A stretch of DNA of 45,209 nt from Ignavibacteria bacterium. GTDB taxonomy: Bacteria > Bacteroidota > Ignavibacteria > UBA10030 > SZUA-254. The position numbers were made by a program, and so were the translations under genes. The stretch spans positions 1 through 45,209 of the forward strand of contig QJVY01000065.1 in the NCBI GenBank assembly GCA_003235555.1, given 5' to 3'. Positions 1-45,209 of this stretch are shown here, one piece after another. The notes below the pieces were generated by a model. The model made no database searches and had not been told where the DNA came from. It was given only the letters and a program-made list of their open reading frames with translations. Every line of letters begins with the position of its first letter. Within the stretch, counting starts at the first letter, position 1.

Positions 1-341
1 GACACCCATTTCTGGATGGCTTCGTAAATGATGAAAGTTGCCGCGGTAACGATGAGCCCCCCCTCGATGCCCGCCGAGAAGAAACTGATCTTCTCGTGTC
101 CGTAGGGATGGTCGCTGTCCGGCGGCTTGAAGCTGAGCCACAGGCTGAAGGCCGCGAAGGACACGGCCAGGATGTGCACTACCGATTCCGCGGCATCCGA
201 GAGGATCGCGGCGGAGTTGGTCATGAAGTAGGCGTAGAGTTTCCCCACCAGCATGAAGACGCTCACGACGAGGGACAGCCGCATGGCGAACTGGAGGTCC
301 CGCGCTGCGCGCGGGTCGGTGGGCGTCAGGGTTTCGTTCAT
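1..341 (-). CDS. Cation diffusion facilitator (CDF) family metal efflux transporter, N-terminal part; the 3' end runs off the window
   Basis: My own translation of the minus strand from the ATG at 341..339 gives MNETLTPTDPRAARDLQFAMRLSLVVSVFMLVGKLYAYFMTNSAAILSDAAESVVHILAVSF...DSDHPYGHEKISFFSAGIEGG. The 'SAAILSDAAES..H' and 'HPYGH' signatures are typical of CzcD/CDF transporters. It is absent from the ORF track because the window edge truncates it. Confidence 0.75.
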   Translation of the reverse strand, partial: MNETLTPTDPRAARDLQFAMRLSLVVSVFMLVGKLYAYFMTNSAAILSDAAESVVHILAVSFAAFSLWLSFKPPDSDHPYGHEKISFFSAGIEGGLIVTAATFIIYEAIQKWV

Positions 342-389
342 CTGGTGCCTGTACGCGGATGCCGGATCGTCGGGGGACGTTCCCTGTCG

Positions 390-998
390 TTAGTTGTGTT
401 CGGGCGCAAGAGTGTACAGGATCTCGCCGGTTTTCTTGTTCGGGCCGGGGATCGACATGTCGTACATCTCGAAGACAAATCGTCCGTTCTGCGGGATGCC
501 GATGACGTACCTGACGGTCTTCCCCATCTCCCCGGTGGCCGGATCGTCCATCGGTCCGGTGAGCGTCAGGGTTTTTCCCCCGTCGTCCAGCGTTCCGCTC
601 GCGGGATACATCGCCGTCGAGGTGTTGTCCATCCAGATCTGGACGTACTTCTTCTGCATGTTGTCGTATCCGTAATACCCGATACCCGACATCTCGGAGC
701 CCATGAAGGATCCCTGGTAATCCTGTCTCAGGAACCGGCCGCCGAGGACCCATGAAAACGAACCCCTGCCGCGGTTCACGACCGGGGGTTTGTCGGGGCC
801 ATCCATCCAGAAGGATGATTCGGTGTTCCAGTAGCCCACGTACCGGTCGAGCAGTTTGTGGTTCTGGTTCGGCGAGCCCGCCTCCATCATTTTTTGCATC
901 ATCGCCTCCATGTCGGGGGGTGGTGGAGGCGTGTCCTGGCTGGCCGCGGGAATCGTGCCCGCGATGAGCATCGCTGTGAGAACGATCAGGGTTTTCAT
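390..998 (-). CDS. Secreted DUF1579-family protein
   Basis: 202-aa ORF with an N-terminal signal peptide (MKTLIVLTAMLIAGTIPAASQ). The pattern 'H..L...VG.W......W' ... 'LGGRF' ... 'G.GYYGYDN...KY...WMDN.ST' matches my recollection of DUF1579. Confidence 0.75.
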   Translation of the reverse strand: MKTLIVLTAMLIAGTIPAASQDTPPPPPDMEAMMQKMMEAGSPNQNHKLLDRYVGYWNTESSFWMDGPDKPPVVNRGRGSFSWVLGGRFLRQDYQGSFMGSEMSGIGYYGYDNMQKKYVQIWMDNTSTAMYPASGTLDDGGKTLTLTGPMDDPATGEMGKTVRYVIGIPQNGRFVFEMYDMSIPGPNKKTGEILYTLAPEHN

Positions 999-1104
999 GT
1001 TCCGGGTTCCTTTAAGGTGATGAGTTCGACAGGAACAAAAAATTAAGAAAATATCGCGTACCGTGCAATCTGAAAAACCGGCCCCCGCCGGCCGGTCGTC
1101 GTCC

Positions 1105-2955
1105 TCAACGGTACCCGGCGTCGTTGAGTGAAATCGGGGGGAAATAGATACCGTTGAGGGTGCGCACCCACAGGGCGCCGGTGCTGTCCCTCTCCGACGG
1201 TGTCGTGAACCGGTAGACGTAGAGCATGGCGCGGATTTCTGCGGGCGCGCGGTCGGGGAACGGGTTGGCGGCGAAGAGGGATCCGACGCCGCGGGACCCT
1301 TCCATCAACCGGATGGCGACATTCACCAGCCAGCCGTTGTCGCGCGCGTCGCCGAGTGCCGCGAACCACATCTGCCAGTCGAGACGGGGCTGGGCGGGCG
1401 CGATCCAGGGAAGCCCGCGGGTGGGATCACCGGGCTTATAGCGGAACTCGTACGGCTTCCAGGTGTTGCCGTCCGCGCTCCCCTCCAGGATGATCTCGGG
1501 TCTCTTCGTCGTCATCACGCGGAAGAGGCCGTATCCGCCCACGATGTGAAAGCGGGAACCCCAGGCGGCGAGCGTGGCGACCGGCGGGGGGAAAAATGCG
1601 CGCGGCACGAACAGCCCGGCGGTCTGCACGCAGTTCAGGAACACCATGATGATGAAGAACGCCAGACCCAGCCGCCCTACACTCCGTCGGCCGGGGGGCG
1701 ACCAGGATCCGGTTTCCCCGCGGAGCCGGCGGGGCACGAACCGGGAGAGAACTCCGTCGTCCAGGAGCGTCGCGCACAGGACCACCGAGAGAAGGTTGAA
1801 AAACGCGTAGTTGCCGGTGAGGAAAATCAGGACCTGCAGGAAGATCAGTAATAGCGCACCGGCGTGCCGCAGCCTGCGCGGCGTGAAGATCAACACCGGT
1901 GCGGCCAGCTCGATAAAGAACATGACGAGGGCGCACGACTTCAGGAACCACGGCGAAAGCTGGTGGGCGTACCACGCGAGGGGGTTCGGGAGGGGCTGCG
2001 TCTGGAAATGGTATGTCAGGGCCGAGAGGTTCCACCAGTTTGGATCGCCGGCTCCGAGCTTCACCATTCCGGACATGAACATGAGGCGGAACACGAGGAG
2101 CCACACAAGCCATCTGAAAGGGGTCGGAGGGCCGCCGGTTCCCGTCCGGAAATATGTCAGGCCGAACGGCGCGATGAAGATCGTGAGGAAACCGGCCTCG
2201 AGGAGGAGGGTGTCCCACTGGTAACCGAGGAATACCTGCCCCACGGTGAAGAGTGAAAAGTAGAGCAGCCATGCGGTGAAGGCGGCCGCCCGCGGGACGA
2301 TACCGATAAAGAGTGCGATCGCTGACACCATGCCCGCGGTGCACATGCCCGTGAGCATCGCGTCTCCGGAGTTCCACCATGCGATCGTCGGGTAATAGAG
2401 CAACCCGGAGCTGCCGATCTGCGAATGGACGGCCTCGAGGAACATCGTCGCGGGGGAGATTCCGTCGGACCCGACGAGAGCGAGTACCTGTGAGGAGAGC
2501 GAAGCGAACGCGATGAAATACACAACGGCCATTCCTCTCAGGAAGATCCACCGGCTCGCCTCGAAACCGGGGGGCACGATGGATTTTCCCCAGAGCATAC
2601 CCGACAGGAGGCCTGCTTCGTCACGGTGACCCGCGACCCAGCGGTACAGGGCCTCGCTCGCGGATCCGAACCCCGGCAGGATCCGGTAGAGAAAACGCGC
2701 GGCCCGCCCGCCGGTGGAGTCGCCGAGGGCCGTGAAAACCGCCAGCGCCCCGGTGAGGATACTCCCGTCAGGCAGGACGAGAACGACGCTCTTTCTGAAT
2801 TTTTCGGGGGGGATCGATGGATGGTGTGACCGGGCGGAGGACGCCGGCGCATAGTCGACGGCCGGTCCGGTGATTCTCTTCCACCGTTCGATCCAGAGTG
2901 CGCAGAAAGCGCAGTCGCCGTCGTAGAGCATGAGCGGTTTCGGCGGGGCGTTCAT
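1105..2955 (-). CDS. Fusion of a DCC-type thiol-disulfide oxidoreductase (DUF393) with a lipase maturation factor (LMF) family membrane protein
   Basis: The N-terminus 'LMLYDGDCAFCALWIERW' is the DCC/DUF393 motif. A long polytopic region follows, with 'LGYQWDTLLLEAGFL' and 'RLDWQMWFAAL', which are characteristic of LMF family proteins. The track ORF starts at a TTG (2964); I prefer the in-frame ATG at 2955. Confidence 0.8.
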   Translation of the reverse strand: MNAPPKPLMLYDGDCAFCALWIERWKRITGPAVDYAPASSARSHHPSIPPEKFRKSVVLVLPDGSILTGALAVFTALGDSTGGRAARFLYRILPGFGSASEALYRWVAGHRDEAGLLSGMLWGKSIVPPGFEASRWIFLRGMAVVYFIAFASLSSQVLALVGSDGISPATMFLEAVHSQIGSSGLLYYPTIAWWNSGDAMLTGMCTAGMVSAIALFIGIVPRAAAFTAWLLYFSLFTVGQVFLGYQWDTLLLEAGFLTIFIAPFGLTYFRTGTGGPPTPFRWLVWLLVFRLMFMSGMVKLGAGDPNWWNLSALTYHFQTQPLPNPLAWYAHQLSPWFLKSCALVMFFIELAAPVLIFTPRRLRHAGALLLIFLQVLIFLTGNYAFFNLLSVVLCATLLDDGVLSRFVPRRLRGETGSWSPPGRRSVGRLGLAFFIIMVFLNCVQTAGLFVPRAFFPPPVATLAAWGSRFHIVGGYGLFRVMTTKRPEIILEGSADGNTWKPYEFRYKPGDPTRGLPWIAPAQPRLDWQMWFAALGDARDNGWLVNVAIRLMEGSRGVGSLFAANPFPDRAPAEIRAMLYVYRFTTPSERDSTGALWVRTLNGIYFPPISLNDAGYR

Positions 2956-3109
2956 CGCCAGCAAAGTACAAAATAAAACACCGTCCCGGAAAAATCCCGG
3001 GGCGGCGTACGATTTCCGGGCCCCCGTCTGGATAAGCGCGCCGGGGGAGGGTGAAACGCCGAATTTCGATTGCGTGTCGCTCCCGCCTTCCTCCCGACGT
3101 TTTCAACCC

Positions 3110-3661
3110 TCACATGTCGAAGCGCATCATGAACAGACCTGCGCTCACGCCGGAACCGAGGAAAACGATGAAGAGCCGGTCGTATTCTTCGTCGGGGATG
3201 AGGATATCCCCGCCCACGCCGAGGTCGCGCAGGATGTCCGGGATGACGTTGCTGTGGTTCGATACGACGATGGTTCCCCCGGGGTGTGCCCTGATGGAGT
3301 CGGCGAGTTCGGCGGCGTGCCCGGCCGGCCCTCCCCTCACCGGGATTGTCGTGACGCCGATGCCCGTCATCGCCGAAAGCGGTTCGAGCGTTTCGATGGT
3401 CCTGGCCCGGTCCGAGGAAATCAGCATGCTCACCGGTTCGTCCGCCAGCATCCGGGCCAGCCGTCCGGCCCGTTTTCTCCCCGCCGCGGTCAGGTGTGGG
3501 TTGGGGCCGACGGTGTCCTTTTCGGCATGCCTCACGATGACGATTTTTGTGGTCTGACCGGCCCGCGAGGTGTCCCCGGCCTCGCACCTCGCGCTGAAGG
3601 CGCCGGCGGCAAGGAGAGCGACGAACAGGACCGGCAGGAACCGCTGAACGGCCCCGTTCAT
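3110..3661 (-). CDS. Histidine phosphatase superfamily protein (SixA/PGAM-like), secreted
   Basis: 'IVIVRHAEK' is an RHG-type catalytic motif, and 'SNHSNVIP' supplies the second His. The likely start is the internal ATG at 3661 (MNGAVQRFLPVLFVALLAAGAFS, a signal peptide). This start overlaps the upstream gene's stop as ATGA. Confidence 0.8.
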   Translation of the reverse strand: MNGAVQRFLPVLFVALLAAGAFSARCEAGDTSRAGQTTKIVIVRHAEKDTVGPNPHLTAAGRKRAGRLARMLADEPVSMLISSDRARTIETLEPLSAMTGIGVTTIPVRGGPAGHAAELADSIRAHPGGTIVVSNHSNVIPDILRDLGVGGDILIPDEEYDRLFIVFLGSGVSAGLFMMRFDM

Positions 3662-4257
3662 GATCCGGCCGCCGTCCGTCCGGTCCGCAGCATCGCGGAG
3701 ATGCCGAGGCCGGCAAGCAGCCATGCAACGACGCTGTCGAGCATCATCGCGCTCGACCAGTCGAAGGGGAACCCCATCCAGTTCCAGTCGGAGAGGTGGG
3801 TCCCCACGGCGATGAGGACGCCGATCATCCCGCAGAAGATGACGCCCGACAGGTAACTTCCGGCGACGGCCGTGCTCCTGGCCAGCAGCCACGAGACGAT
3901 GGACGCCGCGAAAATAAAGATGAAGAGGCCGGTGATCATCTGGCCGGTCATGAAGGGGTCCTTACCGGCGGGGTCGTAGAATATCATGCTCACCGGTCCG
4001 GAACGGAGTTTTTCCGTGTATTCGTTCGTCGCTTCCTCGAGTTTCCCGGGGGGCAGGCCGGAGGTTTCCGCCGGCATCCAGGGGATGACATAGACGCCCT
4101 TTTCGGGAAGGGTCCGGTTGAGCGATTCGACGAGCACCGACTCGCCGGGGACGGCTTTCATCGAGCCGAGGTGGAGGGGCAGGACGACCCAGGCCACGAA
4201 ACCCCAGACCCAGAGAATGATTCCACCGACGATTCCGCCAAGGATGATTCTCTTCAT
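3658..4257 (-). CDS. Hypothetical integral membrane protein
   Basis: 199-aa ORF with at least 4 clear hydrophobic helices (GGIVGGIILWVWGFVAWVVL; GLFIFIFAASIVSWLL; GVIFCGMIGVLIAV; VVAWLLAGLGISAML). Its stop overlaps the start of the next gene. I do not recognise the family. Confidence 0.6.
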   Translation of the reverse strand: MKRIILGGIVGGIILWVWGFVAWVVLPLHLGSMKAVPGESVLVESLNRTLPEKGVYVIPWMPAETSGLPPGKLEEATNEYTEKLRSGPVSMIFYDPAGKDPFMTGQMITGLFIFIFAASIVSWLLARSTAVAGSYLSGVIFCGMIGVLIAVGTHLSDWNWMGFPFDWSSAMMLDSVVAWLLAGLGISAMLRTGRTAAGS

Positions 4258-4438
4258 CGCATTTCTCCTCGTTTGTTGTCAGGAACACGGTCACTAATAT
4301 AGCGACACGGCCGGTCAAGGTAAAGACCGCGCGGGGGAAGGTATTCGGGTAGAATGGAGACTATTCCCCTCCATGGGCCTGAATCAGGGATGCTGTGGAG
4401 CACACCATCCGGCCGGGATCTTGACTGGCCCGGCAAAA

Positions 4439-4454
4439 TTCTCTATATATAGAG
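4439..4454. promoter_or_regulatory. Perfect 16-bp palindrome TCTCTATATATAGAGA in a divergent intergenic region
   Basis: Read directly. It lies between the divergently transcribed membrane-protein operon (start 4257, minus strand) and the DUF1800/DUF1501 operon (start 4586, plus strand). An inverted repeat, GGTCCGG-N11-CCGGACC (4456-4480), follows immediately. Confidence 0.35.
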
Positions 4455-4585
4455 ATGGTCCGGGTCATCTCAGACCGGACCGGTCTTGCCCGCTTGCGCC
4501 ACCGCAGCACCAGAGCAACATGACGCCCGCACCATGGAATGCGTCCGCCGGGGGGCGAATGACGTTTCACACACATGAAAGGCAG

Positions 4586-6310
4586 ATGAAAAGAAGGGAA
4601 TTTCTCTCGGCCGTCGTCGAGGCGCCGGCCGGAGACACAGGTAATCTCGGCGTCCCGGACGGGGACGGGAAGCGGCCCCTCAGGAAATTCGTCCCGAGCG
4701 AATTCGCGAACAGGTCGTTGCCCGTCGTCCCGAGGAGCGCGGCCGGTCTCGAACCCTATGCCGGGACCTGGGGGAGCGTTCAGGTCTCGCACCTTCTGAG
4801 AAGGACGCTCTTCGGCGCGAGGCCCCAGGACGTTGCCGCGGTATCGGGGATGACGGTGAGCGACCTCGTGGACCTCCTTCTCACCGAACCCGCGGCGCCG
4901 GACCCGCCGGTCAACACCAATATCAACGACACCGGTTCGGTTGTGGGTACCACCTGGATCAACGCCCCCACCTCCGACTACAACGGGTCCAGGCACAATT
5001 CAATGCGTGCGTGGTGGGTGGACCTGATGCTCGCCCAGGGGACGTCGCTCCGGGAAAAGATGACCCTTTTCTGGCATAACCACTTTTCCACCGAGACGGC
5101 CGTCGTGAAGGACGCGCGCTATTCCTACCGGACAAACGCCCTCCTCCGGCAGCATGCCCTGGGGAATTTCCGGACCCTCACGAAGGAGGTGACGGTGGAC
5201 TGCGGCATGCTGAAGTACCTGAACGGCAAAACCAACACCGCGTCCAACCCCAACGAGAACTACGCCCGGGAACTCCAGGAACTGTTCACGATCGGCAAGG
5301 GGCCGGAGATCGCGCCGGACAACTACACCAACTACACGGAGGTGGACGTCCAGCAGGCCGCGCGCGTCCTGACCGGGTGGAGGGACGACAATCAAACGTT
5401 CACCGGGTATTTTACGGCCGGCCGGCACGATCCCGGGGACAAGCAGTTCTCCTCCGCCTACCAGGACACGGTGATCGCGGGACAGACGGGCTCGGCGGGG
5501 GCGAACGAGGTGGACGACCTGCTCGACATGATCTTCCTGCAGAATGAAACCGCGAAGTATATCTGCCGGAAACTCTATCGCTGGTTCGTGTACTACGTCA
5601 TCGACAGCACGACGGAGACCAATGTCATCGCGCCGATGGCGGACATCTTCAGGAACAACAACTACGAGGTCAAGCCCGTCCTCGCCGCGTTGTTCAAGAG
5701 CGCGCATTTCTTCGACCCGGTGAATTACGGATGCATCATTAAAAACCCGATCGACCTCACCGTGGGGACGGCCCGCGCGCTCTCGGTGGCGTACCCGGAT
5801 ACGTCGAACCTGACCGCCTGGCAGAACCACCGGAAATACCTCTACGACCAGTCCAGGTTCATGCAGCAGCAGATCGGGGACCCGCCCAGTGTCGCGGGGT
5901 GGCCAGCGTACTACCAGGACCCCCTGTACTACGAGATGTGGATCAACTCCGACACGCTCGCCAACCGGACGGAGTTCACCGACACCCTTGCGGGTTCCGG
6001 GTACAGGCGGAACGGCTTCACCCAGGTCATCGACCCGGTGGCTTTCGCGAACCTGACCTCTGCCCCTGCAGTCCCCGACACGCTGATTGACGAATGGGCC
6101 GGTTTCCTCTACGCCTTCGACCTCACTCCCGCGCAAAAAGCGTTCCTGAAGGAGGCCCTCCTTCCGGGGCTCCCCGATTACGAATGGACGATCGAGTGGA
6201 CCGACTACGTGAACGACCCGACCGATCCGGGGAAAGAGGCCGCGATCACCACGAAGCTCCGCGACCTGCTCGGGGTCATGCTCGCGATGCCTGAATACCA
6301 GTTGATGTGA
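4586..6310 (+). CDS. DUF1800 domain-containing protein
   Basis: 'MTLFWHNHFST', 'LLRQHALGNFRTL', 'ML.YLNG..N....PNENYARELQELFTIG' and 'AGWPAYYQ' are classic DUF1800 blocks. I chose the ATG at 4586 (MKRREFLS), which has a GAAAGG sequence upstream. The track ORF extends to 4373. Confidence 0.85.
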   Translation: MKRREFLSAVVEAPAGDTGNLGVPDGDGKRPLRKFVPSEFANRSLPVVPRSAAGLEPYAGTWGSVQVSHLLRRTLFGARPQDVAAVSGMTVSDLVDLLLTEPAAPDPPVNTNINDTGSVVGTTWINAPTSDYNGSRHNSMRAWWVDLMLAQGTSLREKMTLFWHNHFSTETAVVKDARYSYRTNALLRQHALGNFRTLTKEVTVDCGMLKYLNGKTNTASNPNENYARELQELFTIGKGPEIAPDNYTNYTEVDVQQAARVLTGWRDDNQTFTGYFTAGRHDPGDKQFSSAYQDTVIAGQTGSAGANEVDDLLDMIFLQNETAKYICRKLYRWFVYYVIDSTTETNVIAPMADIFRNNNYEVKPVLAALFKSAHFFDPVNYGCIIKNPIDLTVGTARALSVAYPDTSNLTAWQNHRKYLYDQSRFMQQQIGDPPSVAGWPAYYQDPLYYEMWINSDTLANRTEFTDTLAGSGYRRNGFTQVIDPVAFANLTSAPAVPDTLIDEWAGFLYAFDLTPAQKAFLKEALLPGLPDYEWTIEWTDYVNDPTDPGKEAAITTKLRDLLGVMLAMPEYQLM

Positions 6311-6317
6311 AGAAGGA

Positions 6318-7931
6318 ATGAAACGCAGGGACTTCATCAGAAAATCCGTGCCGGTCGCCGTTCTTCCGCTCTTCCTCGGGGGGTTCAACTTCCGGGCGTA
6401 CGGCAGGTCGAAAGTGATCGAGTCGCTGATCGGTGCCGGGGAGCCGTCGGACAGGGTCCTCGTTCTCATCCAGCTGAACGGCGGGAGCGACGGACTGAAC
6501 ATGGTCATCCCGCGGGACCAGTACCCCGCGCTGATGAACGCCCGCGGGAACATCGCGATACCGGAAAACAAGGTCCTGCCGCTGACCGACGCCACCGGGC
6601 TCCATCCCGCGATGACCGGTCTGCACAACCTGTACAACGCCGGCAGGGTGAGCATCGTCCAGGGCGTCACCTACCCGAACCCCAACAAGTCTCATTTTCG
6701 CGGAACGGACATCTGGCTGACCGCCTCCGATTCGGACCAGACGCTCAACACGGGATGGATGGGCCGCTACCTCGACGGGGAGTACGACGGCTTCCCGGAG
6801 GGCTATCCCAACGAGGTGGCCCCCGACCCGCTGGCCATCCAGATCGGGTCGGTCGTTTCTACCGGGCTGCAGGGTCCCCTCGGGTCGATGGGGATGGCGA
6901 TCACCAGCCCCACGTCCTTCTACCAGCTTCTCACCGGCGGGGTCGATACCGCTCCCGACACCCCTGCCGGGCACGAGTTGACCTTCATCAGGCAGGTCGC
7001 ACAGCAAACCTCCGTCTACGCCGGTCAGATCAAGAACGCGGCGGCGAAGGTGACGTCGCAGTCCCCGCTCTACCCTACCGCCGGGACCAACAAACTCGCC
7101 GACCAGCTGAAGATCGTCTCGCAGCTGATCTCCGGCGGGCTCAGGACGCGCATCTATATCGTGAACCTCGGCGGGTTCGACACCCATTCAGGACAGGTGG
7201 ACGAGGTTCTTGGCACCGAGTACGGCGACCACGCCGACCTGCTGGGGAAACTGTCGGAGGCGATCCTCGCCTTCCAGGAGGACCTCCGGATGCACAAGGT
7301 CGACGACCGGGTGGTCGGCATGACGTTTTCCGAATTCGGCCGCCGGATCAAGTCCAACGCGAGTTTCGGCACCGACCACGGCACGGCGGCCCCGATGATC
7401 CTCTTCGGGAAGGCGGTCAACCACGGCATCGTCGGCGCGAACCCGGTCATTCCCGACCCGGTGTCGAGTGCCGACAACCTCCCCATGCAGTTCGATTTCC
7501 GGCAGGTCTATGCCTCGGTGCTGAGGCAGTGGTTCGGGGTTCCGCAGTCGGAACTCGACGCGGTGCTGCTCCGGAGTTTCGCGACGCTCCCGCTGGTGGG
7601 ACCCCTTCCCTCGGTGCGCCCGCCGACCGTCAACGAGGAGGGACCCGTCGCGGCCGGTGCCGGCGTCCCGGACAGGATGTCCCTCAACCAGAATTACCCG
7701 AACCCCTTCAACCCATCGACGACGATTTCGTTCACGTCCGCCGGCGGACCGGTGAACATCAGGGTCTACGACAGCATCGGGAGGGAGATCGTCACGCTCG
7801 TGGACGGCGTTCCGGGGGCCGGAACATTCAGCGTCGTCTTCGATGCCTCATCCCTTCCCGCGGGGGTCTATTACTGCAGGATGAGGAGCGGCGGGTTCCA
7901 GCAGGTCAGGACGATGAACCTCGTCAGGTAA
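6318..7931 (+). CDS. DUF1501 (sulfatase-fold) protein with a twin-arginine leader and a T9SS C-terminal sorting domain
   Basis: The N-terminus is 'MKRRDFIRKSVPVAVLPLFLGG' (an RRxFI Tat-like motif). DUF1501 blocks are 'GGSDGLNMVIP', 'GGFDTHS' and 'TDHGTAAP'. The last 82 aa, 'LNQNYPNPFNPSTTISF...IRVYDSIGREI...AGVYYCRM' (7683..7928), form a Por-secretion tail. The gene lies immediately downstream of the DUF1800 gene, which is the usual pairing. Confidence 0.9.
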   Translation: MKRRDFIRKSVPVAVLPLFLGGFNFRAYGRSKVIESLIGAGEPSDRVLVLIQLNGGSDGLNMVIPRDQYPALMNARGNIAIPENKVLPLTDATGLHPAMTGLHNLYNAGRVSIVQGVTYPNPNKSHFRGTDIWLTASDSDQTLNTGWMGRYLDGEYDGFPEGYPNEVAPDPLAIQIGSVVSTGLQGPLGSMGMAITSPTSFYQLLTGGVDTAPDTPAGHELTFIRQVAQQTSVYAGQIKNAAAKVTSQSPLYPTAGTNKLADQLKIVSQLISGGLRTRIYIVNLGGFDTHSGQVDEVLGTEYGDHADLLGKLSEAILAFQEDLRMHKVDDRVVGMTFSEFGRRIKSNASFGTDHGTAAPMILFGKAVNHGIVGANPVIPDPVSSADNLPMQFDFRQVYASVLRQWFGVPQSELDAVLLRSFATLPLVGPLPSVRPPTVNEEGPVAAGAGVPDRMSLNQNYPNPFNPSTTISFTSAGGPVNIRVYDSIGREIVTLVDGVPGAGTFSVVFDASSLPAGVYYCRMRSGGFQQVRTMNLVR

Positions 7932-8065
7932 TGTCGTTTCGGGGGCTCCTCTCCTCCCCCCTCACCGACGTCCGTTCCGCCCGGGAACTTGGATACGCGT
8001 TCCCCGGTTTTTATCTTAATACCAACCCGTTCGCTTTCAACCATCACATCAGACGAAGGACGATC

Positions 8066-8659
8066 ATGAGAACGATCATTGTTTTTTCCCTGCTCACAAT
8101 TTTCGGGACGCTCTCCCTCCTGTCGCAGGATACCTGGAAACTGGACAGGTCCCACAGCAGGGTGGAGTTCACCGTCACCCACATGCTCATCTCGGAGGTG
8201 ACCGGGAGGTTTACCGATTTCGACGTGGCGATGACCTCGAGCGGCGGGGACCTCACCGGAGGTTCGATCGAGACCGTCATCAGGACCGCGAGCATCAACA
8301 CGGACAACGACTCGCGCGACGCGGACCTGAGGGGGGCGAGTTTCTTCAACACCGACAGTTTCCCGACGGCGACGTTCCGGAGCACGAAAATCGAAAAGGC
8401 GGCCGAAAACAGGTTCACGGTCAGCGGCACCCTGACGATCCGCGACAGCACCAAACCTGTCGTCATGGACGTGACTTTCCTGGGAAGCGTGACCGACGGC
8501 AGGGGCAGGGTTAAAACCGGCTGGAAGGGGGTGACCACCATCAACCGTTTCGACTACGGGGTCCTCTGGGACCGGACGCTCGATTCGGGAGGCCTCGTGG
8601 TCTCGAAGGAAGTGGAGATTACGCTGCGGCTCGAGATGGTCAGGGTGGAGCCGAAATAA
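8066..8659 (+). CDS. YceI-like periplasmic polyisoprenoid-binding protein
   Basis: Signal peptide MRTIIVFSLLTIFGTLSLLSQ. 'W.LD..HS.V.F.V.HM.IS.V.G.F' and 'T.S.....R+..L.....F....FP.ATF.S' are YceI signatures. This is only the last 197 codons of track ORF 6755..8659. Confidence 0.9.
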   Translation: MRTIIVFSLLTIFGTLSLLSQDTWKLDRSHSRVEFTVTHMLISEVTGRFTDFDVAMTSSGGDLTGGSIETVIRTASINTDNDSRDADLRGASFFNTDSFPTATFRSTKIEKAAENRFTVSGTLTIRDSTKPVVMDVTFLGSVTDGRGRVKTGWKGVTTINRFDYGVLWDRTLDSGGLVVSKEVEITLRLEMVRVEPK

Positions 8660-8774
8660 TACACCTGGCCGTGCATGCCGTTGTCCGGAGCGGCGCCGGG
8701 GGAAGAAATTCACACGCCATGAAATTTCCGGCCTCCCCTGAACGCCAGCCGGGACCTCCTCACCGGATGTACCG

Positions 8775-9845
8775 ATGGACAACCTGACCCATTCACTGAC
8801 CGGTGTCATGGCGACGCGGGTCTTTCCCGGGGTGGGAAGCACTCACCCCGGGCCCACGGCCGGGGAAAAAACGAGGCCGGGCCGGACGCTCTTCTGGCTG
8901 ATGCTCGTGTCGGTGAACCTCCCCGACGCGGACATCGTCGCCAACCTCTTCACCGACCCTCTGACCGCAGTGCATTTCCACCGCGGGTTCACCCATTCGT
9001 TCTTGATGGCGCCCTTCGTCGCGCTTCTCCCGTCGGTGGTCGCCCTGCTCATCAACCGGAGCGCGCGCTTCCCGTGGTTGTGGATCGCCGCCACGACCGG
9101 TGTACTGGTGCATATTTTCGTGGACCTCATCACGCCGTACGGAACGCAGATATTTTTTCCGGTTGACGAAGCGAGGTACTCGCTCGACTGGATGTTCATC
9201 ATCGACCCGTGGTTCACCGGCGTCGTGGCACTCCTGCTGGTGGCCGGGAGGATCCTCGTAAAGCACCGCCGCGCGCTCGGATTCGTCACGTTGATCTTTA
9301 CCGTACTCTACATCGGCGCCGAGAGCCGACTGCATTCGCGGGCCCTCGACATTTTCAAACGCCAGCTGGAGAAATCCGGGACGCCCGCGCTGAACGTGGC
9401 GGTCCTCCCCCAGCCGTTCAGCATGACGGAATGGATGGGGCTCGCCTCGACCAAACAGGGGCCCGTCCGCCAGTACATACGCCTGTTCGATGAGGCGGGG
9501 GTGGTGGCCCCGGAGTTTTTCCCCGATCCGTCGGACCCGTACGCGGCGGCGGCGTTTGCGACGCCGTACGTTTCCCGGTACCTGGCATTCGCCCGTTTCC
9601 CGGCCGTCACCTCGGGAATGGAAAAGGGCGTGCACGCGGTGGAGATCCGGGACCTGCAGTTTTCCGTGGCGCCGGGTATCGCCCGCGCGTTCGGTATGGA
9701 GGCTGCCGAGCGGGACGTTCCCTTCGTTCTTCGACTGGAGTTCGCGGGCCCCGACAGCCTGGCGTCGGTGACGTTCAACGGCCGTCCGGTCCCCCCGGTT
9801 GAAGGTCTGGCCGGAAAACCGTACGTTACGGCATCCCCCCGATGA
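8775..9845 (+). CDS. Membrane-bound metal-dependent hydrolase (YdjM/DUF457 family) with a C-terminal extension
   Basis: 'MDNLTHSLTG' at the N-terminus, 'HRGFTHS' and 'H.F.DL.T.YGT' are YdjM/DUF457 motifs, and several TM helices are present. The stop overlaps the Crp/Fnr start as ATGA (9842-9845). Confidence 0.75.
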   Translation: MDNLTHSLTGVMATRVFPGVGSTHPGPTAGEKTRPGRTLFWLMLVSVNLPDADIVANLFTDPLTAVHFHRGFTHSFLMAPFVALLPSVVALLINRSARFPWLWIAATTGVLVHIFVDLITPYGTQIFFPVDEARYSLDWMFIIDPWFTGVVALLLVAGRILVKHRRALGFVTLIFTVLYIGAESRLHSRALDIFKRQLEKSGTPALNVAVLPQPFSMTEWMGLASTKQGPVRQYIRLFDEAGVVAPEFFPDPSDPYAAAAFATPYVSRYLAFARFPAVTSGMEKGVHAVEIRDLQFSVAPGIARAFGMEAAERDVPFVLRLEFAGPDSLASVTFNGRPVPPVEGLAGKPYVTASPR

Positions 9846-10552
9846 AAAACACGTTCGAGATACCGCACTGCGAGACCTGCCTCCCCAGGTTGAACTCCAT
9901 TTTCGGGGTGCTCTCCAGCGAAGAACTCAACAGGCTCGAGCTCCACAAGGGGTGTAACTTCCACAGGAGCGGGCAGGTGCTCTTTTACGAGGGCGACTAC
10001 CCTTCCGGGATCTATTGCATCAACCGCGGCAAGGTGAAACTCACCCGGACCGGGGAGGCGGGACGCGAACAGATCGTCCGGCTTGCCCGTGAAGGGGACT
10101 CGGTGGGGTACCGCGCTCTGGTGAGCGGCACGCCGTACCAACTCACGGCAACGGTGATCGAGGATGCCTCGATCTGCTTCATTCCCCGGCAGACCTTCAA
10201 CACGCTGATGGCGGACAACCCCTCACTGACCGGCACGATCATCCGCCAGCTCACTCAGGACCTCGCGAAGGCCGAGCAGAAGCAGGTCTCCCTGGCGCAG
10301 AAGCAGGTGAGGGAACGGCTCGCCGAGACGCTCCTCATGCTCCGGGAGTTCTACGGCTGTGAGGACGACCACAGGACCCTCCGCAGCCGGCTCTCGAGGG
10401 AGGACATCGCCAATTACGTCGGGACGGCGACAGAGACCGTCATTCGCCTCCTCTCGGAATTTTCAAAAGAGGGATTGATCGTCCTCGAGGGGAAGAAAAT
10501 CCGTATCACCGACCAGAAAGGACTCTGCGAAACGGCACGGATGCCCGAGTAG
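9842..10552 (+). CDS. Crp/Fnr family transcriptional regulator
   Basis: A cNMP-binding-like beta-roll ('LF.EGD...G+Y.I..G.VKL', 'GREQIVRLA..GD..G') is followed by a C-terminal HTH ('SREDIANYVGTATETVIRLLSEF'). The N-terminus carries 'HCETC' and further Cys residues (C38, C59), which may form an FNR-like redox-sensing site; this is inference. Confidence 0.9.
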   Translation: MKNTFEIPHCETCLPRLNSIFGVLSSEELNRLELHKGCNFHRSGQVLFYEGDYPSGIYCINRGKVKLTRTGEAGREQIVRLAREGDSVGYRALVSGTPYQLTATVIEDASICFIPRQTFNTLMADNPSLTGTIIRQLTQDLAKAEQKQVSLAQKQVRERLAETLLMLREFYGCEDDHRTLRSRLSREDIANYVGTATETVIRLLSEFSKEGLIVLEGKKIRITDQKGLCETARMPE

Positions 10553-10669
10553 GCTGATCCGTCCCGGTCCACCCCCCCCGCCTCACCAGGCCTCCCCTCC
10601 GCCTACCCTCCCATCCCTTTCCCAGAGTTGGCTATTTCAGGCTGTTTCACCTTCCGGACGCCTGAATAC

Positions 10670-10683
10670 ATGACAAAAATCAT
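10670..10683 (+). promoter_or_regulatory. Candidate CRP/FNR-type operator (ATGAC-AAAA-ATCAT; core TGA-N6-TCA)
   Basis: Read directly from the sequence, in the intergenic region downstream of the Crp/Fnr gene. Its centre lies about 68 nt upstream of the ATG at 10745 that opens the cytochrome block. It resembles the TTGAT-N4-ATCAA consensus. This is a single site and is not statistically tested. Confidence 0.35.
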
Positions 10684-10744
10684 TTTTCAACCTTTTCCGC
10701 GTCATACCGGATATGCCCCCTTGTTGTGTATTTTTCATACAGGG

Positions 10745-11617
10745 ATGTGGCGTAAACTGACAAATATTAACCGCGTACTCGTACCGGTAGACCTGACAGA
10801 CGATTCGCTCTGTGCCGTCGAAGCTGCCCTGACCTACTCAAAGGAAAGGAAAGCACAGATCTACCTGATCCATGTCATATCCCCCCATGACGGGGGGACG
10901 GGTTCACCGGAGCCCGGGTCCGCCTCCCCCCACGGTTCCCATCACCACGACGGGGGCGGAAGGCAGTCTTCGATATTGGAGGAATTCTTCCTCAAAAAAA
11001 TCAAACCGCAATCCAACGTGGCCTGCATCCTGAGGGCGGGCACCCCGGCGCGCGAAATCCTCAGGTTCGCCCGGGAGGAGAGTATCGACCTGATCGTCCT
11101 CCCCCTGGCCCCCGCCGCCAGTGCCGGACGGTCCGGCATGAAGGGCATCGCGGACATCGTCATTCGAAACGCGACCGTACCTGTCGTCGTCGTCAAGCCG
11201 GAATCCGCGGCGAGGCAGGTCCCGGGTCTTCATTTTCAGACAAGGAAAAATCCGGCAGGACAGACGGAGGTGAAAAACATCATGAAATACGACGACAAGT
11301 ATCTCCACGAAATCCGGCAGAATGTCTGCTCGAAGTGCATAGACCGGACGGCATCGGGCCTCTGCGTGGCCTCCACGTTCGACGCCTGCGCGATCAACAG
11401 GTACCTTCCGGAGATCATCGACATCGTCCTGGCCGGCCCGGCTGACGATTACGACGACACGGTCGAGCGGCTCCGGGCCCGGGTATGTGCAGCCTGCGAA
11501 CAGCAGTCTCCGGACGGGAGGTGCGACATGAGGGACGACGTGGAGTGTGCCCTCGACAGGTATTTCCCCCTGGTCATCGAAGCGATCCGCGAGGCGGCCA
11601 GGAACAAGAACACCTGA
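10745..11617 (+). CDS. Universal stress protein (UspA) domain fused in frame to a duplicated Cys-rich module of unknown function
   Basis: USP fold motifs are 'NRVLVPVDLTDDS', 'IYLIHVI', 'IDLIVL' and 'VPVVVVK'. The C-terminal about 110 aa contain two copies of C-x2-C-x8-C-x7-C-A-[IL]-[ND]-R-Y-[LF]-P. The start is uncertain: TTG 10628, ATG 10670 and ATG 10745 are all in frame. An internal GGAGGTG sequence with an ATG at 11282 precedes the Cys-rich part. Confidence 0.7.
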   Translation: MWRKLTNINRVLVPVDLTDDSLCAVEAALTYSKERKAQIYLIHVISPHDGGTGSPEPGSASPHGSHHHDGGGRQSSILEEFFLKKIKPQSNVACILRAGTPAREILRFAREESIDLIVLPLAPAASAGRSGMKGIADIVIRNATVPVVVVKPESAARQVPGLHFQTRKNPAGQTEVKNIMKYDDKYLHEIRQNVCSKCIDRTASGLCVASTFDACAINRYLPEIIDIVLAGPADDYDDTVERLRARVCAACEQQSPDGRCDMRDDVECALDRYFPLVIEAIREAARNKNT

Positions 11618-11623
11618 GGTGCC

Positions 11624-13924
11624 ATGAGTTCGACAGTAACTCACTCTGAACATCCGATGCCCGAACGGGAAGGGATCTCGAAATTCTACATCGCCCTCCT
11701 CGTGACGGGACTCATCGTCGGGGCGACGTTCCTGCTGGGGATCGGCCTCCTCTTTTCCGGAGGGGCCGTCGCACAGACCAGGGACGACTGCCTGATGTGC
11801 CACTCGGACGAAGGGCTCAGCGCCGAGCGGGACGGTGAAGAAGTATCCCAGTACGTCGACGCAACGGTCCTCGACAAATCCCCCCACGGCAAACTGGTCT
11901 GCGTCGCCTGCCATACCCGCTTCAACCCGGAGGAGATGCCGCACAGGGCGAACATCCGCCCGGTAAACTGCCTCACCTGCCACAAGGGCGCCGAGCTGAA
12001 ACATGGCTTCCACCCGCAGCTTGCCGCGGCGATCGCCTCCGGTGAGGATCCCGACGTCGGCTGCAAGGACTGCCACGGGAGGCACGACGTGGTCTCACCG
12101 AAGGAACCGGACTCGCCCTTCAACCGGAAAAACATCTCGGCCGGGTGCGGCCAGTGCCACAGCGATGTCGCCGAAGAGTTCGACCTCTCGGCACACGGTC
12201 TGGCCCATTCGGCCGACGTCAAGGGAGCGCCGGACTGCCTCATCTGCCACGACAGGAAAATCACCGTAACCACGAACCCCGGCAACGGCGTGGGCCTCAA
12301 GCTGGCCCAGGAGCGGCTCTGCCTCAGCTGCCACATGGACAACCCCGACGTCCGAGACAGGACATCCCCTTCGGCCGGTTTCATCGCGGCCTACGAGCAG
12401 AGCGTGCACGGTTCGGCGCTCACCAACGGGAACGCGAACGCTCCGAACTGCGTCGACTGCCACGGAAGCCACCAGATGGCCAAGGGTTTCGACCCGTCGT
12501 CGAAGGTCAGCAAGATGAAGATCGCCGAGACGTGTTCGAAATGTCACGGGGATATCGCCGGGGTGTTCAACGGGAGCGTTCACGGGAAGGCGGTCACCGC
12601 CGGGGTCGAGGACGCTCCCACCTGCACCGACTGCCACGGAGAACACACGATCCTGAAACACAACGACCCGCGCTCGCCGGTGGCCAAGCAGAACCTGTCG
12701 GCGCAGGTCTGCTCCCCCTGCCACAGTTCGGTGGCCCTCTCCACCAAGTACGGCATCGCGAACGACCGATTCAAAACATTCACCGACAGTTACCACGGCC
12801 TCGCGATCCGGGGCGGATCGGTGGAGGTGGCCAACTGCGCCAGCTGCCACGGGTCGCACAACATCAAGCCCTCGTCCGATTCCACGTCGACCATCTCGAA
12901 GGCGAACCTGGTGAAGACCTGCGGACGCTGCCACCCCGGGGCCAACCAGCGGTTTACCGTGGGCGCGGTGCATGTCAACGAAAAATCCCGCACCGAGGAA
13001 CCCCTCCTCTACTGGATCGCGACGCTGTACATCCTGCTGATCGTGGTCACGATCGGCGGCATGCTGTTCCATAACGTGATCGACTTCGTGAAAAAGTCCA
13101 GGCGGAAACTCATGATCCGCAGGGGCCTCATCCCGCATCCGCACGCGGGACCCGGGATGTATGTCAGGATGACCGGGGAGGAACGCTTCCAGCACGCCGC
13201 CCTGCTGATCAGCTTCACGACGCTCGTGGTGACCGGGTTCATGCTCCGCTTCCCCGAGGTCTGGTGGGTGCGCTGGATCCGCGACCTGGGCGGCGGGGTG
13301 TTCGAGGCGCGGAGCCTGACGCACCGCATCGCCGGCGTGGTGATGCTCGCAGCGAGCCTCTACCATGTCTACTACGTCTCCTTCACGAAACGGGGACGGG
13401 AACTGATCCTCGACATGCTCCCCCGCATGCAGGACGTCCGGGACGCGCTGGCGATGGTGAAATACAACCTGGGCATGCGAAACGACCGCCCGCTCTTCGA
13501 CCGCTTTTCGTATATCGAGAAGGCCGAGTACTGGGCGCTCATCTGGGGGACGATGGTCATGGGGGCCACCGGGCTGATCATGTGGTTCGACAACACCTTC
13601 ATCGGGCTGTTGACGAAGCTCGGGTACGACGTGGCCAGGAGCATTCACTATTACGAGGCGTGGCTGGCCACACTCGCCATTATCGTCTGGCACTTCTATT
13701 TCGTGATCTTCAACCCCGACGTGTACCCGCTGAATGTGGCGTTCTGGAAGGGTACCCTCACCGAGGAGGAAATGGAGGAGGACCATCCGCTGGAACTCCG
13801 CAAAATACAAAACGCCGGAACGAAGAAAGACATCGATTCGTCGGATAAAGGGCCCGAACGCCTGGACAAAGGCCCGGACCCGGATCGCGACAGAAACGGC
13901 AACGGACACGGGGGGAAAGCGTGA
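11624..13924 (+). CDS. 13-haem c-type cytochrome fused to a di-haem cytochrome b membrane domain (FdnI/HydC-like); CbcL-like architecture
   Basis: An N-terminal signal anchor is followed by 13 CxxCH motifs (CLMCH, CVACH, CLTCH, CKDCH, CGQCH, CLICH, CLSCH, CVDCH, CSKCH, CTDCH, CSPCH, CASCH, CGRCH). About 5 TM helices follow, with conserved His pairs ('HRIAGVVMLAASLYH', 13 residues apart; 'HYYEAWLATLAIIVWH', 14 apart). Confidence 0.9.
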   Translation: MSSTVTHSEHPMPEREGISKFYIALLVTGLIVGATFLLGIGLLFSGGAVAQTRDDCLMCHSDEGLSAERDGEEVSQYVDATVLDKSPHGKLVCVACHTRFNPEEMPHRANIRPVNCLTCHKGAELKHGFHPQLAAAIASGEDPDVGCKDCHGRHDVVSPKEPDSPFNRKNISAGCGQCHSDVAEEFDLSAHGLAHSADVKGAPDCLICHDRKITVTTNPGNGVGLKLAQERLCLSCHMDNPDVRDRTSPSAGFIAAYEQSVHGSALTNGNANAPNCVDCHGSHQMAKGFDPSSKVSKMKIAETCSKCHGDIAGVFNGSVHGKAVTAGVEDAPTCTDCHGEHTILKHNDPRSPVAKQNLSAQVCSPCHSSVALSTKYGIANDRFKTFTDSYHGLAIRGGSVEVANCASCHGSHNIKPSSDSTSTISKANLVKTCGRCHPGANQRFTVGAVHVNEKSRTEEPLLYWIATLYILLIVVTIGGMLFHNVIDFVKKSRRKLMIRRGLIPHPHAGPGMYVRMTGEERFQHAALLISFTTLVVTGFMLRFPEVWWVRWIRDLGGGVFEARSLTHRIAGVVMLAASLYHVYYVSFTKRGRELILDMLPRMQDVRDALAMVKYNLGMRNDRPLFDRFSYIEKAEYWALIWGTMVMGATGLIMWFDNTFIGLLTKLGYDVARSIHYYEAWLATLAIIVWHFYFVIFNPDVYPLNVAFWKGTLTEEEMEEDHPLELRKIQNAGTKKDIDSSDKGPERLDKGPDPDRDRNGNGHGGKA

Positions 13925-16017
13925 CGATCCGCAATCACCTTCACGCCGCCGCCGGCCGGTGTGCGGTCGCGGCGCTTCTCATCCTGACGTTCACGCAGGT
14001 GGGGTTGGTCATCGCGCAGGAGGACGCCGACTGCCTTTCCTGCCATGAGGACCGGTCCATGGAGGGAACCCGCGACGGGCGGACGATTTCGGTCTTCGTC
14101 AACGGGAAGGTGTTCGCCGGATCCATCCATGCCGCAAACGGGTGCATCTCCTGTCACGCGGACCTGGCGGAAGCGGAGTTTCCCCATGCTGAAGAGGTCG
14201 CACCGGTGGAGTGCGGGACCTGCCACTCGGACGAACAGGAAGAGGAATCGAAATCGCTCCACGGCCGCGCGGCCGAGAGGGGCGACCGGCTCGCGCCGGT
14301 CTGCAAGGACTGCCACGGGACGCACGGCATCCTTCCCAAATCGGACCACAATTCCCCCATCTCGGCGCTGAAGGTCCCTTTCCTCTGCGGGAAGTGTCAC
14401 CAGGAAGGTTCCACGGTGATGACCCAGCGGACCATCCATCAGGACAACATCCTCGAGAACTTCTCCGAGAGCATACACGGCGAGGGGCTGTTGCGCAAGG
14501 GTCTCGTGGTCGCCCCCAACTGCGCGTCGTGCCACACCGGCCACTCGATCCTCCCGCACACCGACCCCGCCTCGTCGATCGCGCGGACCAACATCGCCTC
14601 GACCTGCACGCAGTGCCACGGGGAGATCGAGGAGGTCCACCGCAAGGTGATCAAGGGCGAGCTCTGGGAAAAGGAAGCGCACGTCCTCCCGGCGTGCGTG
14701 GACTGCCACCAGCCGCACAAGATCCGCAAAGTTTTCTACTCGCAGGGGATGGCCGACGCCGACTGCATGCGGTGCCACGACAAGCCCGATCTGAAAGCTT
14801 CCTCCGACGGGAGGTCGCTCGCCGTCGCCGCCGCGGCGCTGGCGCGGTCGATGCACGCGAAAATCTCCTGCAGCCAGTGTCACTCGGAGGTTAACGCCTC
14901 CAAGGTGCGCCCCTGCGAAACCATCGTCCGGAAGGTGGACTGCTCTTCGTGCCATGCCGAGATCAACCTGGAATTCTCGGCGAGCCTCCACGGGACGCGT
15001 GCCATGGAGCAGGACCCGAACGCCCCGACCTGCAAGGAGTGCCACGGTGACCACGAGATCCTCGGGAAACGGAACCCGCTCTCGAAAACCTTCCCGACGA
15101 ATGTTCCGGACCTCTGCGCGCGCTGCCACCGTGAGGGGCAGAAGGCCGCCGTGCTCTACACGGGTATCGAGCATGAGATCATCGAACGGTATACCGAATC
15201 GATACACGGCAAGGGGCTGATGAAAAGCGGCCTGACCGTGACGGCCATGTGCACGAGCTGCCACACCTCGCACAACGTCCGTCCGCGCAGCGACAGCCTC
15301 TCCAGCGTCAACAGGGACAACCTGCCGGCGACCTGCGGCACCTGCCACCACGGGATCGAGGACCAGTTCGAGAAGAGCGTCCATTCGAAGCGGGTCTCGA
15401 AAAGCGACAAACCGCTCCCCGTGTGCGACGATTGCCACACGGCGCACAAGATCCGCCGGGCCGACGAGGAGGGGTTCAAGCTGACGATCATGCAGCAATG
15501 CGGCCGCTGCCACGAGGCTATCGCGAAGACCTACTTCGACACCTACCACGGAAAGGTCTCGCAGCTCGGGTATACCAAGACAGCCAAATGCTACGACTGC
15601 CACGGAGCCCACGATATCCTTCCGGTTGCCGACCCGAACTCCCACCTGAGCCGCGAGAACGTCGTGGGGACGTGCCGGAAGTGCCACGAGGGGGCGACCC
15701 GGATGTTCGCCGGCTACCTCACCCACGCCACCCACCACGACCCGGAGAAGTACCCCCTCCTCTTCTGGACGTTCTGGGGAATGACCTCGCTCCTGATCGG
15801 CACGTTCATCTTCGGGGGGATCCACACCCTGCTCTGGCTGCCGCGTGCGTTCCGGTACAGGAAATTGCTGAAGGAGACCCACGATAAAATCCGCAACGGG
15901 CGGTTAAGCGGGGCGCCGGAGGGGGGCGCGGACCCAGGTGAGAGGGACCCCGGGTCCCCCGATGCGGGTCAGCCCGAAGGGAACCGTGAGAAGAACGACG
16001 GTGGCGATAATGGCTGA
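13921..16017 (+). CDS. 19-haem c-type cytochrome with an N-terminal signal peptide and a single C-terminal TM helix
   Basis: The GTG start overlaps the upstream stop (GTGA). I counted 19 CxxCH motifs by eye. The C-terminal helix is 'YPLLFWTFWGMTSLLIGTFIFGGIHTLLWL', followed by a Gly/Asp/Pro-rich tail. Confidence 0.9.
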   Translation: MTIRNHLHAAAGRCAVAALLILTFTQVGLVIAQEDADCLSCHEDRSMEGTRDGRTISVFVNGKVFAGSIHAANGCISCHADLAEAEFPHAEEVAPVECGTCHSDEQEEESKSLHGRAAERGDRLAPVCKDCHGTHGILPKSDHNSPISALKVPFLCGKCHQEGSTVMTQRTIHQDNILENFSESIHGEGLLRKGLVVAPNCASCHTGHSILPHTDPASSIARTNIASTCTQCHGEIEEVHRKVIKGELWEKEAHVLPACVDCHQPHKIRKVFYSQGMADADCMRCHDKPDLKASSDGRSLAVAAAALARSMHAKISCSQCHSEVNASKVRPCETIVRKVDCSSCHAEINLEFSASLHGTRAMEQDPNAPTCKECHGDHEILGKRNPLSKTFPTNVPDLCARCHREGQKAAVLYTGIEHEIIERYTESIHGKGLMKSGLTVTAMCTSCHTSHNVRPRSDSLSSVNRDNLPATCGTCHHGIEDQFEKSVHSKRVSKSDKPLPVCDDCHTAHKIRRADEEGFKLTIMQQCGRCHEAIAKTYFDTYHGKVSQLGYTKTAKCYDCHGAHDILPVADPNSHLSRENVVGTCRKCHEGATRMFAGYLTHATHHDPEKYPLLFWTFWGMTSLLIGTFIFGGIHTLLWLPRAFRYRKLLKETHDKIRNGRLSGAPEGGADPGERDPGSPDAGQPEGNREKNDGGDNG

Positions 16018-16897
16018 GAAATTACCGGTGGAGGCGAATGAATTACGGCAGCTCCTCCAGTCGCCGGTGGGGGAGAAACAGTTTCTCCGCTTCAGCCGGC
16101 TGAACAGGGCCCTGCACATCATCCTGATCGTGAGTTTCCTGAGTCTTGCGCTGACCGGACTCACGCTGAAGTTTTCCTATACGGGGTGGGCCGTGGTGCT
16201 CTCCCATGTTCTGGGGGGGTTCGAACTCACAGGTTACCTGCACCGTTTCGCCGCCGTGCTGATGTTTTTGATTTTCTTCATACACCTCGGCGACGTCGTC
16301 CGCATGAAGCGTTCGGAACACCGCTCCTGGGGTTCGGTCATTTTCGGCCCCGACTCCATGATGTTCAACAAAAAAGACCTGTCGGATTTCATCGGTTCGG
16401 TGAAATGGTTCGTGGGGAAGGGCCCCAGGCCGCAGTTCGGCCGCTGGACGTACTGGGAGAAGTTCGACTACTTTGCGGTCTTCTGGGGGGTGGCGGTCAT
16501 CGGTTCCACGGGGCTGATGCTCTGGTTCTCGGAGTTCTTCACGCGGTTCCTCCCCGGCTGGCTGATCAACGTGGCGACGATCATCCACAGCGACGAAGCG
16601 CTTCTCGCGGTCGGGTTCATCTTCACGGTTCATTTCTTCAACACCCACCTCCGCCCCGAAAAATTCCCGATGGACATCGTGATCTTCACCGGACGGATGG
16701 ACGTCGACGAGTTCATGCTCGACAAGCCCGGCGAATACGAGGAGCTGAAGAAATCCGGAAAGCTCGATGAAAAACTGGTTGAACCCTACCAGCCGATCGT
16801 CATCCGGGCCGTGAAGGCCTTCGGGTGGACGGCGCTCACGATCGGGTTCAGCGTCGTGGTCTGGATCATCTACGCCATGCTTTTCGCATACCGGTGA
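16010..16897 (+). CDS. Di-haem cytochrome b membrane subunit (FdnI/HydC/PhsC-like), partner of the 19-haem cytochrome
   Basis: The ATG at 16010 overlaps the upstream stop by 8 nt (ATGGCTGA). The protein is clearly homologous to the C-terminal domain of the 11624 gene: 'RF.R..R..H', '[16 protein letters not shown]', '[21 protein letters not shown]' and '[20 protein letters not shown]'. Confidence 0.85.
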
Positions 16898-16984
16898 CCT
16901 CCCCGAAGATGGAGCGGCCGGCAAGTTTGAGAATTAGCCCGTAATCATTACATTGATCACTGTTTCTTATCATTGTCCCTTTTC

Positions 16985-18481
16985 ATGAAAAGAATCTTTC
17001 CACCGTCATTCTACAACATCATCACGCTCATCGGGACGGCGGTTGCGGGTGTCACCTTCGGGCTGATCCTCTTCCTGATCCTGATCGAATCGATGGCCGC
17101 CCAGGAGAAGCCCTACATGGGCATCGTGACGTTCGTGATTCTCCCGGTGTTTTTGTTGCTGGGCATCGCTGTCATGATCTTCGGGATCATGCGCGAACAC
17201 CACCGCGAGAAATTGGGGAAACCCCACTCCCTCCGTCTTCCGCAGATCGACCTCAACAACCCCAAGCACCGGACCGCGTTCGTGTCCTTCGCGGTCGGCG
17301 GCGTTTTGTTGCTGCTCTTCTCGGCCTTTGGCAGCTTCAAGGCCTACGAGTACACCGACTCCGACCAGTTCTGCGGGGAGACCTGCCACTCGGTCATGGA
17401 GCCGGAATACACCGCTTACCAGTTCTCCCCCCACGCGAAAGTGGGCTGCGTCCAGTGCCACATCGGATCCGGGGCCGACTGGTTCGTCCGGGCGAAAATA
17501 TCCGGCAGTTACCAGCTCTACGCCGTTGCGTTCAACAAGTATCCCAAACCGATCCCGACCCCGATCGAGAACCTCCGTCCGGCCCAGGAGACCTGTGAAC
17601 AGTGCCACTGGCCGAAGCATTTCTTCAGCGAGAAGCAGAGGGTCAACACCTACTTCCTCGCCGACGACGACAACACGAAGTGGAGCATCAACCTGCTGAT
17701 GAAGATCGGCGGGGGCAACATCGAGGCGGGACCCACCTCCGGCATCCACTGGCACATGAACATCGCCCACGAGGTGACGTACAAGGCGCTGGACAGGGAG
17801 CGCCAGGTGATCCCGTGGGTGCGCTCACGGACCCCCGAGGGCGAGGAAACGATCTACAGGAGCACCGAGGTCGAAGTCACGGAAGACTCGCTCGCGAACG
17901 CGTTCACGCGCCGCATGGACTGCATCGACTGCCACAACCGGCCGACGCACATCTACCACCCACCCGCCCCGTCGATAAACCACCTCATGGCCCTCGGGTG
18001 GATCAGTCCCGCCCTTCCCGGCATCAAGGCCGTCAGCCTGGAGGCGCTCGAGGGCGAGTACTCCACGAAGCCGGGCGCGCTCGACACCATCGGCGCGACC
18101 ATCGAGGGATACTACCGGGACAACCACCCGGAAATCCTTTCGACCATGCGCACAGCCGTCGACAGCGCCATCGCCGAGGTCCGGAAGATCTACAGCCGGA
18201 ATTACTTCCCCGAGATGCGGACAGACTGGAAAAAATTTCCCGACAACCTGGGTCACCTGTACTCGCCGGGATGTTTCCGCTGCCACGACGGGAAGCACGT
18301 GACGGACCAGGGGAAGGTACTGTCGAAGGATTGCAACACCTGCCACACCATCCTGGCGCAGAAGTTCGAAAACGATTCACTCAGGATATCGCTCGGAGGT
18401 ATCCAGTACCGGCACCCCGTGGACATCGGAGGGGCGTGGATGGAAATGAACTGCAGCGAATGTCATTCAGCAACCCAGTAG
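16985..18481 (+). CDS. Inner-membrane 7-haem NapC/NirT-like cytochrome c (ImcH-like architecture)
   Basis: There are three N-terminal TM helices. The first haem site, 'FCGETCHSVMEPEY', is NapC/NirT-like but is C-x3-CH. Six canonical CxxCH motifs follow (CVQCH, CEQCH, CIDCH, CFRCH, CNTCH, CSECH). I prefer the ATG at 16985 (MKRIFPP) over the TTG at 16973. Confidence 0.85.
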   Translation: MKRIFPPSFYNIITLIGTAVAGVTFGLILFLILIESMAAQEKPYMGIVTFVILPVFLLLGIAVMIFGIMREHHREKLGKPHSLRLPQIDLNNPKHRTAFVSFAVGGVLLLLFSAFGSFKAYEYTDSDQFCGETCHSVMEPEYTAYQFSPHAKVGCVQCHIGSGADWFVRAKISGSYQLYAVAFNKYPKPIPTPIENLRPAQETCEQCHWPKHFFSEKQRVNTYFLADDDNTKWSINLLMKIGGGNIEAGPTSGIHWHMNIAHEVTYKALDRERQVIPWVRSRTPEGEETIYRSTEVEVTEDSLANAFTRRMDCIDCHNRPTHIYHPPAPSINHLMALGWISPALPGIKAVSLEALEGEYSTKPGALDTIGATIEGYYRDNHPEILSTMRTAVDSAIAEVRKIYSRNYFPEMRTDWKKFPDNLGHLYSPGCFRCHDGKHVTDQGKVLSKDCNTCHTILAQKFENDSLRISLGGIQYRHPVDIGGAWMEMNCSECHSATQ

Positions 18482-18493
18482 CCCAAAACAGAC

Positions 18494-18949
18494 ATGGAAA
18501 ACAGAACGGAACAACCCGCACAGCCCCGCAAGAGGGAACTGCTCATGTGGATTCTCTCGGGGGGCCTGTTCGGCATGGCCGCATCGATACTCTACCCGCT
18601 CTTCGCGTACCTGAAACCGCCCAGGCTCGGCGAGGTGGAAACGTCATCGGTCAAGGCGGGCAAGGTCGACGATTTCCAGGTCGACAGCGGGCAAATCATC
18701 AAATTCGGGACGAAACCCGTGCTGCTGGTCCGGACTCCCAACGATGAATTCCGGGCGTTCTCGGCCGTCTGCACGCACCTCGACTGTACCGTACAGTACC
18801 GCAGGGAGAAAGGGGTGATCTGGTGTGCGTGCCACAACGGAACGTACGACCTGACCGGGAGGAACATCGGCGGACCTCCTCCGAGGCCGCTCGATGAATT
18901 TCGCGTCGTGATCCAGGGAGAGGAGGTTCTCATTTCGAAAAAAGCATGA
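18494..18949 (+). CDS. Rieske [2Fe-2S] subunit of a cytochrome bc/b6f-type complex
   Basis: An N-terminal TM anchor is followed by Rieske box I 'CTHLDCTV' and box II 'CACHNGTYD'. The stop overlaps the start of the cytochrome b gene (ATGA). Confidence 0.9.
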
Positions 18950-20025
18950 AAAAAAGACTGAACATCCTGTACGAGTGGGTCAACGACCGGGTTCATCTCG
19001 AGGACCTCGTCGAATTCCTGGGAAAAAAGTACGTGCCGGTCCACAGCCATTCCGTCTGGTATTACTTCGGCGGGGTTTCCCTCTTCCTGTTCATCATCCA
19101 GGTGGTCACCGGCATCCTCCTCCTGCTGTACTATAAGGGGAGCGAAGAACTGGCCTTCGAGAGCATCAAGTTCATCATGTCCAAGGTGGCGTTCGGCTGG
19201 CTCATCAGGTCGGTCCACAGCTGGGCGGCGAACCTGTTCGTCCTCGCGGCGATGATCCACATGTTCAGCGTCTACTTCACGAAGGCGTACCGGAAACCCC
19301 GCGAAATCACCTGGCTCACCGGCATGCTCATGTTCTTCCTGGTGCTCGGGTTCGGTTTCAGCGGGTACCTCCTTCCCTGGAACGAACTCGCCTTCTTCGC
19401 GACGAAGGTGGGCACGGACATCGCCGGCGTCATCCCGGTCATCGGGAAACCCATCATGGTCTTCCTCCGAGGCGGAGAGGACGTCACGGGAGCGACGCTG
19501 TCCCGGTTCTTCGGTTTCCACGTCGCCGTGTTCCCCGGGATATTCACGGTCCTGCTGGGCATCCACCTCATCCTCGTGCAGCGCCAGGGGATGAGTGAAC
19601 CCCTCCACATCGAACGCGGGGGGGGCAGCGGCGGCAAAACGATGCCCTTCTTCCCGAATTTTCTCCTGCGGGACCTTCTCCTGTGGCTCATCGTGCTCAA
19701 CCTCCTCGCCATCCTCGCGGTGTTCTTCCCCTGGGAACTGGGACAAAAAGCCGACGCGTTCGCCCCGGCCCCCGCCGGAATCAAACCGGAATGGTATTTC
19801 ATGTTCATGTTTCAGACCCTGAAATACATCCCGGCGAAATTATGGATCATCGACGGGGAAGTTTTTGGAATCATGCTTTTCAGCATCGCGGGACTCTTGT
19901 GGACCCTCGTTCCGTTCTGGGACGCCAAGAGTGCACGCGGAGAAAAAAGCCGCCGGATCATTTACATCGGCATCTTCGTCGTCATGTACATCATTGCCCT
20001 GACAATTCTCGGATGGCTCTCATGA
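18946..20025 (+). CDS. Cytochrome b (fused b6 plus subunit IV type)
   Basis: 'VWYYFGG', the helix-B pair '[15 protein letters not shown]' (13 residues between the His), the helix-D pair '[16 protein letters not shown]' (14 between, which is b6-type), '[13 protein letters not shown]', and the Qo-site 'KPEWYF' motif. Confidence 0.95.
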
Positions 20026-21515
20026 ATGGTCGATATCGCGGTTTTCTCACAACGTTCGTCCTCATCTTCCTGTTGCACTGTTCCCCGGCGTTACGTGCTC
20101 AGGACGGGTGCCTGACGTGCCATCAAACCATGGAGGATCCGCGGGCGGCTCTCTTCCTGAAGGACGTCCACAAGGCGAAGGGGTTTTCCTGCGCGGACTG
20201 CCACGGCGGAAACCGGAATGCGGAGGATATGGAGACGGCCATGGATCCCGACGCCGGTTTCAGGGGGGTCCCGTCCGGGGACGAGATCACGGAGATGTGT
20301 TCGACCTGCCACTCGGACGGATCGGCCATGGTCAAGACCTATAATTCCATCCTCCCGTGGGGACAGAAGGCCCTCCTGGAGGCCAGCGTGCACAATAAGC
20401 TCGCCTCGAACGGGAAGGAACGGATCGTCAACTGCGCGACGTGTCACAACGCGCACGGGATCCTCCCGGTGGAAAATCCGGCTTCCCCGGTATATCCGCT
20501 CAACGTGACGAAAACCTGCGGGAAGTGCCACTCCGATGCCTCGTACATGCGGATCTACAATCCCACCATCGCTGTGGACCAGGTCGACAAGTACCGGACG
20601 AGCGTTCACGGGAAGAAAAACGCATCCGGGGACCGCAAGGTGGCCGAATGTGCGAGCTGCCACGGCAGTCATGAGATCCGTTCGGCGAAAGACGTCAAGT
20701 CCAGGGTGTACCCCACGAACGTGCCCGAAACGTGTTCGTCCTGTCACTCGAATCCGGAATACATGGCGGGGTACGGCATCGAGTCGGACCAGTTCGAAAA
20801 ATATTCGAAGAGCGTCCACGGGAAAGCCCTCCTCGAGAAGAACGACATCGGCGCTCCGGCGTGCAACGACTGTCACGGGAACCACGCCGCCACCCCGCCG
20901 GGGGTCGCGTCCGTGTCCAACGTCTGCGGGACGTGTCACGCCCTGAACGCGGATCTCTTCGCCCAGAGCCCCCACAAGGAGGCGTTCGACGAAGCCGACC
21001 TCCCGGAATGCGAAACGTGCCACGGGAATCACGAGATCGTCTCCGCCTCGGAAAAACTTCTCGGCGTCTCCGATGAAGCGGTGTGCAGCTGGTGTCACGG
21101 CGGGGATCCGGAGTCGAAAGGCTATAAGACCGCGGCCTCGATGAGGTTGCTCGCCGACAGCATGGACAGGGCCGAACGCCGGGCAATCGGACTCGTCGAG
21201 GACGCGGAACAGAAAGGCATGGAGATCTCCGACGCGAAGTTCAAACTCCGGGATGCACGGCAGGCCATTCTCCAGTCACGCACCATGGTGCATTCCTTCG
21301 ACGAAGAGAGGTTTCGGGAGGTGATTACCGCCGGTATCGCCGTTACGGCCGTCGCGGGCAGCGAGGCAAACGAGGCGATCGATGAATATTATTTCCGGCG
21401 ATGGGGACTCGTCTTCGCGACGTCGATGCTGATCCTCCTCTCGATTTCACTCTACGTCTACATCCGGAAACTGGAAAAAAGGAAAGAGACCGGAACCCGG
21501 AATTCCGCCGGCTGA
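20022..21515 (+). CDS. 11-haem c-type cytochrome with a C-terminal TM anchor, translationally coupled to the Rieske/cytochrome b genes
   Basis: The ATG at 20022 overlaps the cytochrome b stop (ATGA). Signal peptide [27 protein letters not shown]. There are 11 CxxCH motifs (CLTCH, CADCH, CSTCH, CATCH, CGKCH, CASCH, CSSCH, CNDCH, CGTCH, CETCH, CSWCH). A predicted helical segment and the TM helix '[21 protein letters not shown]' follow. Confidence 0.9.
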
Positions 21516-21571
21516 CGGGGAGACGGGTCGGATGGTCGATGACCGGGATTCTTAATTTTGAGAAACCCGGA

Positions 21572-21589
21572 TATGACGTATCTCATATC
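21572..21589 (+). promoter_or_regulatory. Candidate CRP/FNR-type operator: inverted repeat ATATGA-cgtatc-TCATAT (core TGA-N6-TCA)
   Basis: Read directly from the AT-richer gap between the two cytochrome operons. It shares the ATGAC-N4-nTCAT layout with the site at 10670-10683. Confidence 0.3.
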
Positions 21590-21765
21590 TGAAAATATCA
21601 TGCATCACCCGGACCCTGCCCGGTTGTAAAATCCCCGCTGATACCACTGGAGGCCCATTCCCGGATTCCCTCAATTCCCTCCCGAACTGGCACCAAATTT
21701 GATAGACCTGTACCGGTCTCTTTCCAGATAGTCCCGCCATCAATCATGATGATGAGGAGAGTCAG

Positions 21766-21996
21766 ATGAAGAAGTTCATTTTCATCGCGCAGGTGGTCAG
21801 CGTCTCCCTGATATGGCTCTTCGTCGTCGTCATAACACTCTGGATACTCAACCTTATCTCCCTTTCCATCGATCTCAACGACATGCCCGGTGCCTCCGTA
21901 GGCATCAGCATCGTCGCTATTCCCATCTTCATCACCCTGGCCTCGATCCTCACCTACGTCTTTATCGGATTGCAAAGGGGTAAAAACAAAGGTTAA
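21766..21996 (+). CDS. Small hypothetical two-TM membrane protein
   Basis: 76-aa ORF preceded by GAGGAGAG. The product is strongly hydrophobic (IAQVVSVSLIWLFVVVITLWILNL; ISIVAIPIFITLASILTYVFI). Its composition is AT-richer than its neighbours. I do not recognise the family, so it could be spurious. Confidence 0.45.
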   Translation: MKKFIFIAQVVSVSLIWLFVVVITLWILNLISLSIDLNDMPGASVGISIVAIPIFITLASILTYVFIGLQRGKNKG

Positions 21997-22018
21997 CCAA
22001 CCTCCGAGGAGGAACACG

Positions 22019-23182
22019 ATGGTACGTACACTATTCTGGATGCTCTGCATCATTGTTCCCGGAACACTCTCTGCCCAGGAAATCCGGCTGCCGCAGAACC
22101 CGCTGGAAGGGAGAATCGTCTTCGAGGAGAAGGGTTGCATCGAATGTCACCAGCTCGGGGGATACGGCGGGACCGCGGGACCATCCCTGAGCAAGGACCT
22201 CTACTTCGGGACCGTCCTGGAGTTGGCGACGATCATCTGGAACCATACGCCCCAGATGAACCGCAAATTCCGCCAGATGCGGGTCTCCCGTCCGGAATTC
22301 ACCGAGAAGGAGATGACCGACCTGTTCGGGTTCCTCTACTACCTCAGGTACCTGGGAGAACCCGGCGGGGTGGCGAGGGGAAAGAAGTTGCTCGAATCCA
22401 AGGGCTGCAGGCAGTGCCATTCCCTGGGAGGATCGGGTGGTGGGGTCGGAGTCCCGCTCGATTCGATCACGGTGACCGCGTCCCCCCTCTACATCGTGCA
22501 GTCGATGTGGAACCACGTCCCGGCGATGAAGGAGCAGATCTCGAAGACAAACCTGGTGTACCCCGAACTCTCCGGTCAGGACATCGCCGACATCACGGCC
22601 TACATCCGCCAGGCGACGATGAACACGACGGTCGTGGGGGGCGCGGCACCCGGCGATCCCCACCTGGGAAGGGAAATCTTCGCCTCGAAAGGCTGCAACG
22701 ACTGCCACATGACCGGGGAAGGAAAGAGGAAAATCATCGCCCCCAACCTCTCGCGGATCGAGTTGCGGGAAAGCGTCACCGAAACCGCGAGCCTGATGTG
22801 GAACCACGGCCCGATGATGCTGCAACACATGGAGGACAGGTCGATCGACTGGCCCCGATTCGAGGGGAACGAGATGGCGGACCTGATCGCCTACCTCTAC
22901 TTCCTGGATTTCGAGGACAAACCCGGGGACCCGAAAAAGGGAGAGGGTGTGTTCGCGGCGCGCGGGTGTGGCAGCTGCCACGGGAAAAACGGATCCGGGA
23001 AGGGACCCGACCTGGCGACGATCACGCACTTCGATTCCCCCATCAGGATGATCCAGCTGATGTGGAACCACGCCCAGAGCATGGAGGACATGCTCATCAC
23101 GCAGAACAAGCACTGGCCGGAACTGACCGGTGACGAGATGCGCAACCTCTACGCCTACATCAGGGAAGCAACGAAGAAATAA
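22019..23182 (+). CDS. Tetra-domain class I c-type cytochrome (four tandem monohaem repeats)
   Basis: A strong RBS (GAGGAGG) lies 6 nt upstream, and a signal peptide is present. Four repeats of about 90 aa each carry 'KGC..CH' (CIECH, CRQCH, CNDCH, CGSCH). Each is followed about 30 aa later by 'WNH.P/Q.M', which probably supplies the Met axial ligand. Confidence 0.9.
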   Translation: MVRTLFWMLCIIVPGTLSAQEIRLPQNPLEGRIVFEEKGCIECHQLGGYGGTAGPSLSKDLYFGTVLELATIIWNHTPQMNRKFRQMRVSRPEFTEKEMTDLFGFLYYLRYLGEPGGVARGKKLLESKGCRQCHSLGGSGGGVGVPLDSITVTASPLYIVQSMWNHVPAMKEQISKTNLVYPELSGQDIADITAYIRQATMNTTVVGGAAPGDPHLGREIFASKGCNDCHMTGEGKRKIIAPNLSRIELRESVTETASLMWNHGPMMLQHMEDRSIDWPRFEGNEMADLIAYLYFLDFEDKPGDPKKGEGVFAARGCGSCHGKNGSGKGPDLATITHFDSPIRMIQLMWNHAQSMEDMLITQNKHWPELTGDEMRNLYAYIREATKK

Positions 23183-23211
23183 CCTTCCGACACAACCATA
23201 CCCGGCCGTCG

Positions 23212-23739
23212 ATGAAAGAGTTGAAAACAGGGTCGATCGCGAGCGTTGTCGTCCGATTTGCGTATGCGGGGTGCCTGATCCTTTCCGGGGCATGCGCGAT
23301 CTCTTCGGGGGACGAGCCGGACCAACCCATTGCCTACAATCACAAACTGCATATCGAGACCGTCGGACTCGAGTGCGCGGAGTGCCACCGCTACGTGGAA
23401 ACGTCCGCCGCCGCCACGTTACCACCCCTCGAAGTGTGCCGCTCCTGCCACGAGTCCGAACCGCTCACCGAGTCTCCGGAGGAAACCGTCCTCCTGAAAT
23501 ATGTTGCCGACGGGACCGAGATCCCGTGGAAGAGGATCTATCACGTCCCGGACCACGTCTATTTTTCACATCGCCGGCATGTCGTCCTGGGGGAACTCGA
23601 CTGCGGTCTGTGCCACGGGGTCATGCAGGAGCAGACGGCGCCGGTCCGGTCGGCGTTTCTCGAGGTGAAGATGGAGAACTGCATGGACTGCCACCGGGAA
23701 CACAAGGTCACCAATGATTGTCTCTCCTGTCATCGTTGA
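23212..23739 (+). CDS. Pentahaem c-type cytochrome (ActA/QrcA-like position)
   Basis: An N-terminal hydrophobic anchor is followed by 5 CxxCH motifs (CAECH, CRSCH, CGLCH, CMDCH, CLSCH). The gene sits directly upstream of the molybdopterin-family / FeS / NrfD trio. Confidence 0.85.
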   Translation: MKELKTGSIASVVVRFAYAGCLILSGACAISSGDEPDQPIAYNHKLHIETVGLECAECHRYVETSAAATLPPLEVCRSCHESEPLTESPEETVLLKYVADGTEIPWKRIYHVPDHVYFSHRRHVVLGELDCGLCHGVMQEQTAPVRSAFLEVKMENCMDCHREHKVTNDCLSCHR

Positions 23740-23753
23740 ACGAGGGGTGAAGA

Positions 23754-26210
23754 ATGGAAATTAGTCGACGTGATTTCGTCAAGCTGATCGGGGGGATATC
23801 GGGTAGCGTCGCGCTCGGGGGATGCGCCCTCGACGAAGTGCTGGAGATTCCGGAGAGGATCGTCCGCCGGATGCGCACCGGGCCGGGGCTGGAAACCTGG
23901 AAGAACACCGTCTGCGGATTGTGCCCCGCCGGGTGCGGGATGAGCGTCCGGCTGATCGACTCCGTACCCGTGGGGATCAAGGGGAACGGTCAGTATCCGG
24001 TCAACCAGGGAGGTCTCTGTCCGCTGGGGCTCAACGCACTCCACCTCCTTTACCATCCCGACCGCCTCAAGGGACCCGTCCGGAGGGTGGGGAATCCCGG
24101 GAGCGGGAAATGGGAACCGGTCTCCTGGGATGAAGCACTGACAACGATCGCCGACCGGCTGACAGAACTCCGGAGGTCCGGGCGGTCCCGCGAGGTCGCG
24201 GTCCTCGGCAACACGGAGCGGGGTGTGATGGAGGAACACCTTCGCCGGTTCCTGACGTCGTACGGCTCGCCCAACTACTTCCGATTTTCACCGGAACAGA
24301 ACGATTCGGTCCCCTTCGCGCTCGTCCACGGCCGTCCCGACATTCCCTCGTTCGACCTGCTCGGCGCCGGCCTGGTGTTGAGTTTCGGCGCGAACTTCCT
24401 GGAGGACGGGTGGTCGCCGGTGTATTACACGAAACTCTACAGCCGGCACCGGGAGCAGCAGACGCGGTACATCCAGGTGGAATCGCGCATGAGCATGACC
24501 GCCTCGAACGCCGAACGCTGGATACCCGTGCGTCCCGGGACGTACGGGGCGCTCGCCCTCGGTATCGCGTACGTCCTCATCCGGGAGGACCTCTTCAACG
24601 AACGGTTCGTGCGCAACGACACGTTCGGATTCGAAGACTGGGTCGATACCGCGGGGACGAAACACATCGGTTTCCGGAACATCGTCCTCGGGAACTACTA
24701 CCCGGAGAAGGTCTCGGAAATCACGGGCGTCCCGGCCGCAACGATCCTGGAACTCGGGAGGCTCGTGGGAAGCACGCCGAAGACCGTTGTCATCGGCGGG
24801 TCGGGTGCGGGCGACAATACCAACGGGACATTCTCACAGATGGCCGTTCAGAGCCTCAACGCCCTCCTCGGGAACTACGACCCCGGGGGAGGGGTCTTTT
24901 TCCACGGCCATGCACCGCTCGACCGGTTCCCCGATCTCACGCTCGACGGTCCGGCGAAGGCGGGCATCCGGGCCGAACCGCTCGGCGGCCCCGGGAAGGA
25001 TGCGTATCCCCTGACCGGTTTTTCCATCGATCGCTTTGCGAAGAACGTTGCCGCGGAAGAACCCTACCCCCTCAGCGTCCTCTTCCTCTACGGCGGCAAT
25101 CCCCTCTTCCAGGCGCTGAACCACCAGGACCTTTCCGCCGCGCTGAAGAAGGTCCCGCTCGTCGTCAGTTTTGATACGATCATCAACGAGACGAGCGAGT
25201 ACGCCAACCTCGTGCTCCCCGAACACACGTTCCTGGAGAACTGGGGCGAGGTTTCGGACGTCCCGACGGTCGGGTTTTCGCACCTCGGCATCCGGCAGCC
25301 CGTGGTCGAGGCCCTGCACGACACGCGCAACGCCGGTGACGTGTTCATCGAACTCGCCCGCCGGATCGGCGGCGCCGTCGGCTCGTCGGCCCCGTTCACC
25401 GATTACCTCGGGGGACTCAAACACGCCGTCCGCGGTCTGTACCGGTCCGGCGAGGGCTCCGTGGTCACGCGCGGTCAAAAGACGCGGTGGCTCGAATACC
25501 TCCAGCAGAGGGGATGGCAGAGCGGTCGGTACTCGAGCTTCGATGAGTTCTGGGACCAGCTTCTGACCCACGGGGGCTGGTGGAATCCCGTGCGGCGGGA
25601 TGGGAAGGCGGGCGGCAAATTCCCGACTCCATCCGGGAAGTATGAATTCTACTCCCGGAAACTGATGGATGAACTCCACGCGCGGGCGGACCGCGGCGGG
25701 ACCACGGACTCCCGGGGGAACCTCGAATCGCTGCTGAGCCGCCTGGACATCGCGGCCCGGGGGGACAACGTGGCCCTTCCGCACCACGAGCCCGTGCCCT
25801 ACGAAGGGGACCGTCCGCTCTACCTGGTCACGTTCCAGGTGCTCCCCAACCGTGACGGTGTCGGGGCCGCTCTCCCGATGATGCAGGAAATGTTCGGGTA
25901 CGCGGTGCACGCCCACTGGGAGTCCTGGGTCGAGATCCACCCGGAGACGGCCGCCGCCGCGGGCATATCCTCCGGGGACTGGACCTGGGTGGAGTCGTCG
26001 GTCGGAAGCGTGCGGGTCAGGGCCAGGGTGACGCCCGGCATCATGCCCGATGTTGTCGCGATTCCCTTCGGGATGGGTCACACCTCCTACGGACGGTACG
26101 CGCGGGGCTACGGGGTCAACCCGAACACCATCCTCAGGAACCTCCACGACCGGTTGAGCGGCAAGCCCGCGACCGGGGCGACAAAAATCAGAATCTCACG
26201 TGCAGTCTAA
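23754..26210 (+). CDS. Molybdopterin-oxidoreductase family large subunit (complex iron-sulfur molybdoenzyme, CISM, alpha-like) with a Tat leader
   Basis: 'MEISRRDFVKLIGG...ALGGCA' is a Tat motif plus a possible lipobox. The FS0 motif 'CGLCPAGCG-x27-C' (C-x2-C-x3-C-x27-C) is present. Typical blocks include 'ISWDEAL', 'YGSPN', 'ANF.E', 'RPGTYGALALG' and the C-terminal beta-barrel 'V.IHPETAAAAGISSGDWTWVES..G'. Confidence 0.9.
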   Translation: MEISRRDFVKLIGGISGSVALGGCALDEVLEIPERIVRRMRTGPGLETWKNTVCGLCPAGCGMSVRLIDSVPVGIKGNGQYPVNQGGLCPLGLNALHLLYHPDRLKGPVRRVGNPGSGKWEPVSWDEALTTIADRLTELRRSGRSREVAVLGNTERGVMEEHLRRFLTSYGSPNYFRFSPEQNDSVPFALVHGRPDIPSFDLLGAGLVLSFGANFLEDGWSPVYYTKLYSRHREQQTRYIQVESRMSMTASNAERWIPVRPGTYGALALGIAYVLIREDLFNERFVRNDTFGFEDWVDTAGTKHIGFRNIVLGNYYPEKVSEITGVPAATILELGRLVGSTPKTVVIGGSGAGDNTNGTFSQMAVQSLNALLGNYDPGGGVFFHGHAPLDRFPDLTLDGPAKAGIRAEPLGGPGKDAYPLTGFSIDRFAKNVAAEEPYPLSVLFLYGGNPLFQALNHQDLSAALKKVPLVVSFDTIINETSEYANLVLPEHTFLENWGEVSDVPTVGFSHLGIRQPVVEALHDTRNAGDVFIELARRIGGAVGSSAPFTDYLGGLKHAVRGLYRSGEGSVVTRGQKTRWLEYLQQRGWQSGRYSSFDEFWDQLLTHGGWWNPVRRDGKAGGKFPTPSGKYEFYSRKLMDELHARADRGGTTDSRGNLESLLSRLDIAARGDNVALPHHEPVPYEGDRPLYLVTFQVLPNRDGVGAALPMMQEMFGYAVHAHWESWVEIHPETAAAAGISSGDWTWVESSVGSVRVRARVTPGIMPDVVAIPFGMGHTSYGRYARGYGVNPNTILRNLHDRLSGKPATGATKIRISRAV

Positions 26211-26227
26211 ATCAGAGGGACCCGCCC

Positions 26228-26911
26228 ATGGCTAAATGGACGATGGCGATCGACCTGGACCGGTGCACCGGCTGCGGCGCGTGCATGGTGGCGTGCAAGA
26301 CGGAGAACAACGTCCCCATCGTGACCCCGGAGGAGGCCCACGAGGGCAGGGTGATGAACTGGATGGAGATGATCACCGAGTACGAGGGTGATTATCCCAA
26401 CCTCTCGGTGAGGCGGATGCCGAAACCCTGCTTCCATTGCGACAATCCCCCCTGCACGCGTGTCTGCCCGGTGGGGGCAACGTACCGGAACGAGGAAGGG
26501 CTCGTCGCCCAGATCTACCACCGGTGCATCGGATGCCGGTACTGCATGGTCGCATGCCCCTTCACGGCGAAGGTGTTCAACTGGCATGAACCGATCTGGA
26601 TGGAAGGGGCGGACACCTGTTATAATCCGGACGTGTCGCGGCGGATGGTCGGTGTAGTGGAGAAGTGCTCCTTCTGTGCTCACAGGCTGACGAAAGTGAA
26701 GGAAGAGGCTGACGGGGAGGACCGGTCGAATAACGACGGGGAGTACCTCCCCGCCTGCGCCGAGATCTGCCCCGCGGACGCGATCACGTTCGGGGACCTC
26801 GAGGACAGGACGAGCGCCGTCTACGGGAAGTCGCGGGATTACCGGGCCCACAGGATCATGGAGGACCTGGGTGTGGAACCCAAAGTGTACTACCTTTCGA
26901 AGAGGACGTGA
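26228..26911 (+). CDS. Four-cluster [4Fe-4S] ferredoxin subunit (PsrB/NrfC/QrcC/ActB2-like)
   Basis: Four Cys groups are present: 'CTGCGACMVAC', 'CFHCDNPPCTRVCP', 'CIGCRYCMVACP' and 'CSFC...ACAEICP'. It has no signal peptide of its own, which is consistent with Tat hitch-hiking on the large subunit. Confidence 0.95.
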   Translation: MAKWTMAIDLDRCTGCGACMVACKTENNVPIVTPEEAHEGRVMNWMEMITEYEGDYPNLSVRRMPKPCFHCDNPPCTRVCPVGATYRNEEGLVAQIYHRCIGCRYCMVACPFTAKVFNWHEPIWMEGADTCYNPDVSRRMVGVVEKCSFCAHRLTKVKEEADGEDRSNNDGEYLPACAEICPADAITFGDLEDRTSAVYGKSRDYRAHRIMEDLGVEPKVYYLSKRT

Positions 26912-28254
26912 TGACAGAGAAACATCTTCCCTACGAACACGAACTCGACGCCACGCTCTACAAGCCCATCTATCACACCGGGAAGGGGTACTACCTGACG
27001 GTCGCCGTCCTCCTCGCCGTCATCGTCTGGGCGCTCTACATGTTTTACATGCAGCTCCGGACGGGCCTCGGCCTCACCGGGATGGCTCAGCCGATTTCCT
27101 GGGGCTTCTACATCGTCAATTTCGTGTTCTTCATCGGCATCAGCCATGCGGGGACGCTGATCTCGGCGATCCTCCGCCTCTCCAAGGCGGAGTGGAGGCG
27201 CCCCATCACCCGCATGGCGGAGGTCATCACCGCCATCGTCCTGGCGATCGGGGGGCTGCACCCGATCATCGACCTCGGACGGCCGGACAGGATGCTCAAC
27301 CTTCTCACCTCGGGGCGGCTCCAGTCCCCGCTCCTCTGGGACGTGACCAGTATTACGGCCTACTTCACGGCGAGTACCGTGTACCTGTATGTGCCGATGA
27401 TCCCAGATATCGCCCGCCTGCGCGACCAGGGGGGGAAGATGAAATGGCTCTACACCTTCATGGCCTGGGGATTCACCGGCACCGAGCGCCAGAAACACAT
27501 TCTCAACCGCGCCATCAATATTTTGATGGTGATGGTCATCCCCATCGCGGTTTCGGTGCATACCGTCATTTCCTATATCTTTTCGATGACCCTTCAGCCG
27601 GGCTGGCACAGCACGATCTTCGGCCCGTATTTCGTGGTCGGCGCCATCTTTTCCGGCATCGCGGCCCTGTTGATCGTCATGATCGCCTTCCGGAAGGCCT
27701 TCCACCTGGAGGCGTACCTGAAGGAGATCCACTTCAAGTACCTCAGCACGCTCATGCTGATCATGTCCATCATCTGGTTCTATTTCACCTTCTCGGAGTA
27801 CCTGACGGGTGTCTTCGGCGACGAACCGCATGAAATGGACATCATCATGTACAAGTTCACCGGGCCCTTCGCAGTCTTTTTCTGGGGAATGGTCGTGTGT
27901 AATTTCGTCATCCCGATGGTCCTCCTCGCCTTCAAGAAATTCAAAACGATGACCGGTATCCTCGTAGCTTCCATCGCCGTGGTGACCGGCATGTGGCTGG
28001 AGAGGCTCATCATCGTCGTGCCGTCGCTCGCGAACCCGAGGATGGACCTGCCGATGGGGATCTACATCCCCACCGCGACGGAATGGGCCCTGTTCGCCGG
28101 AGGGATCGCCGTCTTCATCCTCGGTTTCATGCTGTTCGCGAAGATGTTTCCGTTGATTTCGATCTGGGAGATCGAGGAGGGAAGGAAAGAGGGTTTGAAG
28201 GAGGTCGAGGAGAGGATCCACAGCTACCTCCCGTCCACCCCCGGCACGACCTGA
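26908..28254 (+). CDS. NrfD/PsrC-family polytopic quinone-interacting membrane subunit (ActC/QrcD-like size)
   Basis: The 448-aa product is very hydrophobic, with 'WGFYIVNFVFFIGISHAGTLISAILRL' and 'W......ITAYF', which are typical of NrfD family proteins. The start is either GTG 26908 or ATG 26911; both overlap the FeS gene stop. Confidence 0.9.
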   Translation: MMTEKHLPYEHELDATLYKPIYHTGKGYYLTVAVLLAVIVWALYMFYMQLRTGLGLTGMAQPISWGFYIVNFVFFIGISHAGTLISAILRLSKAEWRRPITRMAEVITAIVLAIGGLHPIIDLGRPDRMLNLLTSGRLQSPLLWDVTSITAYFTASTVYLYVPMIPDIARLRDQGGKMKWLYTFMAWGFTGTERQKHILNRAINILMVMVIPIAVSVHTVISYIFSMTLQPGWHSTIFGPYFVVGAIFSGIAALLIVMIAFRKAFHLEAYLKEIHFKYLSTLMLIMSIIWFYFTFSEYLTGVFGDEPHEMDIIMYKFTGPFAVFFWGMVVCNFVIPMVLLAFKKFKTMTGILVASIAVVTGMWLERLIIVVPSLANPRMDLPMGIYIPTATEWALFAGGIAVFILGFMLFAKMFPLISIWEIEEGRKEGLKEVEERIHSYLPSTPGTT

Positions 28255-28263
28255 AAAACCTCG

Positions 28264-28313
28264 TCGCCGTTCTCGGCGAACCTCCGGCGGGCAGGGACGG
28301 GGAACGCCCGTCC
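28264..28313 (+). terminator. Two GC-rich hairpins downstream of the NrfD-like gene (possible operon terminator, no U-tract)
   Basis: tcgccg-ttct-cggcga (28264-28279) and ggacggg-gaacg-cccgtcc (28295-28313), both read directly. No T-run follows, so intrinsic-terminator status is weak. Confidence 0.3.
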
Positions 28314-28459
28314 GGTCCTCCGGTTCCTCAACGCGCCGGCCGGGAGCCGATCGGCGTGGATATTTTCCCGAAGTTCGATATCTTACCTGAAATCCACCCC
28401 CCAGATTCGTATCCGACCTTGTACGGTCACACTGCCGTGCGGGATCGGAATAAAGAGGA

Positions 28460-29386
28460 GTGCTCCAATTGCGCGTTACCGCCGGCATTGCCCAGTTCGC
28501 CCCCGAGATTCTGGACCTGGGGAAGTCGATAAAAAAAGCGGCATCGATCATCGCCCGGGCCAAAAAGAAGGGTGTGCAACTCCTGGCATTCGGCGAAACC
28601 TGGCTCCCCGGCTATCCGGTCTGGTCCGACTCGGGCGGTTACAGCGAGTGGGACAACGCGCTCAACAAGAAACTCCACGCACGCCTTTACAAAAATTCCC
28701 TCGAGCTCGGCTCCCCCGAATACCGTGAACTGGCGAAGGCCGTCGCCAAAAATAAACTCCAGGTGGCGATCGGCGTCAACGAACGCGCGGGCAGGTCACT
28801 CTATAATGCACTCCTGATTTTCGATGAAAAGGGCGGGCTCGCCATCCACCGGCGGAAACTCGTTCCCACGTTCGGCGAGCGGCTGGTCTGGGCGCACGGC
28901 GACGCCGTGGACCTGGGGGTCCACGATTCGAAAATCGGGAAGGTCGGGGGACTGATCTGCTGGGAGCACTGGATGCCGCCGGCGAGACAGGTTCTGCATG
29001 AAGCCGGTGAGACGATCCACATCGCGGCATGGCCGCACGGGAAGGAACATCACCAGATCGCGAGCCGCCATTACGCCTTCGAGGGACGGTGCTTCGTCCT
29101 CGCGGCGGCGCTCTACACCGAAAAGAAGATGTTCCCGAAAGACTATGAGCTGCGCGGGGAGCTGAAGAAGCAGCCGAAAGTGTTATTGAACGGTGGCAGC
29201 GCCATCATCGCGCCCGACGGCACATACCTCGTCGAACCCGTTTTCGGGAAGGAAAAGCTCCTCGTGGCCGACATCGACACCGACCGGGCCGCCGAGGAGA
29301 CGCTGACCCTCGACGTTGCGGGGCATTACTCGCGCCCCGACATTTTCGACCTGACGGTGAACCGGAAACGGAAAAACGGAGGGTAG
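28460..29386 (+). CDS. Nitrilase / carbon-nitrogen hydrolase family protein
   Basis: 'LLAFGETWLPGYP' contains the catalytic Glu, 'HRKLVPT' the Lys and 'GGLICWEHWMP' the Cys, together forming the nitrilase Glu-Lys-Cys triad. The start may be the TTG at 28469, which is better spaced from the AGAGGAG sequence than the GTG at 28460. Confidence 0.85.
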   Translation: MLQLRVTAGIAQFAPEILDLGKSIKKAASIIARAKKKGVQLLAFGETWLPGYPVWSDSGGYSEWDNALNKKLHARLYKNSLELGSPEYRELAKAVAKNKLQVAIGVNERAGRSLYNALLIFDEKGGLAIHRRKLVPTFGERLVWAHGDAVDLGVHDSKIGKVGGLICWEHWMPPARQVLHEAGETIHIAAWPHGKEHHQIASRHYAFEGRCFVLAAALYTEKKMFPKDYELRGELKKQPKVLLNGGSAIIAPDGTYLVEPVFGKEKLLVADIDTDRAAEETLTLDVAGHYSRPDIFDLTVNRKRKNGG

Positions 29387-29390
29387 AGCG

Positions 29391-30869
29391 GTGAAAATGA
29401 GAGCCATAGTGTACATCCTTTCCACCGTGTTCATCCCGGTATGGGGGTGGTCGCAACCGGCAATCGAATGGAGCAATGCATACTATGGTGCGGTGGAGGG
29501 AGCCGCATACGCTTTAGCTGCTACCAGCGACGGAGGGTGTGTTTTTGGAGATCGGTATTGGCCCGGAATAGATGAGGTCCGTTTGGTGAAAATCTCTGAA
29601 CAGGGGGATATTTTGTGGGATCGACGATTCAACGGACATGGGCTCTACGGCACACGCATGAGATCAATGTCACCGACCCCGGATGGTGGGTTCATTCTGC
29701 TCGGCGATTATTGGACGTCTACCAGCATTCATGACATACATCTGATAAAAACGGATTCCTCGGGATTTTACGAGTGGGAACAAACCTTCTCCGATACCAC
29801 TCTCCTGTACGCCAGCTCCGTTGCCGCGTTACCGGGCGGGGGATTTATCATCTCGTGCACCCAGGAAACGGTCAACACCGGCAACACCAATGTGAAGATG
29901 GTAAAACTGGATTCAGCCGGGTCACCGATATGGTCACGGCTCTATGGCGGCCCTGGGACGGAATACGGCAAACTCTCCACCCTCGGTGACGGCGGATTTA
30001 TCTGCGTCGGAGGAACAACGTCTTCCGGGGCCGGTGGAACGGATGTGTGGCTGGTCCGATTGACACCGGACGGCGACACACTCTGGACAAGGACCTACGG
30101 GGGCTCCCTCGAAGAAGCGGGAAATTCGATCGTCACGATGCCAGACGGTGGATTCATGATCTGTGGCAGGACATCGTCCTCCGGGGCCGGTGGATCAGAC
30201 GGCCTGTTGATACGAACCGACAGCCTGGGGAATCAGCTGTGGATGCAGACATACGGAGACAGCGCGGAGGATTGGTTCAACGCGATTGCCCTGCTCAATG
30301 ACACCTCACTGGTCATGGTCGGGGCCACCGCCAGTCAGTACAGCTGGTTGAGATATGCTTACGCAGTCGGAGCGGATACGAGTGGAGAGGAAAAATGGTC
30401 ACTGTCCTTCGGATGGCCCGTCGTCGGATCACCCCATATTTCCGCGATAAAGTCAGTTGCACTTGGGGTGACCCCAGGCCAAAACGGTCGAATATTTATA
30501 GGAGGCTCGGTGGCGTATACCTATAATTATGGATCCTTCAGTGATGCCGGGGTCAGCGGTTTAAGAATCACACCCACATCCGTGGAGATTCAAGCCGATG
30601 TGCCGGAGCGGCATCTTCTCCATCAAAATTATCCCAACCCCTTTAACCCCACAACGACGATCAGGTTCGATATCACGCAAGGGTCCTTCGTGAAATTGCG
30701 GATCTTCGACGTCACGGGTCGTGAGCTCCTCACGCCGGTAAACGAATATCTCGGACCCGGGTCATACAGCACGGACGTCGGGATGCCTGCGTATCCCTCC
30801 GGGGTGTATTACTATCAACTCCAGACCCCGGCATTCACCTCCATCAGGAAAATGATCCTGATGAAATGA
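29391..30869 (+). CDS. Secreted repeat protein with a T9SS C-terminal sorting domain
   Basis: A signal peptide is present. The unit 'DGGF(I/M).(V/C)G.T.SSGAGG.D..L+R.D..G..LW..TYGG' recurs. The C-terminus is 'HQNYPNPFNPTTTIRF...LRIFDVTGREL...SGVYYYQL'. The composition is visibly AT-richer than the flanking genes. Confidence 0.8.
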   Translation: MKMRAIVYILSTVFIPVWGWSQPAIEWSNAYYGAVEGAAYALAATSDGGCVFGDRYWPGIDEVRLVKISEQGDILWDRRFNGHGLYGTRMRSMSPTPDGGFILLGDYWTSTSIHDIHLIKTDSSGFYEWEQTFSDTTLLYASSVAALPGGGFIISCTQETVNTGNTNVKMVKLDSAGSPIWSRLYGGPGTEYGKLSTLGDGGFICVGGTTSSGAGGTDVWLVRLTPDGDTLWTRTYGGSLEEAGNSIVTMPDGGFMICGRTSSSGAGGSDGLLIRTDSLGNQLWMQTYGDSAEDWFNAIALLNDTSLVMVGATASQYSWLRYAYAVGADTSGEEKWSLSFGWPVVGSPHISAIKSVALGVTPGQNGRIFIGGSVAYTYNYGSFSDAGVSGLRITPTSVEIQADVPERHLLHQNYPNPFNPTTTIRFDITQGSFVKLRIFDVTGRELLTPVNEYLGPGSYSTDVGMPAYPSGVYYYQLQTPAFTSIRKMILMK

Positions 30870-30942
30870 CGTTGATTAAGTCCCCGTAGATTTGAGAGTG
30901 CCGGGGAACCCATCTCTCACATATCCAGGTGAGAACGGACAG

Positions 30943-31968
30943 ATGAAGGCAATCCTCATCGAACGACAGGGACCCGTTGAAGGCGCCGGTCTCAAGCCCG
31001 AAGAGCTGCCTACCCCCTTCCCCCGTTCCGGGGAAATTCTCCTGAAAATTTCCGCCTGCGGCGTCTGTCACACCGACCTCCACATCGTCGAGGGAGACCT
31101 GCCATTGGTCAAAACTCCCGTCGTTCCGGGCCACCAGATCGTCGGCATGGTCGAGGGGATCGGAAAACCGGGCCCGTCGGCGGATCCCCGCGACAGTGGT
31201 GACAGACCTGTCGCAATCGGTGACCGGGTCGGAGTGCCCTGGCTCAGTTCGACCTGCGGAAAATGCCATTACTGCCTGACCGACCGGCAGAACCTCTGCG
31301 ATTCGATCCGGTTCACCGGATACCATATCGACGGGGGATATGCCGAATACGTTTCGGTGCCCGCGGAGTCGGCGTACCGGATTCCGGAGACGTTCACCGA
31401 CATCATGGCCGCACCCCTTCTCTGCGCGGGGATCGTGGGATACAGAGCCGTGAAACTCTCCGGGATCGGGAGCGGAATGCGGCTTGGGATGGTGGGTTTC
31501 GGGGCGTCGGCGCATGTCAACATCCAGGTCGCGCGATACCTCGGGGCGGACGTCTATGTCTTCTCGCGCGATACGGACCACCGGAAACACGCTGGAGACC
31601 TCGGTGCGGTGTGGACCGGGACACTCGAGATGGTGCCGCCGCACCTGCTCGACGCGGTGATCAGCTTCGCGCCGGCCGGGGGGATCGTACCGCGGATGCT
31701 GGAACTTTTATTGAAGGGGGGGAGGCTGGTTTTGGCGGGGGTCTTCGTCTCGCCCATCGCGGCGTTCGAGTATCCGTTGTTGTATCATGAGCGCTCGATC
31801 TCGAGCGTCGCCAACTCCACGCGCGCCGACGCGACGGAGTTTCTGGAACTCGCCGGGAAGATCCCGGTCACGACGGAAGTGACAGTGTTCGGCCTCGACG
31901 AGGCAGGGAAGGCCCTGGGCGCGCTCAAGCGGAGCGGTCTCAGGGGAGCGGCAGTTCTGGTTCCCTGA
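30943..31968 (+). CDS. Zinc-dependent alcohol dehydrogenase family protein
   Basis: 'CGVCHTDLH', 'PGHQ.VG', the structural-Zn cluster 'C.KC..C......C' and a 'G.G..G' Rossmann motif. I chose the ATG at 30943 (MKAILIERQG) over the upstream TTG. Confidence 0.9.
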   Translation: MKAILIERQGPVEGAGLKPEELPTPFPRSGEILLKISACGVCHTDLHIVEGDLPLVKTPVVPGHQIVGMVEGIGKPGPSADPRDSGDRPVAIGDRVGVPWLSSTCGKCHYCLTDRQNLCDSIRFTGYHIDGGYAEYVSVPAESAYRIPETFTDIMAAPLLCAGIVGYRAVKLSGIGSGMRLGMVGFGASAHVNIQVARYLGADVYVFSRDTDHRKHAGDLGAVWTGTLEMVPPHLLDAVISFAPAGGIVPRMLELLLKGGRLVLAGVFVSPIAAFEYPLLYHERSISSVANSTRADATEFLELAGKIPVTTEVTVFGLDEAGKALGALKRSGLRGAAVLVP

Positions 31969-32007
31969 GGGTCGTGGTGGCGGGACCCGGGCGTCGGGTC
32001 GGCTCAA

Positions 32008-34569
32008 TCAGTCGGGGGTCCGGCCTGTCATGGTTCCGGTCGTCTTCTTACCGGCACGCACCAGGGGCGAGGGGCGTCCCACCGTAAACCTCGACACCGA
32101 TGAACCGCCCCCGGCCTCGAGGCGGAAGAGGAAGACACCCTCCGGCAGGGAGGAAACGGGAACACTCAGCGTGTGCATTCCCGCCGTCAGCGGGCCTTCC
32201 ACGGGCGCCGCGATGATCCGTCCCGCCGCGTCCAGGACCGACAGCGTTACCGGGCCGTCGGACGGCAGGCGGAACCGCACGGTGACCATTCCGGAGGCCG
32301 GGTCCAGGTCGGTTGTGCGGACCGGGTAGAGAAGGGCCGAGGCGGCGGAGCCACGTACGGTCGCAGGGAAGCTGAGCAAATTACCGGATACGGTGGGTGG
32401 CGGCGGAGGCACCTCCCCTGCAGGGACGATGCTGATTCTCGCTTCCGGCCGTGCCCCGTCCGACGACGATAGAATGAGCGATCCCGCCTGTGCCATCTTG
32501 ACCCAGTACGCCTTCCCCGGCGTGATCGTGTCGGCGGCCTGGTATCCCGCGGAATACGCGAAGAAATTGCTGGCGATCATTCCACCAGGGACGGAGGTGA
32601 TCTGGGAGACCGGCACCGGGTCGGTGATCGATCCCACCATGTTCCACCCAGCGTTGACGGTGAAGGTGTCCTCCGGAAGAGCGTAACCGGAGACCTGCAC
32701 CGACCCGCCGCTTCCGTAGTTCAGCCAGTATCCGGGACCGTGCGTCGCGGTCGCCGTGGCCGCATAGCCCGACGGGGTGAAAGCGAAGAGGTTTGAGATC
32801 CGCCCCGGGAACAGTGAATCCACGAGCGGGTTCACGGGCGAGACCGGGACGCTCAGCATGTTCCAGCCATTCGAGACGTTGATCGACCCGAGGATGAGGA
32901 CGTCCGCGCCTTCCTGCAGGATTGAAAACTGTGACGTGTTTCCCTGCGGGTCGGTGGCCGTCGCCGCAACGGGATCGCAGGTGCAGGTGTCGAAGGCCAC
33001 GATGAACGTGCTGTCTCCCTGGACGGTTGAAGACCCGAGCCAGTCATATCCCTCCCACCAGGTGTCCGTGATTTTCCTCCCGTCGTAGACGTCGATGACC
33101 GAACCGGGGCGGTCGTGCATCCCGGTGATGTACGCCTGGGCGCCGGCGCGCGTGTAACTGGTGAGCGAAGGGGGAGCGATGATGTCCTGCGACTGGATGA
33201 TGGTGATCCCGTCGCCGCCGTTGTCGAGGAAGTGGTTCTTCCTTACGGTGTTACGCTGCGCCTCGTTCGGCGTCCCGCCCGGGCTCGAGATCAGCACACC
33301 GTACTGGATATTTTCCTGAATGGTATTGGCCGCGTGATCCTGTCCGAGGGACGACCCGACAATGTTGTCCGTCGCCCTGGAGACGAGCGCGATGCCCGCA
33401 CCGTTCGATCTGATGTCGTTGCCGGAGATCAAATGATGGTGCGACGGATAGTTGAAGGCGGCATGGCCGCCGGCCACCTCGATTCCGTAGGAAGTGTTGT
33501 GGTGGATTGTGTTCCCCGAGATCTCGTCGCCGTAGGATCCCGGCCCGAGTATGATCCCGTTGTCGTTGGGCACCGGTCCGCCCACCGAGTTCGCACCGAT
33601 GGTGTTCCCCGTGATGACGACGTCGTGCGTGCCGATCCCCACCAGGATGCCTGCCTCGCGGTTTCCCGAGATGATGTTGGCGGGGTCCGGGTCCGCGGTC
33701 CCTACCACGTGTTCCCCACCGTAGAGCATCTCGATCCCATATCCGTTGGATTGCTTCAGGATCCCAGCGGAGTCCGTGCCAATGTTGTTCCCGAGAATTT
33801 TTGTACCCATGCCCAGGTCCGTACTTTCGGCCCCGACAATCGAGATTCCGATCAGGTTGCGTGAAATGGTGTTGCCGGTGGCGTTCGAATGGAGACCTCC
33901 GATGATGTTACCCGATCCCAGCACGAACACCCCGAACTGGTTGTACACCGTGTCGCCGTTCGGGGCAATTCCGATCGCGTTTCCGTACCCCCCAACCCCG
34001 ATCTGGTTCTCGATAACGAGATTGGAATCCCCGATGAGATTGATGCCCGCCTGGTCCATCCCGAGAAAGACGTTGTCGTGGATGATGTTGCGGGGTCCGG
34101 CGACATCGAGGCCTTCCGTCGCGTCCCGGAACACCAATCCCCTGACGGTGCAGCCGGTATCGACCACCATCAGGAAGGAGTACGATCCGGAGCCTTGGAT
34201 TGTGATTTCTCGGTTCGACGCCGAGACCGTGGAATGGTTGGGTGGACCAAAAGTTCCCATGAGGGAATCGACCACGATGGTCCCGGTGACACCGAAAGCG
34301 ACAACGGCGGGGACACCCATGTACCCCGCCTCCTCAAGAGCGGCCCGGAGCGTGCAGCGGTGCTGCCAGTCCTCGCAGACACCGTCGATGGATTCGTCCT
34401 CCTCGGTTTCGGGATCGTCCCAGGGAAACGCGTCTTCATCGTCGGCGAGAGAGTTGACGACGGAGGACATCTGCGCATATGATTTCTGTTGTAATCCGGG
34501 GAGCAGAGTAGTGAGGAGACAGAGTGGAAGGAGGATCTTCCACACGGAAGAGGTACGGCCCATAGACAC
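32008..34569 (-). CDS. Large secreted right-handed parallel beta-helix repeat protein with a degenerate sorting-domain-like C-terminus
   Basis: A signal peptide is present. The N-terminal 'CTLRAALEEA' motif is typical of beta-helix ('choice-of-anchor Q'-like) proteins. Long runs of about 22-aa 'N.I..N...GI' PbH1-type repeats follow. A duplicated 'GWNM(L/V)..' ... 'G.(G/A)YW(L/V)' module comes next. The C-terminal 'VTLSVLDAAGRII...GVFLFRLEAGG' resembles a T9SS/FlgD-Ig-like tail. Confidence 0.8.
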   Translation of the reverse strand: MSMGRTSSVWKILLPLCLLTTLLPGLQQKSYAQMSSVVNSLADDEDAFPWDDPETEEDESIDGVCEDWQHRCTLRAALEEAGYMGVPAVVAFGVTGTIVVDSLMGTFGPPNHSTVSASNREITIQGSGSYSFLMVVDTGCTVRGLVFRDATEGLDVAGPRNIIHDNVFLGMDQAGINLIGDSNLVIENQIGVGGYGNAIGIAPNGDTVYNQFGVFVLGSGNIIGGLHSNATGNTISRNLIGISIVGAESTDLGMGTKILGNNIGTDSAGILKQSNGYGIEMLYGGEHVVGTADPDPANIISGNREAGILVGIGTHDVVITGNTIGANSVGGPVPNDNGIILGPGSYGDEISGNTIHHNTSYGIEVAGGHAAFNYPSHHHLISGNDIRSNGAGIALVSRATDNIVGSSLGQDHAANTIQENIQYGVLISSPGGTPNEAQRNTVRKNHFLDNGGDGITIIQSQDIIAPPSLTSYTRAGAQAYITGMHDRPGSVIDVYDGRKITDTWWEGYDWLGSSTVQGDSTFIVAFDTCTCDPVAATATDPQGNTSQFSILQEGADVLILGSINVSNGWNMLSVPVSPVNPLVDSLFPGRISNLFAFTPSGYAATATATHGPGYWLNYGSGGSVQVSGYALPEDTFTVNAGWNMVGSITDPVPVSQITSVPGGMIASNFFAYSAGYQAADTITPGKAYWVKMAQAGSLILSSSDGARPEARISIVPAGEVPPPPPTVSGNLLSFPATVRGSAASALLYPVRTTDLDPASGMVTVRFRLPSDGPVTLSVLDAAGRIIAAPVEGPLTAGMHTLSVPVSSLPEGVFLFRLEAGGGSSVSRFTVGRPSPLVRAGKKTTGTMTGRTPD

Positions 34570-34831
34570 TCCATGTTGTTGACGTCGTGATCGACGCCGG
34601 GGAGCGACCGTCCGCTATGGAAAAAACCGATACGTGTGGGTAGGTCGGCTGACCGGGATCGGTGATCGAATATAATTTCTGGCCGGGTGATTGTCAAACC
34701 GTCCGGCATGACGGCGGGATGAATTTCCTAATTAATTGAATAAAAATCGGGGATTTTAAGGAAAAACGAATTGGCCGGAAACCGTGGATGTCGCCCTCCG
34801 GTTCACCTACGATAAATTTCCTTCGGACCTA

Positions 34832-36112
34832 TTACTTCTGCAGGACAAGGTTCCTGGTCTGGGAGGAGGACCCCGCCTCTAACCGATAGTAGTATACCCC
34901 TCCCGCAAACCCTTCGGCGTTCCACTCGCGTGAATACACGCCAGACGCGAGATGTTCGGACACCAGCGTGGAAACTACCCTGCCCAGAACGTCATACACC
35001 TTGAGTGTGACGAATCCGCCCTGCGGAATCCGGAATTCGATGACCGTCCCCGGGTTGAAGGGGTTCGGATAGTTCTGACTCAAACCAAAATTCTTCGGCA
35101 GTTCGGACGGGGCGGTGCGGATACCGGTCACCACCTCGGAAAGCGGCCTGCGCCAGAGGCCCTCGATGTCGTTGCCCCAGAACAGGTATCCTTTTCCGGT
35201 TGAGAGGTAGCTCAACCCTCCGCTGTCCGGCAGGTTCTCCGTCACATCCGTCCAGCTTTCGCCGTTATCCGTCGTCATCTGGACACCGATATCCGTATCG
35301 AACTGATACCGGCCGGATTGTACAAAGAGTGCCGGTCCCGCCGACGCAAGATTGTTGGCATTCCGGCTCTGCAGATTCGTCTGCTGCCAGGATGTGCCGC
35401 TGTCCGTCGAAATGAAGAGACCGCCCCATTCAAGGATTCCCGTTGACAAACCCGCGAAAGCCGCGAAGCCCCCTCCCGGCGCCGGTGTAAAAGCCCAGTC
35501 CATGGCCCTTTCCGGTATTCCCGACGACCATGTGGATCCCGTGTCCGATGAATATGCTGAAACATCGTAATTGCTGGCGAACATGTACGGACCGATGACG
35601 GCCAATGTCGACGCGCAGCCGATTCCATCCCACAACGGGGACCAGGTATCGCCGTAGTCGGTCGACCGGAAGATGCCATCGGAATATGTTCCGGCATAGA
35701 GATAGGTACCGCCGGATGGAGCCGGCCCTGTGGCGAGGGACGCGATCGCGGAATCGGTGAGGCCCGTGTTGACGGGGACCCACTGATCTCCGTTGTCCGT
35801 GGAGCGGAAGACACCCCCGCTGATAAACACCTGTGCCGTAGCGGTGAAGAGTGTGGTATCGATGACAGCGAGTGACGGGGTGTAGAGGTTCGAGAGGCCA
35901 CCGTTGACCGCGACCCACGTTGAGCCGTCATCGGTGGAACGAAAGACGCCGTTCCCCCAGGTGCCGACGAACAGGGCGCCCCCAAGGGTAACCACCTTCT
36001 GCGGGGACAGGCTGTCCAGGCCGACGGACACCCACTGGGCGTGAGAAACGGATATCGTTGTCAGCGACAGGATTGCGATAAGACTGAACGACCCGAAGAA
36101 CCTGTAAACCAT
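34832..36112 (-). CDS. Secreted BNR/Asp-box repeat (beta-propeller) protein with a T9SS C-terminal sorting domain
   Basis: At least six Asp-box repeats are present (S.D.G.(T/Q)W: 'STDDGSTW', 'STDNGDQW', 'STDYGDTW', 'SSDTGSTW', 'STDSGTSW', 'TTDNGESW'). The C-terminus is 'SQNYPNPFNPGTVIEF...LKVYDVLGRVV...GGVYYYRL'. Confidence 0.85.
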   Translation of the reverse strand: MVYRFFGSFSLIAILSLTTISVSHAQWVSVGLDSLSPQKVVTLGGALFVGTWGNGVFRSTDDGSTWVAVNGGLSNLYTPSLAVIDTTLFTATAQVFISGGVFRSTDNGDQWVPVNTGLTDSAIASLATGPAPSGGTYLYAGTYSDGIFRSTDYGDTWSPLWDGIGCASTLAVIGPYMFASNYDVSAYSSDTGSTWSSGIPERAMDWAFTPAPGGGFAAFAGLSTGILEWGGLFISTDSGTSWQQTNLQSRNANNLASAGPALFVQSGRYQFDTDIGVQMTTDNGESWTDVTENLPDSGGLSYLSTGKGYLFWGNDIEGLWRRPLSEVVTGIRTAPSELPKNFGLSQNYPNPFNPGTVIEFRIPQGGFVTLKVYDVLGRVVSTLVSEHLASGVYSREWNAEGFAGGVYYYRLEAGSSSQTRNLVLQK

Positions 36113-36224
36113 GATGCCGGTCCTTTGCTCCCCTGAAAAAGGGGGGATTGAAACGTGATGGTACCTGCCGCTGTGATATGGTGTTCCCGATTACGCGATA
36201 CGTTTCCGGGGGCGCCTGTTGCCG

Positions 36225-38480
<2,256 letters not shown>

Positions 38481-38705
38481 CTAACGGCGCGCCGGTGTTC
38501 CGCGCGCGTGTGAAGGGAAAAAACTCCGGGATGTAGTCTTTGTCAATCCAGGTGGGGGCGGCGGCCCATCCGGACCAGGACCATGGCAGTCAGCGGGCTG
38601 AATCCCGCTGCCGCAGTGATGAGCGCAAGGTTACCGGCGGAGCTGCTCTCTTCGGCGGAGTGGATTTCACGACGAAAGTACTGCCGATCGATAGGAATCG
38701 TTTGG

Positions 38706-39596
38706 TCACATCGTTTCTTTCTGTGCCATCATCCATCTGTTTTTGGCATAGGCAGCAGGAAGGTGTACGAGGTGGCATTTGCCGCAACTTTCCATTCCGA
38801 TTCGCTGGCCAAGTCCGGCAACCGCCGCCGGATCCGGCTTTGAAGATTTCAGCGCCTTTCCGAGGTTATCGAGAAGGTCGTCTATCTCGGAGTCCACGAA
38901 ATACTTCCTTTCACTTTCGTGACATGCCTGACAGGCATTCTTCAATTCTGTGAAGCGGTTGCGGAAGTTGTCAAAGTGTTTCCGGGCCCCTTCGAGATTT
39001 CCATTCTGTGCTTCAATTTCTATCCCGACCATGGATAGTTCCAAGGTCAGCATGAAACGCTTGAATGCAAGGTCCTGCTTTGTAACCGGATCCGACAGGC
39101 TGATGGTGGAGAAATCCTGCCAGTGATACCGGTATTGAACCTTCGGCAGGTTGGAGACGTGGCACTCCTGGCAAATCATATCCACATTCCCGACCGCTTC
39201 CATCACTTTCCCGGGTTCACCCTGCCCGATGAGACGCTCCAGCTCGTCCAGGGGAGCCATGGGAAAAGATTTCTTCCATTCAGGAACGAGACCGGACAAC
39301 TCCGAATAGTGTTTCCTGAATGATTCGAACAAAACCTTCGCACCTTCTCGATCACCCTCGTTCATTTTTAAGATAAAGCCTGAAAACGGGTTCGCCATTT
39401 CAAACATCTTGATCTGATACAGGGGGGCCGGTGCTATAGGTGGATAAAGACTGTCAAGCTGAGCGGGTGGTGGAGCTGCGAACGCGCGGAGATCTGCATT
39501 CTCCTGCTTCACGCGGTTCAGTTCCTCAGATTGATCCCTCGAGCAGCCGGTAACGAACGCTAGGCCCAGAATCACCGAGATGATGGTTGTACGCAT
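38706..39596 (-). CDS. Trihaem lipoprotein cytochrome c, helical and class II (cytochrome c')-like
   Basis: The ATG at 39596 is preceded by GGAG. The lipoprotein signal is 'VILGLAFVTGC'. Three CxxCH motifs (CQECH, CQACH, CGKCH) each close a helix-rich segment (for example 'GNLEGARKHFDNFRNRFTELKNACQACHE'). The composition is AT-richer than the window average. Confidence 0.75.
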   Translation of the reverse strand: MRTTIISVILGLAFVTGCSRDQSEELNRVKQENADLRAFAAPPPAQLDSLYPPIAPAPLYQIKMFEMANPFSGFILKMNEGDREGAKVLFESFRKHYSELSGLVPEWKKSFPMAPLDELERLIGQGEPGKVMEAVGNVDMICQECHVSNLPKVQYRYHWQDFSTISLSDPVTKQDLAFKRFMLTLELSMVGIEIEAQNGNLEGARKHFDNFRNRFTELKNACQACHESERKYFVDSEIDDLLDNLGKALKSSKPDPAAVAGLGQRIGMESCGKCHLVHLPAAYAKNRWMMAQKETM

Positions 39597-40273
39597 ATGA
39601 TGCTCCTTCTGATGTTGTAACACGTTGTTCATTGCCGTGTACCTGCGGAAAACAGGCGGCAACACGACGCACTGAGGGTACCAAAGAGGCGCCAGGGTTT
39701 TATTGGAGACATACATCTGTGAACCCGATGTAATATTGCAGCCTTTGCACCGCCGCCTCGTGTTACCGAATGATCATCGCCGTCGCGGTAGAGATGATGT
39801 TTGTTGATGGTCTGAATGTGCGTTTGAATCTCTGATGAAAAAGATTGAAAGCAGAAAAAACGCTCCCGGTACCACGTCGAAGTGTGCTCACGTATGCCGC
39901 TCCAGTCATACTCGGGCAATGGGGTGAAATGACGGGGCGGTGAATGCGCGTCTTTCGATCTCATGCAGGAGTGCTCCCCTGATGTCGGGATTGTTGAGTA
40001 CCCTCGGGTGTCACGGAGCGAAACGGGAAACGGTGAACGATTGACCGTAGACACCTGAAGGTAGATTCGATCGTCTTTGGACTATCATTCCGGAGTGCGA
40101 GTTCCTGGCGGATCTTCCGGGATAACCGATTTATTGACTGCCTCCCCCGTTGCAGAGTTCATGAGAAAGGTGCTTCGGGAGGTTTCCGGGAATATACTTC
40201 GAATTGCCATCAGGTTCAAGAGGAGCAGTATGAAAAAGCGCGACGATGAGCTCATAATTGCAGGGAAAATGTT

Positions 40274-41638
40274 CTATTTCATGAATACGGTCTTTGCGTT
40301 GACAAATTCCCTGATTCCGTGAACGCTCAGTTCCCTGCCGTAGCCGGAGTTCTTCACGCCACCGAAGGGGAGACGCACATCGGACGAAACCATTTCATTG
40401 ATAAACACCGAGCCAGCCTCGATCTCCCTGATAAACAACTCTCGTTCGGCGGGGTCGTCCGTCCAGGCGCTGGAGCCGAGCCCGAACTGCGAATCGTTGG
40501 CGAGCCGCACCGCCTCTTCCGCGCTGCCCACCGTGAACATCGACGCTACCGGGCCAAAGAACTCCTCGCGATATGCCGGCGAATCTTTCGGAATATCGGC
40601 CATGACGGTCGGGGGATAATAGTTGCCCTCACCGGGGAGGCGCTCTCCGCCGAGGAGCAGCCGCGCTCCCTTTCGGACGGACTCCTTCACCTGCCGGTCG
40701 AGGTCGTTCAGGATGTCCGGTGTCGCGAGCGGCCCGACGCCGGTGGCCGGGTCCATCGGATCGCCGACTTTCAGGTTCTTCATTTCCGAGACGAACCGTT
40801 CGGTGAACGCCCCGGCAATCTCCCTGTGCAGGATAAATCTTTTCGCCGCGATGCACGACTGGCCGTTGTTGACCGTTCGGGCCTTCACCGCCGTGGCCAC
40901 GGCCGCGTCCATGTCCGCGGAGGGCATCACGATAAAAGGATCACTCCCCCCAAGCTCCATGACGCAGGTCTTGATCGACGAACCGGCGGCACCGCCGACC
41001 TTCCTCCCCGCCGCGTCGCTCCCGGTGAGCGTCACGGCTTTGACGCGAAAGTCCTCGATGACCCGTGCCGTTCCGGAGGAAGGCAGCAGGAGCGTCTGGA
41101 ACACCCCCGCGGGGAATCCCGCCCTGGTGAAAATCTTTTCAATTTCGAGCGCGCACTGCGGTACGTTTGACGCGTGCTTCAGCAAACCGACATTCCCGGC
41201 CATGATCGCGGGGGCGGCGAAACGGAAGACCTGCCAGAAAGGGAAGTTCCACGGCATGATCGCCAGCACCGGACCGAGCGGTTCGTACCTGACATAGCTT
41301 TTCGAGGCATTCGTCTTCACGGGCTCGTCGGCAAGGAATACCTCCGCCTCGTCCGCATAATACCTGCAGACCCATGCGCACTTCGCGACCTCGGCGACGG
41401 CGGCGGTGTAGAGCTTGCCCATCTCGAGCGTCATGATTTTTGCGAACGATTCATGTTCCGACTCCAGGATGTCGGCCGCCTCTCGCAGCTTTGCCGCGCG
41501 ATCGACGAAGGTGGTTTGCCGGTGGTTCATAAAACCGGCCCTGGCCTTTTCAATCTTCTCTTCGAGATCCTTGTCGGAGACCGGGTCGAACGATTGAACC
41601 AGTTCCCCGGTCGCGGGATTGACTGTTTGTATCGGCAT
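40274..41638 (-). CDS. NAD(P)-dependent aldehyde dehydrogenase, succinate-semialdehyde dehydrogenase-like
   Basis: 'IQTVNPATGE', 'PWNFPFWQV', 'LKHA.NVP', 'ELGG.DP' (catalytic Glu), 'GQSCIAAKR' (catalytic Cys) and 'EEFFGPV'. I chose the ATG at 41638 (MPIQTVNP). Confidence 0.9.
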   Translation of the reverse strand: MPIQTVNPATGELVQSFDPVSDKDLEEKIEKARAGFMNHRQTTFVDRAAKLREAADILESEHESFAKIMTLEMGKLYTAAVAEVAKCAWVCRYYADEAEVFLADEPVKTNASKSYVRYEPLGPVLAIMPWNFPFWQVFRFAAPAIMAGNVGLLKHASNVPQCALEIEKIFTRAGFPAGVFQTLLLPSSGTARVIEDFRVKAVTLTGSDAAGRKVGGAAGSSIKTCVMELGGSDPFIVMPSADMDAAVATAVKARTVNNGQSCIAAKRFILHREIAGAFTERFVSEMKNLKVGDPMDPATGVGPLATPDILNDLDRQVKESVRKGARLLLGGERLPGEGNYYPPTVMADIPKDSPAYREEFFGPVASMFTVGSAEEAVRLANDSQFGLGSSAWTDDPAERELFIREIEAGSVFINEMVSSDVRLPFGGVKNSGYGRELSVHGIREFVNAKTVFMK

Positions 41639-41832
41639 GGTGAGGAGCCCGGATGTCGTGTCAGGTATGCACGGGAAAGTAGAAACTTCCGGCGAAATAT
41701 TCAACGAACGCGCCCACGCGAGCCCGCTCCACGAATCGGCCGGCAGAGGCTTGTCCGCATGTGCGGTCCTGCGTGGATTTCACCCGCCCTTTATTTATAT
41801 TAAAGACCGATTTCACTAATCTCCGGGATTCA

Positions 41833-42678
41833 ATGGATACTGCAGGTCAGGTAAGAACCATCCGTGTCGGGCACAGCCCCGACCCCGACGACGCGTTCAT
41901 GTTCTACGGACTCTCCAGCGGCAAGGTCAGGCTTCCCGGCATCAAAATCGAACACATGCTCGAAGACATTCAATCCCTCAACGCCCGGGCGATGAAAGGC
42001 GAACTGGAGGTCACCGCGATTTCCGTCCACGCCTATCCCTTTGTCCAGGACAAGTACTGGATCATGCGTACCGGCGCGAGCATGGGGGACGGGTACGGCC
42101 CGGTGCTGATCTCGAAAAAATACAGGACACTCGACGAGCTCAGGGGAAAAACCGTCGGCACCCCCGGCCCCCTCACGACCGCAACGCTGTTGTTCCGGAT
42201 GTTTACCAGTGGCATCGAGCACATCGACCGCCCCTTCGACCGGCTCATGCCGCTGATCGACGATGGGAGGCTCGACGCGGGGGTGGTCATACACGAAGGG
42301 CAGATCACCTACGCCGAACAGGGCTACAATAAAATCCTCGACTTCGGCGAACTGTGGCGCACCGAAACCGACGGCCTCCCCCTCCCGCTGGGGCTCGACG
42401 TGGTGCGCAAGGACCTAGGGGAAAAACTGGCCGGCGAACTCTCGACCGGCCTGCGCGAGAGCATCGACTACGGCTACAAACATCAAGAACAATCCATTCC
42501 CTATGCCCTCGAGTGGGGCCGCGGCATCGATGCCGTCAAGGGCGAAACCTTCGTCAAGATGTACGTCAACGACCTCACGATTGACATGGGGGAAAGGGGC
42601 GAGGCGGGGTTGAAGGAGCTCTTCCGTCGCGCGTCAGGGTTGAACGTCCCGCCGATCGCGGACTTCCGTCTTGTCTGA
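41833..42678 (+). CDS. MqnA/MqnD/SBP-family protein (futalosine-route menaquinone biosynthesis family)
   Basis: 'IRVGHSPDPDDAFMFYGL', 'D...L......G.LDV.AIS..AY' and 'L.AGVVIHEGQ.TY' match the VitK2-biosynthesis (MqnA/MqnD) fold family as I recall it. I cannot assign the exact step. Confidence 0.65.
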   Translation: MDTAGQVRTIRVGHSPDPDDAFMFYGLSSGKVRLPGIKIEHMLEDIQSLNARAMKGELEVTAISVHAYPFVQDKYWIMRTGASMGDGYGPVLISKKYRTLDELRGKTVGTPGPLTTATLLFRMFTSGIEHIDRPFDRLMPLIDDGRLDAGVVIHEGQITYAEQGYNKILDFGELWRTETDGLPLPLGLDVVRKDLGEKLAGELSTGLRESIDYGYKHQEQSIPYALEWGRGIDAVKGETFVKMYVNDLTIDMGERGEAGLKELFRRASGLNVPPIADFRLV

Positions 42679-42711
42679 AAAACCCCTGGAGCGAGTGCAC
42701 AGGAGATCCCC

Positions 42712-44922
42712 GTGCTGAAATTCGGCAGGGTAAATAACCCCGGCGAAGGGGAGGCGGTGAAGTTCGGCACATTCGGAGGCGTGTTCACGCCCAGCGTGCT
42801 GACGATCCTCGGCGTCATCATGTTCCTGCGCTACTCCACCGTCGTGGGACAGGCCGGACTCTGGGGCGCGCTGGCGATCCTGGTCGCGGCGAAGCTGATC
42901 ACGCTCTTCACCGGCCTGTCGCTGTCCTCCATCTCGACGAACATGCGCGTCAAGGGGGGCGGCGCCTATTACCTGATCAGCAGGAGCCTGGGCGTGGAGT
43001 TCGGCGGTGTCATCGCCGCGTTTCTCTATATCGCCCAGGCGGTGTCCGTGACGATGTACGTCATCGGTTTCACCGAGGCGATCTTTTCGGCCTTCCCCGA
43101 CATCGGTTTCTCTTTCCGGACGGTGGCCACCAATGTCAACATCCTCGTCTTCATTTCGGTGTTCATCGGGGCGGGATGGACCATCAGGCTCCAGTACGGT
43201 ATTCTCGCCGTCTTATTGCTGTCGGTCCTCTCGTTCTTCTTCGGCGCCTGGCAGCACGCATCGGTCGAAACGCTCCAGGCGAACCTCGAGCCCCTCTGGA
43301 GCGGCGGTCACAATGTCTTCACGATCTTCGCCCTCTTCTTCCCCGCCGTCACGGGAATCATGGCCGGCGTCAACATGTCCGGAGACCTGGAAGAGCCGAG
43401 ACGGTCGATCCCGAAAGGGACGCTCCTGGCCGTCGGTTTCACCGCGCTGATCTATGCCGGCATCGCGGTGTCGCTGGCAGCGAGCAGCAGCCGCGAGACG
43501 CTCCTCGGTCCCACGTTCGTCATGCAGGACATCGCCCCCTGGGCGCCGCTGATCTACGCGGGGGTCATTGCCGCGACGCTTTCCTCCGCCCTCGGGAGCA
43601 TGATGGGCGCGCCGAGGATCCTTCAGGCGTTCGGACGCGACAACATTTTCCGGTGGCTGAAATGGTTCGGCCGGGGGAGCGGCCCGTCGCGCGAGCCCCG
43701 GCTGGCGATCGTCCTGACCTTTCTCATCGCGCAGGCGGGGATCATGGCGGGCGACCTGGACACGGTGGCGCCGATCATCACGATGTTCTTCCTGATCACC
43801 TACGGGTCGATCAACCTGGCCTGCTTCTTCGAGACCATCTCCCGGAACCCCAGCTTCCGTCCGACCTTCAGGTGGAACCACTGGTCCCTCGCGCTCGCCG
43901 GGGCGGTGGGCTGCCTGGGGATCATGCTGCTGATCAACGCTCTCTGGGCGATCGTCGCGATCATCCTCGCGGCGGGGATGTTCGTCCTGATCGACAGGGC
44001 CGAGATCATTGTGAAATGGGGGGACGTGACCAGCGGAGTCGCGTTTCAGCGGGCGAGGGAGTCGCTCCTGCGTCTCGAACAGGAAAAATACCATCCCAAG
44101 AACTGGCGGCCGTCGCTGTTGACCCTGAGCGGAGGACCGTGGAACCGCCTGCACCTGGTGAGCTACGCCTGCATCCTTTCGTCGAACCGGGGGCTGGTGT
44201 CGCTCGCGCAGATCATCACCGGCAAACTCGAAAACCGTGTGACGCGCCAGATCGAGGCTGAAAAGCTCCTGAGGAAATACATCGCAGACGAAGAACTCCC
44301 CGCCTTCCCGGTCGTGGTCGTGGACGAGAATTTCAGCGACGGGTTGAAGGCGCTCCTGCAGTGCCACGGGATCGGGGGGCTGCGGCCCAACACGATCCTG
44401 CTCGGGTGGAGCGAGGACCCGAAGAAGGAGGGGGTGTTCACGCAAACGCTCCATATCGCCAAGCAGATGAACCGGAGCATCCTCGTCGTCAGCTGCCACA
44501 TGGAACAGGAGAAGTGGGACCCGCCCGGCGGCGCCATCAACATCTGGTGGAACGATGCGAAAAACGGTCCGATGATGGTGCTCCTGGGGTTCCTGGTGAG
44601 GCAGAACCGGGAGTGGCGCGACTGTCCCCTGCGGATCCTGCGCACCGTCCCCCTGAAGGCGGACGTGGAGAACGTGAAGACGGAAATGAAGGAGGTGCTG
44701 ACCGACGCCCGGATCGACGCCGACTTCGTGGTCCTGCCGACAGAACACCCGCTGGAGGCGGTCCGCAACGCCATGGCTCCGTCGGCGCTCCTTTTCGCCG
44801 GGTTCGACCCGTCCGAGGAGGATGACCCGGGAGAGGACTACGTTCCCATGGAGGATGTCGTCAACCTCCCCGGGGACGTGATCATGGTGTACAGCGCGGG
44901 TGACTCGTCGCTGTCTGCGTGA
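42712..44922 (+). CDS. SLC12-like cation-chloride cotransporter / APC superfamily permease with a large cytoplasmic C-terminal domain
   Basis: The GTG start lies 5 nt after AGGAGA. 'KFGTFGGVFTPSVLTILGVIMFLR' and 'GGGAYYLISRSLG.EFGG' are conserved SLC12/AA-permease motifs. About 12 TM helices are followed by a soluble tail of about 290 aa. Confidence 0.85.
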   Translation: MLKFGRVNNPGEGEAVKFGTFGGVFTPSVLTILGVIMFLRYSTVVGQAGLWGALAILVAAKLITLFTGLSLSSISTNMRVKGGGAYYLISRSLGVEFGGVIAAFLYIAQAVSVTMYVIGFTEAIFSAFPDIGFSFRTVATNVNILVFISVFIGAGWTIRLQYGILAVLLLSVLSFFFGAWQHASVETLQANLEPLWSGGHNVFTIFALFFPAVTGIMAGVNMSGDLEEPRRSIPKGTLLAVGFTALIYAGIAVSLAASSSRETLLGPTFVMQDIAPWAPLIYAGVIAATLSSALGSMMGAPRILQAFGRDNIFRWLKWFGRGSGPSREPRLAIVLTFLIAQAGIMAGDLDTVAPIITMFFLITYGSINLACFFETISRNPSFRPTFRWNHWSLALAGAVGCLGIMLLINALWAIVAIILAAGMFVLIDRAEIIVKWGDVTSGVAFQRARESLLRLEQEKYHPKNWRPSLLTLSGGPWNRLHLVSYACILSSNRGLVSLAQIITGKLENRVTRQIEAEKLLRKYIADEELPAFPVVVVDENFSDGLKALLQCHGIGGLRPNTILLGWSEDPKKEGVFTQTLHIAKQMNRSILVVSCHMEQEKWDPPGGAINIWWNDAKNGPMMVLLGFLVRQNREWRDCPLRILRTVPLKADVENVKTEMKEVLTDARIDADFVVLPTEHPLEAVRNAMAPSALLFAGFDPSEEDDPGEDYVPMEDVVNLPGDVIMVYSAGDSSLSA

Positions 44923-44989
44923 ACGAGAGGGGGTATGAGTACGAAGGACGTGGCGCAGTTTATCGTGTGGACCGTGGAGAGTTTCTAAA

Positions 44990-45209
44990 CTACGCCGCTT
45001 CGGCCGGTTCGAAGATCCTGAGGGTATGGTAGAGGGTGTCGCGCTGCGCCGGGATGAAGCCCGACTCGCGGATGAGGTTCACGACCTCTTCGGTGTTGGA
45101 CTTGTTCACGAAGTTGGCCGCCGCGTGAACGTTTTCTTCAAAGAGGGTCCCGCCGAAATCGTCCGCGCCGAAATGGAGCGCGATCTGGCCGGTCTTCTTC
45201 CCCTCGGAG
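44990..45209 (-). CDS. C-terminal fragment of a radical-SAM MqnE/MqnC/CofH-family enzyme (futalosine pathway); the 5' end is outside the window
   Basis: My own translation of the minus strand gives ...GQIALHFGADDFGGTLFEENVHAAANFVNKSNTEEVVNLIRESGFIPAQRDTLYHTLRIFEPAEAA*. The 'GA.D.GGT...E.V..AAG' block and the '+R...Y' ending are typical of this family. Confidence 0.6.
   Translation of the reverse strand, partial: SEGKKTGQIALHFGADDFGGTLFEENVHAAANFVNKSNTEEVVNLIRESGFIPAQRDTLYHTLRIFEPAEAA

Follow-up and report, generated by a model that had tools for sequence, protein, structure and literature searches.

The window analysed here, a 45,209-nucleotide stretch taken as contig QJVY01000065.1 of an Ignavibacteria bacterium, contains a block of 14 co-directional genes on the + strand at positions 10745-28254. 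Six-frame ORF calling and translation reproduced the 14 same-strand genes of the original prediction together with its junctions (GTGA at 13921, ATGGCTGA at 16010-16017, ATGA at 18946 and 20022, and GTGATG at 26908), and the only gaps above 30 nt are those it had named, at 16898-16984 (87 nt) and 21516-21765 (250 nt). Elsewhere within the units, neighbouring genes either overlap or are separated by fewer than 30 nt. Unit A (10745-21515) encodes a universal stress protein (Usp), a CbcL-like fusion, a CbcBA-like pair, an ImcH homologue, and a Rieske protein, cytochrome b and 11-haem cytochrome (c11), while unit B (21766-28254) starts with genes for a small membrane protein and a class-I cytochrome c of four domains, followed by those for an ActA-like pentahaem cytochrome and for molybdopterin-like, FeS and ActC-like NrfD subunits. 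The 59 c-haem motifs counted earlier are present as 58 CxxCH and one CX3CH, distributed as 13 in g1, 19 in g2, six CxxCH plus the CX3CH in g4, 11 in g7, four in g8 and five in g9. CxxCH occurs in only two other examined ORFs of the window, 30892-31968 (two motifs) and 38706-39716 (three), and the concentration of haem sites in the block is therefore far beyond chance.

Upstream of the block lies a gene for a Crp/Fnr-family regulator with an N-terminal CxxC (9842-10552, + strand; Pfam cNMP_binding, HTH_Crp_2 and Crp), which shares a 4-nt overlap with ydjM upstream of it. Unit A opens with the Usp gene (10745-11617, +), located 6 nt from g1; its Usp domain (residues 9-151, Pfam 62.7 bits) is followed by a 139-aa Cys-rich C-terminal extension that matched no Pfam family. 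The crp-usp pair immediately precedes the CbcL-like gene in L001 and L002 alone, the two closest relatives (78-81% identity); most other relatives have genes for a PAS histidine kinase and for a response regulator of the sigma-54 type in its place. KatG is also encoded in the window's flank.

Profile and structure-database assignments support the five quinone-interacting modules first proposed (CbcL-like fusion, CbcBA-like split pair, ImcH-like, bc-type and Qrc/ACIII-type), and the suggested HMM searches matched Ni_hydr_CYTB, NapC/NirT, Rieske, Cytochrome_B, NrfD, Molybdopterin and Fer4_11. The first module gene, g1 (11624-13924, +; JGI start 33 nt downstream), encodes a protein in which 13 CxxCH motifs are joined with a signal anchor, a transmembrane helix and a di-haem b domain of the FdnI/HydC type with four helices (Ni_hydr_CYTB 53.8 bits, cut-off 30.1; formate dehydrogenase gamma model 44.9 bits). 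This combination of a periplasmic multihaem c part and a C-terminal b part in a single polypeptide is that of CbcL/Cbc1 (GSU0274) and the MtrH/MtoC family, although g1 has 13 haem motifs rather than the nine of CbcL, a number inside the published range of 3-23 (PMC6295460), and adjoins a split paralogue. That paralogue consists of g2 (13921-16017, +), a periplasmic cytochrome of 19 haems that has a signal peptide and only one membrane helix, at the C terminus (residues 613-631), and matches Cytochrome_C7, c3_2 and Paired_CXXCH, and its partner g3 (16010-16897, +), a CbcB-like, FdnI-type di-haem cytochrome b (TIGR01583 50 bits; Ni_hydr_CYTB 23.4 bits, under the Pfam cut-off). The g2 gene overlaps both g1 and g3, the g2 and g3 genes co-occur in relatives, and the four FdnI haem histidines are kept in g3 when it is aligned to E. 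coli FdnI (1kqf_C). Judged by alignment, g1 is a fused paralogue of g2 plus g3, identity being 29% across the c part with its anchor helix and 31% across the b part (E 3e-33). The pair shares with CbcBA/Cbc5 (GSU0593-0594) a multihaem c protein with one C-terminal helix and a separate FdnI-type cytochrome b, but differs in having 19 haems versus seven, in its c-then-b order, and in the lack of a BccR-type sigma-54 regulator in the window, a histidine kinase and sigma-54 regulator flanking the island in many relatives.

The g4 product (16985-18481, +; 498 aa) resembles ImcH (GSU3259; about 500 aa) in its three N-terminal transmembrane helices, a CX3CH at residues 130-135 right after helix 3, six CxxCH motifs, and a NapC/NirT/NrfH-like quinol site (Cytochrom_NNT 39.7 bits; only PDB relative NrfH, 2j7a_C). 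K171 and Q177 are invariant across 66 homologues and D/E125 and Y/F186 are conserved, at offsets matching E127, K173, Q179 (distal ligand of haem 1) and Y188 of the G. sulfurreducens protein (10.1101/2023.05.03.539133). Since these helices, motifs, length and conserved Lys, Gln and Tyr are the features that define the family (PMC6295460; 10.1101/2023.05.03.539133), g4 is classed as a bona fide ImcH-family inner-membrane heptahaem menaquinol oxidase, a membership that, like the assignment of g1, is drawn from published defining features and residue offsets. The Geobacter gene is solitary, whereas g4 is clustered with four other quinone modules.

Three genes make up the bc-type module. The Rieske [2Fe-2S] subunit g5 (18494-18949, +; Pfam Rieske 49.3 bits) has one N-terminal helix and the cluster boxes CTHLDC and CACHNG. 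Cytochrome b, g6 (18946-20025, +; Cytochrome_B 169 bits, plus Cytochrom_B_C), is of a type in which b6 and subunit IV are fused, shows H-x13-H and H-x14-H pairs and a PEWY motif, and matches cytochrome b6 (201 bits) and Aquifex cytochrome b (186 bits) in the PDB. The third, g7 (20022-21515, +), carries 11 haems and is anchored at its C terminus (transmembrane helix at residues 463-481); this cytochrome, which also has a signal peptide, stands in for cytochrome c1/f. Like Cbc6/CbcMNOPQR, equivalent to ExtMNOPQS in Geobacter, and other such complexes, the module combines a Rieske protein and b6-type cytochrome b with multihaem cytochromes instead of c1/f; g6 matches ExtP at 210 bits (cut-off 290), and g8 and g7 give partial matches to ExtS, ExtM and ExtN, all under the NCBIfam cut-offs. 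It differs from Cbc6 in its cytochrome b fused to subunit IV and its single 11-haem anchored partner; the physiological role of Cbc6 itself is not established (PMC13591261).

The 250-nt gap between the units contains a sigma-54-like -24/-12 element, TGGCAC-N5-TTGA (21688-21703, +), which is the only match in the window with a single mismatch to the sigma-54 consensus and a candidate promoter for unit B; sigma-54-like matches across the whole window are about as numerous as chance would give, and the promoter reading is one that we infer. The same motif precedes the small ORF at the equivalent position in L084 and L016, and it was not found in L050 and L090, where the gap is short. With this conserved element, the earlier expectation of one or two operons can be narrowed to two probable transcription units. 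The small ORF itself (21766-21996, +), the first gene of unit B and the 14th of the block, is also called in the JGI annotation of the source contig and encodes a 76-aa protein with two transmembrane helices that matched no Pfam family; it is kept upstream of the four-domain cytochrome c in eight relatives of very different GC content.

The remaining genes of unit B encode a periplasmic cytochrome and a four-subunit complex. The cytochrome, g8 (22019-23182, +; four CxxCH), has four class-I (mono-haem) domains (Cytochrom_C 94.7 bits over 3-4 stretches; Cytochrome_CBB3 73.5 bits; partial CcoP and ExtS matches), and its gene always adjoins the ACIII/Qrc-like genes in relatives. Next comes g9 (23212-23739, +; five CxxCH), an ActA/QrcA-like pentahaem cytochrome anchored at its N terminus, which scores 75-87 bits against the ACIII ActA chains 8k9e_A, 6f0k_A, 6lod_A and 6btm_A and 100 bits on QrcA (cut-off 180). 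The four-cluster FeS subunit g11 (26228-26911, +; Fer4_11; QrcC/ActB2-like) scores 283 bits on QrcC (cut-off 400) and is closer to the C-terminal domain of Rhodothermus ActB (6f0k_B, 201 bits) than to PsrB (122) or ArrB (120). An NrfD-family quinone-binding membrane subunit of ActC type, g12 (26908-28254, +; Pfam NrfD 128 bits), has about ten hydrophobic segments and matches ACIII ActC chains at 229-239 bits versus 41 bits for ActF, 35 bits for QrcD and 113 bits for DsrP. Between g9 and g11 lies g10 (23754-26210, +), a Tat-exported, QrcB/ActB1-like molybdopterin-family subunit (Molybdopterin, Molybdop_Fe4S4, Molydop_binding) that scores on QrcB (292 bits), PhsA (281) and ArrA (270), each under its NCBIfam cut-off, and on ArrA (262), PsrA (167) and ActB (76) in the PDB. 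The FS0 4Fe-4S motif CxxCxxxC...C is invariant in eight members of this family, but g10 has a deletion where ArrA and PsrA carry the segment with the Cys ligand, the eight members have neither Cys nor a conserved Ser or Asp at the Mo-ligand position, and the Arr (R/K)GRY motif and HS..C..K residues were not found in comparison with ArrA. Because the Mo-ligand cysteine is missing, g10 is probably non-catalytic and may have lost its cofactor.

By these sequence comparisons, unit B is an ACIII/Qrc-class complex with the four-subunit layout of Qrc and ACIII-like sequences. The earlier view of the last module as an ACIII/Qrc look-alike thus holds, with the refinement that the haem, FeS and membrane subunits are nearer ACIII than Qrc. 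It shares with ACIII (ActABCDEF; 6btm, 6f0k, 6lod, 8k9e) the ActA-like (87 bits), ActB2-like (201) and ActC-like (239) subunits and a Tat-exported molybdopterin-like module without the catalytic ligand, and differs in that ActB is split into two genes, the first half being nearer ArrA/PsrA than ActB1, that ActD, ActE and ActF homologues are replaced by the two-helix protein and the four-domain cytochrome, and that no oxidase lies beside it. With Qrc (QrcABCD of sulfate reducers) it shares the gene layout of cytochrome, molybdopterin-like, FeS and NrfD subunits and, for three subunits, the top NCBIfam matches (QrcA, QrcB and QrcC, all under cut-off); unlike Qrc, it has a membrane subunit barely matching QrcD and five haems rather than six, and is embedded in an ImcH/Rieske island of a host that is no sulfate reducer.

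The proposed neighbourhood comparison was carried out across 80 species-level genomes, mostly Ignavibacteriota, and showed that the CbcL-like/c19-b/ImcH/Rieske-cytb-c11 block recurs with its modules variably present. Homologues of the CbcL-like protein, c19 and cytochrome b plus c11 all lie beside ImcH in 14 of the 50 species genomes with both flanks, and a b/c module plus Rieske/cytb does so in 27 of these 50. Where the upstream flank sufficed, a CbcL-like or c19 module was present in 42 of 57 genomes and a g1 homologue in 38; Rieske/cytb/c11 was present in 35 of the 61 genomes with enough downstream flank, the c11 gene always following cytochrome b. An independent scan from g10 returned close relatives at 53% identity or above, and among the loci with enough flank a cytochrome b homologue lies upstream in L084, L085, L087 and L090 (Rieske and c11 in three of the four) and a c11-type gene alone adjoins the module in L088. 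All close relatives of the ACIII/Qrc-like module with enough flank thus adjoin Rieske/cytb and/or a c11-type gene, a specific linkage at odds with the earlier description of five independent modules. Nor is this a case of one organism gathering modules, as had been suggested; the locus represents a lineage-wide, modular Ignavibacteriota island, of which KSB1 and other phyla have fragments.

The island extends further in many relatives, where genes for a putative porin-cytochrome conduit and for a haem lyase of the NrfE/CcmF family (257 bits) come next; in L084, L085, L090 and L091 conduit genes follow the NrfD gene. The conduit comprises a c554-like tetrahaem cytochrome, a 435-aa protein, a 14-haem cytochrome, a CX4CH-motif cytochrome and a lipoprotein with an MtrC-type domain, the cytochromes that trail the island being of 12-14-haem and lipoprotein types. 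The 435-aa protein is assigned as a putative porin from a weak, sub-threshold Pfam match to an OMP beta-barrel family together with its signal peptide and C-terminal Phe. Geobacter-like porin-cytochrome clusters have been reported in Ignavibacteria (PMC7399161). As noted originally, genes for a porin-cytochrome, a haem lyase and any obvious terminal reductase are missing from the window, and in L001 and L002 neither unit B nor a porin-like protein, conduit cytochrome or haem lyase follows c11. Menaquinone (futalosine-pathway) genes, present in the window, come directly after c11 in these nearest relatives.

Given that the island in relatives leads into the tetrahaem, porin-like protein, cytochromes and NrfE-type lyase, we consider it reasonably probable that the locus encodes five alternative complexes joining the menaquinone pool to periplasmic c-type cytochromes, most likely for extracellular electron transfer, which strengthens the original idea of a modular, periplasm-directed electron hub. 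The sequences show directly the gene content, the family features and the conserved linkage; expression, haem loading, operon structure and flow direction are predicted from the genes. In unit A, each module would take electrons from menaquinol on the periplasmic side of the membrane and feed them into a haem wire reaching into the periplasm, at a bioenergetic cost that would vary by module: ImcH would be electroneutral, FdnI-type b modules would carry electrons through the membrane dielectric, and the Rieske/cytb module could run a Q-cycle. By analogy with G. sulfurreducens, separate gates may serve acceptors of separate redox potential, and unit B may link menaquinol to the class-I cytochrome and the adjoining 11-haem cytochrome. 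The most likely final acceptors are electrodes, humics, or minerals of Fe(III) or Mn(IV), and the outer-membrane part must then be encoded elsewhere in this genome. Because the window, L001 and L002 are without a conduit, the extracellular destination is an extrapolation from more distant relatives.

That same lack of a conduit would also suit general periplasmic or microaerobic respiratory branching, in which the gates feed soluble periplasmic reductases and unit B, in the role of an alternative complex III, supplies a cbb3- or caa3-type oxidase by way of its class-I cytochrome c. Since class-I, CcoP-like proteins such as g8 normally feed oxidases, unit B could serve microaerobic respiration; g9, g11 and g12 are nearest to ACIII subunits, ACIII is the established quinol:cytochrome c oxidoreductase in the cultured relative Melioribacter roseus (PMC3534657, PMC5492636), and a Crp/Fnr regulator lies upstream and KatG in the flank. 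We nevertheless regard this reading as rather unlikely, as no oxidase or periplasmic reductase gene adjoins unit B here or in the relatives examined, whereas canonical ACIII, which the layout at L099 resembles, adjoins oxidase genes (PMC3534657). In four relatives unit B instead lies between the 11-haem cytochrome and the conduit, and the ImcH and CbcL families are so far tied only to extracellular acceptors (PMC4251993, PMC6295460).

Flow in the opposite direction is improbable: electrons from Fe(II) or a cathode would be imported through a Qrc-like electrogenic cytochrome c:menaquinone reductase, with the Rieske/cytb complex in reverse. Qrc is a menaquinone reductase that takes electrons from periplasmic cytochromes, and its QrcABCD layout is that of unit B; Fe(II)-oxidation chains typically use high-potential class-I cytochromes, and Fe(II) oxidisers have CbcL/MtoC homologues (PMC6295460). 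Against this, g12 is ActC-like (239 bits) and not QrcD-like (35 bits), ImcH homologues come so far only from reducers and are quinol oxidases (PMC6295460; 10.1101/2023.05.03.539133), and no Cyc2- or MtoAB-type gene was found in the window or relatives. It is more doubtful still that g9-g12 form a genuine Psr/Phs/Arr-type terminal reductase with a catalytic g10, despite the full-length alignment of g10 with ArrA and its matches to PhsA and PsrA, the retained Tat signal and FS0 cluster, and the proposal of M. roseus Psr/Phs-type enzymes as arsenate reductases (PMC5492636). The deleted Cys ligand segment with no conserved substitute, the missing Arr residues and scores far under every NCBIfam reductase cut-off all oppose it, and an ActA-type pentahaem with a ten-helix ActC-type subunit is a hallmark of the non-catalytic ACIII/Qrc class. 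As for a chance juxtaposition of unrelated respiratory operons in a single genome, the 250-nt gap with its possible separate promoter and the missing unit B in L001 and L002 would fit, but the close gene spacing inside each unit and the linkage in dozens of species-level genomes and independent metagenome contigs, found from either ImcH or g10 searches, leave it with a negligible likelihood, and the synteny data effectively refute it.

All parts of the locus belong to known families, and no description of the combined gene order was found in the searchable literature, in line with the original prediction; what is new is the conserved supercluster and, embedded in it, a split-ActB, ActDEF-less ACIII/Qrc variant. 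In Geobacter the CbcL, ImcH and CbcBA counterparts are encoded at separate loci, as had been stated (10.1101/2021.04.15.440034, PMC13591261). The mtr cluster of Rhodoferax ferrireducens, with two cymA genes and mtrH, is a precedent for several quinol oxidases being encoded with an outer-membrane conduit (PMC6295460), but its families are CymA and MtrCAB, its module types are fewer, and neither a Rieske/cytb nor an NrfD complex is among them.

The ORF listing and translation of the window gave 14 co-directional genes from 10745 to 28254. They fall into unit A (10745-21515), which runs from a usp gene to the gene of an 11-haem cytochrome, and unit B (21766-28254), which opens with the fourteenth gene, a 76-aa two-helix ORF (21766-21996, +), and ends with an NrfD gene. 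The gene junctions given in the original prediction were exact (GTGA at 13921, ATGGCTGA at 16010-16017, ATGA at 18946 and 20022, and GTGATG at 26908), and the two larger gaps it listed, 16898-16984 and 21516-21765, are the only ones in the cluster exceeding 30 nt. Its count of 59 haem motifs was also borne out, with 13, 19, 6 + 1 (the one being a CX3CH), 11, 4, and 5 in the successive cytochromes. Among the other window ORFs examined, CxxCH motifs were present only in 30892-31968 (two) and 38706-39716 (three).

The first cytochrome gene (11624-13924) encodes 13 CxxCH motifs and, at the C-terminus, a Ni_hydr_CYTB domain (53.8 bits, above the Pfam cut-off), that is, a periplasmic multihaem cytochrome c fused to a C-terminal HydC/FdnI-like di-haem cytochrome b with conserved histidines, as in the CbcL/MtrH/MtoC family, which spans 3-23 haems (PMC6295460). 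It is followed by a gene for a cytochrome with 19 CxxCH motifs and one C-terminal helix at residues 613-631 (c19, 13921-16017) and by a gene for an FdnI-type cytochrome b (16010-16897), whose four haem histidines align with those of E. coli FdnI. This pair has the composition of CbcBA (Cbc5), a multihaem cytochrome c with a single C-terminal helix and a separate four-helix di-haem cytochrome b, but c19 carries 19 haems compared to 7 in CbcBA, and the sigma-54/BccR dependence of CbcBA has no counterpart in the window, which encodes no sigma-54 activator and has a Crp/Fnr gene upstream instead. The b domain of the CbcL-like protein is 31% identical to the separate cytochrome b, with the histidines aligned, and judged by sequence the CbcL-like protein is a fused paralogue of the pair (29% and 31% identity). 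The fused architecture of CbcL and the split architecture of CbcBA are both reproduced in this cluster by the CbcL-like gene and the c19/b pair.

The next gene (16985-18481) encodes a 498-aa protein with a CX3CH motif, six CxxCH motifs, and a NapC/NirT-like region, which has, as far as its sequence can tell, every published feature of the ImcH family (PMC6295460). Hydropathy peaks at residues 16-34, 47-65, and 98-116 indicate three N-terminal transmembrane helices, and the CX3CH (CGETCH, residues 130-135) lies 14 residues past the third; three N-terminal helices and then CX3CH are the order described for the family (PMC6295460). The protein scored 39.7 bits for Cytochrom_NNT against a cut-off of 24.1, and its only PDB match was NrfH (2j7a_C). 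The published model of G. sulfurreducens ImcH highlights E127, K173, Q179, and Y188 relative to H137 (10.1101/2023.05.03.539133), and D125, K171, Q177, and Y186 correspond to these, all at an offset of -2, when mapped by offset rather than by alignment with GSU3259. Among 66 homologues, K171 and Q177 never vary, and D/E125 and Y/F186 are conserved; the Gln position is that of the haem-1 distal ligand in the NapC/NirT/NrfH-like quinol site. The homologues listed are close relatives within Ignavibacteriota, annotated simply as "NapC/NirT" or "hypothetical", and metagenomes hold at least 7,998 ImcH-family clusters at 90% identity, an annotation gap in which a very large family is still labelled just "NapC/NirT family".

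Unit A closes with a Rieske, cytochrome b, and 11-haem cytochrome (c11) trio. The Rieske protein contains the boxes CTHLDC and CACHNG, and the cytochrome b contains H-x13-H and H-x14-H pairs, making up four haem histidines, together with a PEWY Qo motif, all as in bc1/b6f-type complexes (Pfam scores of 49 bits for Rieske and 169 bits for cytochrome b). The latter scored 201 bits against PDB cytochrome b6 and is a cytochrome b of the b6 + subunit IV type. In bc1/b6f-type complexes the third subunit is the mono-haem cytochrome c1 or f, whereas here it is replaced by c11, which has a C-terminal anchor.

Conservation of this arrangement was followed by scanning one genome per GTDB species with the ImcH protein, which returned 80 loci, nearly all in Ignavibacteriota MAGs and at most 82% identical. 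Synteny was taken from a tblastn table, a clustered gene map, and counts; the tblastn table was used for the window and its two nearest relatives (L001 and L002), as greedy ORF calling gives antisense ORFs at high-GC loci. Where the upstream flank reached 5.5 kb or more, 42 of 57 loci had a CbcL-like or c19/b module; where the downstream flank reached 4.5 kb or more, 35 of 61 had the Rieske/cytochrome b/c11 trio. Where both flanks were available (50 loci), 27 had a b/c module as well as Rieske/cytochrome b, and 14 had homologues of CbcL-like, c19, cytochrome b, and c11 genes beside ImcH. ImcH stood alone in eight of the 50 at stringent identity cut-offs, and five of these eight keep a more distant CbcL-like gene (34-40% identity). 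Other variants are without the c19/b pair or without the trio, and in three loci from KSB1 and related genomes (L073, L074, L078) the same genes occur in a different order. This recurrence, together with the presence or absence of modules in relatives, indicates that the linkage from the CbcL-like gene to c11 is conserved and modular, not accidental. Homologues of ImcH with 52-62% identity were also seen on contigs labelled Nitrospiraceae, Dissulfurispiraceae, Gemmatimonadetes, Chthonomonadales, Krumholzibacteriia, and Fibrobacteraceae (L025, L032, L042, L053, L060, L066), two of which (L042 and L053) carry CbcL-like genes too; such labels may reflect horizontal transfer of island parts or binning errors.

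Unit B encodes, after the 76-aa ORF, a four-domain class-I cytochrome c, a pentahaem cytochrome, a molybdopterin-family protein, an FeS protein, and an NrfD protein. The pentahaem cytochrome scored 75-87 bits against ActA of four solved ACIII structures, the FeS protein 201 bits against the FeS half of ActB, and the NrfD protein 229-239 bits against ActC, 41 bits against ActF, and 35 bits against the QrcD model. The molybdopterin-family protein, Tat-exported judging from its sequence, is closest to ArrA (262 bits), then PsrA (167 bits) and ActB (76 bits). Alignment with ArrA and PsrA shows a deletion where these carry the Mo-ligand Cys, and no conserved Cys, Ser, or Asp occupies the site in eight members of this protein's family, in which the FS0 CxxCxxxC...C motif is invariant; the Arr substrate residues were not found in the alignment with ArrA. 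Loss of the Mo-coordinating residue from the molybdopterin-family subunit is the mark of the Qrc/ACIII class, and assignment of the protein as an arsenate or polysulfide reductase was discarded on account of the active-site residues.

Three unit B subunits thus show sequence affinity with ACIII, whose ActA pentahaem, NrfD-type ActC, and ActB FeS domain are all matched (87, 239, and 201 bits). However, ActB of ACIII is a fusion of B1 and B2, which are separate genes here; ACIII has a second NrfD subunit, ActF, whereas unit B has one NrfD gene; and no ActD or ActE homologue was detected. In place of ActD, ActE, and ActF are the small two-helix protein and the class-I cytochrome. The genes are arranged as in Qrc (cytochrome, split B1, then B2 and a single NrfD), although the NCBIfam equivalog cut-offs for QrcA-D were not reached (100/180, 292/440, 283/400, and 35/570 bits). 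On the basis of the ACIII-like subunits, the Qrc layout, the missing ActDEF, and the deleted Mo-ligand segment, unit B is taken to be a new variant in the ACIII/Qrc class rather than a terminal reductase. The 76-aa ORF matches no Pfam family, was strongly conserved in each of the eight relatives examined, always directly before the gene of the four-domain cytochrome c, and was also called by JGI on the same contig (Ga0259481_10002207); its product might belong to the complex as a subunit so far overlooked.

Linkage of unit B to c11 recurs in the genome set, where c11 is followed by unit B in L008, L016, L038, and L050. In an independent metagenome scan with the molybdopterin-family protein, in which close relatives were those with at least 53% identity, Rieske, cytochrome b, and c11 genes lie upstream of the ACIII/Qrc-like module in L084, L085, and L090. 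L087 has cytochrome b upstream of the module and a 9-haem c11-like gene past the class-I cytochrome; L088 has neither Rieske nor cytochrome b in 9.4 kb upstream, only a 9-haem c11-like gene downstream. The NrfD gene is followed in L084, L085, L090, and L091 by a putative outer-membrane conduit set of a c554-like tetrahaem cytochrome, a 435-450-aa porin-like protein, a 12-14-haem cytochrome, and 5-8-haem cytochromes, of which L085 shows just the first before its contig ends. Conduit genes also lie directly past c11 or ImcH in about 20 other loci. The 435-aa porin-like protein combines a signal peptide and a C-terminal Phe with an OMP_b-brl match at E 8e-5, below the cut-off, and next to it are encoded a 14-haem cytochrome and a lipoprotein cytochrome that contains an MtrC-type domain; these features are only suggestive of a porin. 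The set resembles the Geobacter-like porin-cytochrome clusters on record for Ignavibacteria (PMC7399161). In the window, conduit, porin-like, and lyase genes are all absent, in agreement with the original prediction, and the NrfD gene is followed by a nitrilase-family gene and proteins with T9SS tails. An assembly chimera at 28.3 kb, considered as an explanation for the missing conduit, was unsupported, GC content being continuous and an independent JGI contig having the same gene order.

A paralogue of the NrfE/CcmF-family haem lyase (TIGR00353, 257 bits) was observed at the island edge in L004-L007, L011, L036, L058, L061, L070, L072, L090, and L091 (for example, L005 14529-16772), and in L090 and L091 it follows the conduit genes. 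It is a candidate for haem attachment to the CX3CH of ImcH or the CX4CH of a conduit cytochrome. A sixth inner-membrane quinone module, or gate, resembling Geobacter Cbc4/CbcSTU was seen between imcH and the Rieske gene in L008, L050 (9267-11981), L085, and L090, and in L084, whose sequence is cut at this point, at least its NrfD gene is visible. Its parts are an octahaem cytochrome, an FeS protein like NrfC, and an NrfD protein that scored 148 bits.

Crp/Fnr and Usp genes precede the CbcL-like gene in the window and its two nearest relatives, and the same place is taken in most other relatives by a PAS histidine kinase and a sigma-54 response regulator, recalling the sigma-54/BccR control of Geobacter cbcBA (10.1101/2021.04.15.440034). 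The sigma-54 consensus is matched with one mismatch at a single site in the window, TGGCAC-N5-TTGA (21688-21703, +), in the 250-nt gap and some 60-80 nt before the small ORF at the start of unit B. This motif recurs at the matching place in L084 (3733) and L016 (14671) and is missing where the gap is short. This suggests that unit B may have its own promoter, as predicted from these motifs. Scans of the gaps and cluster ends for sigma-70 promoters and terminators gave nothing above shuffled expectation, and the Bacteroidetes-type -7 motif TAnnTTTG was set aside, as it occurs once in the 250-nt gap with a window-wide count at chance. No FNR box with two or fewer mismatches was found upstream of usp or imcH; by eye, a weak FNR-like half-palindrome, aTGAc-N4-aTCAt, is visible at 10670-10684, about 60 nt upstream of usp. 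The Crp/Fnr regulator (9842-10552, +) has an N-terminal C10-x2-C13 pair. Residues 152-290 of Usp (10745-11617, +) form a 139-aa extension with two C-x2-C...C...C...RY[LF]P repeats and no Pfam match, perhaps a domain that senses redox state or metals; among relatives, the extended form was restricted to L001 and L002.

In the proposed mechanism, menaquinol is the donor to every module, and the electrons pass on to a periplasm-facing haem chain. Futalosine-pathway menaquinone genes occur in the window (VitK2_biosynth, 41761-42678, +) and follow c11 in the nearest relatives, where mqn genes are no more than about 3 kb away from c11 (L001 17451-19313; L002 14607-16991, directly after it) and hold the place taken by the ACIII/Qrc-like unit in the window. 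The ImcH step would be electroneutral, as shown for Geobacter ImcH (10.1101/2023.05.03.539133). Electrons would cross the membrane in the FdnI-type b modules, and a Q-cycle would be possible in the Rieske/cytochrome b module. The ActC-type NrfD module may be electrogenic, in line with established knowledge of Qrc and ACIII. By analogy with Geobacter, in which ImcH operates above about -0.1 V, CbcL from -0.1 to -0.21 V, and CbcBA lower (PMC13591261), the different gates would serve acceptors of different potential. These acceptors would be extracellular, as the context in relatives indicates and as we extrapolate to this genome.

Unit B might instead be an ACIII directed to an oxidase, which its class-I cytochrome would fit; no oxidase is adjacent, however, and such a role is at odds with relatives in which unit B lies between c11 and the conduit. 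In the cultured relative Melioribacter roseus, which has ImcH and an NrfCD pair and was reported to have no cytochrome bc1 genes, a canonical ACIII adjoins the oxidase (PMC3534657). Electron import would account for the Qrc layout and for the presence of CbcL/MtoC homologues in Fe(II) oxidisers, but ImcH and the ActC-type subunit do not fit it. A catalytic role for the molybdopterin-family protein is contradicted by the active-site analysis, and synteny across relatives excludes a chance juxtaposition of operons. Beyond electron export through these gates, a more far-reaching reading, which we consider rather unlikely, is that Ignavibacteriota have a self-contained modular EET island with up to six gates (CbcL-, CbcBA-, ImcH-, Cbc4-, Rieske/cytochrome b-, and ACIII/Qrc-like) before one outer-membrane conduit and a dedicated haem lyase, in which the Rieske/cytochrome b-multihaem and minimal ACIII/Qrc-like complexes would be obligate partners, perhaps as a supercomplex or an opposite-direction menaquinone redox loop. 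If true, this would give the Cbc6-type and ACIII-type complexes a first functional context in mineral respiration.

In Geobacter, the choice of ImcH, CbcL, or CbcBA sets the energy conserved at a given acceptor potential, and the gate genes are scattered across the genome; we know of no roles for Cbc3, Cbc4, and Cbc6. Here, in a different phylum, homologues or architectural analogues of the gates lie together with Rieske/cytochrome b and ACIII/Qrc-type complexes and, in relatives, a conduit. This grouping of gates and complexes in a conserved island provides a ready-made comparative system, a possible genomic marker by which extracellular respiration could be recognised in uncultured FCB-group bacteria of peat, soil, and sediment, and a gene-cluster template for heterologous reconstruction, and it makes participation of Rieske/cytochrome b and NrfD-type complexes in mineral respiration a testable claim. 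All parts belong to described families, namely ImcH (PMC4251993), CbcL/MtrH/MtoC, CbcBA, the Rieske/cytochrome b Cbc6/Ext cluster, ACIII, and Qrc, and a multi-gate cluster has a precedent in Rhodoferax (PMC6295460). As the original prediction proposed, the combined gene order appears undescribed, the literature giving only the parts, and no account of an ACIII/Qrc-like complex embedded in such an island was found, in searches that reached few subscription journals. The interest lies mainly in the conserved modular supercluster and in the handle it gives on the roles of Rieske/cytochrome b and NrfD complexes in mineral respiration.

Further along the window, a catalase-peroxidase gene (36225-38408, -) encodes two peroxidase domains (253 bits), and the adjoining gene (38706-39716, -) encodes a 336-aa protein with three CxxCH motifs, for which matches to cytochrome c' and MtrC domains were only sub-threshold. 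Type IX secretion C-terminal sorting domains were present in the products of 29391-30869 (+) and 34832-36112 (-), consistent with an FCB-group (Ignavibacteriota) host.

Follow-up and report, generated by a model that had tools for sequence, protein, structure and literature searches.

In Geobacter, CbcL, ImcH and CbcBA have been proposed to act as gatekeepers that fit respiration to the redox potential of extracellular acceptors, and CbcL is needed for the reduction of such acceptors below about -0.1 V. To our knowledge, no structure exists for any CbcL-type protein. CbcL (GSU0274 in G. sulfurreducens, with orthologues in the Geobacteraceae) is encoded by one gene and combines nine haems with six transmembrane (TM) helices. 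The CbcL/MtrH/MtoC family is known from 15 phyla, Bacteroidetes and Ignavibacteriae among them, and comprises proteins of 416-1034 amino acids with 3-23 CxxCH motifs and 28.6-100% identity, in which the haem domain is usually followed by six TM helices and in a few members by 5 or 4 (Zhong and Shi 2018, PMC6295460). The ImcH family is defined by three N-terminal TM helices, an atypical CX3CH motif accompanied by 5-9 CX2CH motifs and a NapC/NirT-like character (PMC6295460). CbcBA (GSU0593-0594) has a different layout, in which a periplasmic multihaem c protein (CbcA, 7 haems) ends in a His-bearing TM helix and is followed by a separate dihaem b subunit. For this subunit, CbcB, Joshi et al. (2021) describe 4 TM helices and 3 conserved His and report that its sequence is not homologous to the b domain of CbcL.

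The locus compared here with these systems lies on a 45,209-nucleotide contig of an Ignavibacteria bacterium (QJVY01000065.1), the whole of which is referred to as the window, and centres on the genes A, B, C and D on the forward strand. Together with 82 related loci the window makes up a set of 83. The reading that is probably correct is that A and B+C are two anciently diverged quinol:cytochrome oxidoreductases of the CbcL/MtrH/MtoC family, that B+C is a split CbcL, and that both stand in a cassette with D, with the assembly and function proposed below.

Gene A (11624-13924, + strand) encodes a fused 13-haem cytochrome c/FdnI-type cytochrome b of 766 amino acids. It consists of a signal anchor (nt 11684-11773), a haem domain with 13 CxxCH motifs (11789-12934), a single TM helix at approximately residues 462-486 that carries His483 (13007-13081), a four-helix b domain (13166-13723) and a non-conserved low-complexity tail (13787-13921). 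This fused layout had been recognised in a first-pass annotation of the DNA and is borne out by profile matches to both TIGR01583 and Pfam PF01292 (Ni_hydr_CYTB), the latter covering residues 520-698 (E 2.7e-14). According to hydropathy, five TM helices follow the haem domain instead of six, the last CbcL-type helix being absent, a number that the published family range allows. The count of 13 haems is kept in 49 of the 57 A-like proteins at related loci across phyla, and the conserved family His are retained in 83-95 of 95 A-family representatives. A-like proteins are also encoded by organisms with no known extracellular electron transfer, such as Ca. Methylomirabilis, and a look-up of the nine-haem representatives among the relatives of A found no named CbcL. 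With its 13 haems, gene A belongs to a subfamily other than the CbcL clade, and it has stayed fused and is without the sixth TM helix.

Gene B (13921-16017, + strand) begins with a GTG that overlaps the stop of gene A by 4 nt and encodes a 19-haem periplasmic cytochrome c of 698 amino acids. A signal peptide (13921-14019) precedes the haem domain (14032-15687) with its 19 CxxCH motifs, and the protein ends in a TM helix at approximately residues 611-637 that contains His635 (15751-15831) and a non-conserved cytoplasmic tail (15868-16014). The 19 haems are kept in 74 of 83 B-like proteins across phyla. As had been noted at the outset, the haem chains of A and B differ in length, and His635 is conserved in 83/83 loci. 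The low-complexity Gly/Asp/Pro/Asn tails of A and B, to which attention had also been drawn, are indeed present here but have no counterpart in the orthologues of two related loci (L001 and L003), and for this reason are lineage-specific.

Gene C (16010-16897, + strand) encodes a stand-alone FdnI-type cytochrome b of 295 amino acids, whose start lies 8 nt before the stop of B. The overlap (16010-16017, + strand) reads ATGGCTGA and holds both the ATG start of C and the TGA stop of B, and as the first-pass annotation had it, the layout is divided directly behind its first TM helix. A four-helix haem-binding core (nt 16088-16654) is followed by an extra C-terminal TM helix (residues 270-294, nt 16817-16891) which corresponds to the sixth TM helix of CbcL, has no counterpart in gene A and had not been mentioned before. 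Five TM helices were called from hydropathy and an AlphaFold model (pLDDT 82), which with the one from gene B gives six. Six His are invariant in the 83/83 loci of the C family (His36, 78, 92, 193, 208 and 213), five of them within TM helices. PF01292 and TIGR01583 match gene C as well, though under their curated cut-offs.

The relationship of B+C to CbcL was assessed against a Trichlorobacter protein (P0438; 616 aa, 9 CxxCH, 6 TM helices). Its identification as a CbcL orthologue is based on taxon, architecture and noisy machine-read (OCR) fragments of G. sulfurreducens CbcL and not on the reference sequence itself; its architecture agrees with the published description of CbcL. The protein was reached from an OCR alignment in a paper supplement by way of a 136-aa fragment, the locus L005, a membrane domain rebuilt by hand and a cluster look-up. 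L005 itself is a Geobacteraceae-like contig on which cbcL is broken by several frameshifts. A concatenation of B (residues 1-645) and C aligns with P0438 at 40% identity over 623 aa (419 bits, E 2e-139), as against 28% over 569 aa (239 bits) for gene A, and the b domain of gene C is 55% identical to that of Geobacteraceae CbcL. From haem 11 of gene B onwards the two are collinear: haems 1-9 of P0438 pair one to one with haems 11-19 of gene B, the C-terminal helix of B matches the TM helix that comes first in Geobacteraceae CbcL, and all of C follows, including the shared extra C-terminal helix. The differences are that CbcL is one gene whereas B+C is two, the break lying in the cytoplasmic loop that follows the first TM helix, and that gene B has ten more haems at its N-terminus. 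In neighbour-joining trees (215-274 columns, support computed from bipartitions), a clade of C, a Krumholzibacteria protein and Geobacter-type CbcL, with A excluded, was recovered in 194/200 bootstraps. B+C is a CbcL-clade enzyme in which the haem chain has been lengthened N-terminally from 9 to 19, and the split pair is nearer to Geobacter CbcL than the fused gene A, which is the distant one.

Both A and B+C have a multihaem domain, a HydC/FdnI-like b domain, the conserved family His, a TM count within the family range and similarity to P0438. Gene A has these in a single polypeptide and, like the fused 19-haem relatives of B+C, falls inside the published family envelope; B/C is two polypeptides, for which reason a split variant of the CbcL/MtrH/MtoC family is its best description. 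The survey that defined the family needed both domains in one polypeptide, so that split forms such as B+C would have gone uncounted, and a cassette of A, B/C and ImcH is absent from its description (Zhong and Shi 2018, PMC6295460).

The two-polypeptide layout, with a His in the C-terminal helix of the c subunit, is also reminiscent of CbcBA, and the first-pass annotation had equated the fused gene with the CbcL type and the split pair with the CbcBA type. The alignments and the tree reverse this assignment. The phylogeny of b domains that it had suggested, once run with CbcL, places C in that group and A outside. CbcA has 7 haems where gene B has 19, and CbcB, with 4 TM helices and 3 conserved His, stands against 5 TM helices and six invariant His in gene C. 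The 55% identity of C to the CbcL b domain, together with the reported lack of homology between CbcB and CbcL (Joshi et al. 2021), argues against orthology of C and CbcB. B+C resembles CbcBA in architecture and not in family membership, CbcB having been compared by its published description only.

The sole significant fold match of C in the PDB is FdnI of E. coli formate dehydrogenase-N (1kqf_C of 1KQF; target-normalised TM-score 0.75, E 3.6e-5), which also matches at the sequence level (E 0.0019) with an identity of about 19-20%. The FdnI haem ligands His18, 57, 155 and 169 align with His36, 78, 193 and 208 of C, and the C-terminal TM helix of FdnH joins FdnI at exactly the seam that splits B from C. 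FdnI differs in that its partner is an Fe-S protein and not a multihaem cytochrome, in that it reduces quinone, and in that it is without the sixth helix and the two extra conserved His.

The b domains of A and C are 31% identical over 241 aa (E 7e-33), the C-terminal helix of gene B aligns with the single TM helix of gene A, and the haem domains of A and B are homologous. Both b domains contain H-x13-H in the second helix and H-x14-H in the fourth, as had been seen by eye. Across three genomes these motifs are unchanged in A and in B+C alike, as is a further His in each of two other helices, the first of the b domain and the single one before it; in the C family the same set, including the His of the preceding helix, is invariant in 83/83 loci. 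The modules are thus paralogous, as the first-pass annotation had claimed, and the pairwise alignment that it had put forward as a check is clearly significant. Its model of a recent local tandem duplication followed by fission, with the fused copy of CbcL type and the split copy of CbcBA type, fits the adjacency of the genes on the same strand and their homology in both domains, and could draw on the CbcBA-like layout, but is very improbable. Gene C is 72% identical to homologues from Acidobacteriota and 55% to CbcL, as against only 32% to the b domain of A, and more than 150 cluster representatives (at 50% identity) outscore A against C, with at least 179 bits versus 110. The CbcL clade takes in C and leaves out A, and CbcB is reported to be non-homologous to CbcL, which counts against the CbcBA half of the model. 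Since A and B+C each have nearer relatives in other phyla, they are ancient paralogues and not recent tandem duplicates, and the pairing of their homologues in several phyla, in differing gene orders, implies that the paralogy is older than this lineage. Of the earlier alternatives of duplication with fission or fusion, local duplication is therefore given up, whereas fission is retained for B/C.

The split itself could be suspected of being a sequencing or assembly frameshift within what is truly a single fused 19-haem protein, as had been raised in the first-pass annotation. Upstream of its ATG, the frame of gene C continues for about 34 codons without a stop, such that a single +1 indel would join B and C, and fused versions do exist (23 of the 83 loci). 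Nevertheless, this explanation has next to no chance of being correct and is effectively excluded by the comparative data. B and C are split at 60 independent loci, the window and its nearest relative (L006, with the same -8 overlap) included, and the junctions differ among them, being -8 nt in 17 (the window and 16 others), -11 nt in 7 and -4 nt in 7, with short gaps also found. All three relative frames are used, eight loci have an in-frame stop, which is beyond what any frameshift could make, and every one of the best 120 relatives of C in the database is a stand-alone protein, 258-335 aa in length. A programmed frameshift or readthrough giving a fused B-C product was also considered and is rejected on the grounds that the relative frame of B and C varies between genomes.

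The break site is a variable cytoplasmic loop of about 15 residues that leads from the first TM helix to the b domain; in fused forms about 39 residues separate the His on either side, and the break falls in the variable centre between them. Geobacter-type CbcL and the Krumholzibacteria protein, both of which lie just outside the 19-haem family, are fused, and so are all of the early-branching 19-haem clades, although the deep order within the family is not settled by the neighbour-joining trees. Because these outside and early-branching relatives are fused, a derived fission of B/C is the better reading of the sequences. Two fused loci (L013 and L031) nest among split ones, which makes the number of fission events uncertain.

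Gene D (16973-18481, + strand; 502 aa), also part of the conserved cassette, encodes an ImcH-like inner-membrane cytochrome with three TM helices at its N-terminus. The protein contains one CX3CH motif (CGETCH) and six CX2CH motifs and is similar to NapC/NirT (PF03264, E 5.6e-10), in agreement with the ImcH family definition (PMC6295460). Downstream on the same (+) strand are genes for a Rieske protein (18494-18949), a cytochrome b (18946-20025) and an 11-haem cytochrome c (approximately 20013-21515). A Rieske/cytochrome b pair lies within 10 kb at 26/83 loci, and the commonest order is A-B-C-D-Rieske (19 split loci), with the pair directly after D. Upstream of A are genes for a Crp/Fnr-type regulator (9842-10552, +) and a universal stress protein domain (10628-11617, +), both of which may have a regulatory role; the regulator next to CbcBA is of the sigma-54-dependent BccR type and not of the Crp/Fnr type. 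A menaquinone biosynthesis gene is also found within the window, whereas no clear outer-membrane porin-cytochrome gene was recognised there and a promoter and terminator scan gave nothing above chance.

A, B, C and D form a cassette common to Ignavibacteria, Acidobacteriota and Gemmatimonadota, with haem counts of 13 (A), 19 (B) and 6-7 (D) held across phyla; in G. sulfurreducens, the corresponding genes lie at different loci. No prior description of it in Ignavibacteria, Acidobacteria or Melioribacter was found in a literature of which coverage was incomplete. An A-like gene is present in 57/83 loci and a D-like gene in 58/83, as against B/C in 83/83, many of the contigs being truncated. This strict co-occurrence, the fixed haem counts and genes that overlap or abut, which suggests co-translation, would also be expected if A, B, C and perhaps D were subunits of one supercomplex. 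Such a supercomplex is improbable, however, given that the order varies by phylum (A-B-C-D in Ignavibacteria, D-B-C-A' in Acidobacteriota), that at many loci of long contigs (L028, L050 and L065 among them) B/C has neither A nor D nearby, and that the Geobacter homologues act independently.

The preferred reading is instead that of parallel oxidoreductases. Gene B would be exported and its C-terminal helix with the invariant His would dock onto C, thereby rebuilding the six-helix CbcL membrane domain across what would be the same seam as in FdnH/FdnI, HydA/HydC and CbcA/CbcB, and the overlapping stop and start codons of B and C may couple their translation. In each module menaquinol would be oxidised at the b domain, from where electrons would cross the membrane via two b haems and then follow the chain of c haems in the periplasm to acceptors located there or in the outer membrane. 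Patterned on ImcH, CbcL and CbcBA in Geobacter, the model would make A, B+C and D parallel exits from the quinone pool that differ in reach, redox window and energy yield. By analogy with these systems, the cassette is likely to function in menaquinol oxidation that feeds periplasmic or extracellular electron transfer. The modules might also work in the opposite direction, taking electrons from donors in the periplasm or outside the cell (Fe(II), a cathode or a syntrophic partner, for instance) and reducing menaquinone, as has been proposed for MtoC-type homologues. Fe(II)-oxidising bacteria contribute homologues to the published family, for which function in both directions has been argued (PMC6295460), and the nearest protein with a solved structure, FdnI, itself reduces quinone. 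This direction is considered unlikely, as ImcH-type proteins such as gene D are known only from Fe(III) reducers and have been implicated only in quinol oxidation (PMC6295460), and cultured relatives within the Ignavibacteria are reported to reduce Fe(III) and arsenate, although neither point is decisive.

Within the menaquinol-oxidising model the passage across the membrane may be less simple than two b haems. Six membrane His are invariant here, compared to four in FdnI and five in Geobacter CbcL; the sixth, His92 of C, is missing from Geobacter-type CbcL, which has Ala at this position in 37/51. According to the predicted topology, four of the six lie near the cytoplasmic face. It is conceivable, if rather doubtful, that both modules are not ordinary dihaem b proteins and have a third b haem or a redox-switched change of ligands that gates each module at a potential window of its own, the cassette then being a horizontally shared and self-contained set of potential-graded exits from the quinone pool. 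If so, the fused and split forms would provide a ready test of the part played by the anchoring helix in gating.

The 19-haem enzyme of the CbcL clade is highly conserved and has a wide distribution in soil and sediment phyla, Ignavibacteria, Acidobacteriota and Gemmatimonadota among them, and its split form is overlooked by searches that require a single fused polypeptide. One orthologous clade that occurs both as one gene and as two, with the break at the seam known from formate dehydrogenase and hydrogenase, amounts to a natural experiment, and the fused/split pair may be used to probe the roles of the anchoring helix and the invariant His in haem b binding and quinol oxidation. Where this enzyme is accompanied by its 13-haem paralogue and an ImcH-like protein, the conserved pairing could mark a potential for extracellular electron transfer outside the Desulfuromonadia.

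The fused cytochrome gene A (11624-13924) encodes a 766-residue protein with 13 CxxCH motifs, in which an N-terminal signal anchor and the haems are followed by a transmembrane (TM) helix around residues 462-486 and then by four helices forming a domain which matches PF01292 (E 2.7e-14) and TIGR01583, the model of FdnI (formate dehydrogenase-N b subunit). The stop of A is overlapped by 4 nt by the GTG of gene B (13921-16017), which encodes a 698-residue protein with 19 CxxCH motifs and one C-terminal TM helix, and the TGA stop of B is in turn overlapped by 8 nt (ATGGCTGA) by the ATG at 16010 of gene C, a stand-alone cytochrome b of 295 residues. The membrane part of A aligns with C (31% identity over 241 residues, E 7e-33) and its single helix is the alignment counterpart of the terminal helix of B. 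ORF listing and motif counts agree with the layout of the three genes read in the first-pass annotation, and both of its histidine pairs, H-x13-H and H-x14-H, are found in the b domains of A and C; not in that account is an additional C-terminal TM helix of C without counterpart in A. The low-complexity Gly/Asp/Pro/Asn-rich tails it described are present in the window (13787-13921 for A, 15868-16014 for B) but absent from the orthologues in two related loci (L001 and L003), and the tail that follows the B helix in the window is exceeded in length in only four of 60 split loci.

The separation of B and C is genuine and not an artefact. A scan with C, using one genome per species, has matches in 586 genomes or more. 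The 80 best loci, two further loci and the window itself make up 83 whose junctions were surveyed as stop-to-stop ORFs. The two parts are split in 60 of these and joined in a single ORF of 920-1000 residues in the other 23, and the best 120 of C's thousands of relatives are all stand-alone proteins of 258-335 residues. The split junctions vary in geometry, with overlaps of 8 nt (n=17), 11 nt (n=7) or 4 nt (n=7) and short gaps elsewhere, and the second part is found in each of the three frames relative to the first (39, 13 and 8 loci). Where both parts share a frame, in eight loci, a stop codon in that frame separates them, and no frameshift error could create this. The nearest relative, an Ignavibacteria MAG with 85% identity (L006), has the same 8-nt overlap as the window. 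The number of split loci, their varied junctions and the in-frame stops together rule out a sequencing frameshift, which the first-pass annotation had entertained as a proviso.

C is not the nearest relative of A. Compared with cluster representatives at 50% identity, the membrane domain of A gives 2260 matches. The best 150 all reach 179 bits or more (E < 1e-47), and most are fused proteins with 2-19 haems; C scores only 110 bits against A and is thus outscored by at least 150 representatives. CbcL is represented by P0438, a Trichlorobacter (Geobacteraceae) orthologue located by means of OCR fragments of the G. sulfurreducens protein and a frameshifted contig, with 616 residues, 9 CxxCH motifs and six TM helices. 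Aligned to an artificial concatenation of B (residues 1-645) and C, P0438 shares 40% identity over 623 residues (419 bits, E 2e-139), from haem 11 of B across the B helix to the last helix of C, and haems 11-19 of B pair one to one with haems 1-9 of CbcL; against A it shows 28% identity and 239 bits. In a neighbour-joining tree of b domains which includes FdnI and is rooted on E. coli HyaC, the C family, a Krumholzibacteria protein and Geobacter-type CbcL group together in 194 of 200 bootstraps with A outside, and the core clade of A is recovered in 186 of 200. The b domains of C and CbcL are 55% identical, those of C and A 32% and those of A and CbcL 27%.

Alignments and tree together place the split pair B and C in the CbcL clade, and as judged from sequence the fused A is the remoter paralogue of CbcL. 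The equation of fused with CbcL-type and split with CbcBA-type, as first proposed, is therefore reversed in terms of homology. A still falls within the published CbcL/MtrH/MtoC envelope of 416-1034 residues, 3-23 haems and 28.6-100% identity, a family whose variable haem number is already described (PMC6295460). CbcB, with four TM helices and three histidines, has no sequence homology to the CbcL b domain (Joshi et al. 2021), and B and C probably resemble CbcBA in architecture alone.

Other arrangements occur among the relatives. Two b-only proteins of 275-302 residues (P0126 and P0130) group with the A core clade in 139 of 200 bootstraps, and by this grouping the A lineage may include split forms too. 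P0346 and P0350 have CbcL-clade b domains lacking a preceding TM helix or haem c domain and bear N-terminal cytoplasmic repeats, with a precomputed Pfam match to PF14332 in P0350. The fusion is reversed in P0244 and P0265, where the b domain comes first and is followed by 8 or 3 haem c motifs, the opposite order to CbcL and A. A 13-haem, A-like fused protein (P0433, CBE67886.1) is encoded by Candidatus Methylomirabilis oxyfera, for which a link to extracellular electron transfer is unusual.

Geobacter-type CbcL and its Krumholzibacteria relative are fused, as are the early-branching 19-haem clades of Holophagales, Thermoanaerobaculaceae, Firestonebacteria, Planctomycetota, Gemmatimonadota and a small Ignavibacteriales group, which makes fission the derived state. 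Split forms make up most of Ignavibacteria, Terriglobales and Eisenbacteria. As two fused loci are placed within the split ones, fission took place at least twice, or once with reversions; the deep nodes are not settled. In fused proteins about 39 residues, including a variable stretch of about 15, lie between the histidine of the first helix and that of the next, and the break falls in this variable stretch, with both new ends longer in the window. That b and c modules fuse and separate repeatedly is already known (Joshi et al. 2021), and FdnH/FdnI, HydA/HydC and CbcA/CbcB are parted at the same seam (Joshi et al. 2021; established for 1KQF).

The AlphaFold model of C (mean pLDDT 82) has FdnI (1kqf_C) as its sole significant fold match in the PDB (E 3.6e-5, target-normalised TM-score 0.75), and in sequence alignment the four haem ligands of FdnI correspond to His36, His78, His193 and His208 of C. 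Two extra membrane histidines, His635 in the anchoring helix of B and His92 of C, are invariant in 83 of 83 loci; among 95 representatives of the A family, 83 keep the counterpart of the first and 87 that of the second. Counting His213 of C, directly past the last core helix, seven histidines are invariant across the 83 loci, six of them in the membrane, of which four are predicted near the cytoplasmic face. FdnI has four such membrane histidines and Geobacter-type CbcL, which lacks the equivalent of His92, has five.

Directly 3' of C, in the window and in most Ignavibacteria loci, lies gene D (16973-18481, forward strand), whose product resembles NapC/NirT, begins with three TM helices and carries six CX2CH motifs beside a single, atypical CX3CH (CGETCH); it fits the published definition of ImcH (PMC6295460). 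Gene D is 38% identical to the imcH-like gene adjoining cbcL on a Geobacteraceae-like contig (L005); in this region of that contig (4600-8524) frameshifts, probably long-read assembly noise, divide cbcL into five or more ORF fragments, with the imcH-like gene directly after it, whereas in G. sulfurreducens the two genes are at separate loci. Of the 83 loci, 57 have an A-like gene no more than 10 kb from the C homologue, 58 an ImcH-like gene and 26 a Rieske/cytochrome b pair, all lower bounds since many contigs end early. Among the 57 A-like proteins 49 have 13 haems, and among the 83 B-like proteins 74 have 19; D-like proteins have seven haem motifs (CxxCH and CX3CH) in 37 loci and six in 20. 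Ignavibacteria have the gene order A-B-C-D, Acidobacteriota D-B-C-A'. The conservation of this cassette across phyla, with fixed haem counts, marks A and B/C as an old, kept pairing rather than the local duplicate initially suggested. One contig labelled Hyphomicrobiales (L014, JBLMXB010000103.1) has a cassette that groups with the Eisenbacteria and Acidobacteriota versions and is probably mis-binned. The split CbcL-clade enzyme, the strict 19- and 13-haem conservation and the sharing across phyla of a cassette that includes an ImcH-like gene have no prior description in the literature searched.

Further along the forward strand D is followed by overlapping or abutting genes for a Rieske protein, a cytochrome b and an 11-haem cytochrome c (18494-21515), then by two small c-type cytochromes (four and five CxxCH) and a PsrABC-like set of molybdopterin oxidoreductase, 4Fe-4S protein and NrfD-type membrane subunit (21902-28254). 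The haem c island (11624-23739) holds 59 haem-binding motifs altogether. Elsewhere in the window are a menaquinone biosynthesis gene (Pfam VitK2_biosynth; 41761-42678, forward strand), a KatG-type catalase-peroxidase (36225-38408, reverse strand), a single protein with lipase maturation factor (LMF1) and DCC1-like thiol-disulfide oxidoreductase domains (1105-2964, reverse strand) and three genes with type IX secretion sorting tails (6318-7931, 29391-30869 and, on the reverse strand, 34832-36112), which assign the organism to the Bacteroidota/Ignavibacteria group.

The domain content, topology signals, homology to CbcL and FdnI and conservation of the modules are firm, and a route for electrons can be proposed from them. 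The helix of B would dock onto C and so rebuild the six-helix membrane domain of CbcL, where the b domain would oxidise menaquinol; assuming flow in this direction, electrons would leave the b haems along the haem c chain of the periplasm and reach partners there or in the outer membrane. A, the B/C pair and D may serve as parallel exits of the quinone pool, as the analogy with Geobacter ImcH, CbcL and CbcBA suggests, and the Rieske, cytochrome b and 11-haem set would be a fourth quinol-oxidising module of the same gene string.

Follow-up and report, generated by a model that had tools for sequence, protein, structure and literature searches.

Three adjacent genes on an Ignavibacteria bacterium contig are likely to encode a single membrane complex of the Rieske/cytochrome b superfamily, a menaquinol:multihaem-cytochrome c oxidoreductase in which an anchored cytochrome with 11 haem sites would take the place of cytochrome c1 or f. 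This reading is drawn from the sequence. Gene order, the spread of the trio across genomes and natural gene fusions all support the core proposal of an earlier note on this DNA, that of a quinol-oxidising Rieske/b6-type complex with an anchored 11-haem subunit in place of c1/f. The genes lie on the forward strand of the window (the whole stretch of DNA that was analysed, 45,209 nucleotides), and are given below with the parts of the cytochrome and the gene that precedes the trio.

16973..18481, forward strand: ImcH-like NapC/NirT-family cytochrome (Pfam PF03264; NCBIfam NrfH-like)
18494..18949, forward strand: Rieske [2Fe-2S] subunit, 151 aa (Pfam PF00355, 4.8e-13)
18946..20025, forward strand: cytochrome b, fused b6 + subunit IV type, 359 aa (PF00033 and PF00032)
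20022..21515, forward strand: undecahaem c-type cytochrome, 497 aa, proposed c1/f replacement (11 CxxCH)
20022..20102, forward strand: signal peptide of the undecahaem cytochrome, aa 1-27 (...SPALRA/QD; sequence reading, hydrophobic segment 8-26)
20103..21101, forward strand: periplasmic haem domain, aa 28-360 (motif positions)
21117..21404, forward strand: helical region between the haem domain and the anchor, aa 366-461, with the invariant His424 (AlphaFold2)
21405..21473, forward strand: C-terminal TM anchor, aa 462-484 (hydropathy peak 463-481)

Both junctions within the trio are ATGA start/stop overlaps, read in the sequence as GCATGAAA and CTCATGAATGG. The earlier note had described three coupled genes; their coordinates and both overlaps were verified, and every feature that it had assigned to the trio lies where it had been placed.

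The trio is widespread among genomes of uncultured Acidobacteria and Ignavibacteria-like bacteria. The undecahaem cytochrome is one of a large unnamed family, with relatives at 366 places in a collection that holds one genome per species. Gene order was counted in 80 related loci. In every one of the 74 that have enough flanking sequence, a search for syntenic Rieske-b-multihaem triplets, as the earlier note had proposed, found the undecahaem gene immediately preceded by those for Rieske and cytochrome b. The co-conservation of the 11-haem gene with its two partners is thus strict, and it extends to a second phylum: in Thermoanaerobaculia (Acidobacteriota) the trio recurs as three separate genes, with unrelated genes around it. 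In 66 of 73 loci the Rieske and cytochrome b genes overlap by 4 nt, and in all 73 their junction falls within 12 nt, while the cytochrome b/multihaem junction falls within 13 nt wherever measurable, two outliers apart. One of these outliers, an apparent read-through from cytochrome b into the multihaem gene in locus L079, is an artefact of masked N bases. The flanking genes differ among loci (a Qrc-like module lies downstream in only about 20 of the 80, and an insertion upstream in nine), so that the trio itself is the conserved unit. The arrangement is as the earlier note had described it, but its word 'unusual' was too strong, given the 366 places and the Rieske/b gene clusters with cytochromes of 10 and 12 haems, known in Geobacter since 2010 (PMC2825233).

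In the Acidobacteriota (Thermoanaerobaculia), cytochrome b and the multihaem protein also occur as one polypeptide. Among the best 120 matches to one fused protein, at least 95 protein clusters (784-1012 aa) have cytochrome b fused to a homologous multihaem domain, and 68 of those 95 carry 11 CxxCH motifs. The fused examples examined (e.g., P0271, 903 aa) retain the helical region and the C-terminal anchor, and a Rieske gene lies directly upstream in both of the two fused loci examined. Additional TM helices hold the haem domain on the periplasmic side in P0121/P0271 and in P0126. A further fused protein, P0125, was set aside as evidence: its topology would make the haems cytoplasmic, it comes from a single contig, and it may be an artefact of gene calling or sequencing. 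Natural fusions of cytochrome b and the multihaem protein, with Rieske upstream, argue strongly that the multihaem protein is a genuine subunit of the Rieske/b complex.

The cytochrome b matches both Cytochrome_B (PF00033, 1e-49) and Cytochrom_B_C (PF00032, 1.6e-10) on a single polypeptide, and is thus of the fused b6 + subunit IV type. It has the two histidine pairs and the PxW[YF]-type Qo motif of the bc superfamily: H91/H105 with 13 residues between them, H192/H207 with 14, and PEWY at residue 281. A hydrophobic helix scan gives seven TM helices, with the C-terminus predicted to be periplasmic. At the haem-ci site, spinach b6 'NIFYCLGG' aligns with 'SVWYYFGG', which replaces the Cys by Tyr, and the same Y-x-GG is present in the closest cytochrome b representatives examined (P0121-P0128). 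Pfam, residue positions and the spinach alignment therefore agree with the fused protein of 13/14 His spacing, with PEWY and without the haem-ci Cys, that had been read from the letters beforehand. In a PDB sequence search, the solved protein that best matches the first 220 residues is b6 of cyanobacterial/chloroplast cytochrome b6f (2e-58); the NCBIfam models PRK03735 cytochrome b6 (237 bits) and ExtP (210 bits) both match under their cut-offs. Among the cytochrome b representatives, few of which carry a taxon label, a relative at 49% identity from a 'Chlorobiales' MAG is the only one of that lineage recovered.

The Rieske subunit has a single N-terminal TM helix (residues 16-34 in the TM scan) behind a KR-type Tat-like motif. 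Its cluster boxes, CTHLDC and CACHNG, contain the CxH...CxxH ligands and both disulphide cysteines that mark members of the bc superfamily. Its best solved relatives are the Kuenenia Rieske proteins 9rk4 and 9rk3, followed by PetC of b6f, and matches to the NCBIfam b6f PetC-like models remain under cut-off. The potential-tuning positions are occupied by Gly and Tyr, a pair that belongs to a class of about +200 mV and is tied to cytochrome b of the Chlorobi/NC10/Acidobacteria type (Kao & Hunte).

In the undecahaem cytochrome, the CxxCH motifs lie at residues 30, 57, 93, 138, 166, 210, 238, 281, 302, 330, and 355. All 11 are invariant in an alignment of 24 homologues with 58-94% identity, so they are not due to chance; the signal peptide region varies in the same alignment, while the remainder is conserved. 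The haem domain is laid out as one N-terminal haem followed by five two-haem modules of the form SVHGK...CxxCHGxH...CxxCH. Outside the motifs, histidines 50, 124, 145, 196, 217, 266, 288, 318, and 337 of this domain are invariant, as is H424 in the helical region, Acidobacteria and fused forms included. Since Met74 and Met103 are also invariant, the 11 haems and 10 invariant non-motif histidines leave room for one His/Met haem. AlphaFold2 predicts helices at 366-397, 403-425, and 428-495 (pLDDT 74-93 for the block), while for the haem domain it yields a low-quality model (mean pLDDT 68, pTM 0.41) that does not give the haem geometry. The anchor is preceded by an FRR motif, and 'YYFRRxGL' with the hydrophobic stretch is conserved in all homologues. 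Motifs, helices and the hydrophobic anchor at about 462-484 agree with the signal peptide, 11 CxxCH motifs, coiled segment and single C-terminal TM helix first proposed for this gene.

No published description of this cytochrome family was found in a full-text literature search. The protein matches Pfam multihaem families, and the NCBIfam DmsE-family decahaem model (TIGR03508) scores 60.3 bits against a cut-off of 192.2, which places the protein outside that family. Its haem modules are homologous to those of the neighbouring 19-haem CbcL-like cytochrome (33% identity over 266 aa). The likeness to the MtrA/DmsE decahaems and to the c-domain of the CbcL-like protein lies in repeated paired-CxxCH modules, and indicates the role of an electron wire. 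A PDB search found no solved sequence relative, with matches to NrfA fragments only (E ~0.008); together with Pfam Cytochrom_C552, such weak matches have E about 0.006-0.009. One homologue carries the source label nitrite reductase c552.

It is improbable that the 11-haem subunit acts as a terminal reductase with a catalytic site of the HAO/NrfA/octahaem type rather than as a wire, in which case the complex would be a quinol:substrate oxidoreductase, with, for example, nitrogen oxides, sulfur compounds or metals as substrates. The Cytochrom_C552 and NrfA matches and the label of that homologue point in this direction, and a precedent exists in Kuenenia Kuste4569-4574 with its HAO-like subunit, for which such a function was proposed (PMC12954380). 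A Foldseek search with the AlphaFold2 model also lists Kuenenia HAO and HDH at the top, then octahaem nitrite reductase and MccA; however, a best E of 0.02 and TM of 0.23-0.31 from a low-confidence model are not significant, and too weak to assign an HAO/HDH fold. With 11 haems and 10 invariant distal histidines, one haem could be five-coordinate, although an invariant Met could act as the missing sixth ligand. No CxxCK motif is present in the undecahaem cytochrome, and its top family likeness is to electron-transfer decahaems of the DmsE/MtrA type and to the wire-like modules of the CbcL-like neighbour.

For the quinol-oxidising complex with an 11-haem wire, a mechanism can be proposed in which the three proteins would assemble physically, with menaquinol as the probable substrate. 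Quinol would be oxidised at a Qo site built from the PEWY loop of cytochrome b and the Rieske cluster. The first electron would pass through the two b haems to a Qi site without covalent haem ci, while the second would be carried by the mobile Rieske head to one haem of the 11-haem subunit, which would occupy the c1/f place, held by its C-terminal TM helix and the helical region. The other haems would then pass the electron from the membrane to periplasmic acceptors. The complex thus probably works by a Q cycle, presumably oxidising quinol and coupling this to proton translocation. Bis-His multihaem cytochromes usually lie far below the Rieske centre in potential, so that a Q cycle could run forward only with one or more haems tuned. 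We infer that the 11-haem subunit contains such a haem, and electrons may enter at its higher-potential His/Met haem.

The gene neighbourhood bears on both the composition of the complex and the direction of electron flow. The ImcH-like gene ends 12 nt before the Rieske start. Its product has TM helices at 20-38, 51-69, and 102-120 and seven haem sites (six CxxCH and one CxxxCH); a NapC/NirT-type domain with three N-terminal TM helices and seven haem sites is the ImcH architecture (bioRxiv 10.1101/2023.05.03.539133), and the assignment holds at this architectural level, not as orthology to Geobacter ImcH. This gene lies within 150 nt of the trio in 53 of 64 loci, with a 2.7-2.9 kb insertion between them in nine. 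It is probably co-transcribed with the trio yet forms a separate module; membership in the complex is unsupported, since the insertion in those nine loci comprises three genes and the ImcH-like gene is missing beside Acidobacterial trios. Two downstream candidates were also rejected. A class-I tetrahaem cytochrome c (22019-23182), considered as a c1-like partner, occurs in no more than about 20 of the 80 loci, always with QrcA/B-like genes; it tracks the Qrc-like module and not Rieske/b, and is therefore not an obligatory partner. The search for a partner covered the window, and a further c-type candidate may be encoded elsewhere in the genome. A conserved 76-aa two-TM ORF (21766-21996), considered as a fourth subunit, occurs only in the 18 loci that have this cytochrome c and the Qrc-like module. 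Several quinol oxidase modules (ImcH-like, CbcL-like and Rieske/b) stand side by side in the window, where no electron acceptor of the 11-haem subunit was identified.

Rieske/b complexes are reversible in principle, and the trio might conduct electrons from an extracellular or periplasmic donor, e.g., Fe(II), through the 11-haem subunit and Rieske/cytochrome b into the quinone pool, driven by the proton motive force. A parallel is encountered in Zixibacteria, where PetAB clustered with multihaem cytochromes and MtrAB was read as a sign of Fe(II) oxidation (PMC3903129). However, this direction is also improbable here: the trio adjoins genes of ImcH-like and CbcL-like proteins, and the Geobacter proteins of these names oxidise quinol; neither an Fe-oxidase gene nor one for an outer-membrane conduit was recognised within the window; and the Acidobacteria trio stands alone. 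That Rieske and cytochrome b form a two-subunit complex, as is reported for green sulfur bacteria, whose Rieske/b operons are not known to carry a c-type subunit, and that the 11-haem protein is an independent membrane-anchored carrier serving the several adjoining quinol oxidases, is highly improbable in view of the repeated in-frame fusions between cytochrome b and the multihaem protein in another phylum and of trio adjacency that is strict even without ImcH/CbcL genes.

Beyond the complex of Rieske, cytochrome b and undecahaem subunit as such, it is possible, if doubtful, that the trio lets Ignavibacteria-like Bacteroidota and Acidobacteriota conserve energy as they pass electrons from the menaquinol pool to periplasmic or extracellular acceptors of low potential. 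In that tentative scheme, the 11-haem wire on its helices would be the high-potential arm of the Q cycle, spanning much of the periplasm, and the trio together with the electroneutral ImcH-like and CbcL-like oxidases would make up a set of potential-dependent 'gears'. Were this scheme true, it would point to an ancestor with a multihaem subunit for the two-subunit complex of green sulfur bacteria. If the trio is a proton-coupled quinol oxidase for extracellular or periplasmic respiration, the energy yield expected of its abundant uncultured carriers shifts, and the trio would also be useful as a genomic marker. The family occurs in hundreds of species of soil, sediment and groundwater. How a Rieske/b complex runs a Q cycle into a usually low-potential multihaem acceptor is a question already raised for the Geobacter and anammox complexes; the present family offers a simple case of three genes, or two when fused, without the further subunits that make the Kuenenia complexes more involved, and the natural fusions should ease expression and structure determination.

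The trio is a variation on a known theme, for which precedents exist in Geobacter, in Kuenenia and in the delta-proteobacteria, the last with tetrahaem Rieske/b forms. Cytochrome b6f shares the 13/14 His spacing, seven core helices, PEWY and a C-terminally anchored c-type subunit. In contrast to b6f, b6 and subunit IV are fused here rather than separate polypeptides, the haem-ci Cys of CxGG is replaced by Tyr (WYYFGG), and an unrelated 11-haem protein that matches multihaem families only stands in the cytochrome f place; none of the small Pet subunits of b6f was found with the trio. Cytochrome bc1 has eight helices, 13/13 His spacing and a monohaem c1, whereas the cytochrome b here has seven helices with 13/14 spacing, and its operon encodes no c1 homologue. 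Unlike MtrA/DmsE, the 11-haem protein is anchored in the inner membrane by a C-terminal helix, and its genetic link is with Rieske/cytochrome b, where theirs is with an FdnI-type cytochrome b or a porin of the outer membrane.

The Chlorobi, to which the Ignavibacteria are sister, have a Rieske protein of low to mid potential. Chlorobi cytochrome b is not known to carry the haem-ci Cys, nor are Chlorobi Rieske/b operons known to include a c-type subunit; compared with that two-subunit type, the 11-haem subunit is always present here. Green sulfur bacteria have cytochrome b-Rieske complexes (PMC3362086), and the long Chlorobi cytochrome b retains both Gly of the former CxGG motif (PMC5600118) and has PEWY (PMC4122944).

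In Geobacter, GSU2930-GSU2937 (Cbc6; NCBIfam ExtM-ExtS) encode a Rieske protein and a b6-like cytochrome b beside 10- and 12-haem cytochromes (PMC2825233). The likeness lies in Rieske/b genes next to large multihaem cytochromes, in a host that also has ImcH and CbcL. However, the ExtP model is limited to the four helices of the b6 part and scores the window's cytochrome b at 209.9 bits, below its cut-off of 290; ExtM and ExtN are not homologues of the 11-haem protein (22 and 18 bits); and the Geobacter cluster has several cytochromes where the trio has a single, C-terminally anchored one.

In Kuenenia stuttgartiensis, Kustd1480-1485 and Kuste4569-4574 encode b6f-like cores with a hexa- or octahaem cytochrome c that carries a TM helix in place of cytochrome f, and in one of these complexes long helices wrap round the complex (PMC12954380). 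The Kuenenia forms differ from the trio in having b6 split from subunit IV, haem cN, an NAD(P) oxidoreductase subunit and, in one form, an HAO-like octahaem subunit, none of which the trio has; no NAD(P) oxidoreductase gene was found in 9842-28254 or beside the trio in loci L081-L084. The Kuenenia Rieske proteins, at +303 and +335 mV, have Ser at the tuning position where the window's Rieske has Gly. What the two share is a multihaem cytochrome in the cytochrome f place, here the TM-anchored 11-haem protein encoded behind cytochrome b.

The Rieske, cytochrome b and 11-haem cytochrome genes form a real trio, and the interpretation offered in an earlier note, a quinol-oxidising complex feeding a periplasmic haem wire, is supported at the genomic level. 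The trio lies in a run of quinone-pool modules on the forward strand, from a Crp/Fnr-type regulator and a universal stress protein (Usp) onward:

9842-10552, +, Crp/Fnr-type regulator, start of the run
11624-13924, +, CbcL-like protein, fused 13-haem/cytochrome b561 (766 aa, 13 CxxCH)
13921-16897, +, 19-haem cytochrome (698 aa, 19 CxxCH) and FdnI-like cytochrome b (319 aa)
16973-18481, +, ImcH-like protein, upstream of the trio
18494-18949, +, Rieske protein (151 aa; Pfam Rieske domain; ORF list and junction read)
18946-20025, +, cytochrome b (359 aa; Pfam Cytochrome_B and Cytochrom_B_C, the subunit IV part)
20022-21515, +, multihaem cytochrome (497 aa, counted from the ATG overlapping the cytochrome b stop; Pfam multihaem families only)
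21766-28254, +, two-TM ORF, tetrahaem class-I cytochrome c and QrcABCD-like set, with a 503-nt gap after the trio

Each element of the original observation is correct. Listing the ORFs and reading both junctions directly gives the three genes, joined by the ATGA overlaps described. The cytochrome b is, as proposed, a fused b6 and subunit IV protein, with both Pfam domains in one gene; its haem ligands have the claimed spacing (13 residues between H91 and H105, 14 between H192 and H207), and the PEWY motif is found at residue 281. The reported lack of the haem-ci Cys is also evident, since spinach b6 'NIFYCLGG' aligns with 'SVWYYFGG', which has Tyr at that site. A hydropathy scan gives cytochrome b seven helices, which would place its C-terminus in the periplasm. 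The Rieske protein retains both cluster boxes and the disulphide cysteines, and its potential-tuning positions are Gly and Tyr ('CACHNGTY' versus 'CPCHGSKY' in Kuenenia). This Gly/Tyr type is classed as 'Mid-' (~+200 mV) by Kao and Hunte, who link it with Chlorobi/NC10/Acidobacteria-type cytochrome b (PMC4122944).

In the third protein, sequence and hydropathy confirm 11 CxxCH motifs between a signal-like N-terminus and a single hydrophobic helix at the C-terminal end. AlphaFold2 predicts long helices confidently (366-397, 403-425 and 428-495), while the haem domain N-terminal to them is poorly modelled. This domain comprises a single N-terminal haem and five two-haem modules (SVHGK...CxxCHGxH...CxxCH), which are homologous to modules of the adjacent 19-haem CbcL-like cytochrome (33% identity) and weakly DmsE/MtrA-like; this kinship fits a role as a wire. 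In a 24-member alignment, all 11 CxxCH motifs and ten further His are invariant. One of these, H424, is in the helical region and does not vary between phyla. The Ignavibacteria-type alignment also has two invariant Met residues, Met74 and Met103; most Acidobacterial and fused forms retain Met74, but their Met103 region is unalignable.

The protein has more than 5,000 matches in a 90%-clustered protein collection. The best 120 are all of ~490 aa (59-94% identity), mostly unnamed or called 'cytochrome c3 family protein', and from Bacteroidota/Ignavibacteria MAGs. With one genome scanned per GTDB species, relatives are encoded at 366 places, the best 80 of which are all in Ignavibacteria-type or 'Bacteroidota' MAGs. 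The earlier description of an 11-haem version among CbcL- and ImcH-like genes as unusual is too strong: the trio is common rather than rare, and uncharacterised. T9SS C-terminal sorting domains in several other window proteins (6318-7931, 29391-30869 and 34832-36112) are consistent with an Ignavibacteria/Bacteroidota origin.

Co-conservation was examined by tblastn of the window proteins against the best 80 loci. In all 74 loci whose upstream sequence is long enough, the 11-haem gene is immediately preceded by Rieske and cytochrome b; of the other six, three have a cytochrome b cut off by the end of the contig and three lack flanking sequence. Rieske and cytochrome b overlap by 4 nt in 66 of 73 loci, and at all 73 junctions they come within 12 nt of each other. 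The cytochrome b/multihaem junction is -4 or -13 nt in nearly all, depending on the choice between two neighbouring ATGs, with two outliers, one explained by an N-masked stretch. The flanking genes vary while the trio stays, making the trio the conserved unit: the ImcH-like gene adjoins it in 53 of 64 loci and is displaced in nine by a 2.7-2.9 kb insertion, and the downstream cytochrome c and Qrc-like module occur in only ~20 of 80.

The insertion (1566-4328 in locus L001, and in eight other loci) encodes three proteins: a 264-aa TM-anchored multihaem cytochrome, a 4Fe-4S protein with a Tat signal, and an NrfD-type protein. Quinol-oxidoreductase modules seem to accumulate at this site, which lies between the ImcH-like gene and Rieske. 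One MAG, SZUA-525, has two trios on separate contigs (L013 and L022), which reflects either paralogy or a bin of mixed strains.

The association extends to a second phylum. Cytochrome b was scanned, profile-free, against 1.8 billion representatives of 50% clusters. The nearest cytochrome b relatives (43-55% identity) come from Thermoanaerobaculia (Acidobacteriota), Eisenbacteria, Vampirovibrionales, Myxococcaceae, a 'Chlorobiales' MAG, Wallbacteria and Planctomycetota. Several are long proteins in which cytochrome b is followed by 8-11 CxxCH, with 38-40% identity between their C-terminal parts and the 11-haem protein, a match that in P0125, P0126 and P0271 spans the helical region up to the anchor. 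Among the best 120 matches to the full-length fusion P0271 (903 aa), 95 clusters are fused (784-1012 aa), with 11 CxxCH in 68, 10 in nine and 9 in 18, and 25 are split (~540 aa), all with 11 CxxCH. Rieske is immediately upstream in both fused loci examined, on contigs of 0.74 and 0.80 Mb with unrelated neighbours, and two split Acidobacterial loci keep the Rieske-cytochrome b-multihaem order with a 4-nt overlap. Additional TM helices between helix G and the haem domain in P0121/P0271 and P0126 make the topology compatible with periplasmic haems. Recurrent fusion and independent synteny in two phyla argue strongly, at the genomic level, for the multihaem protein as a subunit of the Rieske/b enzyme. 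The triplets that the earlier note suggested seeking are found in both, and the lack of co-conservation that it named as a refutation is not borne out.

The Thermoanaerobaculia fusions (L081 7001-9856, L082 7001-9862; P0271, P0320-P0395) have up to ~10 TM helices. P0125 (790 aa, single contig) retains a signal peptide directly after helix G, an impossible topology, and is likely a lost stop codon or gene-calling artefact.

Menaquinone is the quinone expected in Ignavibacteria, and the trio would most likely act as a forward, Q-cycle-type menaquinol:multihaem-cytochrome oxidoreductase. Since 11 haems face only ten invariant non-motif His, with Met74 and Met103 invariant, at least one haem may be His/Met-ligated and of higher potential; this candidate could plausibly be the entry point for electrons from the Rieske centre. 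The trio offers an uncluttered case in which to study the coupling of a Q cycle to a multihaem acceptor.

Several neighbouring features deserve mention. The regulator and Usp genes (9842-11617, +) lie directly upstream of the cytochrome genes, Usp ending 6 nt before the first CbcL-like gene, which points to the island being under redox or oxygen control. Two CbcL-like units, one fused and one split, stand in tandem (11624-16897, +); the longest ORF of the 319-aa FdnI-like protein overlaps the preceding gene by 80 nt, and its true start is probably further downstream. The second respiratory module (22019-28254, +) encodes the tetrahaem cytochrome c (387 aa), a QrcA-like pentahaem protein, a QrcB-like molybdopterin-family protein, a 4Fe-4S protein and an NrfD-type membrane protein. 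It lacks recognisable ActD/E/F genes and so looks Qrc-like rather than a full ACIII. A 76-aa ORF (21766-21996, +), seemingly unannotated and encoding two TM helices, lies in the gap after the 11-haem gene and is conserved (62-83% identity) in exactly the 18 loci with the downstream cytochrome c and Qrc-like module. It tracks that module and not the trio, and is probably a small subunit of it. A KatG-type catalase-peroxidase gene adjoins one for a 335-aa protein that weakly matches the MtrC domain and cytochrome c' (36225-38408, -; 38706-39716, -).

No description of the 11-haem family or the Acidobacterial fusions was found in the full-text literature searched, which takes in few subscription journals. 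The I. album type strain reportedly relies on ACIII and has only a GPWY-type cytochrome b, fused to a c7 domain (PMC3362086, PMC4122944). Geobacter has a conserved cluster in which genes for 10- and 12-haem cytochromes adjoin those for Rieske (GSU2933) and cytochrome b (GSU2932), and a tetrahaem subunit is typical of delta-proteobacterial complexes (PMC2825233). However, the Geobacter ExtM/ExtN cytochromes are not homologous to the 11-haem protein, and the window cytochrome b scores below the ExtP cut-off. Kuenenia, to whose Rieske proteins the window Rieske is closest among solved structures, has two b6f-like complexes with a hexa- or octahaem cytochrome replacing cytochrome f (PMC12954380). 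PetAB genes adjoining multihaem cytochromes were noted in Zixibacteria (PMC3903129), and Dibrova et al. 2013, as cited in PMC5317091, proposed that early bc complexes had multihaem acceptors. Given the Geobacter, Kuenenia, Zixibacteria and delta-proteobacterial precedents, Rieske/b with a multihaem partner is a known kind of complex.

Follow-up and report, generated by a model that had tools for sequence, protein, structure and literature searches.

The window, a 45,209-nt stretch of DNA from an Ignavibacteria bacterium (GCA_003235555.1 QJVY01000065.1:1-45209), carries a run of six genes that are listed in Table 1. Four of these encode subunits A, B, C, and D, which had been noted in an earlier sequence-only reading and were all found at 23212-28254 on the + strand. 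Their order is the one given in that reading, a pentahaem cytochrome followed by a Tat-exported molybdopterin-family protein, a four-cluster FeS protein, and an NrfD-family membrane protein, and both ORFs and motifs agree with it; the strings quoted from B (VCGLCPAGCG...GGLCPLG, YGSPNYFRFSPEQNDS, and ALGGCA) are all present. The C and D genes share 4 nt, where the start of D runs over the stop codon of C. Multihaem cytochromes, which are possible electron donors, are abundant in the surrounding island, and a syntenic Rieske/cytochrome b/11-haem complex is encoded nearby.

Table 1. Genes of the cluster, with positions counted from the first nucleotide of the window.
Feature	Position	Strand	Evidence
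Two-helix membrane protein, 76 aa	21766-21996	+	Small-ORF scan
Tetrahaem cytochrome c, 387 aa	22019-23182	+	Four CxxCH, Pfam
Subunit A, pentahaem cytochrome c, 175 aa, ActA/QrcA-like	23212-23739	+	Five CxxCH, PDB matches
Subunit B, Tat-signal ArrA/PsrA-fold protein, 818 aa	23754-26210	+	Pfam, PDB, fold
Subunit C, FeS protein, 227 aa, ActB2/QrcC-like	26228-26911	+	16 Cys, PDB
Subunit D, ActC-type NrfD-family membrane protein, 448 aa	26908-28254	+	Pfam NrfD, PDB

The cluster was compared with the ACIII structures of Rhodothermus marinus (6F0K), Flavobacterium johnsoniae (6BTM), Roseiflexus (6LOD), and Chloroflexus (8K9E). Qrc was represented by the NCBIfam models NF041781-4 with their equivalog cut-offs, the reference being the Desulfovibrio vulgaris menaquinone reductase QrcABCD.

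B begins with MEISRRDFVKL and contains the Pfam domains Molybdopterin, Molydop_binding, and Molybdop_Fe4S4. Its phmmer matches in the PDB are ArrA (E 7e-77), PsrA (E 4e-48), and ActB (E 1e-8 to 1e-20). The AlphaFold2 model (pLDDT 86) has ArrA as its top Foldseek match (TM 0.82), and as predicted, it shows the full four-domain ArrA/Psr (MopB) fold. Over 100 proteins homologous to B, at 41-89% identity, and 551 relatives in species genomes suggest that the genes are real and under selection. The Tat leader had been proposed to end in a lipobox; the LGGC of ALGGCA fits the pattern, but its Cys occurs in only 11 of 20 family members.

The FS0 motif of B is perfect, as had been claimed, with Cys54, Cys57, Cys61, and Cys89 in the spacing C-x2-C-x3-C-x27-C. 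These four residues are invariant across 20 homologues of 41-89% identity, and the alignment shows them to be invariant in every Cys-less clade. In contrast to the catalytic enzymes, B has no Cys at the Mo-ligand position. In the phmmer alignments with PDB sequences, a 3-residue gap lies opposite the “svC” of ArrA (6cz7 chain Cys153, which is Cys193 of the precursor) and a comparable gap opposite the “Cta” of PsrA (2vpw Cys173), while in the MAFFT alignment the ligand column is a gap in 16/16 window-clade members and Cys in 7/7 catalytic relatives. The missing Cys reported by the sequence-only reading is thus a deletion in both alignments and not an alignment accident. The ligand loop is shortened and variable among family members, and no conserved Cys, Ser, or Asp was found in it across the 20 homologues. 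In canonical QrcB, the same column is occupied by A, I, V, or E.

Further residues of the Mo site have been lost. Two residues past the fourth FS0 Cys, B has Leu91 and the window clade has L, M, S, or A, whereas all seven catalytic relatives have a basic residue (K in 5, R in 2). The equivalent of this residue, which lies between FS0 and the pterin, is Lys44 in FdhH; it tolerates only Arg, and its importance is documented. The Asp of the PGTD motif is replaced in B (PGTY), two Lys/Arg residues of domain IV are lost, and the ArrA arsenate-site residues R165, Y166, H189, and K198 are not conserved. Of 70 catalytic-invariant columns, a fraction of 0.74 is retained in B, 0.77 in canonical QrcB, and 0.94 in catalytic proteins, showing B, at the level of sequence, to be as degenerate as canonical QrcB, which is reported to be cofactor-less and without activity. 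A missing ligand does not by itself prove that B is Mo-free, since the Mo of arsenite oxidase is not coordinated by any protein residue. Taken with the other losses, however, the substitutions point to the absence of a Mo/W-bisPGD cofactor.

The loss of the ligand Cys accompanies the gain of a pentahaem partner across the B family. An A homologue immediately precedes B in 64 Cys-less loci and in none of 4 Cys-bearing loci; 9 more Cys-less loci were scored as lacking A, at least three of them (L032, L039, and L055) owing to an over-extended B ORF. The nearest Cys-bearing relatives (L016 and L017) have a 10-helix NrfD partner.

A has CxxCH motifs at residues 55, 76, 131, 157, and 170 and one N-terminal hydrophobic helix. 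Its top PDB matches are ActA of the four ACIII structures, with E values of 1e-20 to 1e-23 (8k9e_A, 1.1e-23; 6f0k_A, 1.7e-23). C has no signal peptide and harbors 16 Cys in four complete ferredoxin-type motifs, which are predicted to bind four [4Fe-4S] clusters. It matches residues 797-1024 of R. marinus ActB (201.5 bits, E 1.2e-58). The proximal motif of C reads CIGCRYC, and its Cys103 is Cys in 17/17 window-clade members; in contrast, ActB2 of R. marinus and of the true ACIII locus L031 has Thr at this position, giving CxxTxxC, the [3Fe-4S] signature. Tyr105 of C is conserved between two Cys of the proximal cluster and is equivalent to Tyr113 of QrcC.

D matches Pfam NrfD with 128 bits. Over residues 21-424, it aligns to ActC of the four ACIII structures with E values of 9e-70 to 1e-66 (229-239 bits), whereas the match to ActF reaches only E 1e-9 and QrcD was not found by phmmer at 1e-5. 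When the channel residues listed for R. marinus ActC (PMC8076601) are transferred to D, 13/13 on the N-side and 5/6 on the P-side are identical (18/19 of those listed). The channel residues HTSRRETYSDRDH are the same in both proteins, and YTEEER in D stands against YYEEER in ActC. The quinol site differs. ActC has H-S-D-D and D has D-S-D-I, such that His139, Asp169, and Asp253 of ActC become Asp, Asp, and Ile; the first of these residues is also Asp in QrcD. The whole ABCD family has D-S-D-[IVL] at this site, while the four true ActC sequences have H-S-D-D.

In neighbor-joining trees of the B and NrfD subunits, in which the deep branches are unresolved, D groups with ActC, and canonical QrcD forms its own clade (bootstrap 100) with other residues at the channel positions. 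On the basis of these comparisons, D is an ActC homologue and not QrcD-like, and it is predicted to hold a quinol/quinone site and putative proton channels. The separation of ActC and QrcD has been related by Duarte et al. to opposite reaction directions. The sequence-only reading had placed the likeness to ACIII in the pentahaem cytochrome, which holds for A, but the likeness is wider, extending to C through its match to ActB2 and to D.

The tetrahaem cytochrome has an N-terminal signal peptide and CxxCH motifs at 40, 130, 226, and 317, each followed by a WNHxxxM motif, which makes four tandem class-I-type domains (Pfam Cytochrom_C, 94.7 bits; Cytochrome_CBB3, 73.5 bits). A four-CxxCH homologue adjoins ABCD in most loci with an ActC-like D. 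It is the probable output or input partner for electrons and a probable functional analogue of ActE. The 76-aa protein has two predicted transmembrane helices, matched no Pfam family, and does not detectably resemble ActD. With an HMM made from 7 copies, its gene was located directly upstream of the four-haem cytochrome gene here and in 15 other loci (E 1e-30 to 1e-40); the pair sits before A or after D, depending on the genome, and moves as a unit. There are 129 database homologues at 58-97% identity, and those that are named are mostly “hypothetical protein”. Both proteins co-occur with ABCD, and the two-helix protein is possibly a sixth subunit that takes the role of ActD or anchors the cytochrome. 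The second NrfD subunit, ActF, is missing: no second NrfD ORF is adjacent here, and an ActF-like ORF is lacking from all window-clade loci, whereas L031 has both ActC and ActF. The earlier claim that ActD, ActE, and ActF are all absent is therefore correct for ActF, but the two upstream genes may encode functional stand-ins for ActD and ActE, though not recognizable homologues.

Like ACIII, the cluster combines an ActA-like pentahaem A, an ActB2-like C, an ActC-like D, a predicted Mo-free MopB-fold subunit, and an extra c-type cytochrome. However, ActB1 and ActB2 are fused in ACIII, while B and C are separate genes, and B resembles ActB1 far less than it does ArrA, Psr, and QrcB. At the proximal cluster, ACIII has a motif of the [3Fe-4S] type and C one of the [4Fe-4S] type, and the quinol site is HSDD there and DSDI here. 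ACIII also has ActF and ActD, of which the former has no counterpart in the cluster and the latter no recognizable one, an apparently unrelated two-helix protein being present instead. ActE has a single haem, in contrast to the four of the cytochrome encoded here.

Qrc shares with the cluster the A-B-C-D gene order with split B and C, the Tat signal of a predicted Mo-free B in which FS0 is kept and a hydrophobic residue (the Leu of CPLG) takes the place of Lys, and the conserved Tyr between two proximal-cluster Cys of C. In contrast, all four subunits fall below the Qrc equivalog cut-offs, with scores of 100 bits against 180 for QrcA, 292 against 440 for QrcB, 283 against 400 for QrcC, and 35 against 570 for QrcD. 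Control loci from Desulfobacterota pass these models (QrcB, 491-512 in L077, L057, and L042; QrcD, 648-670 in L077 and L057). The other NCBIfam scores of B, 281 bits for PhsA and 270 for ArrA, lie below cut-offs of 694 and 1600. D is on the ActC branch, while QrcD is on the QrcD/HybB/HmcC branch, and B lies in a neighbor-joining clade separate from canonical QrcB. The tetrahaem cytochrome and the two-helix protein have no place in Qrc, and the hosts are MAGs of the Bacteroidota/Ignavibacteria type rather than sulfate reducers. In the latter, the partners of Qrc are TpIc3 and a hydrogenase or formate dehydrogenase of the periplasm; genes for hydrogenase, Fdh, Dsr, or Apr were not seen in the 45-kb window.

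Two further ACIII-like clusters resemble the one described here. The actAB1B2CDEF cluster of neutrophilic iron oxidizers also has split ActB1 and ActB2, with CX2CX3CX27C in ActB1 (Kato et al. 2015, PMC4643136), and cluster 4 of an MBNT15 bacterium has a four-haem ActE-like protein and a split ActB (Begmatov et al. 2022, PMC9386147). As here, neither is linked to oxidase genes. In contrast to the present cluster, both are described with ActD, and that of the iron oxidizers with ActE and ActF as well; judged from their published descriptions, they are possible members of the present subfamily. Neither is known to have been biochemically characterized. The catalytic systems ArrAB(C) and PsrABC/PhsABC provide the closest sequence and fold matches of B and share the three-part Mo, FeS, and NrfD layout. 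However, they have the Mo-ligand Cys, the K/R conduit residue, and (in ArrA) the arsenate-site residues that B has lost, and they have no pentahaem subunit.

Membership in canonical Qrc is ruled out by the equivalog scores, the branch of D, and the clade of B; in canonical ACIII, by the split B and C, the [4Fe-4S] motif, the quinol site, and the missing ActF; and among catalytic Psr/Arr enzymes, by the deleted ligand and Leu91. The cluster belongs to a widespread sister family, seen in MAGs only.

The sequence-only reading had described the complex as an intermediate form. The position of B outside canonical QrcB and ActB stands, but the combination of a kept FS0 and a lost Mo site does not set it apart. 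The FS0 motif is kept in 28/28 canonical QrcB from genome loci and in 120/120 QrcB-type database matches, and in all 148, Leu or another hydrophobic residue replaces Lys. One fused ActB also retains the motif, while the FS0 Cys are absent in two aligned solved ActB sequences, those of R. marinus and C. aurantiacus. A split ActB1 with CX2CX3CX27C had already been described in iron oxidizers (Kato et al. 2015, PMC4643136).

Most likely, the genes at 21766-28254 together specify a single membrane-bound respiratory complex, which belongs to the ACIII/Qrc lineage and is not a substrate-reducing molybdoenzyme. That the complex is a Mo-free member of the ACIII/Qrc family is very probable, and its six-component make-up is likely. 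From the lost Mo-site residues, the kept FS0, and the position outside QrcB and ActB, it follows that B is best read as an electron-transfer scaffold, as had been suggested, rather than a reductase. B is predicted to be a Mo-free scaffold and the Tat carrier of C.

On the basis of sequence, the most likely function is that of a menaquinol:cytochrome c oxidoreductase, a reading that is modestly favored. B would carry C over the membrane on its Tat signal, and menaquinol would be oxidized at the P-side site of D. Electrons would then pass through the FeS wire of C to the haem wire of A and on to the tetrahaem cytochrome c, which would deliver them to periplasmic or terminal acceptors, with the ActC-type half-channels of D coupling electron transfer to proton translocation. 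Menaquinone is proposed as the quinone because the window contains a menaquinone gene of the futalosine pathway. A flow from quinol to cytochrome with proton translocation is, on balance, the preferred direction. It is uncertain because the high-potential [3Fe-4S] cluster of ACIII gives way to a [4Fe-4S] motif in C, because His139 and Asp253 of ActC are Asp (as in QrcD) and Ile in D, because the best NCBIfam models of A, B, and C are those of Qrc, and because the multihaem cytochromes of the island could be donors.

The same observations lend themselves to the direction of Qrc, which is possible but rather unlikely. In that case, the tetrahaem cytochrome c or neighboring multihaem cytochromes, fed by hydrogen, formate, Fe(II), or an electrode-like donor, would reduce menaquinone at D with protons from the cytoplasmic side in an electrogenic redox loop. 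The top NCBIfam matches QrcA, QrcB, and QrcC, the Qrc-like gene order with split B and C, the FS0 and CPLG Leu common to B and QrcB, the all-[4Fe-4S] C, and the QrcD-like Asp of the quinone site are consistent with it, and a reverse mode has been suggested for the ACIII-like complexes of iron oxidizers (Kato et al. 2015, PMC4643136). However, D is not QrcD-like by score or by phmmer, its channel residues are those of ActC, with none of them shared by QrcD, and all four subunits remain under the Qrc cut-offs. The dedicated partner argues against this direction as well. His/Met-type class-I cytochrome domains are usually high-potential, and four of them would make quinone reduction uphill.

Within the quinol-oxidizing reading, FS0 may have a structural role or extend the FeS wire into a dead end, for which the FeS2-4 branch of ACIII offers an analogue. 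The invariance of the FS0 Cys in every Cys-less clade counts against a purely structural role and suggests selection on a working cluster. It is improbable, though, that FS0 is a working redox center, acting as a wire exit or entry where the tetrahaem cytochrome docks or as a Mo-independent catalytic [4Fe-4S] cluster, and that the six components and the syntenic Rieske/cytochrome b/11-haem complex form one unit sharing the cytochrome encoded between them. FS0-dependent, Mo-independent catalysis has been claimed for Salmonella DmsA paralogues in a 2025 preprint. That B itself is still catalytic, through a Mo/W-bisPGD whose protein ligand is unusual or missing (compare arsenite oxidase) or as a Mo-independent FS0 enzyme that the cytochromes only feed, is highly unlikely, since the invariant FS0 Cys, the complete fold with its Molydop_binding domain, a score of 620 bits against the Cys-bearing L017 compared with 447-480 against QrcB, and the DmsA precedent are countered by a variable, shortened ligand loop, the loss of the FS0-adjacent, PGTD, domain-IV, and arsenate-site residues, a degeneracy equal to that of QrcB, and the coincidence of Cys loss with pentahaem gain.

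ACIII and Qrc are the two characterized respiratory complexes built from a gutted molybdoenzyme, and published descriptions place Qrc in Deltaproteobacteria alone. The present cluster represents a third arrangement, with Qrc-type B and C, an ActC-type D with an altered quinol site, a wire made up of [4Fe-4S] clusters throughout, and two additional components, and without ActF. It is found in Bacteroidota/Ignavibacteria, Rhodothermales, KSB1, Calditrichia, Fidelibacterota, Gemmatimonadota, and Acidobacteriota, as well as in Nitrospirota, Planctomycetota, Chloroflexota, and Desulfobacterota, so far only in MAGs, and the type is mentioned merely in passing in genome papers. Automated annotation names B a “molybdopterin-dependent oxidoreductase” or an “anaerobic selenocysteine-containing dehydrogenase”, which invites wrong inferences from MAGs, such as respiration of polysulfide, thiosulfate, or arsenate. 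Having a single ActC-type subunit and lacking ActF, the complex could serve as a natural minimal system for asking if one such subunit suffices for proton pumping and what purpose the non-haem FeS branch of ACIII serves.

The complex comprises a pentahaem cytochrome (A), a Tat-signal MopB-fold protein (B), an FeS protein (C), and an NrfD-family membrane protein (D). All four genes lie on the forward strand at the coordinates proposed by the sequence-only reading, and every string quoted there is present. D starts with a GTG that lies across the stop codon of C (4-nt overlap). Pfam identifies three MopB domains in B (Molybdopterin, 114 bits; Molydop_binding, 65; Molybdop_Fe4S4, 37). In phmmer searches of the PDB, the protein aligns along its full length with the ArrA of Shewanella ANA-3 (6cz7, E 7e-77) and Thermus PsrA (2vpw, E 4e-48). 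Its AlphaFold2 model (mean pLDDT 86, pTM 0.89) has an intact fold, with ArrA as the top Foldseek match (TM 0.82) and no ActB chain among the top 50.

Table. Coordinates of the complex and of its surroundings in the window
Feature	Positions	Strand	Description
DUF1800 protein	4373-6310		Paired with the following DUF1501 protein
T9SS protein	6318-7931	+	Secreted; T9SS C-terminal sorting domain; DUF1501 domain
Crp/Fnr-family regulator	9842-10552	+	First gene of island
Universal stress protein (Usp)	10628-11617	+	Second gene of island
13-haem fusion	11624-13924	+	766 aa; 13-CxxCH cytochrome c fused to C-terminal cytochrome b561/Ni_hydr_CYTB domain
19-CxxCH cytochrome	13921-16017	+	After 13-haem fusion
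b561-like protein	15938-16897	+	After 19-haem cytochrome
NrfH/NapC-like protein	from 16973	+	502 aa; 6 CxxCH
Rieske protein	18494-18949	+	
Cytochrome b6/subunit IV	18946-20025	+	Fused
11-haem cytochrome	about 20049-21515	+	C-terminal helix
Two-helix protein	21766-21996		76 aa; two hydrophobic helices; directly 5′ of cytochrome gene
Tetrahaem cytochrome	22019-23182		387 aa; four CxxCH, WNHxxxM after each
A	23212-23739	+	175 aa; five CxxCH; Pfam cytochrome c7/c3 families
B	23754-26210	+	818 aa; N-terminus MEISRRDFVKL
C	26228-26911	+	227 aa; Pfam 4Fe-4S dicluster domains
D	26908-28254	+	448 aa; Pfam NrfD, 128 bits
T9SS protein	29391-30869	+	Secreted; T9SS C-terminal sorting domain
T9SS protein	34832-36112	-	Secreted; T9SS C-terminal sorting domain
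Two-domain haem peroxidase	36225-38408	-	Pfam ‘peroxidase’, two stretches; catalase-peroxidase KatG-like
Futalosine-pathway menaquinone gene	41761-42678	+	Pfam VitK2_biosynth

In both alignments, B has a three-residue gap opposite the ligand cysteine (chain Cys153 of ArrA, or Cys193 in precursor numbering; Cys173 of PsrA). The arsenate-site residues R165, Y166, H189, and K198 of ArrA correspond to T, E, F, and D in B, respectively. The FS0 cysteines, Cys54/57/61/89 with the spacing C-x2-C-x3-C-x27-C, are all invariant among 20 homologues of 41-89% identity; the same 20 share no conserved residue between GSPN and the next invariant glycine.

A scan of 185,579 species genomes yields at least 551 confirmed relatives of B, the best 80 of which, all from MAGs, were examined and form the comparison set. 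Four of these 80 loci (L016, L017, L026, and L028) encode ‘HSSIC[AE]DG’, and their proteins group with ArrA and PsrA. Together with L026b, ArrA, and PsrA, they make up a set of seven ‘catalytic’ relatives. In the window clade, the Mo-ligand column is a gap in 16/16 sequences. The second residue past the fourth FS0 cysteine is L/M/S/A rather than the K/R of the catalytic set; the equivalent residue of FdhH is Lys44, where any activity is kept with Arg only. The PGTD aspartate is replaced by Y/M/F/H, and two domain-IV positions, invariant K and R in the catalytic proteins, are also lost. Over 70 columns identical in at least 6/7 catalytic sequences, retention is 0.94 in the catalytic proteins, 0.77 in canonical QrcB, 0.74 in the window clade, and 0.61 in an ActB1. 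The earlier claim that the Mo-ligand residue is missing is thus upheld by the ArrA/PsrA and family alignments alike, and B is very probably pterin-free, as judged from these residues. Its state equals that of QrcB, which is described in the literature as lacking a Mo/W-pterin cofactor and, in a 2026 paper, as lacking any redox cofactors. We reject a catalytic Psr/Phs/Arr reductase because the ligand is deleted, the K/R conduit and active-site residues are lost, and the scores fall below cut-off.

The four Cys-bearing proteins form an uncharacterised group of presumably catalytic, ArrA/Psr-like enzymes; their loci encode FeS partners and NrfD partners with 10 helices but lack a pentahaem subunit. 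The L017 protein is matched by B with 620 bits, exceeding the scores for QrcB (447-480 bits) and ActB1 (264 bits). Five Syntrophia-type loci (L018, L020, L022, L023, and L024) encode a B with glycine at the Mo-ligand position and a C with valine at the [3Fe-4S]/[4Fe-4S] switch position. The FS0-adjacent lysine and the PGTD aspartate are among the roughly 90% of catalytic-invariant residues that this B retains. The Syntrophia-type B may have lost its activity recently or may be an unconventional enzyme.

Retention of FS0 after loss of Mo is not unusual. Three loci qualify as canonical Qrc controls by NCBI equivalog cut-offs: QrcB scores 491-512 bits (cut-off 440) in L077, L057, and L042, and QrcD scores 648-670 (cut-off 570) in L077 and L057. 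All four FS0 cysteines are present in 28/28 QrcB of the canonical Qrc clade. They are likewise found in all of the 120 best QrcB-type database matches (e.g., Desulfacinum hydrothermale and Desulfoglaeba alkanexedens), a Syntrophobacterales-like set that does not include the biochemically studied QrcB of D. vulgaris. In 98 of these 120 matches, leucine occupies the K/R position, giving ‘CPLG’, identical to the window. The cysteines are absent from the two solved ActB sequences aligned (R. marinus and C. aurantiacus), and the fused ActB of the Gemmatimonadota MAG L031 retains them, with arginine next (CARG). A split ActB1 with FS0 was already noted in a genome paper (Kato et al. 2015, PMC4643136). 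The retention of FS0 stands, but FS0 without Mo is no intermediate state peculiar to this protein: canonical QrcB keep the motif too, as does the L031 ActB. Beyond its first cluster, the FeS wire of R. marinus ACIII forms a branch whose role is ‘elusive’, and this branch is one cluster longer here because FS0 is kept in B. The FS0 of B may serve a structural role, form a real branch point, or act in catalysis; a 2025 preprint claims FS0-dependent, Mo-independent catalysis in Salmonella DmsA paralogues.

Among the best 80 loci, the pentahaem gene lies directly upstream of B in 64 Cys-less loci. Nine further Cys-less loci were scored as lacking it, at least three of them (L032, L039, and L055) merely owing to an over-extended B reading frame. 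It precedes B in 0/4 Cys-bearing loci. In neighbor-joining trees, the window B groups with Bacteroidota, Ignavibacteria, Rhodothermales, and Fidelibacterota (bootstrap 80), and canonical Qrc forms a separate clade (bootstrap 100). With either ActB1 or midpoint rooting, the deeper nodes among the Cys-less clades have bootstrap values below 50. In L031 (1-13702), a complete fused ACIII (ActA, ActB, ActC … ActF) lies immediately 5′ of an ABCD plus tetrahaem cluster; thus, fused ACIII and ABCD coexist as paralogues.

The complex is a mosaic, since its subunits match ACIII-type and Qrc-type relatives differently: B belongs with QrcB/Psr and D with ActC, whereas A and C fall between the two. A matches ActA with E 1e-23 and scores 100 bits with the QrcA model (cut-off 180). 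C matches residues 797-1024 of R. marinus ActB with 201 bits, the ActB2 of L031 with 227 bits, and canonical QrcC with 225-244 bits. D aligns over residues 21-424 with the ActC chains from four ACIII structures (E values of 9e-70 to 1e-66) and with ActF at E 1e-9 only, and it scores 35 bits with the QrcD model; QrcD was not detected at 1e-5 in the phmmer search with D.

Of the R. marinus ActC residues listed by Calisto and Pereira (2021, PMC8076601), D carries 13/13 N-side half-channel residues (HTSRRETYSDRDH) and 5/6 P-side residues (YTEEER vs YYEEER). Its quinol-site residues are D-S-D-I rather than H-S-D-D. The pattern D-S-D-[IVL] is common to nearly all of the ABCD family, and H-S-D-D is found in the four true ActC. 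Nearly every listed channel and quinol position differs in QrcD. C harbors cysteine where ActB2 has threonine, the [3Fe-4S] signature, so that four [4Fe-4S] clusters are predicted. We reject canonical Qrc because the scores fall below its equivalog cut-offs and D is of the ActC type, and canonical ACIII because B and C are split, the proximal motif is [4Fe-4S], the quinol site is altered, and ActF is lacking.

Four-CxxCH homologues of the tetrahaem cytochrome adjoin ABCD in most loci with an ActC-type D. The two-helix reading frame immediately precedes the cytochrome gene in the window and 15 loci (HMM, E 1e-30 to 1e-40). In the window and L001-L004, the pair precedes A; in L007, L009-L015, L030, L035, and L065, it follows D. 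That it switches sides yet stays with ABCD is good evidence for a functional unit. Database homologues of the two-helix protein number 129 (58-97% identity), the named ones mostly ‘hypothetical protein’; it belongs to no Pfam family and may fill the role of ActD. Among the 80 loci, no lineage was found with a two-helix/cytochrome fusion. The sequence-only reading was correct that ActF is truly absent, but it erred in calling equivalents of ActD and ActE absent: putative functional stand-ins adjoin ABCD, the one for ActD showing no detectable similarity to it. The ‘ALGGCA’ lipobox is present as a string, with the cysteine in just 11/20 family members, and a lipid anchor is thus not supported as a general feature of B in the family. 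The similar Cys74 of R. marinus ActB falls at the end of a 74-residue signal that is removed.

The six complex genes end a same-strand electron-transport island (9842-28254). The Crp/Fnr regulator and Usp at its head suggest control by oxygen or redox state. The 766-aa fusion has an architecture reminiscent of CbcL, the inner-membrane quinol oxidase of Geobacter. The Rieske/cytochrome b/11-haem trio keeps its synteny with ABCD in L001-L004, L013, L030, L035, and L074, and the two-helix/tetrahaem pair stands between trio and ABCD in the window and several syntenic loci. A scan for promoters and terminators yielded nothing over shuffled expectation. The futalosine gene and haem peroxidase hint at an organism that uses menaquinone and encounters some oxygen. 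The T9SS domains and nearest homologues are consistent with a Bacteroidota/Ignavibacteria-type host.

We lean toward the complex being a Mo-free menaquinol:cytochrome c oxidoreductase that runs in the ACIII-like direction, because D keeps the ActC channels, the cytochrome partner belongs to the class-I His/Met type, and the complex adjoins the Rieske/cytochrome b complex. B would act as a scaffold and, with its Tat signal, would carry along C, which lacks a signal peptide of its own. The quinol site would be located in D, with electrons passing from the FeS wire of C to the haems of A and on to the tetrahaem cytochrome, and protons moving via the ActC-type channels of D. Operation in the Qrc-like direction is less likely: it would fit the exclusively [4Fe-4S] clusters predicted for C, the aspartate at the first quinol-site position of D, as in QrcD, and the Qrc-like best matches of A, B, and C, but the conserved ActC channels of D argue against it.

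ACIII/Qrc-type complexes derived from CISM enzymes are a known kind, and a 4-haem ActE-like protein was already noted in a genome paper (Begmatov et al. 2022, PMC9386147). ‘Qrc-like’ as a term had no match in the literature searched. Within the papers searchable, the following combination was not found described: an ActC-type subunit with a putative DSD[IVL] quinol site, a predicted all-[4Fe-4S] FeS subunit, no ActF, a conserved two-helix protein, and synteny with a Rieske/cytochrome b/multihaem complex. Its main practical value lies in correct MAG annotation and in a minimal system to test ActC proton pumping.
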